NCBI GenBank assembly: GCA_965261435.1
Contig: CBDHDL010000021.1
Span: forward strand, 2,715,950-2,779,949
Reading direction: 5' to 3'
From: Candidatus Poribacteria bacterium
GTDB taxonomy: Bacteria; Poribacteria; WGA-4E; WGA-3G
DNA: 64,000 nt
Shown: positions 1 through 64,000 of the stretch, one piece after another
How the letters are laid out: each line of letters opens with the position of its first letter
How positions within the stretch are numbered: position 1 is the first letter of the stretch
Made by a program: the position numbers and the translations under genes
The notes under the pieces: generated by a model
The model's database searches: none
What the model saw: only the letters and a program-made list of their open reading frames with translations
What the model was told of the DNA's origin: nothing

Positions 1-231
1 CAAGGGATGTTGTGTATTGTCACTTCAGGCATTATCTGCTACCCGATGATGTGGCGCCAAGTTTTTGTATATCCTGATAGAATAGAGGTAAAGTCTGTTC
101 CTGTTGACTTGCCAGAGGTGCTTGCCGAATCAGAAGCTGTCAATCCAGATAACAATCTATATCTTTCTGGTCGTCCCAGAGATCTTGAATTTACTATCCA
201 ACGACGTGAACAACACGTAGCTGTTCAATAA
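1..231 (+). CDS. C-terminal fragment of an upstream gene truncated by the window edge (hypothetical)
   Basis: The frame is open from position 1 and there is no recognisable motif. The ORF track gives 7..231. Confidence 0.3.
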   Translation, partial: QGMLCIVTSGIICYPMMWRQVFVYPDRIEVKSVPVDLPEVLAESEAVNPDNNLYLSGRPRDLEFTIQRREQHVAVQ

Positions 232-283
232 ATCAATACCTATCAAAATTCCTTAAAAGCAAGAACTGACAACAGATAGAAAG

Positions 284-1273
284 ATGATTGAAGTTCAAAA
301 CCTTTCAAAAAACTACGGTCCATTTCAAGCACTCAAGGATATATCCTTTAGCGTAGACAAGGGACAAATCGTTGGATTCCTTGGTCCCAACGGTGCAGGT
401 AAAACCACGACGATGCGAATCCTCACTTGCTTTATGCCAGCAAGTAGTGGTAAGGTAGCCATCGCAGGATACGATGTTTTCAAACAATCACGCGAGGTAC
501 GAAAACGAATCGGATACCTACCTGAAAATATACCACTCTATACTGAAATGACCGTCACAAAATACCTTACTTACATGGGGAAAATACGGGATGTTCCCCG
601 GAAGAACAATAAACATAGGTTGGACACTGTCATAGAATCCTGCGGATTAACTGAACGGAGAAACCAGATTATCGGACAACTATCACGCGGTTTTCGACAA
701 CGGGTCGGTTTAGCACAAGCTATGATACATGACCCCGAAGTATTGATTCTTGACGAACCAACATCTGGATTAGATCCGAGACAGATTGTTGAAATCCGAG
801 AATTGATTAGATCATTAGGTAAAGAACGCACTATACTTTTCAGCACGCACATCCTTTCTGAAGCAAGTATGACATGCGAAAGACTCCTTATCATCAGTAG
901 AGGAAAAATAACAGGTGATGTGTTATTGTCAAACGGTCGCGCTATCTCAACTCAATCTTTGAATGGTGAAGACACTCCCGCTATAACTAATAATGAAGAT
1001 ATAGATGATACGCTAACACAAACCCTTACGCTCAAAATATCTGGTGCTCCTACAGATGAAATATTAGAAGGACTAAAAGACATTCCCCAGATAATCTCTG
1101 TCGAACATTCAGATAATGACACGGAAGATATGTTCAAGATTACCCATGAAAGCAGAAAGGATATTCGTGCTGAATTAGCAACGTATATTGTAGAAAAAGG
1201 CTGGAAACTTCTTGAAATGCGTCCAGATGAAATGAGTTTAGAAGAACTGTTCCTTTCTTTAACTGCCGAATAG
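284..1273 (+). CDS. ABC transporter ATP-binding protein with a ~100 aa C-terminal extension
   Basis: Walker A is GPNGAGKTT, the signature is LSRGFRQRV, and Walker B is ILDEPTSGLD. No permease gene follows on this strand. Confidence 0.85.
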   Translation: MIEVQNLSKNYGPFQALKDISFSVDKGQIVGFLGPNGAGKTTTMRILTCFMPASSGKVAIAGYDVFKQSREVRKRIGYLPENIPLYTEMTVTKYLTYMGKIRDVPRKNNKHRLDTVIESCGLTERRNQIIGQLSRGFRQRVGLAQAMIHDPEVLILDEPTSGLDPRQIVEIRELIRSLGKERTILFSTHILSEASMTCERLLIISRGKITGDVLLSNGRAISTQSLNGEDTPAITNNEDIDDTLTQTLTLKISGAPTDEILEGLKDIPQIISVEHSDNDTEDMFKITHESRKDIRAELATYIVEKGWKLLEMRPDEMSLEELFLSLTAE

Positions 1274-1554
1274 TTTCAATTCAGGTTTGACATTACTTCA
1301 GAGAAGCCAATTAACTCTCGTCAATCTTCCCATGCTTGTTAGTCCTATTTCAACTTTTGTCTTGACTTATAATCAATATTTTGATACCATATTTTATAGA
1401 CGAAATAAATCATTGAACGAACTTTTCTTAAATGCATAGATAGAATCTGAGAAACAACTGAAGTCATGCGTTGCTTATTCCCATGCCTTCTGAGTTGTGT
1501 TTTCATGCAGTCTTGTGTTTCAGGACAAAACAGATTCTGAACGAAGGAGATTTC

Positions 1555-3111
1555 ATGTTGAATAAGAATTTGGAGGCGAAACAGGTAGCGGCGGTCAGAA
1601 AAATCCTGTCTGAAGTACCCGAAGCTTCGCCATATTCCCCTGTGACAGAGTCTATGAATAGGGCAACAGAATTAGGGGAAGAAAAAATAGCAGCGGCACT
1701 TAAAAGTTTCAGTTCAATGCCGCAATCCACAAATGTCTTTGCAAATCCAGCATTACACAAGGCCGCAGTGGAATGTGGAAAAACGCAAATCACTCTTAAT
1801 ATCAGAAGTTTTGGGATACGCGGCGTAGTTACTGAAAGTGAAATTATCGCAAACCGACTTTCACCCGCCTATGTTATATTTGCAGGGCTCTTTGGAAGAA
1901 AACCTGAAGAAAATTCAGACGAATTAAACGAAGAAGCAGTCTTATCAGATTTAATTGACAAAAAGTTCTACCGTTTCACTGAACTCCGAAGAGAAGGTCT
2001 TTCAGGAGATCAACGCGTCATCAATCAGGTCGCAGAATTCGTCAAATCATTTCCAAATGCTGGACCTGAAGCTGTAATCCAACATTTCTCTACACTCCGC
2101 AAACTAAGTATCCCAAACCAAAAAGGAATTAAGGGGACAAGGAACCAAGGTTCTCTCCTGATGGAACTGATCAGCACACACATGGAAAACGTCGCGTTAG
2201 GCACAATTTCAGTCTACATGCGGCACCAGTTGAGAGAAAGTAGCGCATTACATCCGCAAGTACTCGCGATGCGAGCGAATGATCTGATCGCTGAACACAA
2301 AAAAAGCGAAAAAACAGCATTTCAAACATGTTACAGTCTCCTCTTAGGTAAAAAAGCAAGTGCCGTTGAAGCATATATATTAGAACGTATGGGGGTCATA
2401 CAGACCCACCACGGGTCTGCAGGTTCAAACGTCGTTGCACGCTATCTCGCGACATTATACGCAGGAGCTGTCTCCGATTTCTTTGTCGCATCACAAATGG
2501 CATTAGACGGTGACCGACATTTCGGTGCCATACACGATATGACAGCATTCATCCATCAAATAGAATCGCTTGAACCAGACGAAAGAGAAACAGCGATCCG
2601 CGAAAGGATGCGCTCAGCACTGCCAACCTTCGGACATCCAGAAATCGCTGCCGCTGGTAGAACTGATGAAATACAACAGGATCCACGTCCCGCTATCTAT
2701 TTCAATCCCTTCATTGATGCTGTCAATAAAGAGGAAATCCAACTCACTGATAAACAGAAGAAGCGGTTAGCAATCATGCAACGTATCTATCAAATCGCCT
2801 TTATTGAAGGAATGGTTCGTCCTGGACGAGAAAACGAACCACCATTGCGTTTAACGCCAAATACCGATTTCGGTGGATGGGCGGTTCAAGAAGGATTAAA
2901 TATCTATGAAAGCGATAGAACGTTTTTGACTTACATTTTCCGTGGATTTGGTTGGATTATGGATGCACGTGAACAACTTCAGATGAAGATTATCCGACCC
3001 GTCATTCCCCCAGATCCCAACATTATTCCAAAACCTTCCGATGACCTAACTATCTCAAACGAGGTTGTTGCATTACACAACAAAATGGCAGGAGCCGGAA
3101 TTTTTGATTGA
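1555..3111 (+). CDS. citrate synthase-like family protein (divergent)
   Basis: HHGSAGSN resembles citrate synthase LHGGANE, and FGHPEIAAAGRTDE..DPRP resembles GFGHRVYK..DPRA. The gene sits directly upstream of icd and mdh. An AGGAGA RBS lies before the ATG at 1555 (the ORF track starts at 1471). Confidence 0.55.
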   Translation: MLNKNLEAKQVAAVRKILSEVPEASPYSPVTESMNRATELGEEKIAAALKSFSSMPQSTNVFANPALHKAAVECGKTQITLNIRSFGIRGVVTESEIIANRLSPAYVIFAGLFGRKPEENSDELNEEAVLSDLIDKKFYRFTELRREGLSGDQRVINQVAEFVKSFPNAGPEAVIQHFSTLRKLSIPNQKGIKGTRNQGSLLMELISTHMENVALGTISVYMRHQLRESSALHPQVLAMRANDLIAEHKKSEKTAFQTCYSLLLGKKASAVEAYILERMGVIQTHHGSAGSNVVARYLATLYAGAVSDFFVASQMALDGDRHFGAIHDMTAFIHQIESLEPDERETAIRERMRSALPTFGHPEIAAAGRTDEIQQDPRPAIYFNPFIDAVNKEEIQLTDKQKKRLAIMQRIYQIAFIEGMVRPGRENEPPLRLTPNTDFGGWAVQEGLNIYESDRTFLTYIFRGFGWIMDAREQLQMKIIRPVIPPDPNIIPKPSDDLTISNEVVALHNKMAGAGIFD

Positions 3112-3176
3112 CAAAAATATAGCAATTCCTACCTACCTAAAAACCCGAAACAGAAAAGACCCAACAGAATTATTGT

Positions 3177-4445
3177 GTGATTCAGAGAGGAATTCCAGTG
3201 ATTGAATTTGACCAATTGACAGTACCGACAACCGGTGAAATAATAGAATCTGTGAATGGACAACGGGTTGTTCCAAATAACCCGATCATTCCTGTCATTG
3301 AAGGGGACGGCATCGGACGAGACATAATGAAAACGACGCGCCGTGTCATTGATGCCGCTGTCCAGACCGCTTACGATGGAAAAAACAAAATCGTCTGGTT
3401 TGATGTCTATGCTGGCGAAAACGCCATGGACAAATACAACGAATGGCTCCCACAAGATACATTCAATGCAATTGAACATTTCAAAGTTGCCTTGAAAGGG
3501 CCGCTGACAACCCCCGTCGGTGGTGGTTTTCGTAGTTTGAATGTTACATTAAGACAAGTGCTTGAACTCTATGCTTGTGTGCGACCTGTTCGCTATTTCC
3601 AAGGTGTTCCTGCACCGGTTACACATCCTGAAAAGATGGATGTAGTTATCTTCCGAGAAAACACTGAAGATGTATATGCCGGAATTGAATGGGAACAAGG
3701 GACACCAGAAGTAAAAAAGGTTATTGAACTGCTTCGCACTGAAATGGGTGTGGAGATTCGCGAGGACTCCGGTATTGGTATAAAACCGATAAGCATCTTT
3801 GGTACGAAACGTCTGGCACGGATGGCTATCCAATACGCAATAGACCACAGCAGAAAAAGCGTTACCTTTGTTCATAAAGGGAATATCATGAAGTTTACTG
3901 AGGGTGCTTTCTGTGCTTGGGGATATGAACTCGCTAAAGAGGAATTTGCTGATACTACAATCACAGAAGCAGAACTCTATGATGAATACGACGGGAACGT
4001 TCCTGACGGTAAAATCATCATCAATGACCGGATCGCGGACAGCATGCTGCAGCAGATATTGACGCGAACCGATGAATACGATGTCATTGTCACACCAAAC
4101 TTGAACGGGGACTACCTCTCAGATGCTGCAGCAGCACAAGTCGGTGGAATCGGCATGGCACCAGGTGGTAATCTCAACGATGAGGTCGCACTTTTTGAAG
4201 CAACACACGGCACAGCACCAAAATACGCCGATCAAGATGTAGTCAATCCGAGTTCACTCATCCTCTCTGCAGTGATGATGTTAGAGCATATCGGTTGGCA
4301 AGAAGCCGCTGACTTGATTATCGCAGGACTTGAAAAGACTATTTTACAGAAACGGGTAACTTACGATCTGGAACGGTTGATGGCAGGTGCAACAAAAGTC
4401 CGCACATCTGAATACGGTGAAGCTATTATTGAAAACTTTTCGTAA
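3177..4445 (+). CDS. icd: NADP-dependent isocitrate dehydrogenase
   Basis: The ORF aligns by eye along its length to E. coli Icd ([65 protein letters not shown]). The likely true start is the GTG at 3198, after an AGAGGA RBS. Confidence 0.95.
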
Positions 4446-4528
4446 AGTATTATTCTTGGACATTGATAGGATTTAGACCTAAGTATTGGGTAAGGCATAT
4501 CATTTCTATATTCAAAACGGAGGAAGAA

Positions 4529-5455
4529 GTGGCAAGAAAAAAAATTAGTGTAATCGGCGCAGGTAACGTTGGCGCAACAGCAGCATTCCTAATCGCGCAG
4601 AAACAGCTTGGCGATGTTGTCATGATAGACATTGTGGATGGAGTCCCACAAGGTAAAGCATTAGATATGGCGGAAATGGGCCCAGTAGAACTGTTTGATG
4701 CATCAATTAGTGGTGATCTTGACTATTATGCAACAGCAGACTCAGATTTAGTGATTATCACATCTGGTTCCCCACGTAAACCTGGGATGACACGTGAAGA
4801 TCTATTACAAACAAATGCCAAAATCGTTGCAAGCGTCACAGAAAATGTAGTGAAGCATTCACCCGACACAATCATCATGATGCTCACCAATCCACTTGAT
4901 ATCATGACATATCATGCGTGGAAGGTATCAGGATTCCCTTCACACCGCGTTGTTGGTCAAGCAGGTGTCTTGGATTCCGCACGTTTCCGTTATTTTATCT
5001 CACTGGAACTTGGTGTATCAGTAGAAGATATTCATGCACTCGTCCTTGGAGGACACGGTGATACGATGGTACCATTACCGCGTTATACGACCGTCAACGG
5101 CATTCCAATTACACAGTTGATTACTAAGGAACATATTGAAGCAATGGCACAACGCACGCGAGATGGTGGTGCTGAGGTAGTCAATTATCTCAAGACAAGT
5201 GGATACTATGCCGCAGGGGCATCATTAGCACAGATGGCAGAAGCTATCATCTTGGATAAGAAACGTCTACTCCCCTGTTCTGCACATCTCACAGGACAAT
5301 ACGGTATCAACGATCTCTATATCGGTGTTCCGATTAAACTGGGGGCAAATGGCGTTGAAGAGATTATTGAGATTGAATTGGAAAATGATGAGTTAGATGC
5401 ATTGCAGACATCAGCACAGACCTATCGTGATGGGATTGCGTTGTTAGGATATTAG
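4529..5455 (+). CDS. mdh: malate dehydrogenase (LDH-like type)
   Basis: KISVIGAGNVGATAAF is a Rossmann motif, and the sequence has an LDH/MDH core (GGHGDTMVPL). A GTG start at 4529 follows a GGAGGAAG RBS (the ORF track begins at 4463). Confidence 0.9.
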   Translation: MARKKISVIGAGNVGATAAFLIAQKQLGDVVMIDIVDGVPQGKALDMAEMGPVELFDASISGDLDYYATADSDLVIITSGSPRKPGMTREDLLQTNAKIVASVTENVVKHSPDTIIMMLTNPLDIMTYHAWKVSGFPSHRVVGQAGVLDSARFRYFISLELGVSVEDIHALVLGGHGDTMVPLPRYTTVNGIPITQLITKEHIEAMAQRTRDGGAEVVNYLKTSGYYAAGASLAQMAEAIILDKKRLLPCSAHLTGQYGINDLYIGVPIKLGANGVEEIIEIELENDELDALQTSAQTYRDGIALLGY

Positions 5456-5513
5456 ATAAATTTACTTTTCTGATATCAATACCTTTGCCAATAATAGACA
5501 TTCTGTTAGGTTG

Positions 5514-5692
5514 CGCTCTTTGTCTTGGATTCTGTGTTTGTACCGCATTCTGTTAGATTGCGTTTCTTTGTAGCACATTCTGTTAGATTGTGCCTCTTTG
5601 TAGCACATTCATCCTTATTGGACATCTTTCTACTATCCCATGCATCCTTGATTGGGAATATTGGTAGCACAATCAAGGATGAATGTGCTACA
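5514..5692. repeat. tandem ~30 bp direct repeats (CATTCTGTTAGATTG..TCTTTGTAGCA, 3-4 copies) followed by a nested palindrome (GCACATTCATCCTT ... AAGGATGAATGTGC)
   Basis: Seen directly in the non-coding region downstream of mdh. Confidence 0.7.
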
Positions 5693-6400
5693 GAAGAATA
5701 AAACCAAAGACTATCTTGAAACTTTATTGTGCAGAATAACGCAATGCGTATATACCACCTGAGAACATCCTTAAATTGTCGCATAAGGTGCGGTTTCTTA
5801 ACCAATGCAGAATACCCAAACGCGTATTTTGCCGAATACAAAATATGATTTATCAAACTCACGTTTAATTAGCAATCTCCTCGTTCTTTAGCTGCAAGAG
5901 CACCTGTTGGTTGTGAAAAAAACATGCCCATCTATGTAACTGACCCAATCCCCTTCCGTGCCAACTATGCCAGCTATGCTAACTGGGCAGTGTTCTCCGT
6001 GCCAACTATATAACAGGCGCGCTTCTGACAGAAAAGATCAGAATTACAGAACCTTATTAACCTACTTCAAAACATGTTCAGGATGAAGCAGAGACGCAAA
6101 TGCACAAATATGTGCAGCAAATTAATAAGTAGCGGTTAAATGTCCAGATATGTGCAGCAATGCGTAAGTAAAATCCCTCCAGTGCAGGCACAAATATTGC
6201 ACGACTGTATAAAACACCTAATAGGAAACCGTATTATATTTGTATGTTCTCCGCGTGTTTTTTTCATAGTACTTCACATTTCACAGGTTTAACCCCTTAC
6301 GAGTGGGACGGCAGGTATGTTGCTTTGCATCAATACTCGTAATGTCTGTCACTGTGATACTATGTTTATACAACATTTCTTGGTATATGAAGTTTAAAAA

Positions 6401-6494
6401 ATCGTTAATTTGGCGAGGTTAGGAAACCTCGCCAGCAGGTTGGTGTATCGTTAATTTGGCGAGGTTAGGAAACCTCGCCAGCAGGTTGGTGTAT
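6401..6494. repeat. perfect 47 bp tandem duplication, each copy carrying the hairpin GGCGAGGTT-AGGA-AACCTCGCC
   Basis: The two units are identical at 6401-6447 and 6448-6494. A third copy of the hairpin and its downstream flank is at 34461-34560. Confidence 0.85.
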
Positions 6495-6616
6495 CTGCCT
6501 TATGCAAACAAGAAATTACCCAATTTACTATTTAATCTTCATTTGCCAAGAAAACAATATAGGAGGTGGGCATTCCTCCCAATGTTAAAGCATTGGGTCT
6601 CATGTCCATAGATTAG

Positions 6617-8122
6617 ATGAAACTTTTCACAATGTTATGTATCTGTTTCGCGTTGTTCATTGGGTGTGGATCTGATTCAGATGTTACGGATTCACCTGCG
6701 GATTCGATTGCGGTTAATCTCCCTAATTTGGATGACCTGAAAGTGCGCGAGCAGATCCTGGCGGAAGCATTATACGAGCATAACCTACAAACTCGTAACG
6801 CACCGTCAGGTGAAGCACTTTATTATGCCCCTAATCAGCAAGTACCATATACTGGATGGGTCAAAGGAACATCATACGGCGATGTTGTCCCTTTCTCACT
6901 CTGGCAGGTGCAGAACGGTAAAAGGCACGGTATCTATCTAAAATGGTACGGCAATCAACAAAACCGGGAGAAAGGGGTTTACAAAGATGGATCTAAAGAT
7001 GGAACGTGGACATACTGGGATGAGCACGGACAAAAAAGTGAAGGATCTTTCAAAGTCGGTGCTGAAAGTGGCTTGTGGACTTATTGGTATGACAACGGAC
7101 AGAAATGGAAAGAAGGTTCCTTCAAAGTCGGTGCTGAAAGTGGTTTGTGGACTTATTGGTATGAGAACGGACAGAAATGGAAAGAGGGTGCCTTCAAAGA
7201 TGGTGTTGAAAGTGGTTTGTGGACATACTGGAATCAGAACGGACAAAAATTTAGTAAAATCATAACCGGCGATTTTGTCAATAGCGTTGCATTCAGTCCG
7301 GATGGAAAAACACTCGCAAGTGGCAGTGAGGATTCTACTGTCCTTTTGTGGGATGTGGCAACAGGCACACATAAGCACACGCTTGAGGGGCATCTGGATT
7401 CTGTAAGAAGCATCGCATTCAGTCCGGATGGAAATACGCTCGCAAGTGGCAGCTGGGATGGGACTATTCGTCTGTGGGATTTGGCAACAGGCACACACAA
7501 ACACACGCTTGAGGGGCATCTGAGGTATGTCAAAAGTGTTGCATTCAGTCCGGATGGAAAAACCCTCACAAGTGGCAGTAGTCGTGATTCTATGATTCGT
7601 TTGTGGGATGTGGCAACAGGCACACACAAACACACGCTTGAGGGGCATCAGTGGTATGTCAATAGTGTCGCATTCAGTCCGGATGGAAAAACCCTCACAA
7701 GTGGCAGTGAGGATGATACTATTCGTCTGTGGGATGTGGCAACAGGCACACACAAACACACGCTTGAGGGGCATCTGGATTCTGTCAATAGCGTCGCATT
7801 CAGTCCGGATGGAAAAACCCTCGCAAGCGGCAGTGAGGATGATACTATTCGTCTGTGGGATGTGGCGACAGGCACACATAAACACACGCTTGAGGGGCAT
7901 CAGTGGTATGTCAATAGTGTCGCATTCAGTCCGGATGGAAATACGCTCGCAAGTGGCAGTTGGGATGGGGCTATTCGTCAGTGGGATGTGGCAACAGGCA
8001 CACACAAACACACGCTTTGGGGACATGTGTTTTTTGTCAATAGCGTCGCATTCAGTCCGGATGGAAAAACGCTCGCAAGTGGCAGTGTCGATCGGACCAT
8101 CAGTCTTTGGGATGTTCCTTGA
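6617..8122 (+). CDS. lipoprotein with N-terminal MORN-like repeats and about 7 C-terminal WD40 repeats
   Basis: The lipobox is FIGC. GLWTYWYxNGQKWKEGxFK recurs three times, and AFSPDGKTLASGSxDxTIRLWDVATGTHKHTLEGH recurs about seven times. The antisense ORFs here are repeat artefacts. Confidence 0.85.
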   Translation: MKLFTMLCICFALFIGCGSDSDVTDSPADSIAVNLPNLDDLKVREQILAEALYEHNLQTRNAPSGEALYYAPNQQVPYTGWVKGTSYGDVVPFSLWQVQNGKRHGIYLKWYGNQQNREKGVYKDGSKDGTWTYWDEHGQKSEGSFKVGAESGLWTYWYDNGQKWKEGSFKVGAESGLWTYWYENGQKWKEGAFKDGVESGLWTYWNQNGQKFSKIITGDFVNSVAFSPDGKTLASGSEDSTVLLWDVATGTHKHTLEGHLDSVRSIAFSPDGNTLASGSWDGTIRLWDLATGTHKHTLEGHLRYVKSVAFSPDGKTLTSGSSRDSMIRLWDVATGTHKHTLEGHQWYVNSVAFSPDGKTLTSGSEDDTIRLWDVATGTHKHTLEGHLDSVNSVAFSPDGKTLASGSEDDTIRLWDVATGTHKHTLEGHQWYVNSVAFSPDGNTLASGSWDGAIRQWDVATGTHKHTLWGHVFFVNSVAFSPDGKTLASGSVDRTISLWDVP

Positions 8123-8125
8123 TAC

Positions 8126-8192
8126 CAAGAAATTTGAGGCGCAAACATCCGCACAGACGTATCGTGGGGGAATTGCACTGCTGAGATATTAA
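8126..8192 (+). repeat. degenerate copy of the mdh 3' end (encodes ..AQTSAQTYRGGIALLRY*)
   Basis: About 78% nucleotide identity to 5395-5455 (mdh ..LQTSAQTYRDGIALLGY*). Confidence 0.75.
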
Positions 8193-8244
8193 AATAGTTT
8201 ACATCATATTGGGTTGCATTCAAAGTCAATGGAGAGTATAATTA

Positions 8245-8733
8245 TTGCATAGCGAAACACAAAAACGTATCTACATTGATACGTCAATTCCCAGTACTTA
8301 CTATACATTACGGACCGACGAGGGGTCTCTTGTGAGGCGGAGGGTAACGCGTAAATGGTGGAATAAATATTCAAATTTATTTAACCTCACGACAAGTCCT
8401 ACCGTTATTGAGGAACTTAGTGAAGGAACGGGCAAAAAAACACGGGACCGGATTGCTTTAATAGCAAACCTGGAAATATTGCCAATTACTACTGAGGTAC
8501 TCCAAATCGCGCAAATTTATATTGACAGATTGATAATGCCTCAAGATCCTTCTGGTGATGCGTTGCACTTGGCAATTGCCTCTTTTCACAATATGGACGA
8601 ACTTCTCACATGGAATCAATCTCATATTGCCAATGCCAACAAAATTTCTCTTATCCAGCAGATTAATCAAGACATAGGTTTAGCAACACCAGAATTAATA
8701 ACCCCACTGAATTACTTCGGAGATAATGCTTAA
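8245..8733 (+). CDS. PIN-domain protein, N-terminal part of a gene split by a +1 frameshift
   Basis: IYIDTS and DALHLAIASFHNMDELLTWNQSHI are PIN motifs. A TTG start follows a GGAGAG RBS. The gene is homologous to 40837..41568. Confidence 0.6.
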   Translation: MHSETQKRIYIDTSIPSTYYTLRTDEGSLVRRRVTRKWWNKYSNLFNLTTSPTVIEELSEGTGKKTRDRIALIANLEILPITTEVLQIAQIYIDRLIMPQDPSGDALHLAIASFHNMDELLTWNQSHIANANKISLIQQINQDIGLATPELITPLNYFGDNA

Positions 8734-8950
8734 AATGAGAGACAGAGAAATCATAGAAAATACCGAATGTGAAATAGTTAAGGAAGTTCGCGAAGTCCGG
8801 CACAAAATCTCTGCACGGTTTAACCACGATATCGGTCAATTGGTAGCACATTATCAAGAGATTCAAGAAAAGATGCGGGAGTCCGGCAAGTATAAGTTTG
8901 CTGACTTACCAAGTAAAAAGCCAAAACTCCCAGAATCTGATGAAGTTTAA
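8726..8950 (+). CDS. C-terminal part of the same PIN-family gene, in the +1 frame
   Basis: It aligns to the C-terminal 70 aa of the 40837..41415 product (..KISARF.., PSKK..PE.SD) and overlaps the previous ORF by 8 nt. Confidence 0.5.
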   Translation: MLKMRDREIIENTECEIVKEVREVRHKISARFNHDIGQLVAHYQEIQEKMRESGKYKFADLPSKKPKLPESDEV

Positions 8951-9063
8951 ATAAATGTATCGGTAAACCAATCACCAAAAACGTTCATACGGGTGGGGTT
9001 TCCCCGCCCGTATATTATACTCAATTAATAATTTAATCTTCATTAGATTCTGAGGTGGCAGAT

Positions 9064-9135
9064 TGAGACGATGAGTTGGGTACTTTGCAGACATCTGCCC
9101 AGACCTATCGTGAAGGGATTGCACTGTTGGGGTAC
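9064..9135 (+). repeat. second degenerate copy of the mdh 3' end (..LQTSAQTYREGIALLGYY*)
   Basis: About 82% nucleotide identity to 5386-5455. Confidence 0.75.
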
Positions 9136-9162
9136 TATTGATGGGAGGTTAGAATATTCTGA

Positions 9163-10044
9163 ATGGCAAGAAAAAAAGTATTTGGCAAATGTCGTATCTG
9201 TGGAACACAAGCGGAATTGGATTTTGAGCATGTCCCACCTAAAGCGGCGTTTAACAATCGCCGTGTGGTAGGAAAATATATCTTCGAATTAATCAACAAG
9301 AATCCCGACGAATACACAACAGGAAAGGGTCATATATCTCAACGGGGTGTTGGTGCCTATACGCTCTGCAAGAAATGCAATAACGATACAGGTGCGTGGT
9401 ACGTAGATGCCTTTGCAAACTTTGCACATCAAAGTCTTGATACCGTTAAACATGTAAAAGGGTGTTCATCGCTTTGCTACCCATTTCGCATCTATCCGCT
9501 GCGAGTGATTAAACAGATTATCACTATGTTCTTCAGTGTTAACAACGATCTGTTTAGATCTAACCATCCGGATTTAGTGAAATTTGTTCTTGACAAGAAA
9601 AAACGCTATTTGGATCCTGACATCCAAGTTTTAGTTTATTTAACCCTTGGTCCACACTCGCGTTTCGCAGGTGGGACATCAATATCAACAATTGAGATTG
9701 ATCCAGATGAAGTAAGTGTAGATTCAATGGACAACGCACTCAGTCAGTACCAGCACGATTACGCTAAAAGTCTTTATTCTAGTGAGATTGCTTTTCCTCC
9801 GTTAGGTTATATATTGAGTTTTGGCTTAGAACCACTTGATAACGAACTTGCTGACATTTCATTTTTTGCGAAATATTCTTATGATGATTGTACATCACTA
9901 AATTTGAAGCTTCCGGTTTATCCTGTCCACACCTGGCACCCTGGAGATTATCGGAGTAAAGAACAACTTCGGCGCAATTTTGAAGAAAACACCCAGATAG
10001 AAAAGGAAATTCAAGCAAGAAAGCGAGCAAAAGGAACTCAATAA
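9163..10044 (+). CDS. HNH-type nuclease domain protein with a ~220 aa C-terminal region of unknown function
   Basis: The pattern is CRICG ... EHVPPKAAFNN ... CKKCNN (CxxC / His / Asn / CxxC). The gene is adjacent to the Type I R-M operon. Confidence 0.5.
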   Translation: MARKKVFGKCRICGTQAELDFEHVPPKAAFNNRRVVGKYIFELINKNPDEYTTGKGHISQRGVGAYTLCKKCNNDTGAWYVDAFANFAHQSLDTVKHVKGCSSLCYPFRIYPLRVIKQIITMFFSVNNDLFRSNHPDLVKFVLDKKKRYLDPDIQVLVYLTLGPHSRFAGGTSISTIEIDPDEVSVDSMDNALSQYQHDYAKSLYSSEIAFPPLGYILSFGLEPLDNELADISFFAKYSYDDCTSLNLKLPVYPVHTWHPGDYRSKEQLRRNFEENTQIEKEIQARKRAKGTQ

Positions 10045-10077
10045 GACCTTCTGAAAAACCAATATAGACTTGGAAAC

Positions 10078-11241
10078 CTACTCAGCCTGCCGAAATATTT
10101 TATCAATAAAAGACGGAAGGAAATAATCCAATTCCTGCATTGTCTTGACCTGAAGGTCCTTAATGTCGTTTATCTTTTCTTGAAAATCATTTAAGTGTGC
10201 AACGATGCTATGCTGTTCTTCAAGTGATGGAATTGGTACCATAACAGATGCCAGTTTCGTTGCGTTGCAATTCGGTTGGGCACTACCAATTGTGTTTTCC
10301 GAGATTTGTTCCCAGTAATTAGGGGACTGAAAAAAAGCATAGAGATACTGTGGGGAAATCATTTTATTAACACGAAGACGGATCAGATATGATGCAAATA
10401 CTGCAGTCGGACATTCTTCAACGAGGAAACTTTTACCGGTCGTAGCTCCGGTACGTGCAAATAATATGTCGTCCTTCTCAAGAAGATATTTTTCAAGTTT
10501 CGGACAATCACAATAAGGCACCGTTTCCCAGTTGACTGAACCCTCTTGAATATCTGTAATACGAAGTAAATGAGGACCAATTTGTTCAGTTGTCGCAGAA
10601 GCAGTATACCCATACTGTGGTTTTTCACACAACTCACTGACGCTTTTAACCTTCCAGTCTTTACGTAGTTTCAAAATATCACGATAGACTGAACTAACGA
10701 AAACAGATAATTCATTTTCTAATTGTTGACGTAGCAAGCGCACCTCATTGATTTTTGTGAGAAAGTGATTGATTTTCTCTACAATATGACGTTGTTCTGA
10801 TAGGGAAGGTAGTTTGACTGATATTGGCAAAAGTTGTTTAGGTTTCAATTCAGATTTGATTCCACCAGGCAAGGTTCGAAACAGAATATGCTGAAATGCT
10901 TTACTCCTAAATAACCACCACAAAAATGTTGTGTCAGCTCGTTCTGGATTGACAAAGTATGCGCTGTAGTGCATAGTAGCTGAACCTAGTTTTTCTGAAT
11001 CATCTGGGTATATAGCAATTGCTCCTTTAGCAGCATTAATTCCAGACAAAACTATGTCTCCGGGTTGAAACTGTATCATTTTGGTTTTTGTAGTAGTACT
11101 GTCTCGAAATTCCATCTCACCTGTATTGAAACCGATCTTGGAGACGATACGAATTTCACCTGTTTCTAATGAAACAGGATCCGGGGTCTCTTTACGCTCT
11201 ACAAGTACTTCATCAAGTCGAACCTCTTCCCATTTTACCAT
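10078..11241 (-). CDS. hsdS: Type I restriction-modification specificity subunit
   Basis: It has two target recognition domains separated by conserved repeats (LPSLSEQRHIVEKIN ; IPSLEEQHSIVAHLN), and lies immediately downstream of hsdM. Confidence 0.85.
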   Translation of the reverse strand: MVKWEEVRLDEVLVERKETPDPVSLETGEIRIVSKIGFNTGEMEFRDSTTTKTKMIQFQPGDIVLSGINAAKGAIAIYPDDSEKLGSATMHYSAYFVNPERADTTFLWWLFRSKAFQHILFRTLPGGIKSELKPKQLLPISVKLPSLSEQRHIVEKINHFLTKINEVRLLRQQLENELSVFVSSVYRDILKLRKDWKVKSVSELCEKPQYGYTASATTEQIGPHLLRITDIQEGSVNWETVPYCDCPKLEKYLLEKDDILFARTGATTGKSFLVEECPTAVFASYLIRLRVNKMISPQYLYAFFQSPNYWEQISENTIGSAQPNCNATKLASVMVPIPSLEEQHSIVAHLNDFQEKINDIKDLQVKTMQELDYFLPSFIDKIFRQAE

Positions 11242-11242
11242 C

Positions 11243-12880
11243 TTAATATTCGCCTCCTAAAGATTCTGCTTGGATTTCCCTTATCAACTCCAGAATTCTT
11301 TGTTCCTTATGGATAATACTATCAGCAATTTCCTCAGGAGGCAGATGCACTAAAGTTTCCGCGCTGTTTGGGTTCTTGATATCTAAATCCGCTGCGACAA
11401 CCTTCTCCTCTTCATCATATTTTAAGACATCCTCAATGTCAATCTTCCACGCATACTCATTTTCTTGTCGTTCTGAAATCGGATGGAACCACTCAATACA
11501 GTCTGAAAATTCCTCAAATCTCATAGGTTTTGTCTTCGTATAGTTTTTTCGACCTTCAGGAAGCGGAATCTCATAGAACCATATTTCCTTGGTCGGATGG
11601 GAACGGTCGAAAAAGAGTAGGTTCGTTGGAATGCCGGTATATGGTGCGAAAACCCCTTTCGGCAATCGAACAATCGTATGAAGATTGAAGTTCTTAAGCA
11701 GTTCTTCCTTAATACGTGCACAGACTCCATCTTCAAAAAGTGTTCCGTTTGGTACAACAACAGCAGCACGTCCCGGCTTCCCTTTATTGCGTTCCGGACG
11801 TTTGAGTCTTCGCATGATAATCTGGAGGAATAGCAGCGCGGTTTCTGAAGTTTGCATGTTGGTTGGGAAATAGTCTTTGACGCTTTTCTCTTCTTCACCA
11901 CCAAAGGGTGGATTGGTAAGAATAACATCGTATCGGTCATTGTCGCCAATTTCGTTAAACCTTTTGACGGTGAGAGAGTTTTTAAAGTCAATCTGTGGGT
12001 TTTCCAATCCATGCAAAAGGAGATTCATCTGGCATAGAAGGTAAGGGATCGGTTTCGCTTCTATTCCGTAGATAGTAGCTTCTTGAAGCGTTTGCCGGTC
12101 AGCAATGGTTTGGCACTGTTTTTCAAGGTGGGTAAATGCCTCAACAAGAAAACCGCCGGTGCCGCTGGCAGGATCAAGCACAGTTTCACCGAGTTGAAGA
12201 TCCGTTACCGCAACGATAAAATTGACAACAGGTCGGGGTGTGTAAATTTCACCAGAGTCCCCTACGGCATCGCGCATTTCCCGAAGCATCGTTTCATAAA
12301 AACGGCTAAGCGTATGCATTTCCTCGGATGCATCAAAATGGATACTGTTGACTTTGTTAACTATATCTCTGAGTAGCCAACCAGATTGTATCCGATTAAT
12401 GATTCCTCTGAAAACAGTTGCAATGACATCTTCACGACCCTTCCCATCTGCAGATCGAAGGCTACGTAAATAGTGAAAAAGCCCTTGGCCTTTAGTGCCA
12501 TCTGGAAGATTTGCCTCTTCAAGATTGATAAAGTTTATCAGATCTTCCCCCGTGATGCCGCCTTCATCTGCTGCCCAATCTCTCCAGCGGTACGGCTCAT
12601 TAATAAGTGGGTGAAAATCTTTGCCTGCAAGTTCAGCTTCCGATTCCCGGATATGTTCCATGTCATCAATGAATTTGAGAAACATAATCCAAGTTAGCAT
12701 CGGAATTCGGTCTAACTCACCGCTAAGTCCTTTGTCCTTACGCATAATGTCGCGGGCAGATTTGATAAGCGTGTTCAACTCCTGCGCCGTTGTTTGCGAG
12801 TTTTCTAATTTCTCTAATAGGTGCAACTGTTTGTGGTTTTGTGTCATATCATTCCTCTCTTTGTATATATTATGCCTCAT
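11243..12880 (-). CDS. hsdM: Type I R-M N6-adenine DNA methyltransferase
   Basis: It has an HsdM N-terminal domain, FxGxG (DPASGTGGFL), and NPPFGG. The start may instead be the ATG at 12847. Confidence 0.9.
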   Translation of the reverse strand: MRHNIYKERNDMTQNHKQLHLLEKLENSQTTAQELNTLIKSARDIMRKDKGLSGELDRIPMLTWIMFLKFIDDMEHIRESEAELAGKDFHPLINEPYRWRDWAADEGGITGEDLINFINLEEANLPDGTKGQGLFHYLRSLRSADGKGREDVIATVFRGIINRIQSGWLLRDIVNKVNSIHFDASEEMHTLSRFYETMLREMRDAVGDSGEIYTPRPVVNFIVAVTDLQLGETVLDPASGTGGFLVEAFTHLEKQCQTIADRQTLQEATIYGIEAKPIPYLLCQMNLLLHGLENPQIDFKNSLTVKRFNEIGDNDRYDVILTNPPFGGEEEKSVKDYFPTNMQTSETALLFLQIIMRRLKRPERNKGKPGRAAVVVPNGTLFEDGVCARIKEELLKNFNLHTIVRLPKGVFAPYTGIPTNLLFFDRSHPTKEIWFYEIPLPEGRKNYTKTKPMRFEEFSDCIEWFHPISERQENEYAWKIDIEDVLKYDEEEKVVAADLDIKNPNSAETLVHLPPEEIADSIIHKEQRILELIREIQAESLGGEY

Positions 12881-15200
12881 AAATCAACTTCTGAAGTTCT
12901 GCAACAGCATTTCGTAGTTGCTCTGCCCCTTTGAATACTTTTAAGATTTCACGAATATTGCCAAACTCAGAAATAGGTGGAACGTTTAAAGCATCAGGGA
13001 TTTTCAGTTCGTCGGGGCCGTGTTGACTATATTTATCAAGCAAAATCCCAAGTACATACTGGCCAATAACGTCGTACTGTTTAAAAAAATCTGTATTGTC
13101 TTCTTGGACTCGTTCCGCTCGTTGTTTTCTTGTCTGGAGGGGAGCCCCGAAAGCGACATGGCAAAACAGATCAATTGAATCAAAGGTGTCACCATCTGGG
13201 AGTTGTAATTCTTTCACTAACTGTTCTCTTTCAATACCGAATTGTCCCAATTCGTCAATAGTTTCACTGCGTGATTGTTGGTCTATCCACTTTTCACGCA
13301 GTTTAGATTCAAATTCGTAAAGCGTATAGATTTTATCACTTACATATTCTATGTATGTTTTATGTTGCTGACTTCCATCAGGATTCAGGATAATAACTCC
13401 GTCTTCAGCAATCGTCACTGTCCCTTCATCAACATAGAACTTTTGCCCCTTTGACGGTTGAACAGAAGTGCGTTTTCCTCTACCTTTGTTTTGTTGACGA
13501 TCAGTATCTGTTTCTATAACTTCTTCATCTTCGTCTATCGGCTCGCCATCAAAATCAGGGTCTGCAAAATGTTTAAACGACGCTCCTGTGTAATCAATAA
13601 TATTAAAAGTGAATTTGTCATATTCCTCACAGACACGAGTCCCTCTACCAATCATCTGCTTAAATTCAACCATTGAACCAACACCGCGTGCAATAGCAAT
13701 ATTTTTCACTGTTGGAGCATCAACACCAGTAGTGAGGAGCTTAGAAGTAGTCACAATGATAACAGAATCATCCTCAATATCTTGGAATCGACTGAGACGT
13801 TCACGACCATATTCGCCTTCGTCGGCGGTTATACGACTTACATAATCGGGATATCTTTGGACATGCTCAGCGTTTAGATTAGAGAGGATTTCTCGCATGG
13901 TGCCTGCATGCTCTTGGTCAACACAAAAAACAATAGTTTTGGCGTACGGATCAGATTCCAATAAACCTGTCAAATGTTTTGCAATTGCTTCCGTACGCGG
14001 TCTTAAAGCAAGTGTATTTTCAAAGTCTTCAGTGTTGTACTGCTTATCAGGTATTATTTTACCATGTCGATCAGTTTGTCCTGGATCAGGTTGCCAACCC
14101 TCTGCATCTGCTGTAGTTAAGACGTGTCGAACACGATAAGGGGCAAGGAACCCATCTTCAATACCCTGTTTAAGTGTGTAGGTATAGACAGGATTTCCAA
14201 AATATTGATAGGTGTTCCGAGTCTCTTCGTGAAGAGGTGTAGCAGTCATACCGAGTTGCACTGCTGGTTCAAAGTATTCCAGAACTACCCTCCATTGACT
14301 ATCATCTTGAGCAGAGCCGCGGTGACACTCATCCACAATAATAAGATCAAAGAAATCCTTTGCGTATTCGCGATAGATACCAGGATTATCCTCTCTGGGA
14401 CCGATAGATTGATAAAGCGCGAAATAGATACCTCGGCTTTTGACAACTTCACCTTGTTCTATCCGATGTCGTGCCTCTCCAAAAGCTGCAAAGTCTTTAT
14501 TCATTGGATCATCCACAAGGATTTTCCTATCGGACAGGTAAAGAATTTTGGGAAGACGCGGGTCTGTTTTGAGATTCCAACGTTGTTGCCAAAGTTTCCA
14601 ACAAATTTGAAATGCAGTGGTGGTTTTTCCTGTTCCAGTTGCCATTGTCAAAAGAATTCGTCTTTGATCTTTTACAATGGCCGAAATAACATTACTTATC
14701 GCAATTTGTTGATAGTACCTGGGGATTTTACCGCCAGTAAGGTCGAACGGTGAAAGAATAATATCTTCCTGTTGTGTAGTAAAACCTTCATGTGTTTTTA
14801 GGCGTTGCCAAAGTTCCGCTGGTTGAGGCATTTCGTAGAATTTAGACTCTACACCTGTTAAAAAATCAAACTCCACAAATAGTTCACCATTTGTAGAGTA
14901 CGCAAATTTAAGCCCTAACATTTGCGCGTAAGTTTTCGCTTGTTGGAGGCCATCAGCTGGCAATTTGCAATCTGCTTTTGCCTCAACAACAGCAATCGGA
15001 AAATGGGGTTGCCGGTAGTAGAGGATATAATCGGCACGTCTTGCTTTACCGCGTATTCCTTCACCTTTTATTTTCCCATCTGTGAAATGATGCTCACGGA
15101 CAAAAGATGGTACTTCTGGATTGTTTGAATCGTCCCAACCGGCATCTTTCAGCAGAGGATCAATGTTTCTGGTCCGCGTTTCAGCTTCATTCATAGTCAA
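12870..15200 (-). CDS. hsdR: Type I restriction enzyme R subunit
   Basis: The N-terminus is HsdR_N (EAETRTRNIDPLLKDAGW). It has Walker A MATGTGKTTTA, DEAH-like IVDECHRGS, and helicase motif VI QMIGRGTR. Confidence 0.85.
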   Translation of the reverse strand: MTMNEAETRTRNIDPLLKDAGWDDSNNPEVPSFVREHHFTDGKIKGEGIRGKARRADYILYYRQPHFPIAVVEAKADCKLPADGLQQAKTYAQMLGLKFAYSTNGELFVEFDFLTGVESKFYEMPQPAELWQRLKTHEGFTTQQEDIILSPFDLTGGKIPRYYQQIAISNVISAIVKDQRRILLTMATGTGKTTTAFQICWKLWQQRWNLKTDPRLPKILYLSDRKILVDDPMNKDFAAFGEARHRIEQGEVVKSRGIYFALYQSIGPREDNPGIYREYAKDFFDLIIVDECHRGSAQDDSQWRVVLEYFEPAVQLGMTATPLHEETRNTYQYFGNPVYTYTLKQGIEDGFLAPYRVRHVLTTADAEGWQPDPGQTDRHGKIIPDKQYNTEDFENTLALRPRTEAIAKHLTGLLESDPYAKTIVFCVDQEHAGTMREILSNLNAEHVQRYPDYVSRITADEGEYGRERLSRFQDIEDDSVIIVTTSKLLTTGVDAPTVKNIAIARGVGSMVEFKQMIGRGTRVCEEYDKFTFNIIDYTGASFKHFADPDFDGEPIDEDEEVIETDTDRQQNKGRGKRTSVQPSKGQKFYVDEGTVTIAEDGVIILNPDGSQQHKTYIEYVSDKIYTLYEFESKLREKWIDQQSRSETIDELGQFGIEREQLVKELQLPDGDTFDSIDLFCHVAFGAPLQTRKQRAERVQEDNTDFFKQYDVIGQYVLGILLDKYSQHGPDELKIPDALNVPPISEFGNIREILKVFKGAEQLRNAVAELQKLIYEA

Positions 15201-15238
15201 AAATTACATCTACATGCAACCCCTTGTTGTCAAAATCA

Positions 15239-15532
15239 CTATGACTTTTTACGGGATGATGATTTCAGGATATTTCCTAAAGGATCCATAACACCAATCG
15301 TTGTGTCTTTGTAGTGCTCTAAAGCTGCCTGAGTGGCTGCATCGTCTGCTCCCGCTACGTAGACAGGACGTCTATATCCCCGAAGTTGATCGGCTGCATC
15401 TTTTATGGTATCAGATGTTTCAACCTCAATGACTTGACGCTTTGTATTGATATCTGGACCTTGTCCTTTATTATATGAAGCACCTTTATTCTCAGCAATT
15501 TGTTCTGCGGTTTTGTCATGTTTAGTAGCCAT
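15239..15532 (-). CDS. hypothetical protein
   Basis: The ORF is protein-like (..RGYRRPVYVAGADDAATQAALEHY..) with no recognised motif. Confidence 0.4.
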   Translation of the reverse strand: MATKHDKTAEQIAENKGASYNKGQGPDINTKRQVIEVETSDTIKDAADQLRGYRRPVYVAGADDAATQAALEHYKDTTIGVMDPLGNILKSSSRKKS

Positions 15533-15609
15533 TATTTTTCTCCTTGTAATTATTTGTTCGTTGTAGGTTTGTGATCAAAAACATTATTTCTATGATGTTG
15601 AATGCTATA

Positions 15610-15915
15610 TCACACCTTCTGTGCTACCATACTGGAAAGGATACCGAGAAGCCTATCACACCGCTCAATCGTATAGGTTGACATATCAAGCTGCAATCGG
15701 TTTTCTTGCAAGTTGAGGAATAGCCACTCAACCCCTGTTGTGCTAACACCATAGATCAAAGGGATGTCATTTCCTTTCTCGGTATAAAAACGTTGGGCAG
15801 CAAGCATATCTGCAACACATTACCCAATTCCAAGTTTTAAGTCAAGGTTTTTTGCCTCAACGACAACAATGATTGGTGCTTCTAAATAGAACTGTTCAGG
15901 TGACAGAAACGACAT
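15610..15915 (-). pseudogene. 3' fragment of the PD-(D/E)xK paralog family with an in-frame TAA (CAA to TAA) at 15820-15822
   Basis: Translation MSFLSPEQFYLEAPIIVVVEAKNLDLKLGIG*CVADMLAAQRF..ILGILSSMVAQKV aligns to residues ~97-201 of the 201 aa paralogs. There is no homology upstream of 15915. Confidence 0.7.
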
Positions 15916-16119
15916 TAAGAGTTTTCACTTGCAAATCCTACCTTTTTCGTGTATCCTATACTTTGGTTTGTTGGTCGGGAATGTCATCCGCGTCGCATGG
16001 CGCGGTCCCTACCGAAACGAATGACATCGGGAGCAATACTAAGGTTAAACAGTGCGATCCAATAAACAAAACAGAACATAATATCCAAATAGTGAAAGGA
16101 TTGATTTACAATCAAGGAG

Positions 16120-16449
16120 ATGTTTAAGATGGTCATTAACGGGGAAGGAATGATAACTTATTATATCTATAATAAACTGTTCGATGAAACCTATACCGCC
16201 TATATCCAAAAAAATGGAGAGAATTGGCACGGTACAATTGCGGAACTTCCCGAAATAGAACATACTGCGGAGACTGCCGAAGCTGTACAAGAAAAATTAC
16301 CAGATATGCTGCAGCAAACCCTAATTGCGAAAGAAGAAGCTTGGGATCTGCAGATCAAAGAGGATATGAAAGCGGGTCGACTTGATCATCTTATTGAGAA
16401 GGCTCTTGAAAATTATAGGACAGGTAAATGTTCTAAGATAGTTCCATAG
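16120..16449 (+). CDS. type II antitoxin (HicB-like/UPF0150-like N-terminal half) partnered with a RelE/ParE toxin
   Basis: YTAYIQKNGENWHGTIAELPEIEHTAETAEAVQE resembles HicB-family antitoxins. The gene abuts the toxin gene (stop 16449, toxin start 16451). Confidence 0.55.
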   Translation: MFKMVINGEGMITYYIYNKLFDETYTAYIQKNGENWHGTIAELPEIEHTAETAEAVQEKLPDMLQQTLIAKEEAWDLQIKEDMKAGRLDHLIEKALENYRTGKCSKIVP

Positions 16450-16450
16450 C

Positions 16451-16717
16451 ATGAACATTTCTCAATTTGAACACATACAAGATCAAGATTTCATAAATTT
16501 GGTAGCAAGACTTCCTCAAGCCTTGCAGAATCGTGTTGCCAGGCAATTCCAAGTCCTACAAGAAAACCCTTTATATCCATCTCTTCATTTCAAAAAAGTC
16601 TCTGATCTTTGGTCATTACGTATTACTGACAATTACAGAGCTTTAGGACAAGAAGAAAATGGGAAGATCATTTGGTTTTGGATCGGAAAACATGACGAAT
16701 ATGAGAGGCGGATCTGA
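16451..16717 (+). CDS. type II toxin, RelE/ParE superfamily
   Basis: 88 aa. YPSLHFKKVSDLWSLRITDNYRALGQEENGKIIWFWIGKHDEY matches the RelE/ParE core pattern. Confidence 0.75.
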   Translation: MNISQFEHIQDQDFINLVARLPQALQNRVARQFQVLQENPLYPSLHFKKVSDLWSLRITDNYRALGQEENGKIIWFWIGKHDEYERRI

Positions 16718-16830
16718 CTATCTCTCCTTATGGTGTGGCATCTCCATGAAATAAAATATCAAGAATTGCCTCTTCAAGATAAATTAAACCGATATGTTCT
16801 TGTTGTTTAGGCTTCATTTTTCACCTCTTC

Positions 16831-17070
16831 CTACGTGTCGTCTAAACGTTTTTGATCTTCATCTTGGTATAAACGCCAACCAATTCTGCTTCCACTGGTT
16901 GAGACCTCTGGTTGCACTCGAAAATCACTCTCAAGTTTATAAAGAATAGCACCTATTAGATGTCCAGCCCAGTTGTTGGGATCGTCCTTTTTTCCCGGCA
17001 ATTCTAATCGTGCTTTAATATCGTTTATGCTCATATACGCCTCATCTGGTGCTGGGAGAGTGTCTAACAA
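16831..17070 (-). CDS. hypothetical small protein
   Basis: ORF only. It uses a TTG start and its frame stays open upstream. Confidence 0.25.
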   Translation of the reverse strand: MLDTLPAPDEAYMSINDIKARLELPGKKDDPNNWAGHLIGAILYKLESDFRVQPEVSTSGSRIGWRLYQDEDQKRLDDT

Positions 17071-17312
17071 AGTTTCTTCTAATAATTGTATTCCTGCTTT
17101 TGCAGTAAGTATGGGCTTGTCAGGATTTTTACCAAGATAGTTGATATTACATATATATATACATTGGTCTCATCAGGCGTTATTGTAATAGTTTCTACAT
17201 TTGCATTCTGTCTTGACATATTATATCTCCTTTTATCTTGGAATTGTCATTAGCTAATTTACTTATTGTCATTAGCTATTTTACTTAAAGTCTGAATAAA
17301 TCATTCGAAAAA

Positions 17313-17652
17313 CGACATCCTTACATGGACTTTCTTATAAAGGGGTATATCTACTTCATCAGAACTATATTCAATAAAGTCCCTTTTATGTTCATCACTC
17401 CACTGCATTCCCTCATCACGAGGTTTTACCAACTCGATATTGTGATTTTTGTAGTCGTATCCATGGTAATCTTTAATGTTGTGAAAAATGTTCCATGCAA
17501 TTGTCTCTGCTTCACGTCTACTAATTCGACGTTGGAAGTTAGGTGGTCCCTCTGTATAACTCGGATATTCTATTGAGATTTCAAAGCAAGGCGGGTTAGT
17601 TTCCTTTAGAATAATAGCAAGATTAAATTCACTATTAGCATCTATATGCCAT
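17313..17652 (-). pseudogene. fifth, disrupted member of the PD-(D/E)xK paralog family with a divergent 3' part
   Basis: ATG GCA TAT (MAY) at 17652-17644 is followed by a 10 nt insertion (AGATGCTAAT) that gives MAYRC*. In the shifted frame, SEFNLAIILKE..FEISIEYPS resembles the paralog N-termini (SEFTLEIVQK..FSEIEPVEPS), then it diverges to the stop at 17313. Confidence 0.5.
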
Positions 17653-17701
17653 GTGACAGTTTCTCCAAGTAGTACGTTAAAACTATGGACTATTTATAAT
17701 C

Positions 17702-18307
17702 TTATACCTTTTGTGCCACCATACTGGAAAGGATACCGAGAATCCTATCACACCGCTCAATTGTATAAGGTGTCATATCAATATGCAAACACTTTCCTTG
17801 CAACTTCAGAAATATCCACTGAACTCCTGTTGTACTTGCTCCATAAACAGTAGAAATGTCATTACCTCTATCAGCATTGAAACGTTGGACTGCGATCATC
17901 TCTGCAACACACTGTCCAAGTCCAAGTTTTAAATCGTGATTTTTTGCCTGGACAAGCGCGATAATCGGTGCATCCAAATAAAATTGTTCAGGTGACAGAC
18001 TCACTAAAAAATCACACACGCCGGTCAAACCTTTTTCAGCATCAACGCTGAAGTCAATACCAGAAAACAGACTAATGCTGTGATCAAAGTGCTCAAGAAG
18101 GTCAACGAGCACGGCAACAACTATCATTTCTGACCTTGCTTTCTCGGTACCGATAGCGGTGGCTAATGATGCCTTTCGCGCTAATCCCATCGTGAGATAT
18201 GTGCTTGGCTCCACTGGTTCTATTTCAGAGAAGAGACCTAAAGACCGAACCGTATTGAGTTGAAACGTTTTCTGCACAATTTCTAAGGTAAACTCACTAT
18301 ACGCCAT
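17702..18307 (-). CDS. PD-(D/E)xK-motif protein, paralog 3 (variant QAK in place of EAK)
   Basis: 201 aa, with GVCDFLVSLSP ... IIALVQAKN. About 55-60% identical to its neighbours. Confidence 0.7.
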   Translation of the reverse strand: MAYSEFTLEIVQKTFQLNTVRSLGLFSEIEPVEPSTYLTMGLARKASLATAIGTEKARSEMIVVAVLVDLLEHFDHSISLFSGIDFSVDAEKGLTGVCDFLVSLSPEQFYLDAPIIALVQAKNHDLKLGLGQCVAEMIAVQRFNADRGNDISTVYGASTTGVQWIFLKLQGKCLHIDMTPYTIERCDRILGILSSMVAQKV

Positions 18308-18356
18308 GTGAGAATTTCTCCATGCAGTACGTTAAGACAATAACTATTGTATAACC

Positions 18357-18962
18357 TTACGCCTTTTGTGTCACCATACTGGAGAAGATGCCGAGGATCC
18401 TATCACACTGAGCGATTTGGTAGGTTGACATATCAAGCTGCAAGCACTTTCCTTCTAACTTCAGGAATAACCAATCAACTCCTGTTGTAGACGCACCATA
18501 AACACAAGAAATTTCATTCCCTTTTTCGATATTAAAACGTTGTGCGGCGAGCATCTCTGCGGCACATTGTCCAAGTCCAAGTTTCAAGTCGAGATTTTTT
18601 GCCTCAACAAGCGCGATGACAGGTGCTTCTACATAAGATTGTCGAGGCGACAGGCTTATCAGGAAATCACACACACCCGTTAATCCGTTTTCAGCGTCAA
18701 CGTTGAAGTCAATGCCAGAAAATAGACTAATTTTGCGATCAAATCTTTCACGGAGTTCAACGAGAACATTAGAAACAATCAGTTCTGATCGTGCTTTCTC
18801 AGTGTTTATAGTAGTGGCTAAGGGTACATTTCTTGCTAATATATTTGTGAGTTCTGCACTGAGTTCCATCGGTTCTATTTCAGAAAAGATGCAGGCGTGT
18901 TCAACAAAATCAAGTTCAAATTCTTTTTCCACTGTCTCCAGCGTAAAATTGCTATAAGCCAT
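18357..18962 (-). CDS. PD-(D/E)xK-motif protein, paralog 2
   Basis: 201 aa, with GVCDFLISLSP ... VIALVEAKNLD (D..ExK). Confidence 0.7.
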   Translation of the reverse strand: MAYSNFTLETVEKEFELDFVEHACIFSEIEPMELSAELTNILARNVPLATTINTEKARSELIVSNVLVELRERFDRKISLFSGIDFNVDAENGLTGVCDFLISLSPRQSYVEAPVIALVEAKNLDLKLGLGQCAAEMLAAQRFNIEKGNEISCVYGASTTGVDWLFLKLEGKCLQLDMSTYQIAQCDRILGIFSSMVTQKA

Positions 18963-18992
18963 ATCTGTACCTCCTGGTTCCTCTAACTCCTC

Positions 18993-19598
18993 TTATACCT
19001 TTTGTGCTACCATACTGGAGAGGATACCGAGAATCCTATCACACCGCTCAATCGTGTAGATTACCATATCAATATGAAGACGGTTCCCTTCCAATTTAAG
19101 AAATTTCCAGTCTGTCCCTGAAGTGGTGGCACCATAAAAACACTGGATATCATTTCCTTTTTCGGCATTAAAACGTTGTGCTGCGATCATCTCCGCGACA
19201 CACTGTCCAAGTCCGATGAGAAGGTCATCTTTTTTCGCCTCAACCACGATAATAACGGGTGCCTCCAAAAGAGATTGCCGCGGGGACAAACTCACTAAGA
19301 AATCACACACCCCGGTTAATCCGTTTTCAGAATCAACGTTGAAGTCAATGCCAGAAAAAAGGCTGATACTACGATCAAAGTGCTCAAGGAGGTCAACGAG
19401 CACATCAGCAACGATCATTTCTGACTTTGCCTTCTCTGTGCCTATTGTCGCAGCTAAGGGAGCTTTTCTTGCCAAAGCTGTCACGAGATGTGCGGTCGGA
19501 TCAACCGCCTCTATTTCAGAAAAGAGTCCTACAGTATCAACTGCTTCAAGCTGAAATGCTGGCAGCACCGACTCTAAGGTCCATTCGCTATAAGACAT
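18993..19598 (-). CDS. PD-(D/E)xK-motif protein, paralog 1
   Basis: 201 aa, with GVCDFLVSLSP ... VIIVVEAKKDD. Confidence 0.7.
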   Translation of the reverse strand: MSYSEWTLESVLPAFQLEAVDTVGLFSEIEAVDPTAHLVTALARKAPLAATIGTEKAKSEMIVADVLVDLLEHFDRSISLFSGIDFNVDSENGLTGVCDFLVSLSPRQSLLEAPVIIVVEAKKDDLLIGLGQCVAEMIAAQRFNAEKGNDIQCFYGATTSGTDWKFLKLEGNRLHIDMVIYTIERCDRILGILSSMVAQKV

Positions 19599-19639
19599 AA
19601 TAACACCTCTTGGAAGAAGTAGGCGGTTAGTGTACTTTC

Positions 19640-21571
19640 TTATTCCTTCTTCTCTTCATCCTCATTCGCATCTTCATCAACGACTTCGTATTCAGCATCA
19701 ACGACATCGCCTTCAGGAACATCTTCAGAAGGAGCATCACCGGGTGGAGTTCCCTGTTCGGCGTCTGCTGTCTGTTGATAAAGTTGTGCAGAAGCTTCAT
19801 GCCAAATCTGCATCAGGTCGTCGGTAGCTGATTTTATCTCAGCACTGTTGTTTGCTTCCAATGCTTGCTTGACACGTTCAACACCAGCGTTAACCTTTTC
19901 CTTCGTCGCATCGTCTACCTTGTCGCCAAATTCCTGTAGATTTTTCTCAGTTTCATAGACTAAAGAATCGGCACGGTTGCGGTTTTCAACTTCCTCACGT
20001 TTCTGTTTATCCTCTTCAGCGTGGGTTTCTGCATCCTTCACCATCTGTTCAATTTCAGCATCGGTGAGACCGGAAGAAGCAGTGATTGTGATCTTTTGCT
20101 CTTTACCTGTCGCAGTATCCTTAGCAGAGACGTTAAGGATACCGTTCGCATCAATATCAAATGTAACTTCAATCTGCGGAACCCCTCTGGGTGCTGGCGG
20201 AATATCACCGAGACGGAAACGACCAATGGTCTTGTTATAGACCGACTGTTCGCGCTCCCCTTGAAGCACATGAACATCAACAGCAGTCTGATTGTCTTCC
20301 GCTGTAGTGAACTTCTCAGATTTCTTCGTGGGAATAGTCGTATTTTTTTCTATTAAACGCGTAAACATACCACCGAGTGTTTCAATACCGAGTGAAAGTG
20401 GAGTCACATCAAGCAATAAGATGTCTTTGACTTCTTCGTCACCAGCGAGAACACCACCTTGAATAGCGGCACCGACTGCGACCACTTCATCAGGATTTAC
20501 ACCTTTGTGCGGTTCTTTTCCAAAGAGTTGCTGTACGGCTTCCTGAACTTTCGGCATCCGTGTCTGTCCACCAACGAGTATGACTTCATCAATCTCGGAG
20601 GGTTGCATCTCGGCATCAGCAAGTGCTTGTTTGCACGGTTCAAGGGAACGTTGAACGAGGTCATCAGTGATCTGTTCCAGTTTTGCACGTGTGAGTGTAA
20701 GGTTAAGGTGCTTCGGTCCACTGGCATCTACAGTAATAAACGGCAGGTTAATATCTGTCTGTAATGTGCTGGAAAGCTCACACTTTGCAGTTTCCGCGCC
20801 TTCTTTTAAACGTTGCAATGCCATCTGATCATTTCGCAGGTCAATACCCTGGCTACTCAGAAATTCTTGAGCCATCCAATCAATGATAGTCTGGTCAAAA
20901 TCATCACCACCGAGCCGTGTATCCCCGTTCGTACTTTTCACTTCAAAGACACCGTCACCGATCTCCAGAATAGAGATGTCAAATGTACCACCACCAAGGT
21001 CGTAAACAGCGATCTTCTTGTCGCCTTCATTCTGTAGTCCATACGCGAGTGAGGCAGCAGTGGGTTCATTGATAATCCGCAAAACTTCCAAACCTGCGAT
21101 TTTACCAGCATCCGCAGTAGCTTGACGTTGAGAATCGTTGAAGTAGGCAGGCACGGTGACCACAGCTTGCGTGACCTCTTCTCCAAGATACGCCTCTGCA
21201 GTTTCCTTCATTTTTCGTAAGACCATCGCTGAAATTTCAGGTGGCGTGTATTCCTTACCGTCAATATTTACGGCTGCATCGCCATCTTTATCGCCTTTTA
21301 GTTCATAAGGCACTCTGGAAGTATCATCACCGAGTTCGTTAAACTTTCTCCCCATGAATCGCTTGATGGAAAAAATTGTATTTTCGGGGTTCGTTATAGC
21401 TTGTCTTTTGGCGACTTGCCCGACAGGACGTTCTCCCTCTTTGGTAAATCCGACAACCGAGGGAGTCGTCCGATTCCCTTCCGCGTTTTCAATAACCTTT
21501 GCATCGCCGCTCTCTAAGACAGCCACACAAGAATTCGTTGTTCCCAAATCAATTCCAATTACTTTAGACAT
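19640..21571 (-). CDS. dnaK: molecular chaperone DnaK (Hsp70)
   Basis: [14 protein letters not shown] and DLGGGTFD are Hsp70 signatures, and the C-terminus is acidic. The true start is MSKVIG, after a GGAGAT RBS. No grpE or dnaJ is adjacent. Confidence 0.97.
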
Positions 21572-21682
21572 TTTTATCTCCAATGTATATGTATCATTTA
21601 ATGTTCTATCGTCAACAAACTAATACCATTTCTATAAATCATTGTCTCATTAGACGGTTATGATGGTAGTTATTCTTCAGGA

Positions 21683-21701
21683 CACAAACTGGAAGTTTGT
21701 G
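21683..21701. promoter_or_regulatory. perfect inverted repeat CACAAACT-GGA-AGTTTGTG, about 110 bp upstream of dnaK
   Basis: Seen in sequence. It matches neither CIRCE nor HAIR consensus. Confidence 0.3.
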
Positions 21702-21891
21702 GTACAAAAAAGAGACATTTTCAATTAGAAATGGTATAAAATATAAGTGCAATATATATGATTCAGGTGCAATATATATGCCAAGATATATCAGTATATT
21801 AAGCTACATTCAGTAAGAAGTGTGTCAATTTGGCAGTTTTAAATATATCAAGCAATTGACGGTTGATGTCAATTTGGCACAAGTGGAATAA

Positions 21892-22674
21892 TCATATAGC
21901 TTTAAGGGATGCCCACGTAGTGGTTAGTTTCTCGGATGGTTCAACTGTTAATAAGGTCTCAATACCTCCCTGAATTTTCCTGATTTCCTTTTGGGATAGC
22001 CCGCGGTTAAACAGAGCGAATTCATCCATATCACCGTTATAGTAGCGGTTTAAACTGAACGGTTCTTCAGTACCAATCAGCAGCGATGATTCAACATGAA
22101 CTAATTTTCCATCTTGTTTTGGATGATTAATTAGCACCTCACCATCAAGGTAAACTGTCCACCACTCTCCTCTCTGAAACGATACGGCAACGTGTTGCCA
22201 TTTATCTTTCGCAATTTTGTTGAGACTTTTCTGAGGCACTACCCGTCCCTCTGAGAGTTTCCATCCCATCCAGATAAAACCATCTGGATGGAGGAGAATT
22301 TCGAAAAACTCATCTACATCTGGCCCCTTCGCTGCTATGAGTTGCCATTCACCTGGACCTCTTTCCAACGTAGGACGAATCCATGCACAAATGGTGATTC
22401 CCTCTGTAAATTCAAACTGACGAGAATGAACAACTCGAACAAAACCGTTTTCACCACCGAAATTGAGTCCCTTTCTATATTTGCCTCTGGTCCAGTCTGT
22501 ATCTCCTTCTAATAATCCATCCTGCCCGTTTCCTGACAGATCAGTTACGGTTTCACCTGCCCCATCTTCAAAAGCAAAATAGACAAGCAATCCGTCCGTT
22601 TCTTTTGCTGTGCTGATTTGAAAACTCGCTGCCAGAAATACAGTTGTAAGGAACATAACTATAAATATACGCAT
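21892..22674 (-). CDS. secreted LamG/concanavalin A-like lectin domain protein with a C-terminal ..KLTTTWASLKAI tail
   Basis: It has a signal peptide (MRIFIVMFLTTVFLAASFQISTA). Laminin_G_3-like features are DLSGNG.., LYLDGEV, and ALFNRGLSQKEI. Confidence 0.8.
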   Translation of the reverse strand: MRIFIVMFLTTVFLAASFQISTAKETDGLLVYFAFEDGAGETVTDLSGNGQDGLLEGDTDWTRGKYRKGLNFGGENGFVRVVHSRQFEFTEGITICAWIRPTLERGPGEWQLIAAKGPDVDEFFEILLHPDGFIWMGWKLSEGRVVPQKSLNKIAKDKWQHVAVSFQRGEWWTVYLDGEVLINHPKQDGKLVHVESSLLIGTEEPFSLNRYYNGDMDEFALFNRGLSQKEIRKIQGGIETLLTVEPSEKLTTTWASLKAI

Positions 22675-22708
22675 GAGTTTTACCTCTTTCTAATTTTGGA
22701 TTAATAGT

Positions 22709-22800
22709 ACCTTGTCAAGTCATAAATGATTTGTTATCGGACAGGGAAACACTGTCCCTACGAACAGATCTACTCATCATTTGAGTGTAGACAGAACAAT
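22709..22800. repeat. ~90 bp conserved upstream element (copy A), also found at 42988-43078
   Basis: About 85% identical to copy B. It contains the GACAGGGAAACACTGTCCCTACGAACAG hairpin motif related to the 30 bp tandem unit at 50279-50500. Confidence 0.7.
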
Positions 22801-22850
22801 GGGTTAAATGTGAACAGTTACAACATCCGCCAAAAATAGAGCGAGTTGTT

Positions 22851-23573
22851 CTAAGCAAAAGGAAAGGTGCCTTGGTATCCACGTGGACGCGAAACATGCC
22901 ACACACCATCATACATCGGTGTCACCTGATAATGGCAAACGACATTGCTACGTTCCATATCGTCACGTTCTTTTGCACCCTGATGTGGCATATGGTTGAT
23001 AAAGACAACACAATCTCCCGCTTTTGGATACAGAATTACGTGCTCTTGTGATTCGCACCATTCCTCAAATTTGGGACGGTCCAAGGGATACAGATGCGGG
23101 GGCTCGGTCAAATGTCCTCCCTTTACAAACTTTAGATGTCCTTCACCTGGATCATTGTCTTGGAAATAGTAGGTAGTGTTTATCCCAGCAGGAGCCATAG
23201 CAAACGGATGTTCTTCAACATACCGTTTCTCGTGCCAGTATCCGTAGAAATCCATGTGCCATTCTTGTAAATAGGGACCTGGATTGATATGCGCGCGAAG
23301 ACTGCGAAGTTGACACTGTTTACCCATTAAGCCTTCAAGATAAGGACGAACGCTGGGATGTCCAACCAGTGGAGCATAAGTATCAGGTTCACGATCCAGC
23401 AATGAATCAAACCACATATTACCGACAGCGTTTAATCCCTCTTCCCATCCCTGTTCGCGAGCATAGTTTACACGTTGGCGAATATTTTCAGTTTCTTCTG
23501 GTGATAATGCACCTTCTATTAAAATATAACCATCCTGAAGCAGTTGGTCAATATTGACTTGTTTGTCTTCCAT
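22851..23573 (-). CDS. phytanoyl-CoA dioxygenase (PhyH) family Fe(II)/2OG oxygenase
   Basis: YILIEGALSPEE is a PhyH-type N-terminus. HxD is at WHMDF and the distal His at MPHQG. Confidence 0.7.
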   Translation of the reverse strand: MEDKQVNIDQLLQDGYILIEGALSPEETENIRQRVNYAREQGWEEGLNAVGNMWFDSLLDREPDTYAPLVGHPSVRPYLEGLMGKQCQLRSLRAHINPGPYLQEWHMDFYGYWHEKRYVEEHPFAMAPAGINTTYYFQDNDPGEGHLKFVKGGHLTEPPHLYPLDRPKFEEWCESQEHVILYPKAGDCVVFINHMPHQGAKERDDMERSNVVCHYQVTPMYDGVWHVSRPRGYQGTFPFA

Positions 23574-23585
23574 GGTTGCTCTCCA

Positions 23586-24308
23586 TTAACTCAGCGGTTC
23601 TAAAGGTTGTGAATGTCCAAAGACAGGTTTAGGTGCATCTCCGGGAGCTGCCCAACGCGCCGCATTCGCAATTACCTGACGCACATTCTTATCATAATAA
23701 ATAGGATACGTTTCGTGTCCGGGACGGAAATAGAATATTTTTCCTCTGCCACGATAGTAACAACAACCGCTACGGAATACCTCACCCCCGGGGAACCAGC
23801 TGATAAAAATAAGTGTATCGGGTTCTGGGATGTCAAACGGTTCACCATACATTTCGGTTTTTTCTATCTCAAAGTATTCATCGAGTCCTTCGGCAATCGG
23901 ATGTCCATGTTCTATCACCCAGATACGTTCTTTTTCTGCTGCTTCACGCCATTTTAGGCTACACGATGTTCCCATCAAACGAAGGAAAGGTTTAGAATAG
24001 TGTCCAGAATGTAACACAATAAGTCCCATCCCTTGTAGCACACGTGCTTTCACTTTATCGGCGATCGCATCTTCTACTGCACCGTGTGCGGCATGTCCCC
24101 ACCATATCAGTACGTCCGTCTTATCCAGTACTGCGTCAGTTAAACCGTGTTCAGGTTCATCCAACGTCGCAGTCAACGATTCAATACCGTGCTCAGATAA
24201 TCCGTCCGAAATAGCAGAGTGAATGCCTTCTGGATATAATTTCTTGATAAATTCGTTCGTTTTTTCGTGTCTAAATTCATTCCACACTGTAACTAAAAGT
24301 TTTGACAT
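23586..24308 (-). CDS. ThuA-like (trehalose utilisation; class I glutamine amidotransferase-like) protein
   Basis: 240 aa. [14 protein letters not shown] and [10 protein letters not shown] resemble ThuA family. Confidence 0.65.
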
Positions 24309-24365
24309 AAGTTTCTCCTTATTATCAGAAATTGTTTTTAAATTACACTTTATATGAAAATGGTG

Positions 24366-24629
24366 TTATTCAACAGCAACAACATATTCAGTCAATACAG
24401 ATCTTCTTTCTTTTGCACGCTTGGGCGCATCAACGAATTCGCGTAGTGCTACAACCAATTCATCGGCAGTCTCAGGTGTGAATGAAGCTTCACCATCTTC
24501 TGGACAAACCCAAGCGTACACATTCGGAATACGGATTGAAATGCCATCCTCATTATAAGTAAATTCGGTTAGCCTCCATTCTTTATTTATATTGTGTTGC
24601 CCACAAATTGGATGTGTTTTTTCTGCCAT
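24366..24629 (-). CDS. hypothetical small protein (degenerate zinc-ribbon-like N-terminus)
   Basis: HPICGQH ... VCPEDGE resembles a degenerate YgiT-type ribbon. Confidence 0.35.
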   Translation of the reverse strand: MAEKTHPICGQHNINKEWRLTEFTYNEDGISIRIPNVYAWVCPEDGEASFTPETADELVVALREFVDAPKRAKERRSVLTEYVVAVE

Positions 24630-24680
24630 AAGTTATCTCCTTCGTCGCCTCATGCGGGAAAAGGGAGGAAAGTGACATTC

Positions 24681-25874
24681 TTAGAACGTTAATTCCGTCT
24701 CCACTGCTTCATCATAATCAACACCCTCAACCTCAAAACCGAATAGGTTGCGGAAAAGTCTTCTATAGCCAGCGTAATCAGAGAGTTCATGAAAATTATC
24801 GGTATCAATTCGTTCCCAACGTTCTGTAACCGCTTCGGTCACATCTTGCCGTAGTTCCCTGTCATCAAGTCGTATATAGCGTTCACTATCAAGTGTCGGC
24901 GTTAATCCATGTCCGAGATGTTCCGAGAACAGGCGATGCATCTGTCCAATCGGTGCTTCATTGATACCTTTTTCGTTCATAATGTCGTAAAGGATGCTAA
25001 TGTAAAGCGGTACGACAGGTATCGCTGCGGACGCTTGTGTAACAACTGCCTTATTGACTGAAATATAGGCATTACCACCAAATTGATTTGCGAGTTCTTT
25101 GTCAAGTGCATCAACGCGCGACTTCAGGTCGTCTTTTGCTTTACCAATAGTGCCATCTCGATAAATGGACCAAGTCAACGGACTACCGATATACGTATAA
25201 GCAACAATGTTTACCTCAGTCGCAAGCAGATCTGCATCTATTAATGCTGAAACCCACATTTCAAGGTCTTCTCCACCCATGACAGCGATCGTATCGGCAA
25301 TTTCCTGGTCGTTAGCGGGGTCAATCGTTATAGGTGCAACAACTTCCCTATTGAGATCAATAGTCTTCCCCGTATACGGTTCCCCTATCGGTTTTAGCTC
25401 AGAATTATGCGTTTCACCGGTGCGTGGATGTATTCTACGTGGTGAAGCAATGCTATATACAAGAATATCTACCTTACCGAACTTCTCTTTTAATTGTGCT
25501 ATTGCTTGTGCTTTCACCTCATCCGAAAACGCATCTCCATTGAGACTTTCTGCTAAAAACCCATCTTTTTCAGATTCTTGATGAAATGCAACGGTGTTGT
25601 AATATCCTGCAGTGGCGGTACGTCTTTCGTCAGCAGGTCGTTCATAGAGAAGACCTAATGTGTTTGCACCGTAACCCCATGTCAGTGCAATGCGGGAAGC
25701 AAGACCATAACCTGTTGAAGCGCCAACGACCAGAGCATTTAAGCCTGAATCGTTCTGTGGACTGTTCGCCTTGATTAATTCTATCTGGTTCTGAACATTG
25801 GCACGGCAACCAACAGGATGGGAATTTGTACAGATAAAACCACGTATACGAGGTTTAACAATTTGAAGTGCCAT
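24681..25874 (-). CDS. fabV: trans-2-enoyl-CoA/ACP reductase
   Basis: The ORF aligns by eye along its length to FabV (KPRIRGFICTNSHPVGC, VVGASTGYGLASRI, GDAFSDEVK, YSIASPRR, AVMGGEDLEMW, KAVVTQASAAIP, NLFGFEVEGVDYD). Confidence 0.92.
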   Translation of the reverse strand: MALQIVKPRIRGFICTNSHPVGCRANVQNQIELIKANSPQNDSGLNALVVGASTGYGLASRIALTWGYGANTLGLLYERPADERRTATAGYYNTVAFHQESEKDGFLAESLNGDAFSDEVKAQAIAQLKEKFGKVDILVYSIASPRRIHPRTGETHNSELKPIGEPYTGKTIDLNREVVAPITIDPANDQEIADTIAVMGGEDLEMWVSALIDADLLATEVNIVAYTYIGSPLTWSIYRDGTIGKAKDDLKSRVDALDKELANQFGGNAYISVNKAVVTQASAAIPVVPLYISILYDIMNEKGINEAPIGQMHRLFSEHLGHGLTPTLDSERYIRLDDRELRQDVTEAVTERWERIDTDNFHELSDYAGYRRLFRNLFGFEVEGVDYDEAVETELTF

Positions 25875-25897
25875 TATATCCTTCTTGTTGTTGAGAG

Positions 25898-26359
25898 TTA
25901 GCCTTCAATTTCAACGACCATTTCCACTTCAACCGGAATACCGCCCGGTAACTGGGACATACCAACCGCTGAACGTGTGTGTTTGCCTTTATCACCAAAA
26001 ACTTCAACAAAAAGGTCTGATGCACCATTCACAACAGCAGGTTGATCAGTAAAATCTGCGGAAGAGTTAACAAATCCTACCACCTTCACAATGCGTTTTA
26101 CCCTATCCAGATCACCTAACGCATGTTTGAGTGTGCTTATCAAGCCAATAGCGACCTCCCGTGCAGATGCATAGCCTTCTTCAATAGTAGCATCAGTACC
26201 GAGCTGACTCTTGTATATCTTGCCTTCACCTGAACCGGGTCCGTGTCCGGAAGTAAAGATGAGATTCCCTGTTTGAACAGTGGTGACGTAATTAGCAACT
26301 GGTGTTGCGGGTGCTGGTAATTCTATTCCCAATTCTTCAAGTCGTTTCTCAATATTCAT
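25898..26359 (-). CDS. ridA: RidA/YjgF family reactive intermediate deaminase
   Basis: 153 aa with a YjgF/chorismate-mutase-like core (..RSAVGMSQLPGGIPVEVEMVVEI). Confidence 0.88.
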   Translation of the reverse strand: MNIEKRLEELGIELPAPATPVANYVTTVQTGNLIFTSGHGPGSGEGKIYKSQLGTDATIEEGYASAREVAIGLISTLKHALGDLDRVKRIVKVVGFVNSSADFTDQPAVVNGASDLFVEVFGDKGKHTRSAVGMSQLPGGIPVEVEMVVEIEG

Positions 26360-26498
26360 GTAATTTAATATCTCCCATATTGGTTTATAATTGACATGCT
26401 GTCAGCATAATATCTTTGCAGTAACATAACGTAATTAAATATGTTATCAGGGTTTTTGTCAAGGGAATTTATTTCGTGGCAGGACTATTCAGTGTTTT

Positions 26499-29400
26499 TC
26501 AGTTATCTTGAAAAATTGGAGAGAGGTAACTGAGATCGTTTTCGTCTGGAAAGAGGATGTGCCATTTTTCTTGCAATTCCTGTTTACCCTTACCGCCTCT
26601 ATAACGCAGTTTTGTAAGAGGCGTTTGTGAGATAATAAAGGAATCCATTTGCACATGTTCGCCACGGAAACGTTCATAAGAGAAATCGCGTAGTCTTTTG
26701 AATTGCATAATCTTTGGATTGTTTTCATTTATAGGTTCATGTATCATACCGTGTGGTTCAATGAAGACGATACGTTGTTTCGGTTCTTCCAGTATCCACA
26801 AGATAAAATCGGGGTAGAAACCTTCATTTACGTAAAAACCGATTCCTCTACCACGACTCTGGTTTCGTAAGAGAAAAACCTCTTTTTTAACGAGTGTTTC
26901 TTCGTGCTGTTTACGCGCATAAGATCGGAGGTCTCTTACAAAATTTTCCTCGCTTTTTTCTAATGCAGGTGGGGTGATGCGTAACGTTGTGTTTTCACCA
27001 TCTACAGTCAAAAGTGGTTGATATAGATGTCGCTCATTATGGATGTTAGGGAGATCAGTTATATCAGGTCCGTATATGCTACCATCTTCTATTAGATGTT
27101 TGATGATCGGTTCAAGTTCTTCCGACTTATCTCTCGGAATGGATATTTTCCAATCTATAAAGTTACGATTCTTTTCGTCTAAATGTTTTAAACGCACGCC
27201 TTCATCATTCCAACGTTTCTGAATGATACGGTAAAATTTGGTGATATATTTGCGGAGGAGCGTAAGTACTAATTCCTCCAACTGTTCAAGTTGCTCTAAT
27301 GATTTCGGCTCAATTTCACACCTATTCATAATTTTGAGTTCATACAGAGGATTGTCTGTATTGAGGATACCCCTGAGAATATCGGCATCAAAAACAAGGT
27401 TGTGATACCCTTTTTCCTGCTTATACTCAAGAAGTTGAAGATAGATTTTTTCCCAATCTACCAAATCTAAGTATTCCTCTTTAATTGAAGTTTCGATTGC
27501 CGCTTCTGCGCGTTCGTCTTGGATACCCTCTTCTGAACTACTACCAATAATATTAACGGTTTGGGTTGTATACGTAACAATTATATCCTCACACGCCTCA
27601 AGCATAACACACTTTCCTTTTGCAGCTTTGTCATAAGACAGGACTTTGGGAACATAAAGCCGTTTTGAAAGATGATCCATATTGCGTTTAATGGGTAATT
27701 CCATGTGAATTGGATCTTCACATGGAACCCCTTCTCGCCTGAGGTATTCTTGGAAGTCTTCCATGAAGTTAGCACGCACAGCAAAGATATTGAGCGTCTC
27801 CAAAAGTGAAAGGTTAGGCGGATGATCGCCATCAAGCGCAGCACTTCGTTTGAGACTCATACCTTTGCCGCGTAGACGGACACCACGACCAAACAGCTGG
27901 ATAATCTGAGAACCTTCCTGTCTGCCGATGTTGAGCAATCCCATTGTGGTGACTCGCCAACTGTCCCATCCTTCAATAAACTTTTTTGCGCCGATGAGAA
28001 TATTGATTGAACTTTCAGGTTTGTTGATGTCGTTAAAGAGACTATCTGTTAGTACATCTTCAGGATCCATGACGATTCCCGCATTGTCATTTTGGACGAG
28101 TTTTTTAAACTTAGGCACATCACCAATGTTGATAAGTCCAAATTCCTTGTTACCGTAAGTGGTTTTTAAGGCAATTTCACCCTGTGCATTTTGGACATCA
28201 CAAAGATGTATGGCACCGCTTGAATCGGTGTGGAAAACCTCCTTGAGAATGTCAGTATAGATTTGTGATGCCGTTTCTGCTGCACCCTTGAGATAATCGA
28301 ATCGATTTTTAAAAATATCGTCATCTTGGTCAACGGACAAACCCGACTCACCTTTGAGAATAACTTCTATGCCTTGAATTGCCCATCCTTTTTCATTTCT
28401 CAGGAATCGATGTAGAAAGCGGATGACGTTTAGGACATCTGAACGCGTATAATTTTGATAAACGACGTTCACTTTACTGCCGACAAATGTCCACAATGGT
28501 GGGTCTAAGCCGTAAGTACGGACGCTGTCAGTGTTTTCCTTGAAATAACGTTTCTGTTGATAGAAACTGAGGAGATTCGCTAAAAAGAGCATTTCGGTTT
28601 GGGTTTCGTTATCGTGCCCAACGTTGATGATACGGAAGTCCTTCCCGTATCCATTGCTGTAGAAATGTCGGTAAGAGTAGTCGAAAACGATGGCTTTTCC
28701 ATATTCATCAACGAGGTCGTCATTTTTGGCAGCGGCGAGTGCTTGTCTAAAGGTTGCACTGTACTCAAAGGTAAAACCTTGTTCGGCAAGAGTTTCACGA
28801 TGATAGCGCCAGACAGGATCAGTACTGCTTGTTCCCTTGTGTCCTTCATCTACAAGGATTAGGTTATTACCTTCAAATGCCTCAACTGCCACACTTTCAC
28901 CTTCACCTGTCTTTTCTTTCACCAATTTTGTGATTTCAATGACCTGGACAGTGTTATGGGAACGGATGTTCTGATTGCCTTCAACGTTGAATCTTTCGCA
29001 TCGGATATCGGAGTTAGCGAGTTCACGCATGTGTTGTTCGCTTAATCCTTCGTTCGGTGTGATCAGGATGACGTGGTCTAACATATCTTTGCAGTAGTGG
29101 AGGTACTGGTGATAGTTAATGTGCATCATAAAGGTCTTGCCGGCACCGGTCGCCATCCACAGTGCCAGTTTTTCAATATCGGTTTTTGTGAAGTCAGTAT
29201 CCCTGGGATCGCCAGGTGCTTTCAGGGCATTTTGGGATCGGACGAATGTATTGAGTTGATGAAGGAATTCGCCAGGTTTGTTGAATTTCCAGTCTAAGAA
29301 TATCTCGGTATAAAGCAGGGACAGGTATTGAAAATAACGGAGAACAATCGGTTGTGTACGTTTACTGTTTATAGCGGATAGGTGGCGTTTGATATTGGCA

Positions 29401-29615
29401 TCGTAGATTGGTAATGCATTCTCAATCTCATTCTTCAGATCTTGGCGGGACATCAGAAATTCGCAGATGAGTGAGTGACCATTTGAAGTAAAACCCTCGT
29501 CAATGTTTGCAACATCACTAAGTAGGTCCCGAGTAGTTTCATACCCGAATTGGTTATTTAACCATCCGTGAAGAATAAGATGATTGTTGAGTTCTTTTGT
29601 TTTTTTTCTGGGCAT
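26499..29615 (-). CDS. Type III restriction enzyme Res-like subunit (SF2 helicase plus C-terminal nuclease-like motif)
   Basis: Walker A is MATGAGKT, the DExH box is LVDEGHKG, motif III is SAT, and motif VI is QLFGRGVRLRG. The C-terminus has PDFILWI..VFIEPHG (PD-ExK-like, with K replaced by H?). It lies immediately downstream of the mod-like gene. Confidence 0.65.
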   Translation of the reverse strand: MPRKKTKELNNHLILHGWLNNQFGYETTRDLLSDVANIDEGFTSNGHSLICEFLMSRQDLKNEIENALPIYDANIKRHLSAINSKRTQPIVLRYFQYLSLLYTEIFLDWKFNKPGEFLHQLNTFVRSQNALKAPGDPRDTDFTKTDIEKLALWMATGAGKTFMMHINYHQYLHYCKDMLDHVILITPNEGLSEQHMRELANSDIRCERFNVEGNQNIRSHNTVQVIEITKLVKEKTGEGESVAVEAFEGNNLILVDEGHKGTSSTDPVWRYHRETLAEQGFTFEYSATFRQALAAAKNDDLVDEYGKAIVFDYSYRHFYSNGYGKDFRIINVGHDNETQTEMLFLANLLSFYQQKRYFKENTDSVRTYGLDPPLWTFVGSKVNVVYQNYTRSDVLNVIRFLHRFLRNEKGWAIQGIEVILKGESGLSVDQDDDIFKNRFDYLKGAAETASQIYTDILKEVFHTDSSGAIHLCDVQNAQGEIALKTTYGNKEFGLINIGDVPKFKKLVQNDNAGIVMDPEDVLTDSLFNDINKPESSINILIGAKKFIEGWDSWRVTTMGLLNIGRQEGSQIIQLFGRGVRLRGKGMSLKRSAALDGDHPPNLSLLETLNIFAVRANFMEDFQEYLRREGVPCEDPIHMELPIKRNMDHLSKRLYVPKVLSYDKAAKGKCVMLEACEDIIVTYTTQTVNIIGSSSEEGIQDERAEAAIETSIKEEYLDLVDWEKIYLQLLEYKQEKGYHNLVFDADILRGILNTDNPLYELKIMNRCEIEPKSLEQLEQLEELVLTLLRKYITKFYRIIQKRWNDEGVRLKHLDEKNRNFIDWKISIPRDKSEELEPIIKHLIEDGSIYGPDITDLPNIHNERHLYQPLLTVDGENTTLRITPPALEKSEENFVRDLRSYARKQHEETLVKKEVFLLRNQSRGRGIGFYVNEGFYPDFILWILEEPKQRIVFIEPHGMIHEPINENNPKIMQFKRLRDFSYERFRGEHVQMDSFIISQTPLTKLRYRGGKGKQELQEKWHILFPDENDLSYLSPIFQDN

Positions 29616-29635
29616 TTCAGTATTCTTTGGCGGAT

Positions 29636-32600
29636 TTATTCTGAAAACATCAATCGTTTGAATATCGGATCTAAGGATTTAGCATCTGGAATGTTGCTGC
29701 ATGTGTTTACATATACTTCGTCTATGTCTACTATTAGTTCTTGTTCCTGAATGAACTGGTAATCGCGTTCATAGTTTTCTTGCCCCCATCCCGCAGTTTC
29801 ACGCCAGATAATGACAACAGTTTTTTGATCAACTATACCTTTGTAGACAAGATAACGTCTTTCACCATCTTGCAGACACTGACGAGTCTGAACTGATAAA
29901 CCCAATAGATAGTTGAAGGTTTCAGGTAAGTCTACTTTCTGCGTTTGTGGCTGCATGTCTTTGACAATCTTGAGTTTGTAGCTAAATGGGTCTTGTAGTT
30001 CAGAGATGTTTAGGAGTGTTTGACTTTCCTTTGTCTCACTTTCCAACATATAACGCAATCGGTGTTCGTCAGTTAGCAGGACTCTTTCGTTATCGGATTC
30101 GTTGAATTCTATGTTATTAAGGGCATCTTCATAGGATTCAATGCGTTGGTATTTGAAAATGTGGGAAAGACAGCTATCACGGGAGACAGGTTTGGAATCT
30201 TTCCATTTTTCAGCATAGACAGCTTTTTTGACGCGAGGCATCAGGACAGTATCAAAATGATGCGCCATTTCAATAAGGATGTATTTACGGTTTCCATTGT
30301 CTTTACGATTGAGATTGATAACAGCATGGGTATTTGTCCCACTGCCAGCAAAAAAGTCAAGTGTCATGCCTTCTCCATCAGGTGTAACTGACCAAACGAG
30401 TTTTTCATACAAACCTACGGGATGAGAATACGGAAAATCTAAACCAAACGCGTCCAGTTGGTGTTTGCCTCTTTCACCAGTAGAAATTACAGACGTTAAT
30501 TCACCTATCAGGTTATCTTTCAAATAACACTTTCTGCGTGGTTGAGTTGTTTCGTCAATCCCAAAACTAACTTCATTATTCTGTAATAAATCATCTATGT
30601 ATTCTGGGGTACTTGACCAACCATTTTTTGGCACAGGACAAGGTTTCTTAGTAATAGGATGAATTAAAGGTCTAAAGTATTTAGGATCTGTTCGAACATC
30701 TCCAGCTCCCATGTGGACTGTTGTATAAACATGTCCATTTTCGTCAATTGCAGAATAAGATCGTTCCATTCCGCTTAACTCTCTTTTCGTGTTGATCCAA
30801 GTTTTATATTCATTACGACATTGGACTGTAACTCCACCATGTGCTTTCACTAATGACGATGCTTTTCTTAGTATCATTTCACCATTAGCATGCTGTGACT
30901 TTAATTTCACATTTCCCTTAGAATGACAAATAGTATATTCGTGTTGTGTTGCTATCGTATTTGATGCTCCAATGGGGTTCCTTTTATCCCATACAACTGT
31001 CCCTTGATCATCCATTGATAGTGTTTTAAAAAACAAAAAGAGTTTCTCATATTCGCTCTCGTCAATATGGGAGAAGAAACAACTATCCTGGGCCATAAAA
31101 TGTTCAGATAAAGTCAATCTATCTGCCATCATTGATAACCAACTTGAATGCTGGTATGAGTTTTTATAGAGAAACCCACTTGTTTGCGTATTATACGGTG
31201 GATCAATATGTATGCATTTTATTGATTCACGATATTTCTCCGTCAGCAGGTTTAGTCCTTGAAAGTTCTCACCGTGAATTAGCAAACCTTCTGTCTCGCC
31301 ATCCAGATCGTCAAAATGCGCCAAGAGGCGATCCTTGAAGATAGAATCAAAATGACAGGTATCCAAAACGAGATTCGGATTTTCTTTGAGAAAGTCAACG
31401 GAGAGCGGTTCGGTATATTCTGTATTGATAAGGTTTTTGTCTATTTCGTGAATAGTAAATAGGTCTTTCCATTCCTCAAGTTGTGCAGTATTCTCTGCAA
31501 TTTCTGGGTAGAAATCTTCTGGCACACGGTCAAGTGTGAGGCAGTAGTCGGTGGATAGAACAAATTTCTTTTTCAGCCAGAGACGTTTTTGGAATTCCTC
31601 AATGTGTGCTAAGAAGTCAATAATCTGTGCAGCAATGTGATGGAAAATCTTGCTTGTTTCAATCCAATTTACTTTCTTCAGGTCATCATCATTGAAATTG
31701 ACATCATCAAAAATAAGGGAGGACATCGGTATCACTTCGCTTTTGATATAAACATCCAGTTCGCGGGCAAGAAATCTCTTTAGATCTTTGTGAATAAAGA
31801 AGTCTGCGGAGTTACGACGTGTGTATCTCTGAAGGTGTGTTTTAAGAAGTGTTACTTCATCTGTTGCTTGTGCCAACTTGCTCTGAATTGTATAATCGTT
31901 TTTCAGATTTGTTAGGATTTCTTTCTCAGCCGTTTCAATGATCTTATCTTGTTGTTTTTGGCCTTTATATACAATTTTCTCTGCATCATTAAGTGGACGG
32001 TATTCAAATGGGATGCAAACTTCATCGGTTTCAGCGTTATAGGTTGTTTCGGAAGATAGAGGAAGGAAGAAACGTTTGACTCCTTTGACGTTGTCTTTTT
32101 CAATATCTACATTTTTCAAATCAAAAATGACAGTGGTGCTACCGACTTTGACTCTATACTCAGAGAAGTGTTCACCACTCTTGACGTAATACTGGTCTCG
32201 GTTTGCCCAATGGAGATATACCTCTTCACCGTTATATGGCACTGCATAACGTTCGGTCTGTGAATAGCGTCTGCGTGGAATGAAGTCACCGTTATCGTAG
32301 TAACGTGAAAAGAAAGTATAAAGGTGATTGAATACGTTATATGAACGTTGGTCAGAGGTTTGCGGGGAACCGATTTGCTCTTGTGCTTCAAGGTATTCCT
32401 TAACCAAGGGACGTTCTTTCACTGTTGCATCAATGAGATCTCCATCAGCGTTTAGAACATCAGCACCAAAAGCATTTATCACCTGACTCCTTAAATCTTC
32501 CAGTTTTTCGCGATCTGATTCAATTTCTGCATTTGCATTAAGCGCGTTTTCAATGATGCTTGGAATTTCCTCTTGAATGAAACTTTGGATGAGATCGCGC

Positions 32601-32722
32601 CGATGATTGATAATACGATAAATACCGAAGTCAAGGTCAGCGACATCTGCGCGGAATAACTTTTGAAGTAAGGATTGTAGTTTTTGTAAGGATTCGGAGC
32701 GGTTGTTTTGAGTTTGTTGCAT
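29636..32722 (-). CDS. beta-class N6-adenine (or N4-C) DNA methyltransferase, Type III Mod-like, with a ~400 aa N-terminal extension
   Basis: Motif IV is IHIDPPYNT (~aa 510) and it precedes motif I LDFFAGSGTNTH (~aa 780), which is the beta-class order. At 1028 aa it is far larger than a typical Mod. Confidence 0.65.
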   Translation of the reverse strand: MQQTQNNRSESLQKLQSLLQKLFRADVADLDFGIYRIINHRRDLIQSFIQEEIPSIIENALNANAEIESDREKLEDLRSQVINAFGADVLNADGDLIDATVKERPLVKEYLEAQEQIGSPQTSDQRSYNVFNHLYTFFSRYYDNGDFIPRRRYSQTERYAVPYNGEEVYLHWANRDQYYVKSGEHFSEYRVKVGSTTVIFDLKNVDIEKDNVKGVKRFFLPLSSETTYNAETDEVCIPFEYRPLNDAEKIVYKGQKQQDKIIETAEKEILTNLKNDYTIQSKLAQATDEVTLLKTHLQRYTRRNSADFFIHKDLKRFLARELDVYIKSEVIPMSSLIFDDVNFNDDDLKKVNWIETSKIFHHIAAQIIDFLAHIEEFQKRLWLKKKFVLSTDYCLTLDRVPEDFYPEIAENTAQLEEWKDLFTIHEIDKNLINTEYTEPLSVDFLKENPNLVLDTCHFDSIFKDRLLAHFDDLDGETEGLLIHGENFQGLNLLTEKYRESIKCIHIDPPYNTQTSGFLYKNSYQHSSWLSMMADRLTLSEHFMAQDSCFFSHIDESEYEKLFLFFKTLSMDDQGTVVWDKRNPIGASNTIATQHEYTICHSKGNVKLKSQHANGEMILRKASSLVKAHGGVTVQCRNEYKTWINTKRELSGMERSYSAIDENGHVYTTVHMGAGDVRTDPKYFRPLIHPITKKPCPVPKNGWSSTPEYIDDLLQNNEVSFGIDETTQPRRKCYLKDNLIGELTSVISTGERGKHQLDAFGLDFPYSHPVGLYEKLVWSVTPDGEGMTLDFFAGSGTNTHAVINLNRKDNGNRKYILIEMAHHFDTVLMPRVKKAVYAEKWKDSKPVSRDSCLSHIFKYQRIESYEDALNNIEFNESDNERVLLTDEHRLRYMLESETKESQTLLNISELQDPFSYKLKIVKDMQPQTQKVDLPETFNYLLGLSVQTRQCLQDGERRYLVYKGIVDQKTVVIIWRETAGWGQENYERDYQFIQEQELIVDIDEVYVNTCSNIPDAKSLDPIFKRLMFSE

Positions 32723-33367
32723 TAAACGACACCCTTAAAGGCAGGAGAACATCTCTATTCCCAACAACGTGTCAAGAATAGAAGAGCAACTCTTCAGATT
32801 ATAGACACCTGCCGAGAGCAGCAAAACAGATATAATAAAGAGAATTTATGGGTGTATTTTGGATTTAGACTGTTTCAAAATAACACCAAGTTGTGTAAAT
32901 ATGTTTTGACAGTCTACAGGGAGGTTGACAGAACATGTCTGTCAATAAGAGAGAAGTATTTTCAGGTAATGCATCCCTATAGGAAGCTGGTTTCCACATA
33001 AAACTAACAGAAAGCGTAACTTTCTGCTATAATAGAAACCAGCGCTGTCATAGTACCTTTATGATAGTGCTAAGCGTCGCAGGTGTTTGTGGCACCGGCG
33101 GCGCACCTAAAAAAATTTAGGCAAGCTTCCCGACGTAACTCACGCGGTCACCGTGAATTATTAACGTCACTTATGTATTATAGCAATTATGCAAAATTTG
33201 TGCAAGAAAAAATATTCTGGGTTAGAATCAGCATGTTTTGCATTACCCATCGCAATGAATGCGTAAATTAGTAGAGCAATCCATCCATAAATGCTATCAC
33301 CTTTTCATGTGAACTGATGGTATAAATCTGTGAATTACTAAACTGGAAGAACTGAAGATCATCACAC

Positions 33368-33576
33368 CTACCACTCCCTCCAATATTGATTTTTTATCAG
33401 TAAATAGCGTAGGTCGGGTAGAGCGAAGCGAAACCCGACACATTTGGTTCATGTCGGGTTTCGCTTCGCTCTACCAGACCTACGACTGATATTTATAAGT
33501 TTGATAAAAAGTGTCAAAAAACCGAAAACTAAATAACCCTGTACCATTCCCTCCTATATTGACTTTTTTTATCAGG
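33368..33576. repeat. 32-nt-arm near-perfect hairpin (33409-33440 / 33452-33483) flanked by ~34 bp direct repeats (33368-33400 and 33542-33576)
   Basis: Seen in sequence. The arms GTAGGTCGGGTAGAGCGAAGCGAAACCCGACA / TGTCGGGTTTCGCTTCGCTCTACCAGACCTAC have one mismatch. Confidence 0.8.
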
Positions 33577-33681
33577 TATGTTAATATGGTTTCATTACTT
33601 GTAATCATGTGAACTAAGGAACTATTTGCAGAATTATGTATAGACTACATAGATTCACTAAACCATTTAAGGAGAAATACA

Positions 33682-34431
33682 TTGAAACAATTACTATGTT
33701 TATTGATATCTTCTGTACTCTTGATGTGTTTAATTTCAGGTGTAACTGCAGAAGATGCTTTAGTAGCATACTTTTCATTTGATGGTGATGCAGAAGATTC
33801 ATCTGGAAACGAAAACCATGGCGTCATAAAAGGCAACTCTAAATGGGATAAAGGAAAATTTGGTGATGCGATTCATCTTGATGTTGGTGCACATGTTGAG
33901 ATGATGGTATCTGAATCATTACATGGAAATCTATTCAAAACCGACCCTTTTACGATTTCTGTATGGATAAATCCAACATTTGAAGGTGGGCAATGGCAAC
34001 AGATATGGCGAAGTCTGCCTGGGGATGCGGGACACAATACTTTATTTGTTAACACAGTTCAAGGTTTATTGTCATGGAGAGGGCGAGTCGCTGGCTGGAC
34101 TGTTCTATGTGAAACTGATGCTGGTCAAATCAAAAAGGATGAGTGGAGTCATACTGTCGTCCAAAGTGATGGAAAGAACTATAGGATATATATTAATGGT
34201 AAGTTGGCTAAAGAGACAGACTTTCAAGAAACCACCGGGGCAAATAATACCTACCGACTTGGCGGTGAAGGTGGTGAAGGATATGGCGGTGCGATCGATG
34301 ATGCCGCTGTCTTTTCACGGAATTTAAGTGAAAATGAGATTTCAGCATTGGGAGATGGACTTGATACGTTTTTGTCGATTGAACCTAATCACAAATTGAC
34401 AACACGGTGGGGAAAAATTAAAGGCTTTTGA
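33682..34431 (+). CDS. secreted LamG/concanavalin A-like domain protein with a C-terminal ..KLTTRWGKIKGF tail
   Basis: It has a signal peptide. Features are DSSGNENHG, YINGKL, and AAVFSRNLSENEI. Confidence 0.8.
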   Translation: MKQLLCLLISSVLLMCLISGVTAEDALVAYFSFDGDAEDSSGNENHGVIKGNSKWDKGKFGDAIHLDVGAHVEMMVSESLHGNLFKTDPFTISVWINPTFEGGQWQQIWRSLPGDAGHNTLFVNTVQGLLSWRGRVAGWTVLCETDAGQIKKDEWSHTVVQSDGKNYRIYINGKLAKETDFQETTGANNTYRLGGEGGEGYGGAIDDAAVFSRNLSENEISALGDGLDTFLSIEPNHKLTTRWGKIKGF

Positions 34432-34460
34432 TTTTCACGTTATGAAGTTTAAAAAAAATA

Positions 34461-34560
34461 TTTAGGTAATTTGGCGAGGTTAGGAAACCTCGCCAGCAGC
34501 GTGGTGTGCCTGCCTTATGCAAACAAGAAATTACTCAATTTATTATTTGATCTTCATTTA
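34461..34560. repeat. copy of the GGCGAGGTT-AGGA-AACCTCGCC hairpin element plus its conserved downstream flank
   Basis: About 85% identical to 6448-6550. It sits between the LamG gene stop and the phosphohexomutase gene start. Confidence 0.8.
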
Positions 34561-34588
34561 TTAGTTGGCATATATATGGAGCGAGCAG

Positions 34589-36775
34589 ATGGTAATTGCT
34601 GTAGATGCAGCGTCCCTTGAGAAACGAAATCAGACAGAGCAACAACTTTTCAAAGTTGTTGAGCAGAATACACCCGACCCAATGAAATCACCCCTTTTTC
34701 CACAAGACGAACCTGAAGCCTTTACATTCATGCTAAACAAGGAACTCATTAGTCAATTGAACCTAAGGGAATGGTTCCGAAACTACGCAAAGGAAGCGCA
34801 AGTATCAACTGCGGGAATACGTGGACCACAAAACATCCTCTATCCATGGGATACACGGTTCCCAATAAATCAGGTTGGAATAATATTAGCTACACTCGGA
34901 AAAAGTTTGGTGGCAAAGGAAAACTCAGACGGGAAACAGATAGAAAAACTTGCAGGATGTGAAGTACGCTACAATTCTCAAAAGTATGTAGAGTTTATCG
35001 CTCGTATACAGGCTGCACAAGGTATCCGAACATATCTCCCAAAAGGGTTTGGAACGTTACCTATTTGGATGGCATCGTTTCTCATTTTTATGTTAGATTT
35101 AGATGGCGGAGAACATGTTACATCAAGCCACTCGGTTAGCACAAAAAACGCTACGAAAGATCTAAACAATCAGGGGAGTCAATATCTACCTGAAGAATCT
35201 ATGCAGTTTGTCAAAAAAATTGATGAAATTTTGACTGTCGCTGAGATAGACGGTTACACTGTAAAGTTCAGCGCAATCGATGACGAATACATCGATTTTG
35301 AAAGGTTGGACGAACTGCATGATGGCGTGCATCTTTATGTCGGTTATCTGAAAAGTGGTGTCGCCACAAATACAAACCTCAACCTTATACGCAAAGTCAA
35401 ACCCCGTATTGTCGTTGATTGTGTAGGTGGATGTATGTATCGACCCATGCGTGCAATCTTTGAACGATTAGGGATTGCCGACTCTGTCCGATGGCTGCAT
35501 GTTGACGCTGATCCACTCTATCACAACATCGGAAAACTGGACCACAATCCGAAGACAGGTGACGCAGAGTTTTACGACCTTGGATGTGATTTTAGTATCC
35601 TTGATGTCGTCAAATCTGCCCAATATGCAACAAAACTGAAAAATCAACCTATCGGGACAATCATTGAAGCAACCGATCCGGATGGTGATAGACTCATCGT
35701 CTGTCAAATAGAAGATAAACACCGTGAAGAAACGCTGCAAAATCTCGGTATAGATTGTCTGACACTTGATGGTGATAGATTGCTGACTATTTACACACCG
35801 AATCAAGCGTTCTTAATGTTGATGGACTTCTATACAAAGCAACTTAAGACTTCTGGACTTTGGGACAATCATCCACGATTTATGATAAAAACAACACCTT
35901 CTGCGCTCGCTTGGGACCAATGGGGAGAAGCAAACGGTGTCCAGGTGATTAATGTTCCTGTAGGTTTCAAAGAAATCGCATCCATAATGAAAAAGATTGA
36001 GAAACAGATTGCCGATTCACCCGATGAAGCAGTTGTTATCCAAGATGTTTATGGTGAAACTATTAAACTTGGTGTGCAACCACGATTAATCTTTTCAGGT
36101 GAAGAGAGTGGAGGAATGATTACCGGTCCAGAAGAACTCATAAAAAGTCACGGTGGAAGAGTAGCAATTGCCATGCGCGAAAAATCCGCTGGTGAATCGA
36201 TGGTGTTGGTAACGGCACTTGCTGCGCATTGTAAACAAGCAAACATTTCTCTGTCCGATTACCTCGCTTCAGTGTTTGTTGAAAGCGAAATCACTGCTAC
36301 GTGTGATGTCAGAGAGGATATAACCTATTACAACGAGTCTGAACCGAATCCTGAAAAACTACAACAAGCGAAACGCGAAGGTGAAGCAAAACGCGACAAA
36401 AATGACCTGTTTTTTCTCGGACTTGCTATCGCATTACGGGAAGGAAAAATCGATATAAACCAAGTCCGTACTATCCTTGCCGATGCACTCCCTGAACTTC
36501 AATTTGCGACTCTTGAAAGTGTGCATTTTGTCGGGGATGGCAGCTACCTAAAGTTTACTGATAAATTCGTAGAAGTCCGAAAATCTGGCACAGACGCAAA
36601 GACTAAAGCTTATGCGTCGGGGCCTGATAAAAGCGAATGCAGAAGATTCGCAAAATCCTTCGGTGAAACAAGTGGAGAACTGACCGAACTTTACCTATCT
36701 GAGATTGGTCAAAATTACTTAGAAGGTGTTGAAACAAAGGCACAACAAATTTATGATGCTTTTCAATCAGCGTAG
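34589..36775 (+). CDS. alpha-D-phosphohexomutase family protein (phosphoglucomutase/phosphomannomutase-like)
   Basis: The metal-binding loop is DPDGDR and the sugar loop is GEESGG. TSSHS is the active-site Ser region. A GGAG RBS precedes the ATG at 34589. Confidence 0.8.
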   Translation: MVIAVDAASLEKRNQTEQQLFKVVEQNTPDPMKSPLFPQDEPEAFTFMLNKELISQLNLREWFRNYAKEAQVSTAGIRGPQNILYPWDTRFPINQVGIILATLGKSLVAKENSDGKQIEKLAGCEVRYNSQKYVEFIARIQAAQGIRTYLPKGFGTLPIWMASFLIFMLDLDGGEHVTSSHSVSTKNATKDLNNQGSQYLPEESMQFVKKIDEILTVAEIDGYTVKFSAIDDEYIDFERLDELHDGVHLYVGYLKSGVATNTNLNLIRKVKPRIVVDCVGGCMYRPMRAIFERLGIADSVRWLHVDADPLYHNIGKLDHNPKTGDAEFYDLGCDFSILDVVKSAQYATKLKNQPIGTIIEATDPDGDRLIVCQIEDKHREETLQNLGIDCLTLDGDRLLTIYTPNQAFLMLMDFYTKQLKTSGLWDNHPRFMIKTTPSALAWDQWGEANGVQVINVPVGFKEIASIMKKIEKQIADSPDEAVVIQDVYGETIKLGVQPRLIFSGEESGGMITGPEELIKSHGGRVAIAMREKSAGESMVLVTALAAHCKQANISLSDYLASVFVESEITATCDVREDITYYNESEPNPEKLQQAKREGEAKRDKNDLFFLGLAIALREGKIDINQVRTILADALPELQFATLESVHFVGDGSYLKFTDKFVEVRKSGTDAKTKAYASGPDKSECRRFAKSFGETSGELTELYLSEIGQNYLEGVETKAQQIYDAFQSA

Positions 36776-36841
36776 CGAAGTCATTACACAAAAAGTGACT
36801 GCAAATGTAATAGCATACTCACCTCAATAAAGGAGATTGCC

Positions 36842-37939
36842 ATGAAAAGATCAAATATCACCTTTTCCATATTGCTTGCGTTTATAGCAACCCTATTATT
36901 CCTTTCGACCACTAATGCTAAATGGACTGTCATCCGTGAGGATAATTTTATACGCGATGATGGTATACAAGGGATGCTACACGATGTTCATTTTATGGAT
37001 AGTCAAAACGGATTGGTAGTTGGAGATAACGGTTTAGTCCTTGAAACCGCAGACGGTGGAAAGACTTGGTCTAAAAAAGAAATTAATATGCGTCCTCCAG
37101 GGGCTGCACAAGCACAGAGAAGACCGCAAGGGACAGGAGGTGGACCACCGCCAGGTTTAGGTGGGGGTGGTACTGCAACCCTATATAATATCTATTTTGT
37201 AGATGAAAAAATCGGATACCTGACTGGTGCAAGAGGAACTATTTTAAAGACCGATGATGGTGGGAAAACTTGGAATCGGAAAATGGCAAGAAACGAGGCT
37301 GCAAATCAAAATAATAACCGACGTCGCGGGGGTGGAATCCGTGCCAGTCTAATGGGAATTCAGATGATTGACGAAAAGACCGGATTCATTGTGGGTACTG
37401 AAAACGCAATTCTGAAAACAACCGATGGGGGAGAAACTTGGATCGGTAAGTCCGAACGTGTCCGCGTCGGTGAAACTCGCAACAATTTGGAAAATATACG
37501 CTTCGTTTCACCAACAACAGGTTGGATAATCGGTTCATTCGGAACACTTCTCTATACCAAAGATAGTGGTGAAACATGGGAAAAACGTAATCCCGGTTTC
37601 GACAACAATCTATTTGGTATTCACTTTCATGATGAAAAAACTGGATGGATTTGTGGACAGGAAGGATTGATTCTCAACACAACCGATGGCGGCAAGACAT
37701 GGAAACAGCAGAAAACAGATTCTTATGATAACCTGCTGGATATTTACTTCGTTGACAATATGGTAGGATGGGCTGTGGGAGACTATAGTGCTGTCTTGCA
37801 CACCACAGATGGAGGCAAAACTTGGACTGCATCAAAAGCTGGTGGAAGTGGCACTCTCAAAGGTGTTCACGCCACAGACAAAAGCCATTGTTGGACAGTA
37901 GATGACTGGGGTGTGATAGCAGCCTATAAAACAGAATAA
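36842..37939 (+). CDS. secreted BNR/Asp-box repeat beta-propeller protein (Ycf48-like)
   Basis: It has a signal peptide and about 6 repeats of T(D/T)DGG(K/E)TW, with a Gly-rich linker. Confidence 0.75.
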   Translation: MKRSNITFSILLAFIATLLFLSTTNAKWTVIREDNFIRDDGIQGMLHDVHFMDSQNGLVVGDNGLVLETADGGKTWSKKEINMRPPGAAQAQRRPQGTGGGPPPGLGGGGTATLYNIYFVDEKIGYLTGARGTILKTDDGGKTWNRKMARNEAANQNNNRRRGGGIRASLMGIQMIDEKTGFIVGTENAILKTTDGGETWIGKSERVRVGETRNNLENIRFVSPTTGWIIGSFGTLLYTKDSGETWEKRNPGFDNNLFGIHFHDEKTGWICGQEGLILNTTDGGKTWKQQKTDSYDNLLDIYFVDNMVGWAVGDYSAVLHTTDGGKTWTASKAGGSGTLKGVHATDKSHCWTVDDWGVIAAYKTE

Positions 37940-38023
37940 AACAGAATAAAACAGAATAATACATGCTGTAAAAAGTACTACGATTTTTTAAAATGTCTAT
38001 AATTTTCTATTACGGAGATATAA

Positions 38024-39235
38024 ATGTCAGAACAGAGAAACCATAAAATTACAATGCTTGGAACTGGACTTATTGGCATGTTCTATACGATGACAATGCA
38101 CAACCAACGCGGTGCGGACCGTGTCCACGCTGTATATTCCCGACGTGAGGAGCGTGCAACAGATTTTGCTAAAGAGTGGAATATTCCCAACGCCACGACC
38201 AATTTAGAGGAAGCAATCAATCATCCTGAAACAGATGTTGTTGTCATCGGGTTACCCAACAACCTGCATTTAAAGGCGGTAGAACTCGCAACTGCAGCAG
38301 GCAAAGCCATTCTCTGCACTAAACCTTTAGGACGCACCGCCGAAGAGGCAAAAACTATGCTTGATCTTGTAGAAGACGCAGGGGTGTTTGGCGGATATCT
38401 TGAGGATTTAGTCTATCCTCCGAAAACACTCAAAGCGTTAGAGTCTGTCCAGAACGGTGCCCTCGGTAAAATATTGTGGGTACGTTCTCGTGAAACGCAC
38501 CCCGGTCCACATAGTGATTGGTTTTGGGATCTGGAACAGGCAGGTGGTGGCGCGATTGTTGATATGGGATGTCACTGCATCGAAATCATCAGAAACTTTG
38601 TCGGGAAGGATAACAGACCGCTTGAGGTAATGTGTTGGGCAGATACACTTGTACATCCAATTGACGCAGAAGACCACGGCATCGCGCTGATACGTTTTGA
38701 AAGTGGTGCGATGGGACAGTTTGAGGTCGGTTGGGCATTCCGTGGTGGAATGGATCTCCGTGATGAAGTCTCTGGCAGCGAAGGCACTATCTGGCTTAAT
38801 CACTGGCTCCGTACAGGTTTTGAAATGTTTACATCTGTCGGTCAAGGAGGTTATGTTGCTGAAAAAGCTGAGGGTGATACAGGTTGGCTTTTCCCTGTCG
38901 GTGATGAAGTAGCGGAACTCGGATATAGGGATATGTTCCTTGATATGTTCAATGCTATTGACGAAGGTAGAGAACCCTTGGAGACCTTCTATGATGGATA
39001 TGTTGTAAATGCCATCATTGACGCCTGCTATAAATCCGCGAAATCCAAAAAGTGGGAAGCCATTGAACTTGAGGATTGGCGTGGTACGACAGATACAGCA
39101 GAAGCAGAAGCAGGAAAGTCAGATGCTGATGAACGGTTTGCACACCTAAAAGACGAACGCATGCCTGATGGTAGAATGAAACGTATCTATAGAGACCGAG
39201 AAACAGGTGAAATTATTGAACGCGTAGAGGAGTAA
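38024..39235 (+). CDS. Gfo/Idh/MocA family NAD(P)-dependent oxidoreductase
   Basis: The N-terminal Rossmann region is [10 protein letters not shown], followed by the family motif CTKPLG. Confidence 0.8.
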
Positions 39236-39237
39236 AA

Positions 39238-39927
39238 ATGCAGAATACAAAACCTTATCAAATTCCTTATGTGCCAACAGAAGATACTATCATATATCCA
39301 GAAACAGATGGTGAACCGCTTGCTGAAACAGAACGCCACCTCAGACATATTATTCGGATGTTAGATATGCTTGAGACCCATTTCTTGAATGTATCAGATG
39401 TTTATGTGTGGAGTAATATGATGATGTATTACAAAATGGGAAATCCAAGAGTATTCGTCAAACCTGATATTTTCGTTTCCTTTGGTATTGGCAAACAGGA
39501 ACGACGTATTTATAAAGTGTGGGAAGAGGGAAAACCTCCAGATTTCATCATGGAGTTCGCAAGTAAAAGCACCTACGGCAATGATCTAACTGTCAAGAAG
39601 GACATCTATACAGCAATTGGCGTTACAGAATATTTTCTATATGATCCGTATAAATCCTGTTTGCCATCAACATTAATGGGTTATCGACGTGTTGGTGAAG
39701 AATATATTGAAATTTCACCGCTTGAAGATGGAACTATACATTCAGAGACATTAAACTTGGACTTCCAATCACAAGAGGATGGATGCGGTGTTTTTGACCC
39801 TGTTGCAGGAGAGTGGTTAAAGACTCGTGCTGAAAAGGAAGAAGCAAAACGCAAGAAAGCAGAGGATGAATTGGAAAAACTACGAGAAAGAATCAAGACT
39901 CTGGAATCTAAGTCCGCTGATTCATAG
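39238..39927 (+). CDS. Uma2 (DUF820) family putative endonuclease with a C-terminal coiled coil
   Basis: ETDGEPLAETERH .. DVYVWSNMMMYY .. KPDIFV .. PDFIMEFASKST .. GVTEYFLYDP are Uma2-like. Confidence 0.75.
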   Translation: MQNTKPYQIPYVPTEDTIIYPETDGEPLAETERHLRHIIRMLDMLETHFLNVSDVYVWSNMMMYYKMGNPRVFVKPDIFVSFGIGKQERRIYKVWEEGKPPDFIMEFASKSTYGNDLTVKKDIYTAIGVTEYFLYDPYKSCLPSTLMGYRRVGEEYIEISPLEDGTIHSETLNLDFQSQEDGCGVFDPVAGEWLKTRAEKEEAKRKKAEDELEKLRERIKTLESKSADS

Positions 39928-39993
39928 GTCTTCACCAATGTCGTTTCAATGTATCTGTTTTTCTCTCATTCCATATCAATATAGGCAAACATA

Positions 39994-40836
39994 ATGGATT
40001 CTTCGTGGCTTGAATACTGTGCAACAGCAGAACAACTCAGCGCATTTAATGACACAGGCTACCTCATTGTAGAGGACGCAATCAGTCCTGAGATGACAGA
40101 TGCTTTAGAGAAGATCGCTGATCGCATTGATGCTGCAGAACGCGCAAAAAATGGATTAGGTCCCCACAAATTACTATCCAAATTCCGTACTGTCATTGAA
40201 GATGATCTGCTATTAGAACTGCTTGATAACAAGAAGGTATTTGCTTTACTCTGGGACATTCTGGGATGGAACATACAACTCTACATCTCACATCTCATTA
40301 TGTATCCACCTGAACCACCTGATGCAGAACGTATCCGTAAAGGAGCAGGTTGGCACCAGGACGGTGGCAGACCTATTCCAGAGATGGAACGTCCACACCC
40401 ACGACTTTCGTTAAAGGTCAGTTATTGGTTAAGCGATGTTACGCACAGAGATAATGGGGCAATGCGACTTATTCCAGGTAGCCACAAACTTGATAAAATC
40501 CCTCCGCGTAACGATCCTGAAAGTGATCCTGATGGTGCGATAGATTTACTTGTCAAACGTGGTACTGCTGTGCTTTTCGACCGAAGAATGTGGCATTCAA
40601 GAGGTAGAAACTATTCCGACGTAACGCGCAAGGTGTTATTCATGGGATATAGTTATCGTTGGTTGCGCGGTCTGGACTATAATCTTATGCCAGAGGAAAT
40701 CCTTGAGAAATGCAATCCCATACGACGCCAGTTGTTAGGTGATGGCGTAGATATTAAAGGGTGGTGGCAACCTACAGATGCCGATGTCCCCTTGAAAACG
40801 TGGATTGCAGAGCATCGTGGAGAAGAATATGTGTGA
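39994..40836 (+). CDS. phytanoyl-CoA dioxygenase (PhyH) family protein
   Basis: GYLIVEDAISPE, WHQDGG, and a distal His in MWHSRG. Confidence 0.7.
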   Translation: MDSSWLEYCATAEQLSAFNDTGYLIVEDAISPEMTDALEKIADRIDAAERAKNGLGPHKLLSKFRTVIEDDLLLELLDNKKVFALLWDILGWNIQLYISHLIMYPPEPPDAERIRKGAGWHQDGGRPIPEMERPHPRLSLKVSYWLSDVTHRDNGAMRLIPGSHKLDKIPPRNDPESDPDGAIDLLVKRGTAVLFDRRMWHSRGRNYSDVTRKVLFMGYSYRWLRGLDYNLMPEEILEKCNPIRRQLLGDGVDIKGWWQPTDADVPLKTWIAEHRGEEYV

Positions 40837-41568
40837 TTAGTTACTATTGTCACTTTTTTCTGGTGCTTTCTGTTTAGATGGATCATAGTACGAAACATAT
40901 TTTATCCCTTTACGTTTTTCCTCTTCCTGCTTCGCCCTAAGATATAGATAGTATTCCTCCGTCGTCTTGAATTGCGCGCTAATCTCTGCTTTAATTCGGT
41001 AGCAATCCTCAAGAATGGGATTCGAATAAGTTTCAGGGTTAAATTCTGGTTGTTTTTCTGGAGTTTCTTGCATCTGAATTTCCTCTATAAGTTCAATTGG
41101 TGTGCATAAAATTGTTGGATTGAATCCTGCTTCTCTACAAACTTTCTTGATCTGTTCACGTTTGTATTCATTTACAATATGTTTGTGATTCCATGACACC
41201 AAATATTCAATATTGTGTACCGTTGCGATGGCAATATGTTGTGCATCTGGTACAGAATTTAGTGGTACTACCCCAGTATCTAATAATTTATCTACGAGTA
41301 AAACTACATCTTGTGAAACTTCTAATACTGTAAGAGACGATACAATCTCAAGTCGCTGACAAGCAAGGATCACATCACCTCGTTCAATCTCGTCACGTAC
41401 TACGGGTGAAATCACAAACTCAAACCTGTCAGCATAGTCTTTCCATAACTGACGACTCGCTTTTTACCAATTAACTAACGTTTCATCATCACTTAGTCGT
41501 GCTACCAAGTGACTAATAACCGTAGGTTCAATGTAGACTTTCGGTTTTATTGAGTTATATTTTAGCAT
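40837..41568 (-). pseudogene. PIN-domain gene with an in-frame TAA at 41464-41466; the ORF track shows only the 40837..41415 part
   Basis: MLKYNSIKPKVYIEPTVISHLVARLSDDETLVNW*KASRQLW..VISPVV.. is continuous in one frame and homologous to the 8245..8950 gene (DAQHIAIATVHNIEYLVSWNHKHI is the PIN core). Confidence 0.6.
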
Positions 41569-41897
41569 GTAATATCATTACTTTCAATCTTGAATTGCCC
41601 GATTAACCTATAGAATACTCCTCTATTTCGTTTTTCTTCGGGGAGTAGATTAGGTGTAAGTTATAGCAGAAAAGGTAGAAAAACCTTGGACAATACGAAA
41701 AGAACGAGCACATCGCAAACTGCAAAAGTTGATACAAGAATAATTAGTATCCAAAGTCGCTTTCTACTTTTGCCGCGGACATGTTCAAAATAAGTTCTGT
41801 TAATGCGTCGTGTTAAGTACATTGGTAAACCTCCTTTAAGACATGGACATAGTAAGAGAAACAGGATCAAATTCCAGCTGTTTTTCTGCTGTTTCTT

Positions 41898-42965
41898 TCA
41901 AAATGTATCCACGCCATCCGTTAACCACGCCAAATCAAACTTTGCAAACGACAATGTTTCAGAAGCACCACGTTCACCTCGCTCATAGAGACAACATATA
42001 TTCATGTCCGAATCAATACAGAGATCGGAATAGGCAGCAGGACCCTCGTGTAAAACTTTTCCACTGTTCCAACTGCGGCATTCATCATAGCTGATTCGGA
42101 TAGTCATTTTCTCTCGACCTGTACTTGCAGGATTAGAGAACAGTATGCGGTTCTTGTCGTGGGTATTCTCATCAGTATATCGCACCATGCTTGCTTGACA
42201 GATCGGCTCAATCAGATCATCATCATAACCAAATTCTGTGAACGTGTCTCCACCATCAGAACTCCAAGCATACGCGCGTCGTTTTGGTGCTACATAGTTT
42301 CTACAGTTGAAATATAGATCACCGTTTACGGTCTCAACGACAACCGATTCATTTGTGCCTGGTTGTGCTTCTCCAGCAATACGCCATGTTTCCCCATGAT
42401 CATCACTGACAATAAGGTGTGAATACCCCATCTCAGCATAGTTTCGGCTTTGTCCAAGCACATGATCACACGGGATAACCATTCTGCCACTTGCTAATTG
42501 AATGCCGTGACATGGACCCGTAGCATACCATGTCCATGTGTCCAATTTCGTATCAGCAGTAACTTCTCTGGGTTCAGCCCAGGTTTCACCGTCATCAGTA
42601 CTATTGGTTACCCATACGGTACGCGGTGCTTCTCCGGCGATAATTTTACCTTCTCCACCATCAGCGAAGTTCTTACAGAATAGTAACCAAATAGTACCTG
42701 TATCACGGTCTACGACAGGGGCAGGATTGCCGTCCGTATCCGCCCCTGTTGAAACAGCAACTTGCATCGGTTGCCATGTTTCACCCTTGTCAAAACTCCG
42801 TTTCAGTACGATATCAATATCACCTGAATCTCCACCACCCTTTCTCCTGCCTTCACAAAAAGCCAACAGAGTTCCTTCTTTTGAGGCAATAAGTGCTGGG
42901 ATACGATATGTGTTATAGTCGTCTGTTCCCGCAGTGAAAAGTGGATTTTCTGTTTTATACATCAA
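41898..42965 (-). CDS. exo-alpha-sialidase (GH33-like, BNR repeats)
   Basis: The YRIP motif is present (NTYRIPAL), with several Asp-boxes (SFDKGETW, STDDGETW, SDDHGETW, SSDGGDTF). No signal peptide is evident. Confidence 0.85.
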   Translation of the reverse strand: MMYKTENPLFTAGTDDYNTYRIPALIASKEGTLLAFCEGRRKGGGDSGDIDIVLKRSFDKGETWQPMQVAVSTGADTDGNPAPVVDRDTGTIWLLFCKNFADGGEGKIIAGEAPRTVWVTNSTDDGETWAEPREVTADTKLDTWTWYATGPCHGIQLASGRMVIPCDHVLGQSRNYAEMGYSHLIVSDDHGETWRIAGEAQPGTNESVVVETVNGDLYFNCRNYVAPKRRAYAWSSDGGDTFTEFGYDDDLIEPICQASMVRYTDENTHDKNRILFSNPASTGREKMTIRISYDECRSWNSGKVLHEGPAAYSDLCIDSDMNICCLYERGERGASETLSFAKFDLAWLTDGVDTF

Positions 42966-42987
42966 TAATCCTCAATAATGCTAATGC

Positions 42988-43078
42988 TTTGTCAAGTCAT
43001 AAATGATTTGTATATCCGACGGGGAAACCCCGTCCCTACGAGCGGATCTACCCATCATTTGAGTATTGACAGAACACT
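42988..43078. repeat. ~90 bp conserved upstream element (copy B), homologous to 22709-22800
   Basis: It sits 23-113 bp upstream of the sialidase start and contains the CGGGGAAACCCCG hairpin. Confidence 0.7.
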
Positions 43079-43082
43079 ACGG

Positions 43083-43802
43083 TTATCTGGTGTGTTTCAA
43101 TTTTCCCCAAATTGTTGCTAATTTTCCACGCGCTGCAACGGGTGCGGGATCATCAAGCACCAATTCATCAGCACCTTTTTGGTGATCAGAAATCCGTAGT
43201 CCATCAACGACACAATTCGTCGGAAATTTAGGATCCGGTGGAGATGCGTTATTTATTTCAAAGGTTGGCGCGAAGACAGTAGGTCCCCCATCAAAATCAT
43301 CCTCACCTTCAAGTACACCATCAAGATAGAGTTTCAATCCATCGGGTCCCCATGTTCCTGCCATGTGGTGGTGTTCACCCTTTTTCCAGTTGAGTGCCTC
43401 ACTGTTAGCGTTGTGCCATGAATTAGCACTTTTAATCCGCATCTGTGCAATACCACCGTTGTTAAACTGTAGAAAAATTGCATCAGTACCGCGTTTGTAA
43501 GTCATGAACGTAAAGAGTTCTCCTGTGATAGTGCTGGTATCCATACCCATTGTCACCCACAACTCAACTGTGCCTTCTTCAAGGTTGACGAATCGGTCTT
43601 CAACAGGAAAATGGATAACATCTCCAACTTCTTCACTGAGAAATCCGTTGCCAAATTTACCGGGAACGAAACTGCCGCCATCAACAGTCCCACCTTCACT
43701 CTCAACTTCAGCTTTGCTTTCAAGTGCAGAGAAGAACGTTTCTTCTGCTATTGCGACAGAAAGACATAGAAATGTAATTGTAATCACGCACAATGTTTTC
43801 AT
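43083..43802 (-). CDS. secreted concanavalin A-like lectin/glucanase-fold protein with a C-terminal ..KLATIWGKLKHTR tail
   Basis: It has a signal peptide (MKTLCVITITFLCLSVAIA). GTVELWV .. LKLYLDGVL resembles a jelly-roll lectin fold. Confidence 0.65.
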   Translation of the reverse strand: MKTLCVITITFLCLSVAIAEETFFSALESKAEVESEGGTVDGGSFVPGKFGNGFLSEEVGDVIHFPVEDRFVNLEEGTVELWVTMGMDTSTITGELFTFMTYKRGTDAIFLQFNNGGIAQMRIKSANSWHNANSEALNWKKGEHHHMAGTWGPDGLKLYLDGVLEGEDDFDGGPTVFAPTFEINNASPPDPKFPTNCVVDGLRISDHQKGADELVLDDPAPVAARGKLATIWGKLKHTR

Positions 43803-43865
43803 AAAATTTCTCCTTTGTAAGTATCAACTGACATTTTTTAACATTATACCATTTTTACCAATTTT

Positions 43866-45365
43866 TCAAATAGATTTCTCGTTTAATAAAACAGCGTTAT
43901 TTTCAATAATTGGACAGAGATCACAGAGTTGATCAGCACAGTAGTTTTTGTAAAGCCGAATTGTCCCTTGTTGGATTTTTGCGGAAGGTTTAATAAGACG
44001 CATCGGTTGTGTCTGAGAAAATATCTGTGATTCTATTCGACGAATGTATCTGTTCTCTTGCAATTTTTTGTAACTGCTATAAATATTTAGTATCGCATCC
44101 TGTAATTTCCTACTTTCTGATTCGACTGCCCAAACATAAGCGACAGGCAATATTTTGTTGACAATAATATCCAAAGCTCTCGCTTCTCCAATAAGTTTAG
44201 CCTTTTGAGTTCCTCCTTTACCAAAGTTAGAATGTGTTTCCCAATATCCTTTAGTTTCAAGCATCAGAAGGTTGAGAAGTTCCTTCCGGATGTTACTCAA
44301 AAGTTTCGGAGTATCCGCCATTGCTGCTCTTTCACAAGTTGGCAGAAAATACATCATAAGACTACCCTTACTTTGATGTATTAACTGACTTATAGCAGCA
44401 ATCCTTCGCGTTGGATAGTTATATGGACGCATTCTTGCAAACTGCCACTGTAAAGCATTCATGCAATCCGCTTTGACTGCGTGGTCAGATGCATACCAGA
44501 GTTTCTCTAATGTTATAAGAAAAGGATTTTCTTTTTCATCAATCGGTATCGGTTTCTTTGTCTGTGAAGGTAAGAGTCCCGCAACACCAAAGAGAATCGA
44601 TTGAATCTCTTCTTCTGACATGTGATCAAGATCAGTATATGGCACACGTTGTGCTAATTCACGCAGCGGTTTGCTGTTCTGAGAATAACCCAACGCTTCC
44701 ATTATTCCTTCATATAGAATCTGTTCAAAATCGAGTCGTGTCCTTAAAAGTCTTACGGCATCTGCTTTTTCTAAAAATCGTTCACTACCCAATGATTCAA
44801 AAACATTCTTGAGAATCTCTATGTCTAATCGGTTACCAGTTACTTTACAAAATTCTTCTGCATCAGTTTCAGCTTGGATCGCCTCATCAAAAATGTCACC
44901 GATAGGAGCATCAATCCATTTGAGGAGTTCTAAGGTTGAAATCCGTTTGCCATTCTGTAGACGAGTGCGTAAGTTGAAATCATCATTGTATAAGACGGTG
45001 TGGAGTACAACGCGATTATATCGCGAATTTAGATGATGTTTATGTGCATACCATTCTGATGACTTCACGTGTATTTCAACATCACCTACCAGAAGTTTAC
45101 CGTTTATATCAATCTCCGCATGCATAAAATCGGGACCTTCTTCACGGTTCCAAACACCCGGCTTTATCACACGGATTTCTTTCCCCTCAATTGACAATAG
45201 ATTTGCGTTGATGAAACGCTGTCCATTCCATAATTTCTGTACGAAGTCCTCATCTATCTTTTCAAAATCAGGTTCATAAACTTGATCAACTTCTCTAAAT
45301 GGCGTTGCAGAAGGTAGATAATTTGGGTCTTTCGTATTATTGAGTATTTTGTGTGTTTTGGACAT
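43866..45365 (-). CDS. DUF2851-like family protein
   Basis: The N-terminal region (..IRVIKPGVWNREEGPDFMHAEI..GDVEIHVKSSEWYAHKHH..YNRVVLH) resembles the DUF2851 pattern. Confidence 0.5.
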   Translation of the reverse strand: MSKTHKILNNTKDPNYLPSATPFREVDQVYEPDFEKIDEDFVQKLWNGQRFINANLLSIEGKEIRVIKPGVWNREEGPDFMHAEIDINGKLLVGDVEIHVKSSEWYAHKHHLNSRYNRVVLHTVLYNDDFNLRTRLQNGKRISTLELLKWIDAPIGDIFDEAIQAETDAEEFCKVTGNRLDIEILKNVFESLGSERFLEKADAVRLLRTRLDFEQILYEGIMEALGYSQNSKPLRELAQRVPYTDLDHMSEEEIQSILFGVAGLLPSQTKKPIPIDEKENPFLITLEKLWYASDHAVKADCMNALQWQFARMRPYNYPTRRIAAISQLIHQSKGSLMMYFLPTCERAAMADTPKLLSNIRKELLNLLMLETKGYWETHSNFGKGGTQKAKLIGEARALDIIVNKILPVAYVWAVESESRKLQDAILNIYSSYKKLQENRYIRRIESQIFSQTQPMRLIKPSAKIQQGTIRLYKNYCADQLCDLCPIIENNAVLLNEKSI

Positions 45366-45380
45366 ATAAGTATTATCTTT

Positions 45381-46016
45381 TTAAGTGTTTTTGACTTGCA
45401 TGATTTCATACATTAGATTTTTTGTTGCGTTGAAAGGATCAGATGATCCACACACAGCAGAAATGACTGCGATTCCATGTGCACCTGCGGTTATTACCGA
45501 TGCCGCTGTTTGTTCCGTAATACCGCCAATTGCGATAACCGGACACTTCGCTATTTCACACATGCGACTCAGCTGTGCTAATCCTTTCGGTTTTTCTGCA
45601 TCTGCCTTAGAAGAAGTCTGATAGATTGGACCATAACCGATATAATCTGCCCCCTCAGATATAGCCTTGAGTATTTTCTCCTCGGTTCGTGCGGATGCAC
45701 CGATAATATTATCTGCCGAGAGTATTTTTCTCCCAAGTGCTACAGGCATGTCATCTTGTCCAAAATGACTCCCCACTGCATCTATAGCAAGAGCGATATC
45801 CGCTCGATCATTTACAATTAACGGTACTTTGTGTTTTGCACATTTTTTTTGCATCTGTTCTGCAATCTCAACTAATTCTCGGGTTGTACCGTTTTTTTGT
45901 CGGAATTGTATAGTATCCGCCCCACCTTTAATGGCAAGTTCCGCGAGTTGTGGATGCGTAAATCTCGACTGGCATTCTGTATCGGTAATAACGTGAAGTA
46001 CACCTATGTTTTTCAT
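45381..46016 (-). CDS. thiE: thiamine-phosphate synthase
   Basis: LHVITD .. IQFRQK .. LIVNDRADIA .. GADYIGYGPIYQTSSK .. IAIGGI match the ThiE fold. Confidence 0.9.
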   Translation of the reverse strand: MKNIGVLHVITDTECQSRFTHPQLAELAIKGGADTIQFRQKNGTTRELVEIAEQMQKKCAKHKVPLIVNDRADIALAIDAVGSHFGQDDMPVALGRKILSADNIIGASARTEEKILKAISEGADYIGYGPIYQTSSKADAEKPKGLAQLSRMCEIAKCPVIAIGGITEQTAASVITAGAHGIAVISAVCGSSDPFNATKNLMYEIMQVKNT

Positions 46017-46128
46017 GTTGGAAATCTATTGAAAATGTGCTATTGTTAAATTGTGCATCTGCAACTGAGTAGTGATGCAACGAAGATAAAACATTTTTAA
46101 TTAGTATAGCATATAAAGGAGATAGTTT

Positions 46129-46764
46129 GTGAGTAATTTATTGTTTGAGTCTGGAGATAAAGTGCTTTTTATTGGAGATAGTATCACAGATTGTGGCAGA
46201 AGAGGAGATCATGCCCCTTTTGGACATGGATATGTCCGAAAAATAACAGAACTGATTACTGCTAAGTATCCTGAACACAAAATTGAATATGTCAACAAAG
46301 GGATTGGCGGGGATATTGTTGAAGGGTTGGAAAACCGATGGGACACAGATGTCATTGAAGAAAAACCGGATTGGCTATCAGTCAAAATCGGGATTAACAA
46401 TGCAAGTCGACAATTGAACCAAGACGTATCAAATGAGGAGTATCTGCCTGAGTGGGAGAACTGCTATCGTAGAATACTTACGCGTGTGAAGAATGAGGTA
46501 AATGCTTCGCTATTCTTATTTGAGATATTCTACATTGAAGAAGATGTGGACAATCCCCGTCCGTTAGCTGTTGATGCATACAATTCATGCATTCATAAAC
46601 TTGCTGATGAGTTTGACGCACACTTAATTCAGACAAATGACGCGTTTGATAATGCAGTCGCTGCACGTCCAGGAGCATTATGGACAACTCGAGACGGCGT
46701 TCATCCTAATGCAGAAGGACATACCTTGATGGCATTGGAATTTCTGAAATATGCTGGATGGTAG
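46129..46764 (+). CDS. SGNH/GDSL family hydrolase
   Basis: Block I is VLFIGDSITD, and the catalytic DxxH is in DGVHPN. Confidence 0.8.
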   Translation: MSNLLFESGDKVLFIGDSITDCGRRGDHAPFGHGYVRKITELITAKYPEHKIEYVNKGIGGDIVEGLENRWDTDVIEEKPDWLSVKIGINNASRQLNQDVSNEEYLPEWENCYRRILTRVKNEVNASLFLFEIFYIEEDVDNPRPLAVDAYNSCIHKLADEFDAHLIQTNDAFDNAVAARPGALWTTRDGVHPNAEGHTLMALEFLKYAGW

Positions 46765-46825
46765 TTAGATTTTACTCTGCTGAACTAACGGTAGGCACAT
46801 TATAGTGTCTGCCTACCCTTATACA

Positions 46826-47329
46826 TCATTCTGTTTCAAGATGCTTTTTGACGTTTTCTTTTCCAAAACTCCACACTTCTTCTCCAAATTCCATGAGGTG
46901 TGATGTAATAAGTGAGTTTTCTGCTTCGTCCTTTAAGAATTCAATATTCGATGGGTTTATGAAGTGAAGAAGGAGGGAAATAATAAGAACACTTGTACCA
47001 ATCCCTATTGTTAAACCGAGTAGACTATTTAACCATCCCAGAATTCCTGTTTCAAAAACTTTATGAATCCGTTCAAAAACAGTATCTGTTAAAATAGTTA
47101 TAATAATTATTAGAATGAAAATGCTAATCCATTTAGAAATGCTTTCATTTGGAATAACTTTTCCTATGAAAAAAGCAAGGTGGTGCCATGTCTGGCTGGC
47201 GATGACAAGACCAGCACCGAGGGCAAATACACCCCATATACTGCGCGTGAATCCAACTTTAAAGCAACTAAATCCAGCAAGTCCAACGATAATGAGGATA
47301 GCAATATCTAATTTTGTCATTGTGTACAA
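46826..47329 (-). CDS. CvpA-like integral membrane protein
   Basis: It has four predicted TM segments and a CvpA-like N-terminus (LDIAILIIVGLAGFSCFKVGF). Confidence 0.55.
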   Translation of the reverse strand: MYTMTKLDIAILIIVGLAGFSCFKVGFTRSIWGVFALGAGLVIASQTWHHLAFFIGKVIPNESISKWISIFILIIIITILTDTVFERIHKVFETGILGWLNSLLGLTIGIGTSVLIISLLLHFINPSNIEFLKDEAENSLITSHLMEFGEEVWSFGKENVKKHLETE

Positions 47330-47344
47330 CCAAATTGTATATAA

Positions 47345-48352
47345 TCAAATTGAGAGATCGTTTATTACATAAGTTTCTTGCAATGCTAACGCAAGCGGCG
47401 TGCCATCTCCTAAGAGCGAAAGAAGCCTTTGAATAGAAGGGAACCCGTCTTTATCAATCAAATTAGAAACGATCGCTGCAGATTGCAGATACCATATTTT
47501 TCGTTCTGAGGCGGTAAGTTCGGTAAACGGTTCCTCCAGTTCTTTCAATGTCGGTAGTGAATTTTCTTTCTCTGCTTGTTCTAAAGTGAGTTTCTCAAAA
47601 GCAAATAAAGGTCGTGCTATCGTCTGGGCAAGTCCTTCGTTGAACCATACCGGACATTTTCCGCTCGCCTTGATATCTACCAATAGGTGAGTCCACTCGT
47701 GTCGAAAGAGCGTATACAAGATCCCAAGTTCCGGTTCTTCATCTGAACAATAGTTCAGATATATATGTCCATCGTAAGCCCCACCTGCCCATTGTGGCAG
47801 ATGGTCCTCTGACGTGGCGTTGTGTAAGTTCTTTATTGTTATAGGAACTTGGTTAGATGGAAAGCAGTTAAGATATGAACCAACTTCTTTATAGGTGAAG
47901 TCTATGAGTTGACAGAAATGCCAAAGTGTTTGAGGAAGTATTGGGGGTTCAACAGTCAAGTCAAAAAAACCGTGTTTAACTTCTTGGCGTCTATTGCTGG
48001 TAATATCAAAATGTATAGTTGGGACGAAATCTGAAGGACGTTTATTTGTTAGTTCAAGTTGGTAAATGATTGACTGATAATACGTCTTCTCCTCACTGAT
48101 ACGTGCCTTCCGTCTAAGCGTCGTTGTTGAATTTGGACATAATTGGAGCGAGATATCAAGGTAGGTTAAAGCCTGTTCCCAATTTCCAATCATTTCATAA
48201 GCTTTAGCAAGGTCAGCGTAAATATAGTAACGACTCTTGTCATATTTCAGACCCGCTAAATAATGTTGAATTGCCTCAACATATCGGGCTTTTTGAAAAC
48301 AGGTCGCAGCTTGTTGAAAATAGGACAAGGCAAGTGAGGAAGGATTTTGCAC
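47345..48352 (-). CDS. TPR-repeat protein with a C-terminal HExxH (HEWTH) metallopeptidase-like domain
   Basis: The N-terminus has TPR repeats, followed by LFRHEWTHLL. Confidence 0.55.
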   Translation of the reverse strand: MQNPSSLALSYFQQAATCFQKARYVEAIQHYLAGLKYDKSRYYIYADLAKAYEMIGNWEQALTYLDISLQLCPNSTTTLRRKARISEEKTYYQSIIYQLELTNKRPSDFVPTIHFDITSNRRQEVKHGFFDLTVEPPILPQTLWHFCQLIDFTYKEVGSYLNCFPSNQVPITIKNLHNATSEDHLPQWAGGAYDGHIYLNYCSDEEPELGILYTLFRHEWTHLLVDIKASGKCPVWFNEGLAQTIARPLFAFEKLTLEQAEKENSLPTLKELEEPFTELTASERKIWYLQSAAIVSNLIDKDGFPSIQRLLSLLGDGTPLALALQETYVINDLSI

Positions 48353-48550
48353 AGTCCTTGAATACTATAATTATTAAAATTATTAAAGAGAACGAGCAAG
48401 AGAAACTGAACCATAAGTTCGAAAGAGGTGATAACTCTAACAACTATGTTCTATTTTGTAATCCCTGCTCTAATCCCTAAGAGCCATTCAAAGGTCTGAT
48501 TGGAATGTGTAAACTTATGAATGGCTCTGTATTACACCATAATAATTTAT

Positions 48551-49192
48551 TTATGGTTTATTAATGTCAACTATCTGGAAAGTGATCTCTCCGCATTTGA
48601 TTTCTGAACCTTCTTCAACAGGGGCAGAATCTTTGACGCGAACACCTTCAATGTATGCTGGAGTTGAACTCCCCAAATCCGTGATTGAAACTTCTTCATC
48701 CACTTTCTCAAATGAGACATTTAAATGAGCCAATGTATGTATATCTGCCTCGTTTTCATCTTCAGCAGTCTGAAGTAGATTCAACACTTCGTCTTCAGGT
48801 GGCGTCTGACCAACGGGAAAGACATCAGTATCTACATTACCCATGACCTGTGGACTGTAAGCGGCCTGAGGATCAAGGGTAGCAGGCAATTGTTCTGTAT
48901 TTTCATCCGTACCGGTTCTGATAGCCTTCATCAGTTTTTCACCGACACGTTCCTTTGCACCAGGACGTTGTGAAACGCTCTCGGTTTCTTGAAAACGATA
49001 ATGTGCAAAGTCAATTAAATCTTTTAATTTATGAAAATGGCTTGAGCCTTGAATATTCTTTAATAAACTTTTCTGTTTGCGACTAAGTCTCTCATTTTTT
49101 AGCCAACAAGTGTATGCCTCTAAAATATTTGCTTCTTTAATATCCGCATCGGTATACCGTGCAGATTTTGGTGTCCTTCTAAAAAAACGCAT
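48551..49192 (-). CDS. FHA domain-containing protein, possibly the sigma-factor partner
   Basis: The C-terminal DLGSSTPAYIEGVRV..EEGSEIKCGEITFQI is an FHA core. It lies immediately downstream of the ECF sigma gene. Confidence 0.55.
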   Translation of the reverse strand: MRFFRRTPKSARYTDADIKEANILEAYTCWLKNERLSRKQKSLLKNIQGSSHFHKLKDLIDFAHYRFQETESVSQRPGAKERVGEKLMKAIRTGTDENTEQLPATLDPQAAYSPQVMGNVDTDVFPVGQTPPEDEVLNLLQTAEDENEADIHTLAHLNVSFEKVDEEVSITDLGSSTPAYIEGVRVKDSAPVEEGSEIKCGEITFQIVDINKP

Positions 49193-49274
49193 GAGTTATT
49201 CCTCCGAAATTATATAAAAATAAGAAAATCATAAAAATAAGAAAATGTAAGAAAAAAAGAAAAATAATAAATAG

Positions 49275-49892
49275 TTATTGCATCCATTGAATACCTTTGT
49301 TAATCAATATCTGCCGTAATTCTTGTGTGCACCGGAATATCCATATTTTCACAGTTCCATCTTTCCGGTTCAGTATGCGTGAAATGTCTGCGACACTACA
49401 TCCCTCTAAATGCCTTAAAATCCAGGCGATACGGTGATTCGGTTTTGTGACTTGCTCAAGTGCAGTTTCTAAAATCTCTTGTGCCTCTTGAGCAATTATG
49501 TGTTTATCTGGCCCTGGTCTTCCGTCCTCAAATTCATTTAAAGGTAGGTCATCTTCCTCTTCAAGTGTGAGTAACGATTCACGAATGCGATCCCTCCTCC
49601 GAATCGCATCAATGATTGTATGCTTAGCGACAATATTTAACCAAGCTTGGAAACTCCCTTTTTGAGGATCCCATTTATCATTTTGCAATTTTTGCCATAC
49701 TTTAGTAAATACATCCAAACTAACTTCTTCTGTATCCTGATGGTCTCCGAGCATTCTGTATGCTTTACTATAGACCCAATTATGATGCTTTTCAAACAGT
49801 TGGCTAAACGCGGATTCATCTCCTTGTTTAGCCTGTGTAGCCAAATAGGTGTCTTCTGTAGCAGATAATTCGTTTTTCGCTTGTCGAGCCAT
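49275..49892 (-). CDS. ECF-type RNA polymerase sigma-70 factor
   Basis: Region 2 is YRMLGDHQDTEEVSLDVFTKVW, and region 4 HTH is CSVADISRILNRKDGTVKIWIFR. Confidence 0.85.
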   Translation of the reverse strand: MARQAKNELSATEDTYLATQAKQGDESAFSQLFEKHHNWVYSKAYRMLGDHQDTEEVSLDVFTKVWQKLQNDKWDPQKGSFQAWLNIVAKHTIIDAIRRRDRIRESLLTLEEEDDLPLNEFEDGRPGPDKHIIAQEAQEILETALEQVTKPNHRIAWILRHLEGCSVADISRILNRKDGTVKIWIFRCTQELRQILINKGIQWMQ

Positions 49893-50278
49893 GGCAAACC
49901 TCCTTTGCCTTCACTGCCAAAGGATTCAAAACTGTTTCGTATAGTTTCATATACATATTATAGATAACGAAACTAAATCAAATTTAGTTACAATTTTTAC
50001 AGAATCTGTTCCAATATTATCAATTGACACATGAAGGGTACAAATGCAACATTATACATCTCAAAAAATGCATGTGAATATAAAAAGTAAATTTATGTCT
50101 TATTTTTAAAGTATATAATTGAGTCTTAAATTAATCAATCTGTTTGTTTAAATTCTAAACCGAACAGTTTCTTGTCTGTTCCAATAGTCTGATACGAGGT
50201 TCTACTCTTAGACTATTCCAGTTATCAGGAAAACTAGAGTGTATCTCATAAACCTAATTGTCCATAAATTTCTCATCA

Positions 50279-50500
50279 CTGCGCCTGTTTTCGTAGGGAC
50301 TGGGTTTCCCTGTCCGTTGTTCGTAGGGACTGGGTTTCCCTGTCCGTTGTTCGTAGGGACTGGGTTTCCCTGTCCGTTGTTCGTAGGGACTGGGTTTCCC
50401 TGTCCGTTGTTCGTAGGGACTGGGTTTCCCTGTCCGTTGTTCGTAGGGACTGGGTTTCCCTGTCCGTTGTTCGTAGGGACTGGGTTTCCCTGTCCGTTGT
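50279..50500. repeat. perfect 30 bp tandem repeat, seven identical units plus one degenerate leading unit (unit TCGTAGGGACTGGGTTTCCCTGTCCGTTGT)
   Basis: Seen in sequence. Each unit carries the AGGGA..TCCCT inverted repeat. The ORFs 50239..50505 and 50254..50547 are translations of the repeat. Confidence 0.9.
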
Positions 50501-50658
50501 ATTAATATAAAACACATCACAAACAACAAAGAACTCACCCTCACCACATAAATGATTTATGAGATATGTTCTAAATAGTCCTGTCCATCCCGTTTTGCAT
50601 TTGACAATTACAGTTACATATACTACAATTTTACTTATCTATTCCTAAGGAGTTAGTC

Positions 50659-51864
50659 ATGAAACAGATTGAAGGTGGAATCACTTCTGTTGGAGGTGTA
50701 AAAGCCTCCGGTGTTCATGCTGGAATCAAAAAAGCAGAACTGAAAGATTTAGCACTCATCGTCACCGATACACCAGCGATTGCTGCGGGTGTATTCACAA
50801 AAAACAGCGTTACTGCTGCTCCTATATTGGTATGTCGGGAACATCTCAGCGATCCAACTGCACAAGCAGTTATAGTCAATAGTGGCAATGCGAATGCTTG
50901 TACTGGTGAAATGGGTATGACAAACGCATATCGTATGGCATCAGCAACAGCAGAGCAACTGAGCATTGATCCTGAACTTGTCTTAGTCTCATCTACTGGA
51001 GTGATTGGACAACAGTTGCCTATGGACAAGATTCATAATGGTATTCAGATGGTATTCAAAGCACTCAGTAGAGAAGGTAGTGCTGATGCAGAAGAAGCTA
51101 TAATGACCACCGATACACATCCAAAATCTTTTGCGGTTGAACTGGAGATTGATGGCAAACCTGTTAGAATCGGTGGAATTGCTAAAGGCGCTGGTATGAT
51201 TGCTCCAAATATGGCGACAATGCTCTCGTTTTTGACCACTGATGTTTGCATTAATAGTGATACCCTACAGACAGCTTTAAATGATGTTGTTGATGACACA
51301 TATAATCTATTGACCGTTGATACGGACCGAAGTACTAATGACACTGTTCTTATTCTGGCTACGGGTAATGCAGAAAACTCAGAAATTGTTAAGCCCAACG
51401 GCAATGCTTATGAACAATTCCGAGATGGATTGTTGTATGTATGTACAGAATTGGTAAAAATGTTAGCGCGAGATGGAGAAGGAGCAACTAAACTCGTTGA
51501 AGTTGTTATTCAAGGTGCGAAAAATAGAGACGATGCTGAAAAGGCTGCCCGGGCCGTTGCTGAGTCACCATTGGTGAAAACCGCTGTCTTTGCAAACGAT
51601 GCAAATTGGGGACGAATTATGATGGCAATCGGAAAATCTGGTGCCGAATTTGACCCTTATCAGGTAGATGTGCTACTCGGTGATTATCACCTTGTAAAAA
51701 AAGGAATGGACTCTGGTTATGACGAGGAAAAAGCTACACAGCTATTTGAAAATGATCCTGTACGAATAACAATAAATCTTCGTGCCGGTGAAGCTGAGAT
51801 TACTATGTGGACGTGTGACTATTCCTACGATTATATCCGAATTAATGCGGATTACCGCACATAA
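50659..51864 (+). CDS. argJ: bifunctional glutamate N-acetyltransferase / amino-acid acetyltransferase
   Basis: The autoprocessing site is ATMLSF, and the overall sequence is ArgJ-like (KASGVHAGIKK, TTDT..). Confidence 0.93.
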   Translation: MKQIEGGITSVGGVKASGVHAGIKKAELKDLALIVTDTPAIAAGVFTKNSVTAAPILVCREHLSDPTAQAVIVNSGNANACTGEMGMTNAYRMASATAEQLSIDPELVLVSSTGVIGQQLPMDKIHNGIQMVFKALSREGSADAEEAIMTTDTHPKSFAVELEIDGKPVRIGGIAKGAGMIAPNMATMLSFLTTDVCINSDTLQTALNDVVDDTYNLLTVDTDRSTNDTVLILATGNAENSEIVKPNGNAYEQFRDGLLYVCTELVKMLARDGEGATKLVEVVIQGAKNRDDAEKAARAVAESPLVKTAVFANDANWGRIMMAIGKSGAEFDPYQVDVLLGDYHLVKKGMDSGYDEEKATQLFENDPVRITINLRAGEAEITMWTCDYSYDYIRINADYRT

Positions 51865-51975
51865 TGACTTTACACACACAAAATAGAATTTAATTTGACA
51901 TCTTTTTGTTAATATGTTAAAATAAATTCGCTTTTAGTCCTAATACACCTTCAGTATTATTACCTAAGAGTATGT

Positions 51976-52050
51976 GCGGGAGTAGCTCAGTGGTAGAGCT
52001 CCACCTTGCCAAGGTGGAGGTCGCGAGTTCAAATCTCGTCTCCCGCTCCA
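51976..52050 (+). tRNA. tRNA-Gly (GCC)
   Basis: The cloverleaf was read by eye: GCGGGAG acceptor stem, anticodon loop TTGCCAA, TTCAAAT T-loop, and an encoded CCA. Confidence 0.9.
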
Positions 52051-52054
52051 TTTC

Positions 52055-52129
52055 GGTGGCGTAGCCAAGTGGTAAGGCCGGAGTCTGCAAAACTCCTATT
52101 CGTCGGTTCGATTCCGACCGCCACCTCCA
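52055..52129 (+). tRNA. tRNA-Cys (GCA)
   Basis: GGTGGCG acceptor stem, anticodon stem GGAGT/ACTCC with loop CTGCAAA, and an encoded CCA. Confidence 0.88.
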
Positions 52130-52142
52130 ATCTTTTCTATTC

Positions 52143-52216
52143 GGGCGGTTAGCTCAGGTGGCTAGAGCGTTTGCTTGACATGCAAGAGGTCACAGGTTCA
52201 AGTCCTGTACCGCCCA
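52143..52216 (+). tRNA. tRNA-Val (GAC)
   Basis: GGGCGGT acceptor stem, anticodon loop TTGACAT, T-arm ACAGGTTCAAGTCCTGT. CCA is not encoded. Confidence 0.85.
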
Positions 52217-52290
52217 TCCTTCCTGCTGTTTGAATAACGGTGTTCTCAGTATGTTATCATAAGTAATACATAAATGAGGATTCAAAGTTC

Positions 52291-53958
52291 ATGAAAACAT
52301 TCTCTTTTTTTCTTACAACCCTCTTAGCGACTTGTCTTGTCTATTTGCCGATAACGCTTTCCCATGAAGTTCCGCATACCACGTTCAGAGGGCACACGTC
52401 TTTTATATACAAAATCACTTTCAGTCCTGATGGTGATTTGTTGGCAAGTAAGAGCTCGGACGGTGCGTTGAAAATATGGGATGTTCATACCAAACAACTT
52501 AAGCATACAATTAACACAAGCCGAGGCGGCGGAATTGCATTTAGTCCAGATGGCAATATCCTGGCAAGTGGTGGTGGTTCAGATAATGTTGTGAATCTCT
52601 GGGATCCAAAAACAGGTGAACTATTGAGAACGTTGAAAGAACCACTTGATAATGTGTCAAGTGTTGTATTCAGTCCTGACGGGGATATCATCGCAAGTGG
52701 ATGTGCAGATGGTTGGGTGCGTCTTTGGAACACGCATACAGGAGAACTCCTAAGAGCGTTTCGAACTATCGATCAAGTTTCAATAGTTTTTAGAGATGAT
52801 GGTAGTATTATTTCTTATGATGTAAAGAATCATGAATTTCCTAAGAGACCTGAGATTATAGTTAGGGAACTGGAAACTGGACAACTTCTTTACACTCTTG
52901 AACCTGATGTACAGGAAGTGTTCGGTGTTACGTTCAATCCTGATCGAGACGTCGTGGCGAGTGCTGGGTGGAGTGGTGTTGAATTATGGGATGCAGATAC
53001 AGGCGAACTTTTACGGACTCTATCCCACGGGCATTCAGTTTTCTTCCAAACAGCATTTAGTCCTGATGGACGTATTATTGCAGGCGTGCAAGACTTTGGA
53101 GGTATCTGGTTATGGGATACTCAGAACGGATTACTTTTAAACAGTTTTAAGGCACATGACGGGGACGGATATGCCGTAGCGTTTAGTCCGGATGGTAGCA
53201 CGCTTGCCACTGCTGGTTCGGATGATTTGATACAACTTTGGCATATTACGCCACCTGATGATATAGAACCACCCCAGCCTCCTGATTTTTTAGTAAACAA
53301 GGACCTGCAAGAATGGGTTGAGGACTTTGAGGAAGACTCCCTCACTTCATGGACGAAACGCGAATTGCAGCGAGAAAGAGTTACTTGGCAGGTAAAGAAC
53401 GGTCGTATGCATGCGCGAACAGTCGCATGGTGTAATGGACGATTGAATCTCGGTGATAGCTTGGCGCATCAAACCAATTACACGCTTAGATTCACAGGGT
53501 TACCGCTTGATGTTGAACAGTTAAGTGTAAAACTTAACATACATTCAACGGATAATGCTAACGTTGGCATTTTCATGGGTCAGGATCCTCAAGATGAACT
53601 GACTCATCCATTAGAATATGCATATCAATTCGCGGACCATCGATTAGGCGGGCCAGAAATATTGAGTGGGTCAGGTCCACCACAGATAAGTTTTAATTTA
53701 GACGAGATAGAGGTCGTGTTTGATAACGGACATTTCTATCTTTATTCAGATGATGAATACATCGCTGACTTTAATACGAGAACACTTAAAAAGACTGACT
53801 TTATCGGAATCGTCGTATTTCCTAAGAGATGTTTTGAAATCGCTGAGGCAGTCGTGGATGATTTTGTGATTTCAGGCCCATCAATTCTTGATGGGAGTTT
53901 AGATGTTCATCCTAAGGACAAAGTTACTGTTTTATGGGGTAAGCTTAAGCAACAATAG
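52291..53958 (+). CDS. secreted WD40-repeat protein fused to a ~240 aa C-terminal module ending ..VTVLWGKLKQQ
   Basis: It has a signal peptide, about 7 WD40 blades (FSPDG..LAS...D..VRLWN), and a C-terminal module homologous to the 54016..54741 product. Confidence 0.8.
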   Translation: MKTFSFFLTTLLATCLVYLPITLSHEVPHTTFRGHTSFIYKITFSPDGDLLASKSSDGALKIWDVHTKQLKHTINTSRGGGIAFSPDGNILASGGGSDNVVNLWDPKTGELLRTLKEPLDNVSSVVFSPDGDIIASGCADGWVRLWNTHTGELLRAFRTIDQVSIVFRDDGSIISYDVKNHEFPKRPEIIVRELETGQLLYTLEPDVQEVFGVTFNPDRDVVASAGWSGVELWDADTGELLRTLSHGHSVFFQTAFSPDGRIIAGVQDFGGIWLWDTQNGLLLNSFKAHDGDGYAVAFSPDGSTLATAGSDDLIQLWHITPPDDIEPPQPPDFLVNKDLQEWVEDFEEDSLTSWTKRELQRERVTWQVKNGRMHARTVAWCNGRLNLGDSLAHQTNYTLRFTGLPLDVEQLSVKLNIHSTDNANVGIFMGQDPQDELTHPLEYAYQFADHRLGGPEILSGSGPPQISFNLDEIEVVFDNGHFYLYSDDEYIADFNTRTLKKTDFIGIVVFPKRCFEIAEAVVDDFVISGPSILDGSLDVHPKDKVTVLWGKLKQQ

Positions 53959-54015
53959 ATACATTACGTTTGAAATGAGTCTGCTGCACTGTCAATATTC
54001 CCATGGAGGAAACGC

Positions 54016-54741
54016 ATGACATTATTTTTCCGGTTTACTCTATTTCTTTGTCTGATACCATTCATTCATATTGCAACTGCTAATGGTGCATCGTGGGTTG
54101 AAGACTTTAACGATTTATCTTTCAAATCATGGGTAAAGGATGATCCTAACAATCGGTCTACTTGGCAGCCAAAAGATGGATACTTAGATGTCTGGGCTCA
54201 GCCTTTTCCACCACCTGGAATATATGATACGTATGCACTACAGTTCAACGGATTTCAATTTGATGCACAAACAATTAGTGTGCAACTCAAGATTCTTGAA
54301 GCACGCGGCGGAAGTGTTGGTATTCTTATCGGACAATATGATGATGGGCAATTGAGTATATATCGCAAGACAGTTGCATTTCTACACACAGCTGCTCTAA
54401 GCGGAGTGATTTTTAAACCTAAGGAATTTGAGATAATTAAAAAGGATAAAACAGATAAACCAATTCCTACGCCACTTAAGGCAATAGAGATCTCATTTGA
54501 CAAGGGTGATTTTGAGGTGTATACCAAACGGCAATTTATCGCAAAATATCATATTCCTCAACTCAAGACAGTTAATTTCCTCGGGATAGTTTCTATAGTA
54601 GATATGGGACGGGGTGCGATTGCACACTTTGTTTTAGATGACTTTGTAATTTCTGGTCCCAATGTTCCTGCACACGGAACATTAGACGTGATTCCTAAAC
54701 ATAAGGCTGCTGTCCTGTGGGGTAAGCTAAAAAAACGGTAA
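54016..54741 (+). CDS. secreted protein consisting of the same C-terminal module, ending ..AAVLWGKLKKR
   Basis: It has a signal peptide. SWV(E/K)DF.., F(L/I)GIV.., and DDFVISGP..LDV.PK.K..VLWGKLK are shared with the 52291 product. Confidence 0.7.
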   Translation: MTLFFRFTLFLCLIPFIHIATANGASWVEDFNDLSFKSWVKDDPNNRSTWQPKDGYLDVWAQPFPPPGIYDTYALQFNGFQFDAQTISVQLKILEARGGSVGILIGQYDDGQLSIYRKTVAFLHTAALSGVIFKPKEFEIIKKDKTDKPIPTPLKAIEISFDKGDFEVYTKRQFIAKYHIPQLKTVNFLGIVSIVDMGRGAIAHFVLDDFVISGPNVPAHGTLDVIPKHKAAVLWGKLKKR

Positions 54742-55149
54742 TTAAGTGTTTTGCCCGATTTCGGCGTGACTGTTACGTCGGCTACAAGGATATAATCGCT
54801 TTCACTATCAAAGAGATGTGCGCGAAAAAACACCCAGAAGAGTGTTGTCCACGGCACAAACGTGTTGAAAAAGCGTTGTATAGTGCGGTAACTACCGCCT
54901 TTTGATGTCCACCAAGAGATATTTTACATTGTCACTCGTCCCGTCATCGCAAGTTTAGCAAATACAATGTGCGATAACTGTCGTATAAGCGTTGTAGATA
55001 AATATGGAATAAAAACCTTAAACAGTGCTATAATGTCTGGCATGGGCGATTGTCCTTTCAAAGTTATTTTTTATTCTATCTATAACTTTAGGACATTTGC
55101 CCAATTTATTAAACAATTTTGGCGAAGGTATTGTAATAAGGAATATATA

Positions 55150-57654
55150 ATGAAAATTTTGTTTATCCTATCAATCACAGTTCTAATTGTATTCGCTGTT
55201 GGATGTGATGAAATGCAAAATCAGATGACGAAACCTACGATGATGTCTGACGACGAAGTTCCGCCAGAGGATGCCGTAGTTACATCCGTGGGTACGATGA
55301 AGGAGCCACCTGCTGAAACTGATGACAAAAAAGAGGAACCTGCTACGGAGACCGATGATTCTCAGGATGATTCCTCTGATGAGAAAGAGACCGATGATTC
55401 TCAGGATGATTCCTCTGGGACACCTCAAACTATGGAAGAGGATACCACTGATGAGAATAACGTTCCAATGGAAGATCCCCCTGATGTCCCACCAACGCCT
55501 ACGGCAACCTTTGTAAGCGCTTCACCCACAAGCGGAGATATATCGGAAAACGATAGCATCACCATCGAATTTGACAACGACCCAGGCACCGTAACAGCAA
55601 GTGCCGGGACAGTCACAGGGTCTGGTAATTCGCGGACAATCAACGGTCCTTTCTCTGTCGGGCCGCTGACTCTGACAATTTCATGGACAAACGGTGACGG
55701 AAGCTACACACTGAACTATAACGTCGTTGCCGTAGATACAACCTCACCATCAGTTACAATCAGCAGTACTACAAACGGTGCTACGGACGTTGACCCTGAT
55801 GCAGTATTTGCAAGTGGCATCACCGTCTCCTTCAACGAACCGATTAGTAGCGGAAACCTGATGTTGTTGAGAAACGGTGTAGATGTCGGTTGGACAGCAA
55901 GCACTTCAGGTAGGACAATCACGCTCACTGCAAATACTGGTCAAGAACTCAGCCACGAAACAACATATCAGATCGTTGGCACTGTCAAAGACGCAGCCGA
56001 TAACGAAACCAATGTTAGCATCAGCTTCACAACCGGATCTGCACCTCCGCCGCCAACGCCTATTGCAACCTATGTAAGCGCGTCACCCACAAGCGGAGAT
56101 ATATCGGAAAACGATAGCATCACCATCGAATTTGACAACGACCCAGGCACCGTAACAACAAGTGCCGGGACAGTCACAGGGTCTGGTAATTCGCGGACAA
56201 TCAACGGTCCTTTCTCTGTCGGTCCGCTGACTCTGACAATTTCGTGGACAAACGGTGACGGAAACCACACACTGAACTATAACGTCGTTGCCGCAGATAC
56301 AACCTCGCCATCAGTTACAACCAGTAGTATTACTAACGGTGCTACAGACGTTGACCCTGATGCAGTATCTGCAAGTGGTATCACCGTCACCTTCAGCGAA
56401 GTGATTAGCAGCGGAAACCTGAGGTTGTTGAGAAACGGTGTAGATGTCGGTTGGACAGCAACGATTTCAGGTAGGACAATCACGCTCACTGCAAATACTG
56501 GACAAGAACTCAACCACGAAACAACATATCAGATCGTTGGCACTGTCAGAGACGCTGCAGATAACGAAACCAATGTTAGCATAAGCTTCACAACCGGATC
56601 TGCACCTCCGCCGCCAACACCTATCGCAACCTATGTAAGCGCGGCACCCACAAGCGGAGATATATCGGAAAACGATAGCATCACCATCCAATTTGACAAC
56701 GACCCAGGCACCGTAACAGCAAGTGCCGGGACAGTCACAGGGTCTGGTAATTCGCGGACAATAAACGGTCCTTTCTCTGTCGGTCCGCTGACTCTGACAA
56801 TTTCGTGGACAAACGGTGACGGAAACCACACACTGAACTATAACGTCGTTGCCGCAGATACAACCTCACCATCAGTTACAACCAGCAGTACTACAAACGG
56901 TGCTACGGACGTTGACCCTGATGCAGTATTTAAAAATGGCATCACCATCACCTTCAGCGAAGTGATTAGCAGCGGAAACCTGAGGTTGATGAGAAACAGT
57001 GTAAATGTCGGTTGGACAGCAAGCATTTCAGGTAGAACAATCACGCTCACTGCAAATACTGGTCAAGAACTCAGCTACGAAACGACATATCAGATCGTTG
57101 GCACTGTCAGAGACGCAGCCGATAACGAAACAAATGTTAGCATCAGTTTCACAACCGAATCAGCACCTCCGCCACCTGAGCCACTGGCTCCGGGAGAAGG
57201 CTTAAGGATCGGTGTCGAAGCACCAGATTTTACATTGCCTGACGGTAGTGGAAACGACAACACCCTTTCGGACAGCATCGGTAGCAGTAATATTGTAATC
57301 GTGTTTTTCCGAGGTAATTGGTGACCGGTTTGTCGAGGGCAACTCAGTGAGTTGCAAGAGAACTACGATGCCATTTCAGCAGCCGGCGGATCGCTCATCA
57401 CTATTAGTGTAGATACTGTCACCAAGACCCAGGAAACAGTAGACCTACTTAGTCTCACGTTCACTGTGCTGTCTGATACCGGCCAATCAGCAGTTTCGGC
57501 TTACAACGTAGTTTCTCAAATTAATACTGCTCTTCCCCGTCCTTCAGTCTTTATCATTAAGACAGATGGAACTATTGGATGGAAATCTCTTGATTCTACG
57601 TATTCAAGGACTTCTGCTTCTACCATTATAAGTGCATTGAAAGAACTTGATTGA
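55150..57654 (+). CDS. lipoprotein with three ~180 aa Ig-like tandem repeats, C-terminally fused to a TlpA/redoxin-like thioredoxin-fold domain; in-frame TGA at 57322-57324 is a candidate selenocysteine codon
   Basis: The lipobox VFAVGC follows the ATG at 55150 (RBS AAGGAA). ORFs 54967..57324 and 57352..57654 are in the same frame, separated only by the TGA. Read-through gives FFRGNW-U-PVCRGQ, aligning to the redoxin FWASWCGPCR motif. A hairpin lies 14 nt downstream. Confidence 0.55.
57339..57355 (+). other. candidate bacterial SECIS-like hairpin (GCAACUC-AGU-GAGUUGC)
   Basis: It has a perfect 7 bp stem. Its apical loop contains G and U and lies 22 nt after the UGA, within the 16-37 nt window described for bacterial SECIS elements. 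Confidence 0.4.
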
Positions 57655-57984
57655 TGCTTCCTTGTTTCTAATTGCAAATTATGCTACCTGGGCGTGGTAT
57701 CATACGCGTATGATACCCTATAAAGTTAGGCTTAGAAAGCCTTCCAACAAGAGAGAATCTGGTAATTATGTTCTTAAATTGACAGTAATGGGGTTTCGCT
57801 TTTGTTTTACCCATAAATCAACGATGTGAATGCGCGGATGGCATTTGGCCAAATCAACACCAAATGCGCGTATAGCATTTGGTAGGGACGATATGTTTAT
57901 AGTTAAACGTTACTATAGTTTGGACAGTTTTCAGATTGTTTTGTGTTGTTATGATTCATTAGAATACGTTGCTTACATCGTGAA

Positions 57985-58213
57985 TGAAATACACCTTTCG
58001 CCCCGCTGGGGCTTAGGATAGAGATACAAATATGCTACTATACACCTTTCGTCCCTCTGGGACTGTCGGATTGATGTAGTTTCTATTTTTGCTGAGTTTC
58101 TAAACGACATAAGACTATATTAATAAGAACAGAGCAGCCCCAGCGGGGCGACAGGTGTATAGAAATGTGAATAGAAAACAAATAGTCTTTAGCCCCAGCG
58201 GGGCGACAGGTGT
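57985..58213. repeat. four copies of a 24 nt motif (ATACACCTxTCGCCCCGCTGGGGC), two direct and two inverted, each with a GCCCC-GCT-GGGGC hairpin
   Basis: Seen in the intergenic region between convergent genes. Related GCT-loop hairpins occur at 62470-62545. Confidence 0.7.
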
Positions 58214-58250
58214 ATGGTTATGCAGACAGTTATTGTAGTCTTAAGTTAAG

Positions 58251-60398
58251 TCATTCTGTAGTTTGAAATAGTGATTCATCAATTTCTGAGTTTATCTTCA
58301 CACTTTTTATTCGCCTCTCAGAGTAAGGATTTCCATCAACATACTCATCAACACGATATGGTAACTTTACTCCGTTTATTTCTCTATAATCAGAATATAA
58401 TCTCTCTTTTTCAATTGTTACACCCTGTTCTGTCTCGCGAAATGCATACTTAACTACGTAATGTGTTTCATTACTAATATAGACCTTTAGAATTTCACCC
58501 GAAGGTTGCTTTACGAGAAGAATAGAAGTAGAAACTCCATCAATGTCTTCGGTTCCTGCATATAAAACAGACGCATCAGATTCTGTGAGATGGACAATTA
58601 GGTGAATAATGTCTCTAAAAACGGCATCTTTGAATGACCTTGACATTTCTGGTGGAAGTGGTTGTGCACCCTCAGGAATCATGATATAAGCAGCTTCCCC
58701 ATCATATACGATATTAAATGCGCCTTGTGGCGTGGTTATATCTTGTCGCATTTTGCCAGGATAATTCTGATATACAACAACATTTGCCACAACTTTTCCC
58801 ATCGGTGTAATCAGATCAGTTTGTCCTTCTGTAACAACATTTTTCACTGCTTTCAACATCTCCAGTCCACCGAGTGCGACAGCAACATTCGCGAGGATTT
58901 CCTTACCTTTAGCAATGTCGCCTTCTGTCGCTTCTGGTAATGGTTCGGATGGCGGCGGTTCAGTTTCTTTAATCTCAATCAGATTGACATCACCGAATTC
59001 ACTTAAAGGACGATCAAAGTTCTCTTGATTGCCTACCGTTACTATAGTCAGTGCATCTGGATGAAGATACTTTTGAGCAACAGCCTGCACATCTTTTGCT
59101 GTGACTTTAGCAATGTTAGCAGTGTATGTCTTAAGAAAATCTGGATCGAAATCTCGATATGCAAGCATCATCTGCTGAAAAGCAATCTGAGAGCTGCTCT
59201 CAAATCCGAATACGAAGGAGTTGATAAGCGAGTCTTTTGTCAGTTGTAATTCTTCGTCAGATATAGGGTTTTCGCGAATCTCACGTATGATTTCAATTAT
59301 GAGTGAGATCGCTTGTGCGGTTTTCTCAGAACTTGACCCACAATATGCAAACCATTCCCCTGGGTTTGTATAGAAACTCGTCTGCATAAGACTCCCAACC
59401 ATGTATGCAAGCCCGTGTTTTTCCCGTACCTGTTTCATCAAACGCGAAGTGAACCCTCCTTCCCCAAGTATTTCATTCATCACACGAAGTGCAAAGAAAT
59501 CAGGAAAATCGGGAGTACGTTTGATTCCAAGATGACCGATCAACATTGTCGTCTGGGGTAAACTTTTTTGAATATGGTTAACAGAAGGTTTGTATGTCAC
59601 CTCTACGTCTGGTATATTCGGATAATCTATATTGTTTATTATCCAACCTGCAAAAGCCTTTTCAAGCTGCTTAATCAACTTCTCGGTTTCAAAATCACCT
59701 GTAATAGAGAGCATAATGTTATTGGGATGGTAATACTTTGAATGAAATGCTTTCAAATCGTCAACTGTTATGCTTTCAACAGTTTCAATCTCCGAATACC
59801 AACCGAACGGATGTTCTTTTCCATAGAGAATTGCCGAAAAGTTCCGCCAAGCCAGTTGTATAGGATTGTCATTTCTTCTTCGGATAGCTTCAATTGCCTG
59901 CTGTTTGCGGAGATCAAGTTTGTCCTCTCTGAAAGCGGGGTTCCGCAGTACATCAGCAAAGATCTCTAACCCCTTTTCAATGTCTTCAGCCATTGTTGAA
60001 AGACTCACAGATCCGAATTCGGGAGACATACTGACCTCAACGGAGGCAGCCATAGATTCCAACTCTTCGTTTAATGCATCCGGTTCACGGGATATTGTAC
60101 CACCGGAACGCATAACACTTGCGAAAATTGATGCTAAGCCAATTTTATCTTTTTGATCATATATTGTACCAGTTTTGACAAGTCCGCTAATGTCAAATAC
60201 AGGTAATTCATGATCTTCAATAAGGTATAACGTCATTCCATTTGAGAGTTTTCTAACATCTGGAACGGGAGGATTGAATTGAATGAGGTCATAAGTTAGT
60301 TCTTCGTGAGGTTTCGCATGCAGAGATAGATTTCCCAACACAAAAAAGGCTGCAATGAGTATACAAATAGATAGTTTTTTGGTCGCAGATATATTCAT
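58251..60398 (-). CDS. secreted M16 family peptidase-like protein (non-catalytic partner subunit; no HxxEH)
   Basis: It has a signal peptide and the M16 N- and C-domain architecture. It is translationally coupled (ATGA overlap) to the upstream M16 gene. Confidence 0.75.
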   Translation of the reverse strand: MNISATKKLSICILIAAFFVLGNLSLHAKPHEELTYDLIQFNPPVPDVRKLSNGMTLYLIEDHELPVFDISGLVKTGTIYDQKDKIGLASIFASVMRSGGTISREPDALNEELESMAASVEVSMSPEFGSVSLSTMAEDIEKGLEIFADVLRNPAFREDKLDLRKQQAIEAIRRRNDNPIQLAWRNFSAILYGKEHPFGWYSEIETVESITVDDLKAFHSKYYHPNNIMLSITGDFETEKLIKQLEKAFAGWIINNIDYPNIPDVEVTYKPSVNHIQKSLPQTTMLIGHLGIKRTPDFPDFFALRVMNEILGEGGFTSRLMKQVREKHGLAYMVGSLMQTSFYTNPGEWFAYCGSSSEKTAQAISLIIEIIREIRENPISDEELQLTKDSLINSFVFGFESSSQIAFQQMMLAYRDFDPDFLKTYTANIAKVTAKDVQAVAQKYLHPDALTIVTVGNQENFDRPLSEFGDVNLIEIKETEPPPSEPLPEATEGDIAKGKEILANVAVALGGLEMLKAVKNVVTEGQTDLITPMGKVVANVVVYQNYPGKMRQDITTPQGAFNIVYDGEAAYIMIPEGAQPLPPEMSRSFKDAVFRDIIHLIVHLTESDASVLYAGTEDIDGVSTSILLVKQPSGEILKVYISNETHYVVKYAFRETEQGVTIEKERLYSDYREINGVKLPYRVDEYVDGNPYSERRIKSVKINSEIDESLFQTTE

Positions 60399-61915
60399 TA
60401 TTCACTCACCTCCGGTCCAGACTTATCTGAGATAGCTTCTTCCTTCTTAACAAGCGTAGCGACGGTGCGATTACTTTTATTGAAATAGATTTTTGCTACT
60501 CTCATAATGTCATCAGGTGTGATTTCATACATTTTCTTTCTCCAATCAAGTATATATCGCCAGTCGCCAGCGATACTCTCATAAAATGCAAGTTGATTAG
60601 CCATACCTGCATTTGAACTCAGTGCTCTTATGAAACCAGCATCAATCTGTTTAAGAATGCGATTAAATTCCTTTTCTTCAACAGGTTCATTTTTCAATAG
60701 TTCCAATTGTTCATAGATTGCTTGTTCTACATCAATAGTGGTGTTTGGCGAACTTGGTGTAGCATTAATCACAAAGAGGTTATTGTAACGTGCACCAGGG
60801 TATCCATTGATGGAGTTTGCTGAAACAGCGATACTTTCTTCAACTATGTTCTTGTAGAAACGTGATGTTCTTCCATCCGACAGAATTGCGCTTATCATAT
60901 CCAAAACATAATCATCAAAATGTGGCACAGTCGGTTTGTGGAATCCGATCATCAATCGTGGTTCAGCATCAAATTCTACGTCAATTCTGCGTTCACCTTC
61001 CTGTTTAGGTTCCTTTACAGTGACTTCATCCGGAAGTGGTTGAGAAGGTATATCCCCGAAATACTTCTCAATCAATTTGATGGTTTTTTCTACGTTGATG
61101 TCTCCTACAATAACCATTACAGAGTTATTTGGAGCGTAGTGAATTTTGAAGAATTCTTCAGCTTTCTTTCTGTTCAGCAAAGCGATATCAGAGGGCCACC
61201 CTATGATTGGCATACCGTAGGGATGTGCGGTAAATGCGGCAGCCATAAACTGTTCATATAGTTTGCCACCCGGTTGAGATTCTACGGCCATCCTGCGTTC
61301 CTCTTTGACTGCTTCACGTTCAACATAAAACTGCCGCAACACAGCGTTTTTAAGTCTATCGGACTCAAGCATAGCCCATAATTCCAGTTTATTGGATGGT
61401 AATTCCACAGTGTAAATTGTGAAGTCAACAGATGTACCCGCGTTGAACCCAGTACTGCCGTGCTTCGTGTAGATTTCGGTATATTCACCGGAGACTGAAT
61501 ACTGTTCAGCAATGTCTTGTTGTGCTTTCAAAGATGCTTCCAACTCAGCGATCTTATCTTCGTTTGCTCTTGCTCCCTTAGCACGTTCTAAATCTAATTG
61601 ATCACCAATCTTATCAATCTCATCTAATACGACTTTTTCATTCTCATAGTCAGTAGTCCCGATTGTCTTTGTTCCTTTAAATAGCATGTGTTCTAACATG
61701 TGTGCAATGCCGCGGGAGTCATCGGATTCGTCTACGGAACCGGCTTTAAAGAGTATGAATGGAGCAATGGTGGGAGATGTATGCCGTTCAATCATTAACA
61801 GTTTTAAACCGTTCGGATAGATGTGTTCAACTACCCGATCTTCAAGATTTTGTGCTGACACAATTCCCGTTAGAAAAATAAGGAAAAGTGTCAGCAGGTA
61901 CTGAATTTGTTTCAT
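60398..61915 (-). CDS. secreted M16 family zinc peptidase (pitrilysin-like, catalytic)
   Basis: It has a signal peptide and the inverted zinc motif HMLEH (GIAHMLEHMLFKGT). Confidence 0.88.
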   Translation of the reverse strand: MKQIQYLLTLFLIFLTGIVSAQNLEDRVVEHIYPNGLKLLMIERHTSPTIAPFILFKAGSVDESDDSRGIAHMLEHMLFKGTKTIGTTDYENEKVVLDEIDKIGDQLDLERAKGARANEDKIAELEASLKAQQDIAEQYSVSGEYTEIYTKHGSTGFNAGTSVDFTIYTVELPSNKLELWAMLESDRLKNAVLRQFYVEREAVKEERRMAVESQPGGKLYEQFMAAAFTAHPYGMPIIGWPSDIALLNRKKAEEFFKIHYAPNNSVMVIVGDINVEKTIKLIEKYFGDIPSQPLPDEVTVKEPKQEGERRIDVEFDAEPRLMIGFHKPTVPHFDDYVLDMISAILSDGRTSRFYKNIVEESIAVSANSINGYPGARYNNLFVINATPSSPNTTIDVEQAIYEQLELLKNEPVEEKEFNRILKQIDAGFIRALSSNAGMANQLAFYESIAGDWRYILDWRKKMYEITPDDIMRVAKIYFNKSNRTVATLVKKEEAISDKSGPEVSE

Positions 61916-62059
61916 AAATAATACAGCATTATATCTATCAATTTTACAACAGATTATGCTGTTCCTTTCAATTTCTTCTATTTTGGTATTTAGAAGACCT
62001 GTCAGAATTTTAAGTCAATAGTAGATTTAAGTCCTACTGAAAATCGGAGAAGGACACTG

Positions 62060-62317
62060 CTATTCTTTTTTCAGGTCTTCAAGTAATCCGACTAAAGCAA
62101 ATCTGATGTGTGAGGAGAGTGCGGAATTTTCTGCACGAAGATCAGCACCTTCTTCATCTGGATACATCACATGTGCTGCAACAGCACGTTTAACATGTCT
62201 TTCAGCTCTATCATCATAAGGTATGTACTTTTCTTTCGGTGCGGTGCAAGCTGGACACTCATCAGGGGGTTCTGCTGCCTCTTTCCATAGATAACCACAG
62301 GCTATACAAACAAACAT
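62060..62317 (-). CDS. small zinc-ribbon (rubredoxin-like CxxC..CPxC) protein
   Basis: MFVCIACGY..PDECPACTAP. An AAAGGAG RBS precedes the ATG at 62317 (the ORF track starts at 62356). Confidence 0.45.
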   Translation of the reverse strand: MFVCIACGYLWKEAAEPPDECPACTAPKEKYIPYDDRAERHVKRAVAAHVMYPDEEGADLRAENSALSSHIRFALVGLLEDLKKE

Positions 62318-62850
62318 AGTATACTCCTTTTTCTGTCTTGTAGATTTCAATATCAATATTACTTACTAACTCAATAGAATCATTGTAGCAGATATTTCGA
62401 ATTTATACAACAGAGAGGGTGTGTAAATTTTTTAGCAAAGCATTGATTTTTTTGCTTATGTTCAGTTTTGTTTACATAGCACCCCGCTGGAGTGCGGCCA
62501 CTTGACATACATTTTTCTATAGACATATTGCTCCGCTGGAGCAAAGAGCAAATCTATTGACAGATCAGTATCTCATTACCACAGAGATTCGGTATGTCAA
62601 TGGAATTCGGAATGCCTAAGACTTTGCATTCAAGTAGAGTAATATGTCTTATGACTTTCTACGTGACGCTTCCCCAAATATATACACACCCCAACAAAGA
62701 TTAATATTCAACAAAGTTTTAGAATTGACACACATTCAAGATTCTGATAATATTCATTCATATCAAAACCATTATTGCTTTAGGATAATTGCTTTAGGAT
62801 AGATGTAAAAGAATTTAATATGTAGCAATTTAAGCTGAAAGAAGAGGACA

Positions 62851-63990
62851 ATGAAAGATCAAAAAGTTATCATCATTGGTGGAGGTGTGATTGGACTTGG
62901 TATAGGGTGGCAGCTGGCGAAAGCGGGTGTCGCTGTCACCATTCATGAGCGAGGACAAGCCGGTAGAGGTGCCTCTTGGGCAGCCGGTGGTATGCTCGGC
63001 CCAATTGCTGAAGCACATATAGACGAACTTGACCTGCTCAAACTCAGTAATCAAAGTTTAGAACGTTACCCGGAATGGGTCGATGAATTAGAAACAGAAA
63101 CAGAAATGCCGATCGGTTACCGGGCGGAAGGAACGCTCATTATAGGTATTGAACCTGATGATTCATATCAACTCAAACATGCCTATACCTTATATCAGGA
63201 TTTAGGGTTGAAAGTTGAGTGGTTGACAGGAAAAGAAGCACGTGAAATTGAAGGTGCACTGTCACCGTATGTGACAGCCGCTATTCGTTGTGAAACTGAC
63301 CATCAAGTCGATAACCGGCTAATGGTCCAGGCACTCCAACACGCTTATCAGTCGCGTGGAGGTGTATTGCATCAAAATAGCACAGTTGAAAGAATTGTGA
63401 TAGAAAACGGAGCAGCAACTGGTATTCAAACACAAGACGGTTTTCAAGGTGCAGATTTGTGTGTTCTCGCTGCGGGAAGCTGGTCCGCACAGATCAGCGG
63501 CTTACCGGAAACACTTATTCCTCCTGTGCGTCCCGTGAAGGGACAAATGTTGGCGTTACAAATGCGAGATGACGTTGTGATCAGTAATGTCATCCGTACC
63601 GTCAAGGCACGGTATCCGATGCCGGTATATTTAGTACCAAGAACCGATGGTAGACTTGTTATCGGTGCAACAACTGAGGAGTTGGGGTTTGACACGGACC
63701 TGATCGTTGGCGGAATATATGAACTTCTCCACGGGGCATTTGAAGCTGTACCGGGAATTTATAAACTACCACTAATTGAAACTTGGACAGGTTTACGTCC
63801 CGGTAGCAGCGACAATGCTCCCATACTCGGGAAAACACCTGTTGAGAATCTAATATACGCAACAGGGCACTATCGAAATGGTATCTTACTCACACCCATC
63901 ACAGCTTACGAGATCTCCAAACTGATTCTGTCTGGCGAGACTTCAGAGACAATCGCACCGTTTCATTTGGACAGATTTTCAAAGGCGTAG
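62851..63990 (+). CDS. thiO: FAD-dependent glycine oxidase-like oxidoreductase (DAO family)
   Basis: The dinucleotide-binding motif is VIIIGGGVIGLGIGWQLAKAG. GHYRNGILLTP is a DAO-family C-terminal motif. The thiO assignment is inferred from family resemblance, and thiE is in the same window. Confidence 0.7.
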   Translation: MKDQKVIIIGGGVIGLGIGWQLAKAGVAVTIHERGQAGRGASWAAGGMLGPIAEAHIDELDLLKLSNQSLERYPEWVDELETETEMPIGYRAEGTLIIGIEPDDSYQLKHAYTLYQDLGLKVEWLTGKEAREIEGALSPYVTAAIRCETDHQVDNRLMVQALQHAYQSRGGVLHQNSTVERIVIENGAATGIQTQDGFQGADLCVLAAGSWSAQISGLPETLIPPVRPVKGQMLALQMRDDVVISNVIRTVKARYPMPVYLVPRTDGRLVIGATTEELGFDTDLIVGGIYELLHGAFEAVPGIYKLPLIETWTGLRPGSSDNAPILGKTPVENLIYATGHYRNGILLTPITAYEISKLILSGETSETIAPFHLDRFSKA

Positions 63991-64000
63991 ACGGTATGCG

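Follow-up and report, generated by a model that had tools for sequence, protein, structure and literature searches.

Integrons combine an attI site with small, promoter-poor, attC-ended cassettes, TA cassettes included. The account of e14 at icd is said to go back to Hill et al. 1989, and tandem accretion of CIMEs, a class to which IME/ICE tandems also belong, was reportedly described for the ICESt1 family at fda by Pavlovic et al. 2004. Both e14 and phage 21 recombine inside the 3′ end of E. coli icd and replace this end with one of their own, in which most differences are synonymous; with e14 the original icd end is left at the far side as a non-coding fragment (the icdC pseudogene), and excision rejoins the ends (PMC13626634). 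CIMEs are integrase-less, keep both attL and attR, and are stacked by repeated integration at a gene-end att with internal att copies (PMC5704250). In the genomic islands seeded by tycheposons of Prochlorococcus, later arrivals at one attachment site push older ones deeper and leave scattered partial copies of the target (10.1101/2020.12.28.424599).

The locus compared here lies downstream of mdh (malate dehydrogenase) in a 64-kb stretch of Poribacteria DNA, referred to as the window, where cassettes of an array probably enter through the 3′ end of mdh; the closest parallels known are e14 at icd/icdC, the tandem accretion of CIMEs, and tycheposon islands. Poribacteria are uncultured sponge symbionts, and little is known of gene acquisition by their genomes. 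The mdh locus offers a concrete, datable record of a defence/TA island built cassette by cassette at one core-gene address, and its tail unit is a sequence tag by which the island and the genes it carries can be located in any assembly from Poribacteria. As with e14, a gene of the TCA cycle would be entered within its 3′ end, with a substitute end supplied, and border direct repeats, an intact frame and empty sites are all present; however, e14 is a 15-kb, single-copy prophage with its own integrase, whereas the mdh inserts are 0.3–2.7 kb, encode no integrase and are stacked two to three deep. The array resembles CIMEs in consisting of integrase-less segments bounded by att-like copies in tandem at one gene end, but CIMEs are decayed ICEs/IMEs beside an integrase-encoding relative, whereas the mdh cassettes look like single-operon modules and no helper ICE/IME with an integrase was seen in any Poribacteria locus read (±10 kb around mdh). 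It shares with tycheposons a defence/niche cargo in an uncultured-type marine lineage, but these target tRNA/tmRNA and carry tyrosine recombinases or their remnants, in contrast to the protein-coding target and absence of recombinase remnants at mdh.

The mdh ORF is complete, shares 90–95% aa identity with Poribacteria mdh genes and keeps its reading frame, with direct repeats of its 3′ end at the cassette borders. A preliminary description of the window had reported two downstream recurrences of the mdh end, and this was confirmed by blastn of that end against the window, at coordinates and identities near those claimed: 75.8% over 62 nt at 8141–8202 (copy 1; E 3e-7) and 82.4% over 68 nt at 9070–9137 (copy 2; E 7e-15), with no further copy in the window (next best blastn match E 0.075). 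By tblastn, QTSAQTYRGGIALLRY is encoded at 8142–8189 and DDELGTLQTSAQTYREGIALLGY at 9067–9135, a repeat search of the window returned the identical three-member family, and a tail profile search scored the copies at E 6e-10 and 4e-21. The description had allowed that the similarity might fail statistical tests; both the blastn and the profile E values are significant, and copy 1 does directly follow the WD40 gene (stop at 8120–8122). The tail copies are thus real. The unit borders given in Table 1 were set by comparison with relatives (about 55 related Poribacteria mdh loci, numbered L001 onwards, read ±10 kb around mdh).

Table 1. Features of the mdh–dnaK interval (coordinates are positions in the window).
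Feature	Coordinates	Strand	Remarks
mdh (malate dehydrogenase), 308 aa	4529..5455	+	anchor gene; Pfam Ldh_1_N, Ldh_1_C
Tail unit T1	5378..5467	+	working end of mdh (final ~25 codons with TAG stop) and ~12 nt shared flank
Non-coding stretch found only in the window	5456..5770		30-nt repeats 5537-5596, hairpin 5599-5692
WD40 cassette	5771..8118	+	non-coding leader (includes MITE 6387-6542) and lipoprotein gene
Lipoprotein gene	6617-8122	+	tandem-repeat N-terminal region and seven WD40 repeats; Pfam WD40 E 7e-89
Tail unit T2 (copy 1)	8119..8202	+	displaced mdh tail; first TGA is the WD40 gene stop
PIN-domain (VapC-like) gene, 162 aa	8245..8733	+	intact; Pfam PIN
74-aa-family gene, 71 aa here	8735..8950	+	3′ end replaced by MITE insertion
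MITE-like insertion, ~105 nt	8940..9043		behind the 74-aa gene and ahead of copy 2; terminal inverted repeats ATGAAGTTTAAA / TTTAATCTTCAT
Remnant of original 74-aa gene end	9046..9066	+	followed by T3 (9046..9138 together)
Tail unit T3 (copy 2)	9061..9138	+	displaced mdh tail; stop mutated to TAT
HNH-like ORF, 293 aa	9163..10044	+	abuts T3; weak HNH_5 match below curated cut-off
Type I restriction-modification hsdS, hsdM, hsdR	10078..15200	-	orthologues in relatives
Island remainder up to dnaK	15239..19598		small ORFs and the genes below
ParE-like toxin gene	16451-16717		preceded by 109-aa ORF 16120-16449
Three tandem 201-aa PD-(D/E)xK paralogues	17702-19598		fragment 15610-15807

Units are about 80–90 nt long, with one at the end of each cassette, and reach about 10 nt beyond the stop codon. 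All displaced units start with GATTGA, a variant of the GAATTGA of mdh, and this variant left end is also found in the L095 unit behind cassette A, which has no 74-aa gene upstream. The shared variant speaks against the native tail having been duplicated anew each time, and a long target-site duplication renewed at each insertion was rejected because the displaced units carry this left end and not the mdh sequence. The last 24 nt of mdh and the TAG stop are identical in the window, L005 and L091, all carriers of the WD40 cassette, and different in other relatives; the functional tail end thus travels with the cassette. The tails of icd and dnaK were duplicated in no locus examined.

The WD40 cassette is present in L005, L091, L093 and L094 (84–91% nt identity) and missing from L004; in L005 and L091, sequence matching position 5771 onward begins directly after the mdh stop, the preceding non-coding stretch being absent. 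The PIN gene had been taken for a frameshifted pseudogene, a view contradicted by collinear 162-aa orthologues in L004, L008, L015 and L081 (pN/pS 0.1–0.2) and by an identical 162-aa protein on record (P0121); relatives are named VapC family toxin. Its Pfam PIN score of 24.6 bits is barely above the cut-off of 23.6, and it is a working gene under purifying selection. Nor does copy 2 directly follow PIN as had been stated, since the 74-aa gene and a MITE intervene; the MITE, with further copies in the window at 6387–6542 and 34442–34557, is missing from this position in L004, L005, L015, L095 and L096. The 74-aa family comprises 154 homologues (70–100% identity), found in Poribacteria only and always downstream of mdh, with invariant residues C12, H31 and H39 and no Pfam, NCBIfam or PADLOC match. 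An excisionase was considered and rejected, given the lack of such matches and an AlphaFold2 model that is a plain helical hairpin (pLDDT 75) without structural match. The PIN and 74-aa genes form a module, a candidate Type II toxin–antitoxin pair, with an 8-nt overlap (pN/pS 0.1–0.2), in which the 74-aa partner lies downstream of PIN and has no known antitoxin domain; it occurs without PIN in L096, L010 and L013.

The number of extra tail units at the related loci is 0, 1 or 2, the corresponding empty sites are found as well, and the cassettes occur singly, combined and in either order. Specifically, L003, L009 and L017 have no extra unit, L007 has cassette A only (and is empty for PIN-74 relative to L004), L015 has PIN-74 only and L096 has 74 only. 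The order is mdh-T-WD40-T-(PIN)-74-T in the window, L005 and L093, mdh-T-A-T-PIN-74-T in L095 and mdh-T-PIN-74-T-A-f74-T′ in L004; the first four have two extra units, and L004 has one clear unit and a decayed third (nhmmer E 3.8). With the 368-aa ORF of L001, which has its own tail unit behind it, at least four cargoes (PIN-74, A, WD40 and this ORF) are found at the mdh unit. L004 is an empty site for the WD40 cassette, which is patchy on the mdh tree, being present in the window, L005 and L091 and absent from L004, which branches inside that group. Displaced tails also retain the flank found after the native stop in cassette-less relatives, as shown by the match of the L004_T2 flank with the mdh flanks of L002 and L007 and of the L001_c1 and L007_c1 flanks with that of L003. 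Insertion and loss at the mdh tail are therefore real and repeated, and the copies reflect neither chance nor a fixed old duplication. The preliminary description had proposed comparing this region across relatives, with three copies in a syntenic, non-variable setting counting against mobility; the segments proved to be present or absent with empty sites, with 0–2 extra units and permuted orders. Of its serial site-specific insertion at mdh, the insertions stand on the empty sites, whereas the site-specificity is conjectural, no recombinase having been found and the island being reshuffled by homologous recombination.

These arrangements bear on a reading in which the mdh end was duplicated once long ago and inherited vertically, with later deletions, IS/MITE hits and in-place decay leaving static relics. 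The PIN-74-tail order is found in both major clades (those of the window and of L081), and the WD40-linked copies of the window, L005 and L091 resemble one decaying relic, as this reading would have it. It is nevertheless highly improbable, as it is contradicted by the cassette order permuted between L095 and L004, by a second independent unit behind cassette A, WD40 and the L001 ORF, by island gene divergence below that of core genes, and by 74-linked non-coding units that are nearest to functional tails, with clade-specific residues and a pN/pS of about 0.1.

Synonymous divergence (pS) of island and core genes was compared for the same genome pairs, giving 0.21–0.39 for PIN against 0.47–0.63 for mdh, and 0.24–0.28 for WD40 and 0.36 for hsdM against 0.50–0.55 for icd, mdh and dnaK. 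With about half the core synonymous divergence, the island genes are younger than their flanks. Among the units themselves, copy 2 differs from functional mdh tails at 5–6 positions in 51 nt and copy 1 at 9–10. Copy 2 is thus the less decayed of the two and shows almost no differences other than synonymous ones, which does not fit the staircase of ageing copies proposed earlier; cassette order is permuted between L095 and L004. The nearest neighbours of T3 are the functional tails of L002, L004 and L008 (6 synonymous and 1 non-synonymous difference from L008), and T2 clusters with L005_c1 and L091_c1 and then with the functional L004 tail, although with units of only about 80 nt the unit phylogeny and crossover points are poorly resolved. 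Substitutions in T2 are spread 2/2/5 over the codon positions, which is consistent with neutral decay, nine sites being too few to test. In 74-linked units the differences are 6/1/14 (P 0.002; pN/pS ~0.1), and each unit is closest to a functional tail, with the local-clade residues LQTSAQ or LQHSAA. This pattern would be expected if each unit had served as the working mdh end until displaced, and the coding-like substitutions argue that displacement occurred repeatedly and not once long ago. Within species, no cassette polymorphism was seen (L081–L090 are identical except for one IS), so the insertion events are old (pS ≥0.2); exact-match look-ups with the window proteins (mdh, WD40 and 74-aa) retrieved no additional strain of the species. 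Present-day mobility is not implied by the data.

The coding-like substitutions could also mean that displaced tails are retained for use, as a C-terminal extension reached by read-through or frameshifting or as a DNA or RNA signal, and in the window, L004, L005, L095 and L096 the unit continues the reading frame of the 74-aa gene beyond its TGA. However, this frame is not conserved, being shifted by +2 nt in L015 and replaced by another frame in L081, by which read-through translation was rejected; a MITE separates gene and unit in the window; frameshifts, internal stops or a deletion of 15 nt are present in some units (L005_c2, L007_c1 and L008_c1); and there is no Rfam match or structure signal, which leaves such use highly improbable. 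An RNA element was likewise rejected, with no credible Rfam match and no secondary structure in the units, as was an attC or dif-like site, with no hairpin and, by eye, no palindromic core. Folding the DNA of the three units on either strand gave z-scores of −0.23 to +0.49, about 0 and without an attC-like hairpin, and no conserved synonymous positions were present in the units. The stretch around TATCGTGA, some 30 nt upstream of the stop, is a candidate for a crossover core of 6–10 bp.

In keeping with the preliminary description, which saw no integrase in the segments and suggested looking further along the contig, no tyrosine, serine or DDE recombinase associated with the units was found in the cassettes or the 64-kb window. 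Pfam scans covered island ORFs (10 of the window and 20 of relatives), 20 further window ORFs and 10 downstream ORFs of L011, L016 and L020, and nothing but IS transposases and genes of metabolism or defence turned up; around the 55 or so related loci, the scanned genes included ordinary IS transposases and no recombinase. A phmmer search with XerD, lambda Int and gamma-delta resolvase over all ORFs of at least 70 aa, both those of the window and those of 44 loci, also found none, a weak test with unvalidated seeds. As for a free attP-bearing element, a degenerate tail pattern had 0 matches in viral contigs and 1 in metagenome contigs, which is an L008-like mdh locus and not a free element.

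Under repeated insertion at the mdh end, a cassette would enter as a circle bearing one unit, which would recombine with the unit currently ending mdh in a Campbell-type crossover, restoring the mdh frame with codons partly from the cassette and displacing the previous end downstream as a non-coding copy; removal would proceed by unit-by-unit recombination. Comparison with relatives suggests that in the window the PIN and 74-aa cassette came in first, displacing T3, that the WD40 cassette then entered ahead of it, displacing T2, and that the MITEs were inserted later. As the cassettes encode no recombinase, the enzyme would act in trans, and a site-specific recombinase with its gene at another place in the genome is slightly favoured over RecA; a trans site-specific enzyme and RecA-type recombination between units are indistinguishable here.

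With RecA as the engine, homologous recombination between the direct-repeat units would build, permute and erode the array with no dedicated recombinase, through unequal crossover of alleles, through circles that loop out and re-enter after DNA uptake, or through flank-to-flank replacement. This is possible, if on balance doubtful. No recombinase was found in cassettes, window or neighbouring loci, the units lack special secondary structure and conserved synonymous positions, and either cassette order is obtainable by unequal crossover between single-cassette alleles; moreover, between L005 and L091 (mdh pS 0.10) synteny is lost inside the 74-aa gene and not at the unit, a homologous-recombination breakpoint at which the pS of that gene jumps to 0.38. 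Against this, units of about 80 nt with 75–90% identity are a poor RecA substrate, at least four cargoes entered exactly at the mdh unit whereas no copies exist of the tails of its neighbours icd and dnaK, and the constant variant left end of displaced units suggests a defined site moving with the cassettes. If RecA acts alone, gene-end repeats of about 80 nt would be able to organize an island; a dedicated enzyme would mean that cassettes are captured by a system other than integrons, one that recombines at the end of a protein-coding gene.

A more specific proposal, tentative and rather unlikely in its full form, is an integron-like system with a new kind of site, comprising integrase-less cassettes of 0.3–2.7 kb, mdh-end mimics of about 85 nt, a trans enzyme and the 74-aa protein as accessory factor. 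The enzyme, perhaps undescribed, would possibly shuffle cassettes in and out of the mdh 3′ end, and the conserved 74-aa protein may mark the site; any unit may be able to serve as the working mdh C-terminus, so that selection would keep non-coding units translatable. The array resembles an integron in its small, promoter-poor, mostly single-operon cassettes each ending in a recombination unit, its proximal entry and permutable order, its putative TA cassettes and its ORFs ending inside the unit. It differs in having no attC-like hairpin and no IntI gene (a tyrosine recombinase turned up neither in the window nor in the loci, and the mdh end takes the place of attI and Pc as proximal site), and in units homologous to a housekeeping gene end with the frame preserved at each event.

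The whole mdh–dnaK interval is likely a hypervariable TA/defence island, of which the cassette array forms the left part. The R-M island downstream had been suggested to share the history of the cassettes, and a history of exchange is supported by synonymous divergence below that of core genes (pS 0.36–0.38 against L005 for the Type I R-M genes). The hsd orthologues in L005, L013, L091 and L093 carry N6_Mtase, Methylase_S, ResIII and EcoEI_R_C, and the 293-aa HNH-like ORF has a homologue at the equivalent position in L008. At the far end, the 201-aa genes and dnaK constitute a right flank that is conserved among relatives.

Comparison of the mdh 3′ end with all 64 kb of the window by blastn gave two further copies, T3 (82.4% identity over 68 nt, E 7e-15) and T2 (75.8% over 62 nt, E 3e-7), the match after these reaching only E 0.075. 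The peptides DDELGTLQTSAQTYREGIALLGY and QTSAQTYRGGIALLRY were obtained from the two copies by tblastn, and repeat finding and a profile search agreed with blastn, confirming that the extra mdh tails of the preliminary description are real and far beyond chance. The PIN gene between them, previously taken for a frameshifted pseudogene, is an intact ORF that is collinear with 162-aa orthologues (pN/pS 0.1–0.2), and a 162-aa protein of the same sequence has already been recorded. Nor does T3 directly follow PIN, as had been stated, since a gene of a 74-aa family and a MITE of about 105 nt precede it.

Coordinates of features in the window and at related mdh loci (L numbers)
Feature	Locus	Position	Remark
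icd	window	3177-4445	
mdh	window	4529-5455	
T1, functional mdh end	window	5378-5467	
Window-only stretch	window	5456-5770	315 nt, non-coding, directly behind mdh stop
30-nt direct repeats	window	5537-5596	within 5456-5770
Perfect 18-nt stem	window	5599-5616 / 5675-5692	within 5456-5770
MITE-like copy	window	6387-6542	46-nt core tandemly duplicated
T2, displaced unit	window	8119-8202	blastn match 8141-8202
TGA stop of WD40 gene	window	8120-8122	in T2 left end
PIN ORF	window	8245-8733	
74-aa gene	window	8735-8950	
MITE-like copy	window	8940-9043	interrupts 74-aa gene 3′ end, clips last codons
T3, displaced unit	window	9061-9138	blastn match 9070-9137
TGA stop of 74-aa gene	window	9064-9066	before MITE insertion
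293-aa HNH-like ORF	window	9163-10044	starts 25 nt past T3
201-aa C-terminal fragment	window	15610-15807	2 kb from the tandem copies
Three tandem 201-aa paralogues	window	17702-19598	beside dnaK
MITE-like copy	window	34442-34557	
icd-mdh spacer variant	L091	4872-6626	
icd-mdh spacer variant	L093	5512-6927	
icd-mdh spacer variant	L094	4678-7494	
icd-mdh spacer variant	L095	2420-7045	
DUF2779-type gene	L005	13573-15069	
DUF2779-type gene	L008	16972-18525	
DUF2779-type gene	L013	11323-12798	
DUF2779-type gene	L026	11655-13148	
Unit with 15-nt deletion	L007	~11600-11655	
Units with 15-nt deletion	L008	11718-11754, 16981-17024	

The mdh sequence places the window in Candidatus Poribacteria, sponge symbionts, and the analysis was extended to 44 Poribacteria mdh loci with 10-kb flanks and about a dozen from later look-ups. 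In the basic layout (L003 and L009), mdh is followed by at least one 201-aa PD-(D/E)xK gene and, beyond it, by dnaK in opposite orientation, the mdh-dnaK interval being a very variable island of type I R-M, DUF2779/Cas4-like nuclease, TIR protein and TA genes and IS elements. Extra mdh tails were also present in relatives. With T denoting a tail unit, A a small HicB-like cassette, PIN-74 the PIN gene plus the 74-aa gene, f74 a 3′ fragment of the latter and WD40 a lipoprotein gene, the arrangements downstream of mdh were T-PIN-74-T (L015, L008 and, from the other major clade, L081), T-74-T (L096, where the 74-aa gene starts 24 nt past the mdh stop), T-(368-aa ORF)-T (L001), T-A-f74-T (L007), T-A-T-PIN-74-T (L095), T-PIN-74-T-A-f74-T′ (L004) and T-WD40-T-(PIN)-74-T (window, L005, L093 and L094), with zero extra units in L003, L009 and L017. 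The cassettes A and PIN-74 occur singly, jointly and in both orders. Displaced units retain the flank found after the native stop codon in cassette-less relatives, as shown for the second L004 unit, whose flank matches the mdh flanks of L002 and L007, and for the displaced units of L001 and L007, whose flanks match that of L003 mdh. The cassettes are thus genuine insertions, for which the corresponding empty sites exist. Duplicated icd or dnaK tails were looked for and never found in these loci.

The PIN protein is VapC-like, and the 74-aa protein may be its antitoxin partner, although the 74-aa gene is also found without PIN (L096, L010 and L013) and no other gene stands so often immediately before a displaced unit. 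All 154 sequences of the 74-aa family are from Poribacteria, and the gene lies downstream of mdh in every context examined. Conservation in the family (proteins P0001-P0120) is high; Cys12, His31 and His39 are invariant, and searches matched it to no known domain. An AlphaFold2 model gave a helical hairpin (pLDDT 75) with no structural match.

In cross-genome alignment the unit extends from ~78 nt before the mdh stop to ~10 nt after it; folding revealed no unusual DNA secondary structure and there was no Rfam match. Every displaced unit begins with GATTGA(GAC or TGC)G(A or G)TGAG, where mdh has GAATTGACAGATGATGAG, and this variant left end is also found in the L095 unit behind cassette A, which has no 74-aa gene in front. 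The TGA of this motif terminates the 74-aa gene and, in T2, the WD40 gene too. As the stops of two unrelated genes occupy the same position in the unit, the cassette's last gene thus reads into it. The shared variant left end speaks against each event having duplicated the native tail anew and fits a Campbell-type crossover, which predicts a distal copy made of the cassette's left part and the resident right part. At the other end, the last 24 nt of the functional tail and its TAG stop are identical in the window, L005 and L091, all with the WD40 cassette, and different elsewhere; the working gene's end therefore moves together with the cassette.

At synonymous sites, divergence of the window from its relatives (pS) was 0.47–0.55 for the core genes icd, mdh and dnaK, and in the island 0.24–0.28 for the WD40 N-terminus, 0.30 for the 74-aa gene, 0.31–0.39 for PIN and 0.36–0.38 for hsdM and hsdS. 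Between L004 and L008, pS was 0.21 for PIN and 0.50 for mdh. The WD40 cassette occurs in the window, L005 and L091 but not in L004, which branches among them on the mdh tree. The lower island values and this patchy distribution show that cassettes moved between lineages after those lineages had split, in events that are not recent given pS values of at least 0.2.

The two displaced copies differ in their pattern of change. T2 clusters with its L005 and L091 counterparts, the next nearest sequence being the functional tail of L004. All codon positions contribute to the sites that vary among the three (2/2/5), and T2 has the appearance of a relic in decay after a single WD40 insertion. Among T3 and the other units adjoining 74-aa genes, most differences fall at third positions (6/1/14, P 0.002) and pN/pS is about 0.1; the closest sequences to each are functional tails from other genomes, and each bears the mdh residues of its own clade (LQTSAQ for the window clade, LQHSAA for the L081 clade). 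The third-position bias, low pN/pS and clade residues rule out a single old non-coding relic. Such a substitution pattern requires either that the units each served as the functional mdh end before being displaced, in repeated and independent events, or that conversion has renewed them. The earlier picture of a staircase of progressively older copies is too simple, since T3 is better preserved than T2.

The window may be read backwards to a state in which mdh and its unit were followed by the island. The PIN-74 cassette would then have entered, the mdh end functional at that time becoming T3, followed by the WD40 cassette at the new functional end, which would have become T2 and left T1 partly cassette-borne. 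Finally, the first two MITEs and the 315-nt stretch behind the mdh stop would have been added.

No tyrosine, serine or other recombinase was found in the cassettes, in the Pfam-scanned ORFs of the window (10 from the island and 20 mid-sized ones, about 150–550 aa, elsewhere in the 64 kb) or, in relatives, among genes up to 10 kb either side of mdh that were Pfam-scanned or pre-annotated, most of these loci being covered by a weak phmmer scan only. Ordinary IS transposases, later passengers, were the sole such genes seen, and no free tail unit was found on a phage or other contig. Plain homologous recombination clearly also acts on the island, judging from L005 and L091, which share 94–100% identity from mdh across the WD40 cassette to T2, begin to diverge within the 74-aa gene and are unrelated past it. 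A trans-acting site-specific recombinase and RecA acting on the units are therefore not separable, and of the earlier proposal insertion at the mdh tail is shown, its site-specific mechanism being one candidate. We lean slightly towards a dedicated enzyme because the units are short and 10–25% diverged, because no fewer than four different cargoes came in at precisely the mdh-tail unit and because nothing similar is seen at neighbouring gene ends.

For the fate of the target gene, the closest likeness is integration of e14 and phage 21 at icd, where a substitute gene end is supplied and a displaced icdC fragment stays behind (PMC13626634); for stacking, it is CIME tandem accretion (PMC5704250) and tycheposon islands (10.1101/2020.12.28.424599); and for cassette size, entry at the proximal site of the array and permutable order, it is integrons. 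The features defining the integrase-bearing families, an integrase next to the att site and an attC-like hairpin, are absent at mdh, and we file the locus as a variant of gene-end integration and accretion outside any one of these families. The principle is already known; it is unusual that the mini-cassettes lack an integrase, that their order is permuted, that displaced ends show coding-like conservation and that the setting is a group of uncultured sponge symbionts.

A second variable spot among relatives is the icd-mdh spacer. It measures 84 nt in the window, but in relatives it contains a 373–382-aa ORF of unknown function together with another PIN gene, an N6_N4 methyltransferase accompanied by a 363-aa partner, or both sets; none of these variants came with a duplicated icd tail. 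In several relatives a ~500-aa DUF2779/Cas4-like/RNase H-fold protein gene directly follows the 74-aa gene (and tail unit where present), a place held in the window by the HNH-like ORF, which has CxxC...H...CxxC motifs and a sub-threshold HNH_5 match; L008 has a fragment of this ORF at the equivalent position and a full copy further on. The 201-aa gene, in one to three copies, is a conserved dnaK neighbour in most relatives, and the window paralogues match the PADLOC PD-(D/E)xK model PDLC01472 (E 4e-46), listed as CRISPR-associated. The MITE-like family has terminal inverted repeats ATGAAGTTTAAA / TTTAATCTTCAT and an internal GC hairpin, GGCGAGGTTAGGAAACCTCGCC, that recurs across many Poribacteria loci, and short stem pieces of the window-only stretch recur inverted in L005 and L091. 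An identical 15-nt internal deletion between two CAGAC repeats was present in three displaced units, and the two in L008 sit behind two 74-aa gene copies, which points to segmental duplication within that island.

Follow-up and report, generated by a model that had tools for sequence, protein, structure and literature searches.

An array of predicted PD-(D/E)xK nuclease paralogues, three intact and one disrupted, next to dnaK in a Candidatus Poribacteria genome

Proteins with a PD-DExK domain have been termed 'possible nuclease', and less common PD-DExK families occur near several CRISPR-cas loci, although these may not be exactly the family analysed here (PMC6546367, PMC5704561). PADLOC holds a profile named PD_DExK (PDLC01472, labelled cas-associated), a label that reflects an occasional cas neighbourhood, not a function. 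In a 64-kb window of DNA (the whole stretch analysed, 64,000 nucleotides), this profile matched three proteins, A, B and C, at E-values of 6.8e-47 (A) to 3.9e-46. Residues 54-199 of A, B and C cover profile positions 2-142 of 146, and profile and proteins evidently form one sequence family. Pfam searches with A, B and C returned no family at E-values up to 1, and direct detection gave no relative in Pfam or the PDB. The preliminary description of the locus had not recognised the family, which is fair because the family is absent from Pfam.

The window comes from Candidatus Poribacteria, a sponge symbiont. Paralogues A (18993..19598), B (18357..18962) and C (17702..18307) are intact ORFs of 201 aa, as described previously, and lie head-to-tail on the minus strand immediately past dnaK (19640..21583, minus strand; Pfam HSP70, E 1e-268), the upstream anchor of the array locus. 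A starts 41 nt downstream of the dnaK stop codon and is separated from B by 30 nt. A terminator consensus scan from dnaK to A found none; this and the spacing suggest that the array may be co-transcribed with dnaK. The pairwise identities of A, B and C, earlier estimated at ~55-60%, are in fact 66-72% for protein and 71-74% for DNA, and the family HMM matched each intact copy at E ~1e-105, far above chance. The reported signature, GVCDFL(V/I)SLSP followed by VEAK(K/N), was recovered in the intact paralogues, and the one copy with QAK in place of EAK is C, in which a GAG to CAG change results in E120Q. Gln120 is also found in L040_2718 (89% identical to C), but not in the C orthologues L002_10656 and L008_12629.

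An AlphaFold2 model of paralogue A (pLDDT 97.3) contains the alpha-beta-beta-beta-alpha-beta core of the PD-(D/E)xK superfamily, whose absence from a predicted structure the preliminary description had named as counter-evidence, with elements in the order H55-73, E79-85, E97-103, E114-120, H128-146 and E153-159. In this model, E60 is placed in helix 1, D99 in strand 2, E120-x-K122 in strand 3 and Q132 in the next helix, and D99 and E120-A-K122 supply the acidic strand-2 residue and the strand-3 (D/E)-x-K expected of the superfamily. Paralogue A retains all five of these catalytic-type residues. Among 138 Poribacteria copies, E60 is conserved in 138, D99 in 137, E120 in 132, K122 in 136 and Q132 in 136, with active-site variants in nine copies, all within arrays; over 95 diverse representatives, conservation at these positions is 90% or higher. 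The N-terminus (M1, Y3, F6) and the core are likewise strongly conserved, fixed differences between clades are few, and the variable parts are peripheral loops and the N-terminal hairpin. Foldseek matches were all of the PD-(D/E)xK type (the DrdV nuclease domain, 7lo5; 9y1l; MGME1; restriction-endonuclease-like mitoribosomal proteins) and all weak (E 7e-4 or worse, TM at most 0.59, identity 9-13%). The earlier PD-(D/E)xK reading is upheld by the modelled core and the PADLOC match, with only these weak structural neighbours, and the model shows the fold and active-site constellation of the superfamily. Each protein is predicted to be a divalent-metal-dependent DNA endonuclease, which probably acts as a dimer.

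Downstream of C, DNA alignment identified the 5' stub of a fourth copy (17644..17701, minus strand), comprising 49 nt of spacer, homologous to that between B and C, followed by ATGGCATAT, which encodes Met-Ala-Tyr. The family HMM gave no signal past this stub and none at 17313-17652, where a divergent paralogue with a MAY start and a 10-nt insertion had been proposed. What had been taken for it is a 5'-truncated gene (17304..17646, minus strand) from an unrelated rare family with a full length of 140-172 aa, whose members P0271-P0275 are homologous over the full frame (94% to 65% identity). P0271-P0274 read ...IAHINANSEFNLAIILKETNPP..., and the supposed insertion is native sequence of the unrelated gene (H-I-D-A-N). 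The truncated gene lacks ~27-30 N-terminal codons and its own start codon, its DNA is 87% identical to L087:5084-5414, and native copies of its family adjoin IS3-type and DDE transposases. The rest of the 1.7-kb foreign block (15919..17303) contains small ORFs (17079-17219 and 16831-17070, minus strand) and a ParE-like toxin gene (16451-16717, plus strand; Pfam ParE_like, E 9e-8) with its 109-aa partner (16120-16449, plus strand). The non-coding end of the block (15910-16056) also matches L087, at 79% identity to L087:6451-6596, and this match and that of the truncated gene are colinear.

Past the block, the family HMM detected a 3' fragment of a family copy (15610..15918, minus strand; codons 101-201) as a single-frame match to HMM positions 101-201 (E 3.9e-48). 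Its nonsense change was already noted in the preliminary description: TAA at 15820-15822 occupies the place of the near-invariant Gln132 codon. The best DNA matches of the fragment are C-like copies (78-81%). Most simply, stub and 3' fragment are probably opposite ends of a single fourth copy, which would have been destroyed when codons 4-100 were replaced by the mobile-derived block with its ParE toxin-antitoxin pair. The locus comprises three intact copies and one disrupted copy visible as two ends, and not five paralogues with two pseudogenes, because the 'copy' at 17313-17652 belongs to an unrelated gene. Further downstream, all on the minus strand, are a 97-aa ORF (15239-15532), hsdR (12870-15200; Pfam, PADLOC REase_I), hsdM (11243-12880; Pfam, PADLOC MTase_I) and hsdS (10078-11241; Pfam, PADLOC Specificity_I), and in L001 and L003 this flank (10078..15532) comes immediately after the lone family gene. 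The 'defence island' proposed for the region is a short variable stretch, bounded by citric-acid-cycle genes and dnaK, with a PIN protein, the type I restriction-modification (RM) system and the ParE pair.

Arrays of 2-8 copies, with fragments, were observed in 29 of the 80 best loci. At the dnaK locus, copy number varies among relatives from one to five or more (one in L001 and L003, two in L006, three in L005 and five in L002) and gene order is not conserved, being A-B-C in the window and X1-X2-B-A-C in L002. Copy number is the only fast-changing feature, and the rapid diversification previously suggested for the paralogues was not recovered in the dN/dS check. Window paralogue pairs showed dS of 0.94-1.14 and omega of 0.17-0.22, orthologue comparisons omega of 0.05-0.21, and clade-wide values ranged from 0.09 to 0.16. 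The nearest relative of 67 of 81 array copies is in another genome rather than in the same array, and nearest relatives occupy the same locus type for all 35 dnaK-linked copies, all 28 trpA-linked copies and 19 of 21 copies of a third type. Identity between adjacent copies does not exceed 92%, and near-identical copies within a genome were not found. Orthologues of A in L001, L002 and L003 are 96-99% identical (omega 0.05-0.09). B, with L002_9371 as its orthologue (dS 0.32, omega 0.21), belongs to its own cluster at 80% identity, which has five copies, every one at a dnaK locus, and C compared with L002_10656 gave an omega of 0.13. By these sequence comparisons, the family is under strong purifying selection and the paralogue lineages are older than the species splits.

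This pattern suggests birth-and-death evolution, in which ancient local duplications would have been followed by long retention. Copies may be lost by unequal crossing-over in the nearly identical gene 3' ends, which in a subset of copies share 92-97% identity over the last 55 nt, or by insertions. In L003, the family gene passes into the downstream flank of the 3' fragment, with the switch exactly at the stop codon. Single-copy L001 and L003, the closest relatives, would represent contraction by such loss, a direction drawn from the fact that orthologues of B and C are more widely present, and not from a rooted species tree. Taken together, we regard the family identity and this evolutionary picture as somewhat probable, and the biological role as much less certain. 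The gene family is of modest interest and is not a new kind of system, because its copies are old and conserved and not rapidly diversifying.

The family is large: clustering at 90% identity gave 4,687 clusters, and a 50% cut-off left 1,804 representatives. All of the best 80 genome loci are from Poribacteria and all 23 plasmid matches are cyanobacterial; the distribution looks restricted, with these two groups as the only named sources, and the family was not found in phage records or IMG/VR. Some members are conserved singletons with housekeeping genes as neighbours, and others form arrays of 2-8 copies in RM-rich variable regions. The singletons, whose metabolic neighbourhoods are conserved in synteny, include trpA-adjacent single-copy orthologues in 28 species-level genomes (82-100% identity), and some 20 genomes have one next to propeller genes. 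A partner methyltransferase is absent from the trpA loci, and a defence role fits poorly with this absence and with the single-copy orthologues there. Several array loci adjoin type I, type III and type IIG-like RM genes, and dnaK lies upstream of family copies at 13 other loci. On cyanobacterial plasmids, the family gene is flanked by drmD and the methyltransferase gene in a DISARM system, and also occurs between a DUF1156 methyltransferase and DUF499. A housekeeping role fits poorly with this plasmid carriage inside defence operons, with pseudogenes and with copy-number variation. The family gene is always on the same strand as the upstream gene (dnaK, trpA, drmD or the DUF1156 methyltransferase) and 20-60 nt past it, and in one Planktothrix operon three unrelated small nuclease genes follow each other, an HsdR_N-like gene, a Uma2 gene and a member of the A/B/C family.

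The likely function of these proteins is that of metal-dependent DNA endonucleases, perhaps related to defence. That they serve as accessory or solitary restriction-like nucleases in DNA-level conflict is plausible, though we place it a little short of even; housekeeping nucleic-acid processing, some other role and a selfish passenger gene each appear unlikely, the last the most so. The arrays might be a repertoire of phage-defence nucleases, solitary and perhaps modification-dependent, each with its own specificity and together widening protection, a tentative reading with which the PADLOC match, the RM genes next to several arrays, the DISARM and DUF1156/DUF499 plasmid neighbourhoods, the retained catalytic residues and the strain-to-strain variation in copy number are all consistent. 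Diversifying selection, however, was not seen, clade-specific fixed positions are few and variable positions fall in the N-terminal hairpin and in loops at the periphery, single-copy core members occupy syntenic metabolic neighbourhoods, the window has no CRISPR repeat-spacer array, and the 25 PADLOC families listed for its ORFs include no cas family. To our knowledge, no experimental defence phenotype has been reported for the family. The conserved singletons, an omega of ~0.09 and a highly conserved N-terminus and core would fit a housekeeping nucleic-acid enzyme of Poribacteria and cyanobacteria (repair, recombination or RNA processing), with the dnaK-linked array as redundant duplicates; we find this doubtful given the pseudogenes, the active-site variants restricted to arrays, a copy number of 1 to 8, the plasmid members inside defence operons and the seemingly restricted distribution.

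Uniform strand and spacing behind the upstream gene, the three consecutive nuclease genes in Planktothrix and the strain-dependent array order are also what would be expected of selfish passengers that insert in operons and pile up side by side, much as free-standing homing endonucleases or cassettes do. We consider this quite unlikely: strict clustering by locus gives no indication that copies move from one locus to another, neighbouring copies are not near-identical, no flanking repeats were noticed, phage records and IMG/VR lack the family, and orthologues are under purifying selection across species. The preliminary description had also proposed an immunity or effector module, and tandem diversified paralogues with decaying copies do resemble orphan immunity arrays. 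Beyond this resemblance, proteins of a polymorphic toxin system are extremely improbable here, as the neighbourhood has no toxin, Rhs, CdiA or secretion-system gene, the conserved catalytic residues are unusual for immunity proteins, copies are uniform in length with no modular tip, and the array begins directly past dnaK. A conserved upstream toxin with a variable C-terminal domain was seen in none of the 35 array loci. That core singletons and variable arrays, as long-diverged HsdR-N-like nucleases with intact catalytic sites that purifying selection maintains in Poribacteria and cyanobacteria, together constitute one undescribed system seems improbable to us; if true, the array would be a repertoire of interchangeable nuclease subunits, working for example as hetero-oligomeric nucleases or as trans-acting modules that motor or methyltransferase defence complexes (type I RM, DISARM, DUF1156/DUF499) recruit.

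Among described systems, A, B and C are best placed, judging from their motifs, as uncharacterised stand-alone single-domain PD-(D/E)xK nucleases of ~200 aa that appear remotely related to the HsdR N-terminal nuclease domain of type I restriction (HSDR_N, PF04313; HSDR_N_2, PF13588). The link runs through a 206-aa Planktothrix protein (L081:4778-5398) that exceeds the HSDR_N gathering score (31.1 versus 25.1 bits) and that hhalign aligned with the family at full length (96.5% probability, E 9e-10, 171 aligned columns). In common with stand-alone HSDR_N proteins, the family has the motif order D, EAK, a Gln ~10 residues on and T(T/N)G-x-x-W/F-x-F. The window proteins themselves do not reach the HSDR_N or HSDR_N_2 gathering threshold; HSDR_N_2 matched one of 95 relatives at 1e-3, some members weakly matched PDDEXK_12 and HSDR_N_2, and the HsdR N-domain of the window itself aligned motif by motif with the family, but at a non-significant 6.6% probability. 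Whereas the HsdR subunit has an SF2 translocase motor and a QxxxY motif, the window proteins are single-domain, lack a helicase motor and read Q-C-x-A-E-M at that motif. Uma2 (DUF820) endonucleases, whose genes are multi-copy in cyanobacteria, are similar in size and superfamily and adjoin the family gene in the Planktothrix operon, yet their sequence relationship to the family is undetectable (hhalign probability 0.1%). Accessory PD-DExK proteins of CRISPR loci adjoin cas genes or CRISPR arrays, an adjacency not seen in the window, and the Cas12-type matches near the 35 array loci came from one member only and probably represent an IS-borne TnpB gene, identified by Pfam in L049. Mobile homing-type endonuclease genes move between sites, of which the family gave no indication, and polymorphic-toxin immunity arrays have an adjacent toxin, whereas here dnaK lies upstream and a toxin-antitoxin pair and a type I RM system downstream. 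With type II and type IV restriction endonucleases and other solved PD-(D/E)xK nucleases (DrdV, 9y1l and MGME1), the family has the modelled core fold in common, and it has no conserved partner methyltransferase.

Three intact open reading frames of 201 codons each, A (18993-19598), B (18357-18962) and C (17702-18307), are arranged head-to-tail on the minus strand with intergenic gaps of 30 and 49 nt, and A begins 41 nt beyond the stop codon of dnaK (19640-21583). Given such short gaps and no match to a consensus terminator, the array is probably transcribed by read-through from dnaK. The genes carry the motifs listed in the preliminary description, including QAK instead of EAK in C, whereas their pairwise identity is higher than the 55-60% given there (66-72% for protein; 71-74% for DNA). 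A hidden Markov model (HMM) trained on 138 Poribacteria copies of their predicted PD-(D/E)xK nuclease family (hereafter, the family) and scanned over 15000-19700 detected exactly four elements, namely A, B, C and a fragment at 15613-15918. Recurring 135-aa antisense open reading frames within the copies were rejected as real genes, since a null model of synonymous shuffling yields comparable frames (median 104 versus 106 codons).

The fragment aligns to model positions 101-201 without a change of frame (E 4e-48), and TAA at 15820-15822 occupies the place of the near-invariant Gln132 codon, confirming the nonsense change already reported for it. A further paralogue had been proposed at 17313-17652, behind a Met-Ala-Tyr start and a 10-nt insertion. 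This interval was rejected as a divergent fourth paralogue because it gave no family HMM signal and the long open frame there shows full-length homology to a separate rare family whose members are 140-172 aa long (P0271-P0274, identity 94% to 65%) and in which the corresponding stretch reads ...KVLIAHINANSEFNLAIILKETNPP.... Given these matches, the supposed insertion between MAY and SEF is native sequence (H-I-D-A-N) of the unrelated gene, and the SEF in common with the family N-terminus is a coincidence. The rare-family gene is itself truncated in the window, with ~27-30 N-terminal codons and its own start codon missing, and all that is left of a family gene at that end is ATGGCATAT and a 49-nt spacer homologous to the one between B and C.

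IS3-type and DDE transposases adjoin the native homologues of the truncated gene, and positions 15910-16056 match L087 (6451-6596), a locus fetched from elsewhere, at 79%, with order and orientation conserved relative to the truncated gene. Both ends of a ~1.7-kb block (about 15919-17646) are thus colinear with a mobile-associated segment. The block, which also contains two small open reading frames, a ParE-like toxin and its 109-aa partner, occupies exactly the interval between codons 3 and 101 of a family gene, and the family HMM found no remnants of codons 4-100 within it. On the simplest reading of the sequence, the two ends would belong to one disrupted fourth copy rather than to two separate pseudogenes, so that the earlier count of five paralogues with two pseudogenes does not hold.

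The L087-like segment (15910-16056) is non-coding, forms a GC-rich hairpin (GGGACCGCGCCATGCGACGCGG), occurs once in the window and is shared, among all fetched loci, with L087 only. In 11 further loci (L054, L060, L061, L063, L068, L069, L071, L072, L074, L075 and L080), homologues of the 109-aa partner (window pair at 16120-16717, plus strand) lie ~1.1-2.4 kb downstream of the family singleton linked to a propeller gene, and five of these loci also carry a ParE-like toxin homologue; this proximity may be coincidental, toxin-antitoxin genes being abundant. A 97-aa minus-strand open reading frame (15239-15532) has a GPDI...IEVET motif resembling PD...ExK and no Pfam match, and is conserved directly downstream of dnaK-locus arrays in L001, L008, L024 and L040.

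Neither single proteins nor a 95-sequence profile found a usable match among Pfam, NCBIfam or PDB sequences; the PADLOC profile PDLC01472 'PD_DExK' (cas-associated) matched residues 54-199 (E 1e-46); and Foldseek against PDB and BFVD returned only PD-(D/E)xK-type proteins, every match being weak. An AlphaFold2 model built from 95 diverse relatives (pLDDT 97.3, pTM 0.92) shows, in order, a helix (55-73), strands 79-85, 97-103 and 114-120, a second helix (128-146) and further strands, elements that in this model constitute the PD-(D/E)xK core. The core elements carry E60, D99, E120, K122 and Q132 where expected; these residues are conserved at ≥90% across diverse relatives and are retained in 132-138 of the 138 Poribacteria copies. 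The model and the placement of these residues uphold the fold predicted beforehand, and the family, unrecognised at that stage, indeed has no Pfam entry and only a generic label among defence profiles.

A full-length profile-profile link (96.5% probability, E 9e-10) connects the family to a 206-aa Planktothrix protein that scores above the Pfam HSDR_N threshold. On this basis, we assign the family to the stand-alone HsdR-N-like PD-(D/E)xK nucleases as an unclassified branch, outside the Pfam HSDR_N families as now defined. The motifs of the window's own HsdR N-domain align one to one with those of the family in a match that is not significant, and profile-profile comparison with the Uma2 gene of the same Planktothrix operon showed no relationship. 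Ten distant cluster representatives are annotated solely as 'hypothetical protein', and the literature on Poribacteria or cyanobacteria yielded nothing specific on the family and no characterised member.

Clustering at 90% identity divides the family into 4,687 clusters, and at 50% it has 1,804 representatives, nearly all of ~200 aa. The best 80 genome loci all belong to Candidatus Poribacteria, whose genomes have several loci and up to 14 or more copies each; of the 80, 51 are singletons and 29 are same-strand arrays of 2-8 copies, frequently with fragments. All 23 plasmid matches are cyanobacterial and annotated 'hypothetical protein', and phage records and IMG/VR contained no family match. 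Sequence clades track genomic position (one clade of 28 downstream of trpA, one of ~20 after beta-propeller genes, several clades after dnaK), and the nearest relative in another genome shares the locus type in 35/35, 28/28 and 19/21 cases. The largest arrays are those of L058 (6778-11494), where eight family elements, seven of them full-length and one a short fragment, follow an Eco57I-like gene of 963 aa, and L049 (6314-14023), with six full-length copies, one copy split by an IS607-type element (resolvase plus TnpB) and a WD40-trypsin gene within the array.

Pairs among A, B and C gave dN of 0.19-0.24, dS of 0.94-1.14 and omega of 0.17-0.22, while omega was 0.05-0.09 between A and the corresponding genes (orthologues) of L001, L002 and L003, and 0.21 and 0.13 for B and C against their recognisable orthologues in L002. 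Clade-wide omega was 0.09-0.16, slightly higher in dnaK arrays. For 67/81 array copies the closest copy lies in another genome rather than in the same array, adjacent copies being mostly 61-80% identical (92% at most). Active-site substitutions occur in 9/138 copies, all nine in arrays, and very few clade-specific specificity-determining positions were found. The low omega and the cross-genome nearest relatives thus indicate that the family sequences are old and constrained. The preliminary description was largely right in its observations and in its fold prediction, but not in its copy count or in calling the genes "rapidly diversifying".

Quick change is limited to copy number and order. Copy number at the dnaK locus varies (one in L001 and L003, two in L006, three in L005, five in L002, three plus the disrupted copy in the window), as does order (A-B-C in the window versus X1-X2-B-A-C in L002, X1 and X2 being further family copies). 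In L001 and L003, the flank found in the window after the 3' fragment comes immediately after a lone A-type gene. Several copies share 92-97% identity over their last 55 nt, and unequal crossover within these ends could have produced such a contraction to one copy. We read this near-identity as local homogenisation and a recombination substrate; synonymous conservation of the stretch is only mildly raised across the clade, and a functional RNA or DNA element was rejected (no stable fold, z-scores -0.35 to +1.05; no Rfam match).

No CRISPR array adjoins A-C in the window, and no cas family is among the PADLOC families listed for it. A 30-bp unit with a GGGA...TCCC inverted repeat, TTCGTAGGGACTGGGTTTCCCTGTCCGTTG, occurs in seven perfect copies, head-to-tail, at 50290-50500, ~160 nt upstream of an open reading frame (50659-51864); these are not a CRISPR array because no spacers separate the units. 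At 6401-6492, a perfect 46-bp tandem duplication with the hairpin GGCGAGGTT...AACCTCGCC stands just upstream of a WD40-repeat gene (6617-8122) that carries 126-bp and 72-bp DNA repeats. Four copies of a GC-rich, REP-like palindromic unit (AGCCCCAGCGGGGCGA and its complement; 57989-58222) adjoin the open reading frame 58251-60398.

Each family protein would be a divalent-metal-dependent endonuclease, probably dimeric by analogy with other small restriction-type enzymes. Array loci hold many restriction-modification genes (types I, III and IIG-like), and on cyanobacterial plasmids the family gene lies within DISARM and DUF1156/DUF499 operons. Singleton loci, unlike arrays, have metabolic neighbourhoods. 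As to biological role, we tentatively favour a restriction-like or accessory defence nuclease. A housekeeping nucleic-acid enzyme with redundant duplicates appears less likely. Some other biological role seems unlikely, and a selfish passenger gene rather improbable. The immunity or effector module proposed earlier is unlikely because a toxin partner is absent and the catalytic residues are retained.

Around these loci, PADLOC 'mad2/mad3' matches among neighbours look generic and were set aside, one mad3 case being an ABC-transporter ATPase. At a distance of ~40 kb from the array, PADLOC also detects genes for type III restriction-modification in the window (MTase_III at E 6.6e-223 paired with REase_III at E 6.6e-150), probably at 58251-61915 judging by open reading frame sizes. 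On Planktothrix agardhii plasmid p4 (L081, 4778-6603), an HsdR_N-like gene, a Uma2 gene and a family gene stand in a row, a trio of different small nuclease genes between a DUF1156 methyltransferase and a DUF499 gene in one defence operon.

The family is large and confidently of nuclease fold, yet absent from Pfam and without a studied member; its definition, with active-site residues and a corrected false 'pseudogene', is a gain for annotation. A tandem array with pseudogenes near restriction genes need not be a rapidly diversifying immunity module, and for old, conserved arrays it makes more sense to examine the specificity of the enzymes and their protein partners than to look for arms-race signatures. 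Among known systems, the PADLOC 'PD_DExK' profile already captures the family, under a generic cas-associated label, and stand-alone HsdR-N-like nucleases are a known kind, of which the family is best regarded as a new, lineage-expanded member group.

Follow-up and report, generated by a model that had tools for sequence, protein, structure and literature searches.

Five exported proteins encoded in this stretch of Poribacteria DNA share a short C-terminal sequence, which raises the question of whether this sequence is a sorting signal or simply the end of a common domain. Poribacteria are dominant, uncultured symbionts of sponges that export many lectin-like and eukaryote-like repeat proteins, to which a role in interactions with the host and with glycans is ascribed. 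According to Kamke et al. 2014 (PMC3909097), the secretion pathway "remains to be revealed". In the window (the whole stretch of 64,000 nt that was analysed), the five open reading frames with a shared C-terminal tail that the initial annotation had listed were all recovered, with the ends quoted there. They are given here with their tags:

21892..22674, minus strand: exported LamG (Laminin_G_3) protein 1, 260 aa, tagged; signal-like N-terminus, Laminin_G_3 at aa 75-231, C-terminal end LTVEPSEKLTTTWASLKAI
21895..21951, minus strand: tag of protein 1, LTVEPSEKLTTTWASLKAI, with Ala after Trp instead of the usual Gly
33682..34431, plus strand: exported LamG protein 2, 249 aa, TTG start, tagged; based on Laminin_G_3 search, orthologues and AlphaFold2 model
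34372..34428, plus strand: tag of protein 2, LSIEPNHKLTTRWGKIKGF
43083..43802, minus strand: exported LamG protein 3, 239 aa, tagged; Laminin_G_3 at aa 73-213
43086..43145, minus strand: tag of protein 3, APVAARGKLATIWGKLKHTR
52291..53958, plus strand: exported protein 4, 555 aa, WD40 propeller plus concanavalin-like jelly roll, variant tag
53899..53955, plus strand: tag of protein 4, LDVHPKDKVTVLWGKLKQQ, variant K-V-T-V-L-W-G
54016..54741, plus strand: exported protein 5, 241 aa, single concanavalin-like jelly-roll domain, variant tag
54682..54738, plus strand: tag of protein 5, LDVIPKHKAAVLWGKLKKR, conserved almost without change across 49 homologues

All five N-termini are signal-peptide-like, as read directly in the sequences. 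The C-terminal module of protein 4 is homologous to protein 5, and synteny of the gene pair extends to a further Poribacteria genome (L121); Pfam gave no match for protein 5 or for its module in protein 4. In the six frames of the window, the motif [KR]xxxxW[GAS]x[LIVM][KR], followed by 2-3 residues, is confined to the five ends. Exactly 5 matches to W[GA]x[LIVM]K occur in these frames, each lying 2-3 residues ahead of a stop codon. Relaxing the pattern to W..[LIVM]K adds further matches, none of them terminal. Other exported proteins of the window lack the tag, which argues that it is selective.

A sample of 905 crudely called genes, comprising the window and 120 related loci, was searched with the regular expression [KR]....W[GAS].[LIVM][KR]. 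It returned 161 matches, 160 of them no more than 12 residues from the C-terminus. From composition, 2.6 matches anywhere and 0.11 terminal ones are expected, so that chance is excluded. Conservation reaches past the searched motif, with Val at position -5 in 156/160 tails and Pro or Ala at -3 in 147/160 (Pro in 100/160, Ala in 47/160). K0, W5, G6, K9 and V-5 are nearly invariant over more than 20 families across Poribacteria. The consensus is [LTF]-[APS]-V-[EDS]-[PA]-x-[GDN]-K-L-[AT]-T-T-W-G-x-[LI]-K, with 1-8 further residues, mostly basic or polar, behind it, which places the conserved Lys 1-8 residues from the C-terminal end. The tag is about 18 residues long and non-hydrophobic, and carries a net charge of about +3, counted from K0 onward. 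Its coding sequences draw on all synonymous codons, with pairwise identities of 0.67/0.81/0.37 at codon positions 1/2/3. Conserved first and second positions together with a near-random third position demonstrate selection on the protein, not on the DNA.

When 185,579 species genomes were scanned with a degenerate DNA pattern, at least 139 matches resulted. Among the matches listed, 134/139 sit 1-12 residues before a stop codon, and these stem from MAGs that are labelled Poribacteria or unlabelled and from a single sponge bin with the label Pseudomonadota; the other 5/139, from other named phyla, are internal and due to chance. The Poribacteria label is carried by 108/120 of the loci drawn from the matches listed. 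Among these matches, the tag is restricted to Candidatus Poribacteria.

The tag also extends beyond the paralogues of the window, since at least 22 BLAST families carry it. It follows Laminin_G_3, 3keto-disac_hyd, CBM9, F5/8 type C, Kelch, ankyrin, Big_12+LTD, DUF3108-like and WD40 domains; DUF1080 and Ig/LTD proteins are likewise among the tagged proteins, and several tagged families have no Pfam match. The tag is thus independent of the preceding fold. In the 905-gene sample, 97% of the tail genes encode an N-terminal hydrophobic segment, compared to 33% of the other genes. Orthologues keep the tail as well: it is retained in the LamG orthologues, and 49/49 homologues of protein 5 (down to 33% identity) terminate in ...K-A-A-V-L-W-G-E-L-K, with a conservation of 0.85 in the tail versus 0.58 in the body.

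The structure models agree with the view in the initial annotation that the tail lies beyond the LamG domain. Laminin_G_3 stops at about aa 213-231, and in both AlphaFold2 models the last 16-21 residues have a pLDDT below 50. In the model of protein 2 (pLDDT 86.6) the jelly roll is folded to about aa 232 and the tail (aa 234-249, pLDDT <50) is free, apart from a low-confidence helical turn at W-G-K-I. The model of protein 5 (pLDDT 82) has a beta domain at aa 25-214 and falls below a pLDDT of 50 at aa 221-241. The tag is thus predicted to be a disordered extension beyond the domain. Foldseek matched the model of protein 5 to GH16 enzymes, legume lectins and a galectin-like fold in the PDB. The initial annotation had regarded the preceding domains as different folds. 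Such diversity is seen in other genomes (Kelch, ankyrin, CBM9) but is not supported for the window, where the supposedly unrelated module also has a predicted concanavalin-like fold. Within the window, the tail always stands behind the fold of this one superfamily.

The claim of the initial annotation that the tail matches none of PEP-CTERM, GlyGly-CTERM and the T9SS CTD agrees with the model searches. No model or paper describing it was found in Pfam, NCBIfam or the literature; TIGR02595 and the other NCBIfam CTERM models gave no match to the isolated tails at E<=10, nor did TIGR02595 match the five window proteins at E<=1. The closest likeness is to PEP-CTERM/exosortase, which shares the extreme C-terminal position, Sec-exported cargo and many architectures, and for which LamG domains are typical cargo. 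The short Pro-containing motif of PEP-CTERM (P-E-P), with its conserved stretch and basic end, has a possible counterpart in the tag (V-E-P), which shows V-[EDS]-[PA] and an end rich in R, K and Q. A distant LamG homologue, P0148, carries a PEP-CTERM (TIGR02595, 18.6 bits, cutoff 16), which served as positive control, and its VPEP aligns with the VEP of the tag at the same position in this single homologue (n=1). PEP-CTERM has a transmembrane helix after the motif, whereas the tag has the polar, basic K-L-T-T-T-W-G-x-I-K there. Kyte-Doolittle hydropathy of the best 15-residue window per tail has a mean of 0.07 and a maximum of 1.19, and the tag is without a transmembrane segment. The lack of a TIGR02595 match and of a hydrophobic segment speaks against PEP-CTERM, and LPXTG, GlyGly-CTERM and other tripartite signals were rejected for lack of an NCBIfam match and of a transmembrane helix. 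A literature search for an exosortase in Poribacteria returned nothing.

The CTD of the T9SS is likewise a C-terminal ticket on Sec-exported adhesin-like, lectin-like and repeat proteins in diderms, but it spans about 70-100 residues and is folded, whereas the tag is a disordered peptide of about 18 (pLDDT <50). "Potential" TIGR04183 matches, but no T9SS genes, were described for Poribacteria (Kamke et al. 2014, PMC3909097). TIGR04183 was without match on any of the five proteins, and this class was rejected. Type I secretion substrates have no N-terminal Sec signal peptide, and a type I signal was rejected based on the signal-like N-termini of 97% of tail proteins (5/5 in the window). The beta-signal of outer-membrane proteins has an aromatic residue as the last of the terminal beta-strand of the barrel; with F/W/Y last in only 19/132 tails, where R, Q and K dominate, and soluble folds as cargo, it was also rejected. 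Lpp-type attachment to peptidoglycan requires Lys as C-terminal residue and was rejected with Lys last in 18/132 tails.

A possible partner is suggested by gene neighbourhood. In 80 metagenome loci picked solely by DUF6785 homology, 30 tail ORFs were present, spread over 20 loci. Twelve of the 30 lie less than 400 nt from the DUF6785 gene (null 4.6, P~1e-4), and 8 directly precede it in the same orientation. LamG, DUF1080, F5/8C and unannotated families are represented among the adjacent tail genes, and the arrangement recurs in Poribacteria genomes L001, L017, L070 and L072. DUF6785+DUF6784 is an uncharacterised, multi-copy family of polytopic membrane proteins of about 650 aa, in which numerous Arg, Glu and His positions are invariant; it shows no detectable similarity to any glycosyltransferase or solved structure. 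Adjacency applies to only about 2-3% of the tail genes, and DUF6785 is absent from the window despite its five tail genes. DUF6785 is widespread, and in loci without tails it mostly adjoins genes for sugar catabolism; the adjacency could stem from a common function in glycan foraging, not from physical contact. Protease or sortase-like genes were not enriched near tail genes.

With somewhat better than even confidence, we regard the tail as a modular, Poribacteria-specific C-terminal tag for sorting or docking at the envelope that is read by a putative protein partner. The cargo, mostly small glycan-binding or repeat domains, would be exported by its N-terminal Sec-type signal peptide, with the tag joined through a flexible linker. 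After export, a conserved envelope protein would read the tag as a linear peptide and secure the cargo in a specific location, whether it docks or attaches the cargo at a membrane or the cell surface or passes it on to an outer-membrane route, so that the cargo would not be free in the periplasm. That unrelated cargo carries so strongly conserved a sequence speaks for a protein as reader over generic lipid binding. The tag may also be cleaved, for example at V-E-P, which aligns with the PEP of the PEP-CTERM homologue. The initial annotation had proposed a C-terminal sorting signal, to be abandoned if the tail were merely the final strand of one domain family found only in these paralogues or were missing from orthologues; the tail is terminal and independent of fold and survived each of these tests, and the envelope sorting or docking itself is what we infer from this.

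Other readings account for part of these data. The tail may be a self-sufficient anchor in which Trp and Lys bind the membrane interface, LPS or peptidoglycan directly and no reader is needed, in analogy to the C-terminal amphipathic membrane anchors of exported enzymes such as E. coli PBP5/DacA, which are also short, non-spanning, positively charged and C-terminal to a Sec-exported soluble domain. The charge, the invariant Trp with Lys on both sides, the exported cargo, the W-G-K-I turn and a hydrophobic-moment peak at 110 degrees (0.46) fit this idea. That peak is secondary to a strand-like one at 160 degrees (0.56), and the core comprises only about 10 residues rich in Thr and Gly, whereas PBP5-type anchors are longer helices. 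Amphipathic lipid-binding segments are usually poorly conserved in sequence, in contrast to the nearly invariant positions of the tag, and the conserved upstream V-x-P would have no role; we consider such an anchor unlikely. A low probability is also given to a sortase-type signal, descended from PEP-CTERM or parallel to it, in which a membrane enzyme would cut at V-E-P, link the protein covalently to the envelope and discard K-L-T-T-W-G-x-I-K with the basic end. The order of V-[ED]-[PA], spacer, conserved segment and basic end mirrors the tripartite layout, the VEP aligns with the VPEP of P0148, and only 1-8 residues are tolerated after the motif. Sorting enzymes are typically encoded next to their substrates, and polytopic DUF6785 genes do adjoin some tail genes, but DUF6785 is multi-copy and widespread beyond tail-bearing loci. 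Moreover, the tail has no hydrophobic segment to hold it in the membrane, no CTERM model recognises it, and about 30% of tails have Ala in place of Pro.

It is distinctly improbable that the tail serves as a post-translational modification sequon, with DUF6785 as an enzyme that would, for instance, glycosylate its Trp or its run of Thr: the Thr-rich core, the invariant Trp-Gly and the neighbouring multi-span protein with its invariant Arg/Glu/His would suit this reading, but DUF6785 resembles no glycosyltransferase, the variant K-A-A-V-L-W-G is without Thr, and the strict C-terminal position would be left unexplained. Very little probability remains for a degron or maturation signal read by a periplasmic tail-specific protease or quality control system. 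A disordered, strictly C-terminal element on exported proteins could serve in this way, but the known proteases of this type recognise non-polar C-termini with a constant spacing to the carboxylate, while the end of the tag is basic or polar and 1 to 8 residues long, and a phylum-wide degron on very many stable-looking lectin-like domains is hard to rationalise. That the tail is the final strand of one domain family in a few paralogues, or a translated DNA repeat, can hardly be correct. All five window tails do follow a concanavalin-like jelly roll, but the tail lies outside the fold in both models, occurs after Kelch, ankyrin, CBM9, F5/8C and LTD domains as well, and varies almost freely at the third codon position.

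For the favoured tag read by an envelope protein, the candidate reader is DUF6785+DUF6784, the genes of which lie directly beside tail genes of several families. If so, the tag would tie glycan-binding modules of the periplasm to a permease or enzyme in the membrane. This resembles substrate-binding proteins that are tethered to membrane transporters by a lipid anchor or by fusion, in that the gene of a polytopic membrane protein is directly preceded by genes for interchangeable binding modules of the periplasm. Most tail genes do not adjoin DUF6785, and we know of no transporter family that uses a shared C-terminal docking peptide. Tentatively, and with less than even confidence, we propose that Poribacteria and close relatives possess an undescribed envelope targeting system, in which the V-E-P-x-x-K-L-T-T-W-G-x-I-K peptide is the ticket for a large fraction of the exported lectin-like and eukaryote-like repeat proteins and is recognised by a dedicated membrane reader, possibly DUF6785/DUF6784.

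Being present on more than 20 families, the tag provides a computable marker for this set of exported lectin-like and eukaryote-like repeat proteins. It is also a handle for phylogenetic profiling toward the machinery, and as a short peptide it is suited to heterologous testing. For the DUF6785/DUF6784 membrane proteins it may offer a first functional clue. The tag would add a structurally new type of C-terminal signal, neither transmembrane helix nor folded domain, and, if our reading is true, would stand as a third architecture among C-terminal signals for sorting or docking, next to the tripartite signals with a transmembrane helix and the folded domain of the T9SS.

The five open reading frames that the initial annotation had described as ending in a common tail were found at 21892-22674(-), 33682-34431(+), 43083-43802(-), 52291-53958(+) and 54016-54741(+) (proteins 1 to 5), and our translations agree with the earlier ones. 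A six-frame scan of the window for W[GA]x[LIVM]K gave exactly five matches, 2-3 residues ahead of the stop in these ORFs, and eight further matches to the looser W..[LIVM]K, counted over window ORFs of 80 aa or more, are all non-terminal. All five N-termini have a basic residue, then a hydrophobic stretch, then a small-residue cleavage-like site. The tags are encoded as follows:

21895-21951, minus strand, tag of protein 1
34372-34428, plus strand, tag of protein 2
43086-43145, minus strand, tag of protein 3
53899-53955, plus strand, tag of protein 4
54682-54738, plus strand, tag of protein 5

Annotation of the window genes by Pfam assigned proteins 1-3 to Laminin_G_3; the domain ends at residues 231/260, 221/249 and 213/239, so that the tail lies outside it. 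Protein 4 is a WD40 propeller followed by a C-terminal module without annotation, and protein 5 is the same module alone. This module had been taken to be unrelated to LamG, but the structure predicted for protein 5 (AlphaFold2, 42-sequence alignment, pLDDT 82) places it in the same fold superfamily: Foldseek against the PDB returned concanavalin-like jelly rolls throughout (GH16 glucanases, legume lectins, ERGIC-53/Emp46 and a galectin-like protein). Judged by this model, the window alone does not demonstrate fold independence of the tail. An all-beta domain spans residues 25-214 of the model, and pLDDT is below 50 for residues 221-241. The AlphaFold2 model of the LamG protein 2 (33682-34431; 33 sequences, pLDDT 86.6) is folded up to about residue 232, with pLDDT below 50 for residues 234-249. 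In both models the tail, for which a place within the jelly roll had been considered, is a free extension, which rules out that it is the terminal strand of the domain. The order and orientation of proteins 4 and 5 (52291-54741; WD40, jelly roll and tag, then jelly roll and tag) are kept on another Poribacteria chromosome (5.9 Mb contig, L121:8265-10723), where the genes around the tagged pair differ from those of the window.

We collected 49 homologues of protein 5 (down to 33% identity) and 50 of protein 2, which belong to Candidatus Poribacteria in every case where the source is named. Absence of the tail from orthologues had been proposed as evidence against a signal; it was kept in every full-length homologue of both proteins. 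In the jelly-roll family, the mean frequency of the major residue was 0.85 in the tail versus 0.58 in the body, and V, K, W, G, L and K of the tail were invariant.

When 1.84 billion representative proteins were searched with a profile built from the 30-residue tails of proteins 1-5, 38 matched at E≤1e-3, about 33 of them genuine; in nearly all of these the motif stands at the very C-terminus. Many of the proteins are fragments from contig ends. The matches bear out the terminal position, not the diversity of cargo. A 40-residue profile from 76 tail sequences gave 62 candidates plus 13 short fragments, and yielded no architecture census. Scanning one genome per species (185,579 species) with a degenerate nucleotide pattern encoding K-L-[AT]-T-x-W-G-x-[LIM]-K returned at least 120 loci. 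Among the matches listed, 134 of 139 were in frame and 1-12 residues before a stop (mode 3), and the loci listed include 108 labelled Poribacteria, 6 labelled 'uncultured bacterium' and 1 Pseudomonadota sponge bin (L055), in which the tail proteins have a Poribacteria homologue. Five listed loci, in Prevotella, Synechococcus, Hyphomicrobiales, Elusimicrobia and Acidoferrum, held non-terminal chance matches only. A more general regular expression matched 161 times in 905 genes; 160 of these matches were terminal, compared to 0.11 expected.

The L055 contig (JAPPIL010000222.1, bin 'Pseudomonadota bacterium RHO2_bin_21') encodes two adjacent tail proteins with homology to a Poribacteria ankyrin-tail protein, and a Poribacteria bin, RHO2_bin_20 (L111), comes from the same sample; the Pseudomonadota label of L055 probably reflects mis-binning. 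Some metagenome contigs without taxonomy (L192:2164-9918, L180, L167) are very dense in tail genes, with six in about 8 kb on L192, and contigs of this type have slightly divergent tails, e.g., GKLSSTWGAVK and KSATCWGQIK. The tag may reach lineages beyond the marine Poribacteria of the genome collection. Two short database proteins (P0052, P0077) contain several tandem internal tail-like copies, e.g., TIARGKLTTVWGKL three times; they may have arisen by mis-assembly, as frame artefacts or from repeat DNA that stems from tail-coding sequence.

Counted from the first conserved Lys (K0), positions outside the search pattern are also conserved: Val at -5 in 156 of 160 tails, Pro/Ala at -3 in 147 of 160, and further Glu/Asp/Ser at -4, Ala/Pro/Ser at -6 and Gly/Asp/Asn at -1. 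The consensus reads [LTF]-[APS]-V-[EDS]-[PA]-x-[GDN]-K-L-[AT]-T-T-W-G-x-[LI]-K, with a further 1-8 residues, rich in R, Q, S and K, at the end; proteins 4 and 5 have a family-specific variant, K-[AV]-[AT]-V-L-W-G-[EK]-L-K. From K0 onwards the tail has a net charge of about +3. No tail contains a hydrophobic stretch of transmembrane grade (best 15-residue hydropathy window per tail: mean 0.07, maximum 1.19). Two peaks in the hydrophobic moment, 0.56 at 160 degrees and 0.46 at 110 degrees, do not decide between strand and helix. Pairwise identity of the tag-coding DNA at codon positions 1/2/3 was 0.67/0.81/0.37, and every synonymous codon is in use at the conserved positions. Selection is thus on the peptide, and a translated DNA repeat is ruled out.

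With the tail removed, 100 complete tail proteins fell into 22 BLAST clusters, and the tail is thus not confined to the paralogues of the window. The cargo comprises:

Laminin_G_3 (Pfam), about half of the proteins
3keto-disac_hyd/DUF1080 (Pfam)
CBM9 (Pfam)
F5/8 type C (Pfam)
six-bladed Kelch propeller (Pfam)
ankyrin repeats (Pfam)
Big_12 plus lamin-tail-domain (Pfam), large proteins of 735 to >1,390 aa
DUF3108-like (Pfam)
several families without Pfam model
WD40, contributed by the window

The occurrence of the tail on different folds, as initially claimed, is therefore real, but it comes from the cargo of other genomes and not from the window itself, where the tail always follows a concanavalin-like fold. 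A strongly hydrophobic N-terminal segment was present in 97% of tail genes versus 33% of the remaining genes at their loci, and lipobox-like sites were rare (9 of 136 tail genes). Other exported proteins of the window lack the tag (a WD40 lipoprotein at 6617-8122, a BNR protein at 36842-37939 and a 716-aa protein at 58251-60401), which indicates that tagging is selective. The WD40 propeller at 6617-8122(+) has a lipoprotein-type signal (…ALFIGC); the long ORFs overlapping it at 6938-8188(-) and 7596-8192(+) are probably not genes.

The tag had been described as unlike PEP-CTERM, GlyGly-CTERM and the T9SS CTD, and this held: NCBIfam release 20, which includes PEP-CTERM, T9SS and other CTERM families, gave no match for the five proteins (E≤1) or the isolated tails (E≤10). 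No Pfam model (2025 copy) covers the tail. Full-text literature searches found no description of it, the motif strings matching degenerate primer sequences only, and nothing relevant on Poribacteria sorting, exosortase, PEP-CTERM or LamG. The tag is thus absent from these two collections and from the literature that could be searched. Kamke et al. 2014 (PMC3909097) reported that Poribacteria, which lacked T9SS genes, may have C-terminal domains of the T9SS type, and called the secretion route unresolved.

Families recurring near tail genes were PhyH, Gfo/Idh/MocA, ECF sigma factors, FG-GAP/ASPIC, TPR and PQQ-like propellers. They were taken for lineage-wide expansions in Poribacteria or for synteny preserved between orthologous loci, and the first five were rejected as machinery on this ground. 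No protease or sortase was prominent among the neighbours of tail genes; in the window, tail genes flank the gene of a protein with TPR and Peptidase_MA_2 (zinc metalloprotease-like) at 47345-48352(-), which nothing observed links to the tag. A polytopic membrane protein of 650-700 aa, DUF6785+DUF6784 (Pfam; multi-copy), occurs beside tail genes at the following loci of other genomes and metagenomes:

L001:2654-6789, two copies directly downstream of a Kelch-tail gene
L070:2593-4548 and 6537-8000, directly downstream of two F5/8C-tail genes
L017:3529-5505, after two tail genes, with one gene between
L072:3616-5589, divergent from a LamG-tail gene
L101:5767-7878, beside tail genes
metagenome L142, L150, L153, L157, L167, L180, L192 and L194, beside tail genes

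As an independent test, we picked 80 metagenome loci (735 kb) by DUF6785 homology alone. They contained 30 tail ORFs in 20 loci, 12 of these ORFs within 400 nt of a DUF6785 gene (within-locus permutation null 4.6 ± 1.6, P~1e-4) and eight immediately upstream on the same strand. The tail proteins next to it belong to LamG, DUF1080 or F5/8C or have no annotation; all have signal peptides, and they share the tail and an exported lectin-like module. Several observations qualify this linkage: DUF6785 is widespread and multi-copy, it is usually found among genes of sugar catabolism, no more than a few percent of tail genes adjoin it, and the window has none. Its profile found no relative among solved structures, NCBIfam gave no informative match and literature searches found nothing on it.

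Further genes of the window include three tandem paralogues of 209-220 aa beside dnaK (17702-19655(-)), which have no Pfam match and each end in ...CDRILGI(L/F)SSMV(A/T)QK(V/A); an unannotated family of similar length (about 213 aa) has seven members in four other Poribacteria loci. Two restriction-modification systems lie at 10078-15203(-) and 26499-32722(-), one of type I, with subunits for specificity, methylation and restriction, the other a pair of proteins of about 1,030 aa that contain a ResIII/helicase domain and an N6_N4 methylase domain, respectively. A putative endonuclease of the Uma2 family is at 39238-39927.

The tag is a phylum-restricted, strictly C-terminal, fold-independent, disordered, cationic and non-spanning peptide, borne by a selected subset of Sec-exported proteins and under strong purifying selection. 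It resembles sorting signals in its position within 1-8 residues of the end and in its layout of motif, segment and basic end. A cleaved PEP-CTERM-like signal is one alternative: a distant LamG homologue from another assembly (P0148, L122:10001-10852, GCA_029260735.1; 31% identity) ends in VPEPSSFLLLLSVTLFSLFSLFCQRKK, which scores 18.6 bits with the PEP-CTERM model (cutoff 16), and its VPEP aligns with [SP]-V-E-P of the tag. In this single alignment the tag would sit in the slot where a relative bears a bona fide sorting signal, which is suggestive. Unlike every known tripartite class, however, the tag lacks a transmembrane helix and is thus excluded from them. About 1 Mb of Poribacteria loci contained no classical PEP-CTERM-like C-termini. 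The tag could also be a direct anchor; the fact that it is nearly invariant on unrelated cargo favours a protein reader over generic lipid binding. A modification sequon and a degron are further alternatives.

The initial reading as a sorting signal is supported in part: it withstood all the observations proposed against it, but its premise of different folds was wrong within the window, and we infer the function. The tag would serve for addressing or docking, with a conserved protein of the envelope as its reader, and would belong with C-terminal localisation tags. It may stand for a targeting or docking system that is categorically new, though we lean somewhat against this. The linkage to DUF6785 suggests a tethering version of docking, in which interchangeable periplasmic glycan-binding modules would be held by the tag at a membrane permease or enzyme; DUF6785 as the specific partner is a tentative and rather doubtful assignment. 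Around the tail genes of the window lie typical Poribacteria expansions (22851-23573, 39994-40836, 38024-39235, 36842-37939 and 41898-42965), namely two PhyH dioxygenases, one Gfo/Idh/MocA oxidoreductase and two BNR/sialidase-like proteins, which fits a glycan-foraging neighbourhood.

Follow-up and report, generated by a model that had tools for sequence, protein, structure and literature searches.

Does the TGA at positions 57322–57324 end a gene, or does it encode selenocysteine (Sec) inside a longer one? The codon lies on the forward strand of a 64-kb stretch of Candidatus Poribacteria DNA, which we call the window. A 785-aa ORF closes at this TGA and a 100-aa ORF opens in the same frame at TTG 57352, with nine sense codons between them; re-reading the frame agreed with the original prediction on this arrangement, and reading through gives ..IVIVFFRGNW-[UGA]-PVCRGQLSELQENYD.. 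across the junction. Public gene calls break the locus into an upstream ORF of 785 or 724 aa and the 100-aa ORF, and all 17 database homologues with at least 53% identity are fragments of ~100 aa. When all frames of the window were scanned, TGA 57322 was the only convincing in-frame TGA with a long open stretch on either side. The gene starts at ATG 55150 and not at ATG 54967: a Shine-Dalgarno-like AAGGAA (55138–55143, forward strand, read directly) sits 6 nt ahead of it and a conserved lipoprotein signal follows. The complete selenoprotein gene would then occupy 55150–57654 of the forward strand, with 834 codons and a stop, Sec as codon 725 and Cys as codon 728. The comparisons described below strongly support the reading that TGA 57322 encodes Sec and that the two ORFs are one 834-residue, membrane-tethered redox enzyme. 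We put the probability at roughly 85% that 55150–57654 is one selenoprotein gene, with a lipid-anchored UxxC thiol-disulfide redoxin on an Ig-like stalk as its predicted product.

Translated with Cys at the TGA, the read-through product matches the Pfam AhpC-TSA profile (PF00578) over positions 1–123 of 124 (E 4e-29; 101.5 bits against a cutoff of 26), whereas the upstream ORF by itself matches positions 1–37 only. The fold therefore spans the stop, as had been proposed for a thioredoxin fold crossing the TGA. The redoxin domain, also aligned to the PDB structures of BCP (2cx3) and ResA, covers 57208–57582 on the forward strand, and the TGA lies inside this single AhpC/TSA (thioredoxin-fold) domain at the first-Cys position of a CxxC. 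The nearest Cys homologues have F/YRGNW-C-PxC aligned to the TGA, five Cys homologues read RG(N/H)W-C-xxC with Cys opposite it, and the ResA alignment (4nmu/3c71) sets CxxC opposite UxxC. A published Prx-like selenoprotein from Desulfotalea psychrophila, FFRGQW-U-PYC, has its U opposite the TGA of FFRGNW-U-PVC (29% identity, E 2e-23). With C or U aligned here in all of these proteins, the proposal that the TGA takes the place of the N-terminal active-site Cys holds. The UGA read as Sec would supply the attacking residue of UxxC and the TGT at 57331–57333 the resolving Cys, which is invariant among orthologues.

The TGA is kept in all 14 distinct orthologues, every one from Candidatus Poribacteria, and in one further relative that is 44% identical over the C-terminal ~100 residues. 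The 14 come from independent assemblies and share 54–83% protein identity over the C-terminal 100 residues. None of them terminates differently or carries TGC or TGT at this codon, and the recurrence of the same TGA in many independent assemblies excludes the sequencing error that the original prediction had allowed for. The flanking codons vary, with NW, RH, WW, KF, GW or RG before the TGA and PV, PN, PF, PE, PW or PY after it. Median dN/dS is 0.38 upstream of the TGA and 0.41 downstream, and the nine codons from the TGA to the TTG show in-frame conservation, with a P and a C that never vary. If the UGA were a true stop, the locus would be a pseudogene, an assembly error or a pair of genes, one for an Ig-repeat lipoprotein and one for a 100-aa protein that begins at TTG 57352. 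Every public gene call divides it in this way and the TTG is available 30 nt downstream, but either half would be an incomplete thioredoxin fold, and purifying selection acts equally on both sides of a codon shared by 14 assemblies. The conserved codons between the two ORFs, 119 further cases in unrelated metagenomes and the linkage of the gene to selB and selC, both described below, also argue against termination, making it a very improbable reading of the locus.

The neighborhood of the orthologues points to Sec in particular. selB and a tRNA-Sec (called by ARAGORN and by Rfam RF01852 at 78 bits, in agreement) lie 1–3.5 kb downstream of the gene in six complete-genome loci, and selB is also downstream in six metagenomic contigs whose gene tables we read. 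In most Poribacteria genomes the gene sits directly ahead of selB-selC and is flanked by two signal-peptidase genes. Within the 64-kb window neither selB nor tRNA-Sec is present (SelB searched by tblastn with Poribacteria SelB), E. coli SelD gave no tblastn match, and Pfam scans of 40 window ORFs returned no sel genes. The window shares no synteny with the three closest relatives, only WD40 repeat similarity. A SelB and the 100-aa ORF of the window are each recorded on a 4,832,559-bp contig, and this identity of length suggests that selB may belong to the same genome. The original prediction had tied its case to the Sec machinery of the genome. selB and tRNA-Sec stand beside the orthologue in most relatives; selA and selD were not located in the Poribacteria loci or the window. 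Sec use in Poribacteria and sponge symbionts has been reported (PMC5649159, PMC13582414), as have SelA and SelB in sponge-symbiont bins (PMC5649159).

The UGA could also be decoded as something other than Sec, through near-cognate read-through with Trp or Cys or through a local or global reassignment of UGA. The inserted residue is not identifiable from sequence alone, but homologues have a redox Cys at this position and published family members a Sec, and a dedicated SelB and tRNA-Sec are encoded beside the gene in relatives; we regard decoding as another residue as the least probable of the readings considered here. Global reassignment was rejected because TGA is the ordinary stop of 11 of the 42 other ORFs in the window.

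Downstream of the TGA is the hairpin on which the original prediction had rested its candidate SECIS element, and re-folding confirmed it. It occupies 57339–57355 on the forward strand, begins 14 nt past the TGA and reads GCAACUC-AGU-GAGUUGC, with a perfect 7-bp stem (57339–57345 with 57349–57355) around the loop AGU (57346–57348). The gap from TGA to loop measures 21 nt, within the predicted range of 16–37 nt. The bSECIS model of Zhang and Gladyshev, as quoted in PMC13188914, calls for a loop of 3–9 nt, a stem of 4–16 bp, G in the first two loop positions, a spacing of 16–37 nt and an MFE of at most −7.5 kcal/mol; the hairpin, at 3 nt, 7 bp, 21 nt and −7.7 kcal/mol, agrees with all of these, its free energy falling just below the threshold. 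Like the E. coli fdhF/fdnG-type elements and the model, it is a stem-loop within the coding region, directly 3′ of the UGA, with a small apical loop containing G and then G/U; unlike them, it has the minimum 3-nt loop, a short perfect stem and no bulged U. Only 0.7% of window positions are followed, at 16–37 nt, by a perfect 7-bp stem whose first two loop positions include a G. No Rfam family matched the hairpin, either in the whole window at the gathering threshold or in 57250–57450 at a permissive E-value, a null that is uninformative in that no general bacterial SECIS model matched anything.

The hairpin is encoded by codons for (x)QLSELQ, and a similar motif marks a wider family. Scanning metagenome contigs at the protein level with the Poribacteria alignment returned no relatives, and a scan with the DNA pattern TGA-N6-TGY-N6-CARCTC-N3-GAGYTGCA then gave more than 120. 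Of 120 matches to the pattern, 119 were true, so that at least 119 further metagenomic genes, on contigs from soil, sediment and marine samples, have this hairpin and share the U-x-x-C...QL[VG]ELQ motif. These genes share the domain, the UGA codon, the hairpin G-CARCUC-GNN-GAGYUG-C and its spacing with the Poribacteria gene, and selD adjoins the gene in two of them. No NCBIfam model reaches its cutoff for the U-x-x-C...QL[V/G]ELQ group, to which we assign no single named family. The Poribacteria clade differs from it in having a stalk of CopC-like and Big_5 repeats, the dipeptide within UPxC, and the conserved slot between two signal-peptidase genes upstream of selB-selC.

Codons for the peptide QLxELQ form an intrinsic palindrome, so some of the hairpin follows from the amino acid sequence. 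It is conceivable that Sec is inserted but that the hairpin is a by-product of this motif, with the true SelB signal located elsewhere or formed by a larger structure. The same hairpin is retained in a Cys homologue (CRYC) from an organism of 68% GC, and no double compensatory change in the stem was found among the Poribacteria orthologues, where its only departures are a single G·U and one outer pair that is broken. Synonymous sites are nevertheless frozen specifically here: conserved residues use a single codon at 5 of 7 sites in codons +1 to +11 compared with 14 of 67 elsewhere (Fisher p = 0.010; Mann-Whitney p = 0.002), and 13 of 14 orthologues have G as the third base of codon +5, although this codon stands for seven different residues among them. 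The loop of 3 nt, the energy barely under threshold and two orthologues with weaker stems (−5.0 and −5.4 kcal/mol) would also fit a by-product, and a 70-nt single-sequence fold was not stabler than shuffles (z = −0.19). Against these stands the covariation of one stem pair across 116 unique metagenomic members, which is G-C in 100, A-U in 11, G·U in 5 and A·C in none, whereas control synonymous sites of the same type showed no association. RNAalifold found no alternative conserved structure in the 66 nt past the UGA. A by-product is thus unlikely in our view, and these substitution patterns indicate that the hairpin at 57339–57355 is under RNA-level selection. By analogy with E. coli fdhF, the mRNA hairpin would be bound by SelB·GTP·Sec-tRNA(Sec) when the ribosome reaches UGA 57322, and Sec would be inserted at codon 725 instead of termination, an insertion that we infer from the evidence above.

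The domain is best described, from its sequence features, as a Prx-like CxxC redoxin of Pfam AhpC-TSA with a Trx/ResA-type cis-Pro. The Pro in question (CCT, 57541–57543 on the forward strand, column +73) is invariant, aligns with the cis-Pro of ResA and falls at the position of the peroxiredoxin catalytic Arg; an R neighboring it varies between R, Q and L across orthologues. A TlpA/ResA/DsbE redoxin had originally been proposed, and the alignment of the ResA CxxC and cis-Pro is in keeping with that, but the assignment to those families did not carry over to the NCBIfam models, where scores stay under the cutoffs for ResA (51.4 against 170 bits), TlpA (23.8 against 230) and DsbE (16.9 against 123). 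The same selenoprotein gene could instead encode an extracytoplasmic selenol peroxidase, GPx- or Prx-like, that detoxifies peroxides from the host or environment and is not an oxidoreductase. AhpC/TSA is the best Pfam family and peroxiredoxin BCP 2cx3 the best solved relative, but NCBIfam peroxiredoxin models all fall well short of their cutoffs, with BCP and PrxQ far under theirs. While the BCP alignment puts the second Cys of UxxC at the Prx peroxidatic Cys, the Prx signature PxxxT/SxxC is absent (the motif reads R-G-N-W-U-P-V-C), and motif and spacing fit the CxxC of ResA. The invariant Pro leaves no Arg at the catalytic position; Sec reacts fast with peroxides and needs no activating Arg, as in GPx, and a sponge symbiont is plausibly under oxidative stress. 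Taken together, a peroxidase is possible but clearly the less favored enzyme.

For a thiol-disulfide oxidoreductase, the chemistry is most likely modeled by ResA, TlpA and CcmG (DsbE), by analogy with their membrane-tethered, extracytoplasmic thioredoxin fold and with the W-C-x-x-C and cis-Pro that align; they differ in being Cys enzymes and not Sec enzymes, and their family cutoffs are far from reached. The active site would be W-U-P-V-C together with the Trx-type cis-Pro, where the selenolate would attack a substrate disulfide (or a sulfenate, or a peroxide). Cys728 would then resolve the adduct to give an intramolecular selenenylsulfide, which some electron donor would re-reduce. No CcdA/DsbD or cytochrome-maturation genes were seen near the gene. 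If selenium were lacking, translation would end at the UGA and leave an inactive stalk.

Selenoproteins with this active site have been described previously. Prx-like thiol:disulfide oxidoreductase selenoproteins (PF00578, UxxC) were reported from D. psychrophila and Geobacter spp. (Zhang et al. 2006, PMC1794560) and listed as 'predicted with high confidence' (PMC13188914), and the 'Prx-like 1/3' groups of marine metagenomes (PMC2398784) fall in the same family. The Poribacteria protein shares with them the Pfam domain, the context F-F/Y-R-G-x-W-U-P-x-C, Sec at the N-terminal position of CxxC, and a function that is likewise only predicted. The published members are ~215 aa long and lack an export signal; they have an N-terminal helical extension and, ahead of the cis-Pro region, an insertion of ~23 residues. 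By contrast, the Poribacteria protein has no N-terminal extension, shows a 23-residue gap opposite the insertion, and carries a lipoprotein signal, an acidic linker, 1–6 Ig-like modules and a QLxELQ-encoded candidate SECIS. The mismatch with the ~215-aa architecture is an architectural feature and not a catalytic one.

The N-terminal part of the gene suggests how the redoxin may be displayed. A lipoprotein signal peptide, MKILFILSITVLIVFAVGC, is encoded at 55150–55206 on the forward strand, with the lipobox Cys at 55204–55206 and Asp at +2; we take this signal to satisfy the PROSITE lipobox rule, and all orthologues whose 5′ end is complete keep it as MKIL..I(V/I)FA(V/A)GC-DEMQ. An acidic low-complexity linker (55207–55488, forward strand, ~30% Asp+Glu) leads into three tandem 561-nt modules at 55489–57171 of the same strand, which start at 55489, 56050 and 56611 and share 94–95% nucleotide identity. 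Tandem Repeats Finder reported no repeat, its period limit of 500 nt being shorter than the 561-nt unit, and a repeat search gave the three copies. Each module consists of a CopC-like Ig domain and a Big_5 Ig-like domain (Pfam CopC E 3.4e-14; Big_5 E 1.8e-32 over three stretches), and orthologues have between one and six modules. None of the modules contains Cys; besides the Sec, the whole protein has just two Cys, one in the lipobox and the resolving one of UxxC. CopC binds copper through an N-terminal His brace, and a copper-binding role for the modules was rejected, as internal repeats can form no such brace and have no Cys.

These features make a membrane-tethered, extracytoplasmic selenol/thiol-disulfide oxidoreductase the most likely product. 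The 834-residue product would be exported and lipid-modified at Cys19, which would tether it to the extracytoplasmic face of a membrane; applied by analogy, the E. coli rule for Asp at +2 hints weakly at the inner membrane. The acidic linker and the three Cys-free Ig-like modules would form a stalk, of a length that varies between lineages, presenting the C-terminal thioredoxin-fold domain. An exported selenoprotein fused to Ig-like repeats had been expected to be unusual, an expectation that the metagenomic relatives do not sustain. Most of the ~19 members inspected have, as judged by eye, a signal peptide, lipobox or membrane anchor directly upstream of the redoxin domain, and several of the members scanned carry other beta-sandwich domains (TIG, with weak matches to DsbD_N and CarboxypepD_reg).

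The selenoprotein family to which the protein belongs is already known and widespread, and gene callers routinely split its genes in two; the stalk of the Poribacteria protein is lineage-specific. The Poribacteria gene leaves the understanding of Sec decoding and of UxxC redoxins unchanged. It does bear on annotation, where every public copy found is a truncated Ig-repeat lipoprotein plus a 100-aa "AhpC" fragment and at least 119 metagenomic relatives are affected in the same way; the pattern used to find them is usable for correcting gene calls. The hairpin is also a clean natural example of a candidate SECIS whose stem is made from a conserved alpha-helix motif and whose covariation can be measured.

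Poribacteria are uncultivated, sponge-associated bacteria. To their little-studied selenoproteome the locus adds a predicted exported, membrane-tethered selenoprotein, with a gene physically linked to selB-selC. More speculatively, and with the odds against it, the lipid-anchored, Ig-stalked Sec redoxin may be a lineage-specific selenoenzyme that works in the envelope or faces the host, and one of the main reasons why Poribacteria keep Sec. On the same tentative footing, the rapidly varying number of modules (one to six) may tune the reach of the selenol through the periplasm or towards the cell surface, and the QLxELQ hairpin may represent a pan-phylum, protein-coupled class of SECIS able to outlive conversion of Sec to Cys.

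The TGA at 57322-57324 closes a long ORF and is followed by nine sense codons and then, with the frame unchanged, by a 100-aa ORF starting at TTG 57352, a layout that agrees with the original prediction. Read-through across the TGA gives ...SNIVIVFFRGNW-[UGA]-PVCRGQLSELQENYDAISAAGG..., and once the TGA is replaced by Cys, the 164 C-terminal residues align to Pfam AhpC-TSA from profile position 1 to 123 of 124 (E 4e-29, 101.5 bits against a cutoff of 26). Since the match of the upstream ORF by itself is limited to positions 1-37, a single thioredoxin-fold domain is split by the TGA. A six-frame scan of the whole window found no other convincing TGA between long open stretches. TGA terminates 11 of the 42 other long ORFs in the window and is thus a normal stop in this genome, which for practical purposes rules out a global reassignment of UGA. 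From sequence comparison, we estimate a probability of about 0.9 that this UGA (codon 725 of an 834-codon gene at 55150-57654, + strand) is decoded as selenocysteine (Sec).

The orthologues obtained from genome collections all belong to Candidatus Poribacteria, as MAGs or complete chromosomes. The 100-aa ORF of the window has the same sequence as database protein P0001. Searching with the read-through domain brought up 17 homologues (53–99% identity), every one a fragment of ~100 aa from the same TTG, meaning that all are cut at one place; no full-length orthologue with Cys was among these matches. A check for orthologues with TGC or TGT at this codon had been suggested at the outset, and where DNA was retrieved all 14 distinct orthologues carry TGA there, 30 nt ahead of the TTG. 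In their alignment the TGA, the Pro codon after it and the second Cys are invariant; the codon pair preceding the TGA varies (NW, RH, WW, KF, GW, RG), as does the second residue of the dipeptide following it (PV, PN, PF, PE, PW, PY). Median pairwise dN/dS is 0.38 ahead of the TGA (44 codons) and 0.41 after it, so both sides evolve as a single coding sequence. With the TGA kept in 14/14 orthologues and dN/dS similar on its two sides, a nonsense mutation can be set aside for practical purposes, as can a sequencing error, given the same TGA in 14 distinct orthologues. Two separate genes are also out for practical purposes, because the fold spans the TGA and coding selection acts on both sides of it.

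The TGA lies opposite the first Cys of F/Y-R-G-N-W-C-P-Y/F-C in the nearest Cys homologues (32–39% identity), and the CxxC of Bacillus ResA (FWGTWCKPC, FWGTWCPHC) aligns with the UxxC of the window protein, bearing out the claim that this is a redoxin CxxC with UGA at its first Cys. The supplementary sequences of Zhang et al. 2006 list "Prx-like thiol:disulfide oxidoreductase" selenoproteins, such as that of D. psychrophila (...LTFFRGQWUPYCLAELEAL...; PMC1794560), which has U at the same position as the window TGA; by BLASTP the window domain matched it over the whole domain (29% identity, E 2e-23), with U opposite TGA. A 2026 review (PMC13188914) places the Prx-like family (PF00578; UxxC or UxxU) among the bacterial selenoproteins "predicted with high confidence", and ocean metagenomes are rich in Prx-like UxxC groups (PMC2398784).

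The hairpin predicted 3′ of the UGA is seen in the sequence as GCAACUC-AGU-GAGUUGC at 57339-57355 (+ strand), beginning 14 nt past the TGA. Its 3-nt loop (AGU), 7-bp stem, 21-nt spacing and energy of -7.7 kcal/mol fall within all four constraints of the bacterial SECIS model, which has an apical loop of 3–9 nt on a stem of 4–16 bp, G in one of loop positions 1-2, a UGA-to-loop distance of 16–37 nt and an MFE <= -7.5 kcal/mol (PMC13188914). Of all positions in the window, only 0.7% are followed at 16–37 nt by a fully paired 7-bp stem whose loop has G among its first two bases. RNAalifold predicted only this stem in the 14 orthologues, among which one C-G pair has become U·G, one outer pair is broken and double compensatory changes are absent. 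Conserved degenerate residues use one codon throughout at 5 of 7 positions in codons +1 to +11 (CCG, CAA, CTC, GAG, TTG) versus 14 of 67 elsewhere (Fisher p = 0.010; codon entropy, Mann-Whitney p = 0.002), and the third base of codon +5, part of the outer G-C pair, is G in 13/14 orthologues across codons for G, A, T, K, D, S and E. This synonymous-site constraint supports the proposal that the hairpin is a candidate SECIS element with the right spacing.

In a profile-free search of 1.84 billion representatives, many relatives of 30–44% identity were ~100-aa fragments with the start MQxNY. One of these (contig L019) shares both the codon position of the TGA (U-G-A-C) and the stem, and has a beta-sandwich domain upstream, with a weak CarboxypepD_reg match. 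Scanning metagenome contigs for TGA-N6-TGY-N6-CARCTC-N3-GAGYTGCA matched at least 120 contigs, from soil, sediment, freshwater and marine samples, and among 120 matches listed 119 were an in-frame UGA within the same redoxin domain, as judged by an HMM from the Poribacteria domain. Loops in this set all begin with G (GUG, GUC, GGC, GGU and others). The pattern leaves one stem pair free, the third base of CAR against the first base of YTG; of 116 unique sequences, 100 have G-C here, 11 A-U, 5 G·U and none A·C. As controls, the stem CAR was unassociated with the CAR codon at +11 (A/A 6, A/G 5, G/A 61, G/G 41) and with the TGY codon at +3. Because the pair covaries, the controls do not, and the GC ranges of contigs overlap between stem-pair classes, this is compensatory covariation not explained by composition; on such comparative evidence, the stem is a selected RNA structure. 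P0159 (L020:3001-3474; 68% GC), a Cys homologue (W-C-R-Y-C) with TGT at the Sec position, keeps a hairpin, GCAGCUC-GGU-GAGCUGC, at the same place and spacing and with a compensatory A-U to G-C change relative to the window hairpin. It could be a fossil SECIS remaining after Sec-to-Cys conversion, or it could be a by-product of the codon-palindromic QLGELQ, whose QL and EL codons are reverse complements of each other. Another relative from the representative search, the lipoprotein-type P0156 (223 aa), shares the PSGEGL...APEF entry and matches AhpC-TSA in full, but its active site has no Cys or Sec (VIVFDHSGESPFSQAHLRKLQ), and it appears to be a redox-dead family member.

Of the Sec machinery that the original prediction said to look for, selB and tRNA-Sec were found in relatives. 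No tRNA-Sec is present in the 64-kb window, and tblastn and Pfam scans of window ORFs found no sel genes in it. Related genomes share a conserved block of lepA, 2–3 beta-helix proteins, signal peptidase I (S26), the selenoprotein gene, S26, selB, tRNA-Sec and lipA (L007:7167-13474; also in L001, L002, L005, L006, L009-L015, L017 and L018), where the selenoprotein gene is flanked by duplicated lepB genes and lies immediately 5′ of selB-selC. Both SelB (tblastn) and tRNA-Sec (ARAGORN) were detected in six relatives (L005, L006, L007, L009, L010, L011), the L007 tRNA also by Rfam RF01852 (78 bits, cutoff 47); for metagenomic contigs L012-L015, L017 and L018, selB was taken from gene tables only. 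L003, L004 and L008, the closest relatives of the window, have lost this arrangement, as has the window itself, and in all four the gene lies elsewhere. P0081, a SelB homologue of 645 aa that is 81% identical to L001 SelB and has all SelB winged-helix Pfam domains, and P0001 are each recorded on a single contig of the same length, 4,832,559 bp, which is good but indirect evidence that the window's own genome has selB. Sponge-symbiont bins are reported to be enriched in SelA/SelB (PMC5649159), and Sec-containing hydrogenases have been reported in Poribacteria (PMC13582414). Homologues of selD, 45–49% identical to E. coli SelD, share short metagenomic contigs with UxxC redoxin family members (L036:177-1118 and L124:10-990).

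The window has a GC content of 41.5% and encodes WD40, BNR, LamG and PhyH proteins, M16 peptidases, restriction-modification systems and TCA-cycle enzymes. The restriction-modification genes, on the - strand (10078-15200, 26499-32722), make up two systems: hsdS-hsdM-hsdR of type I, and a 1038-aa Res/helicase paired with a 1028-aa N6/N4 methylase. Three tandem paralogous 201-aa ORFs (17702-18307, 18357-18962 and 18993-19598, - strand) adjoin dnaK (19640-21583) on its downstream side, and the one scanned matched no Pfam family at E<1e-5. A 241-aa ORF (54016-54741) lies just ahead of the selenoprotein gene; it has a signal-peptide-like N-terminus and no Pfam match, and no counterpart was found beside orthologues in other loci. 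A perfect 22-nt palindrome without a U-tract, GGTATCATACGCGTATGATACC (57696-57717), lies 42 nt past the selenoprotein gene stop and could serve as a variant terminator or bind a protein.

The true start of the gene is ATG 55150, with AAGGAA 6 nt ahead. The N-terminus, MKILFILSITVLIVFAVGC-DEMQNQ with a lipobox at its end, is conserved in every orthologue with a complete 5′ end and is followed by an acidic linker (~30% D+E). Three tandem 561-nt modules (55489-57171), each a CopC-like Ig plus a Big_5 domain, are 94–95% identical in nucleotides, and orthologues have 1–6 small modules and total lengths of 372–842 residues, which implies that the stalk has recently and repeatedly grown and shrunk by recombination. 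Besides the lipobox Cys, the protein's only Cys/Sec residues are Sec725 and Cys728, so the stalk is not a redox relay, and we read it as a spacer. Among ~19 metagenomic members printed, most have, by eye, a signal peptide, lipobox or membrane anchor directly ahead of the redoxin domain, and one metagenomic member has an upstream IPT/TIG Ig-like domain (E 3e-10). The GOS study had already noted domain fusions in Prx-like selenoproteins (PMC2398784), and taken with these members an exported, Ig-fused selenoprotein is less unusual than was first supposed. In a large FFRSADW-U-PYC...QLVELQ subgroup (L047, L023, L132, L134 and others), the C-terminus is extended by ~190 aa, with YQACDDxxC at the end; this extension is weakly similar to DsbD_N (E 1.4e-4, under the cutoff). 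The N-terminal domain of DsbD is a redox-active Ig fold, and the resemblance suggests a fused Sec-redoxin/DsbD-alpha relay in this subgroup. Specific to Poribacteria are the variable-length CopC-like/Big_5 stalk, the lipobox and the position beside selB-selC.

Among solved structures, the peroxiredoxin BCP 2cx3 is the best match by sequence (E 6e-13), with ResA next, which would suit a selenol peroxidase, the main functional rival. However, the PxxxT/SxxC signature of Prx is replaced by R-G-N-W-U-P-V-C in the window protein and the Prx catalytic Arg (A-K-R-A-V-F in 2cx3) by an invariant Pro (P-R-P-S-V-F), making a peroxidase unlikely. This Pro aligns with the cis-Pro of ResA (P-L-P-T-S-F), and the Arg next to it is R, Q or L among orthologues. 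A CxxC with a cis-Pro is the defining mark of thioredoxin-like thiol-disulfide oxidoreductases, and by that rule we favour a ResA/TlpA-like exchange mechanism, in which the selenolate of Sec725 would be the attacking nucleophile and Cys728 the resolving residue. Judged by these motifs, we lean towards an oxidoreductase rather than a peroxidase. No NCBIfam model reached its cutoff (ResA 51 vs 170 bits, SelL-related 40 vs 120, PrxU 35 vs 270), and the same was true of six wider-family representatives.

The reading of the locus as a selenocysteine redoxin-lipoprotein is supported by the invariant TGA, the aligned Cys/Sec homologues and the covarying stem. The two annotated ORFs are very probably one mis-split selenoprotein gene, whose product joins the already known Prx-like UxxC redoxin family and has a tether particular to its lineage. 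A selenoprotein specialist would find no surprise here; the value of the finding lies in the correction of annotation and in the biology of sponge symbionts.
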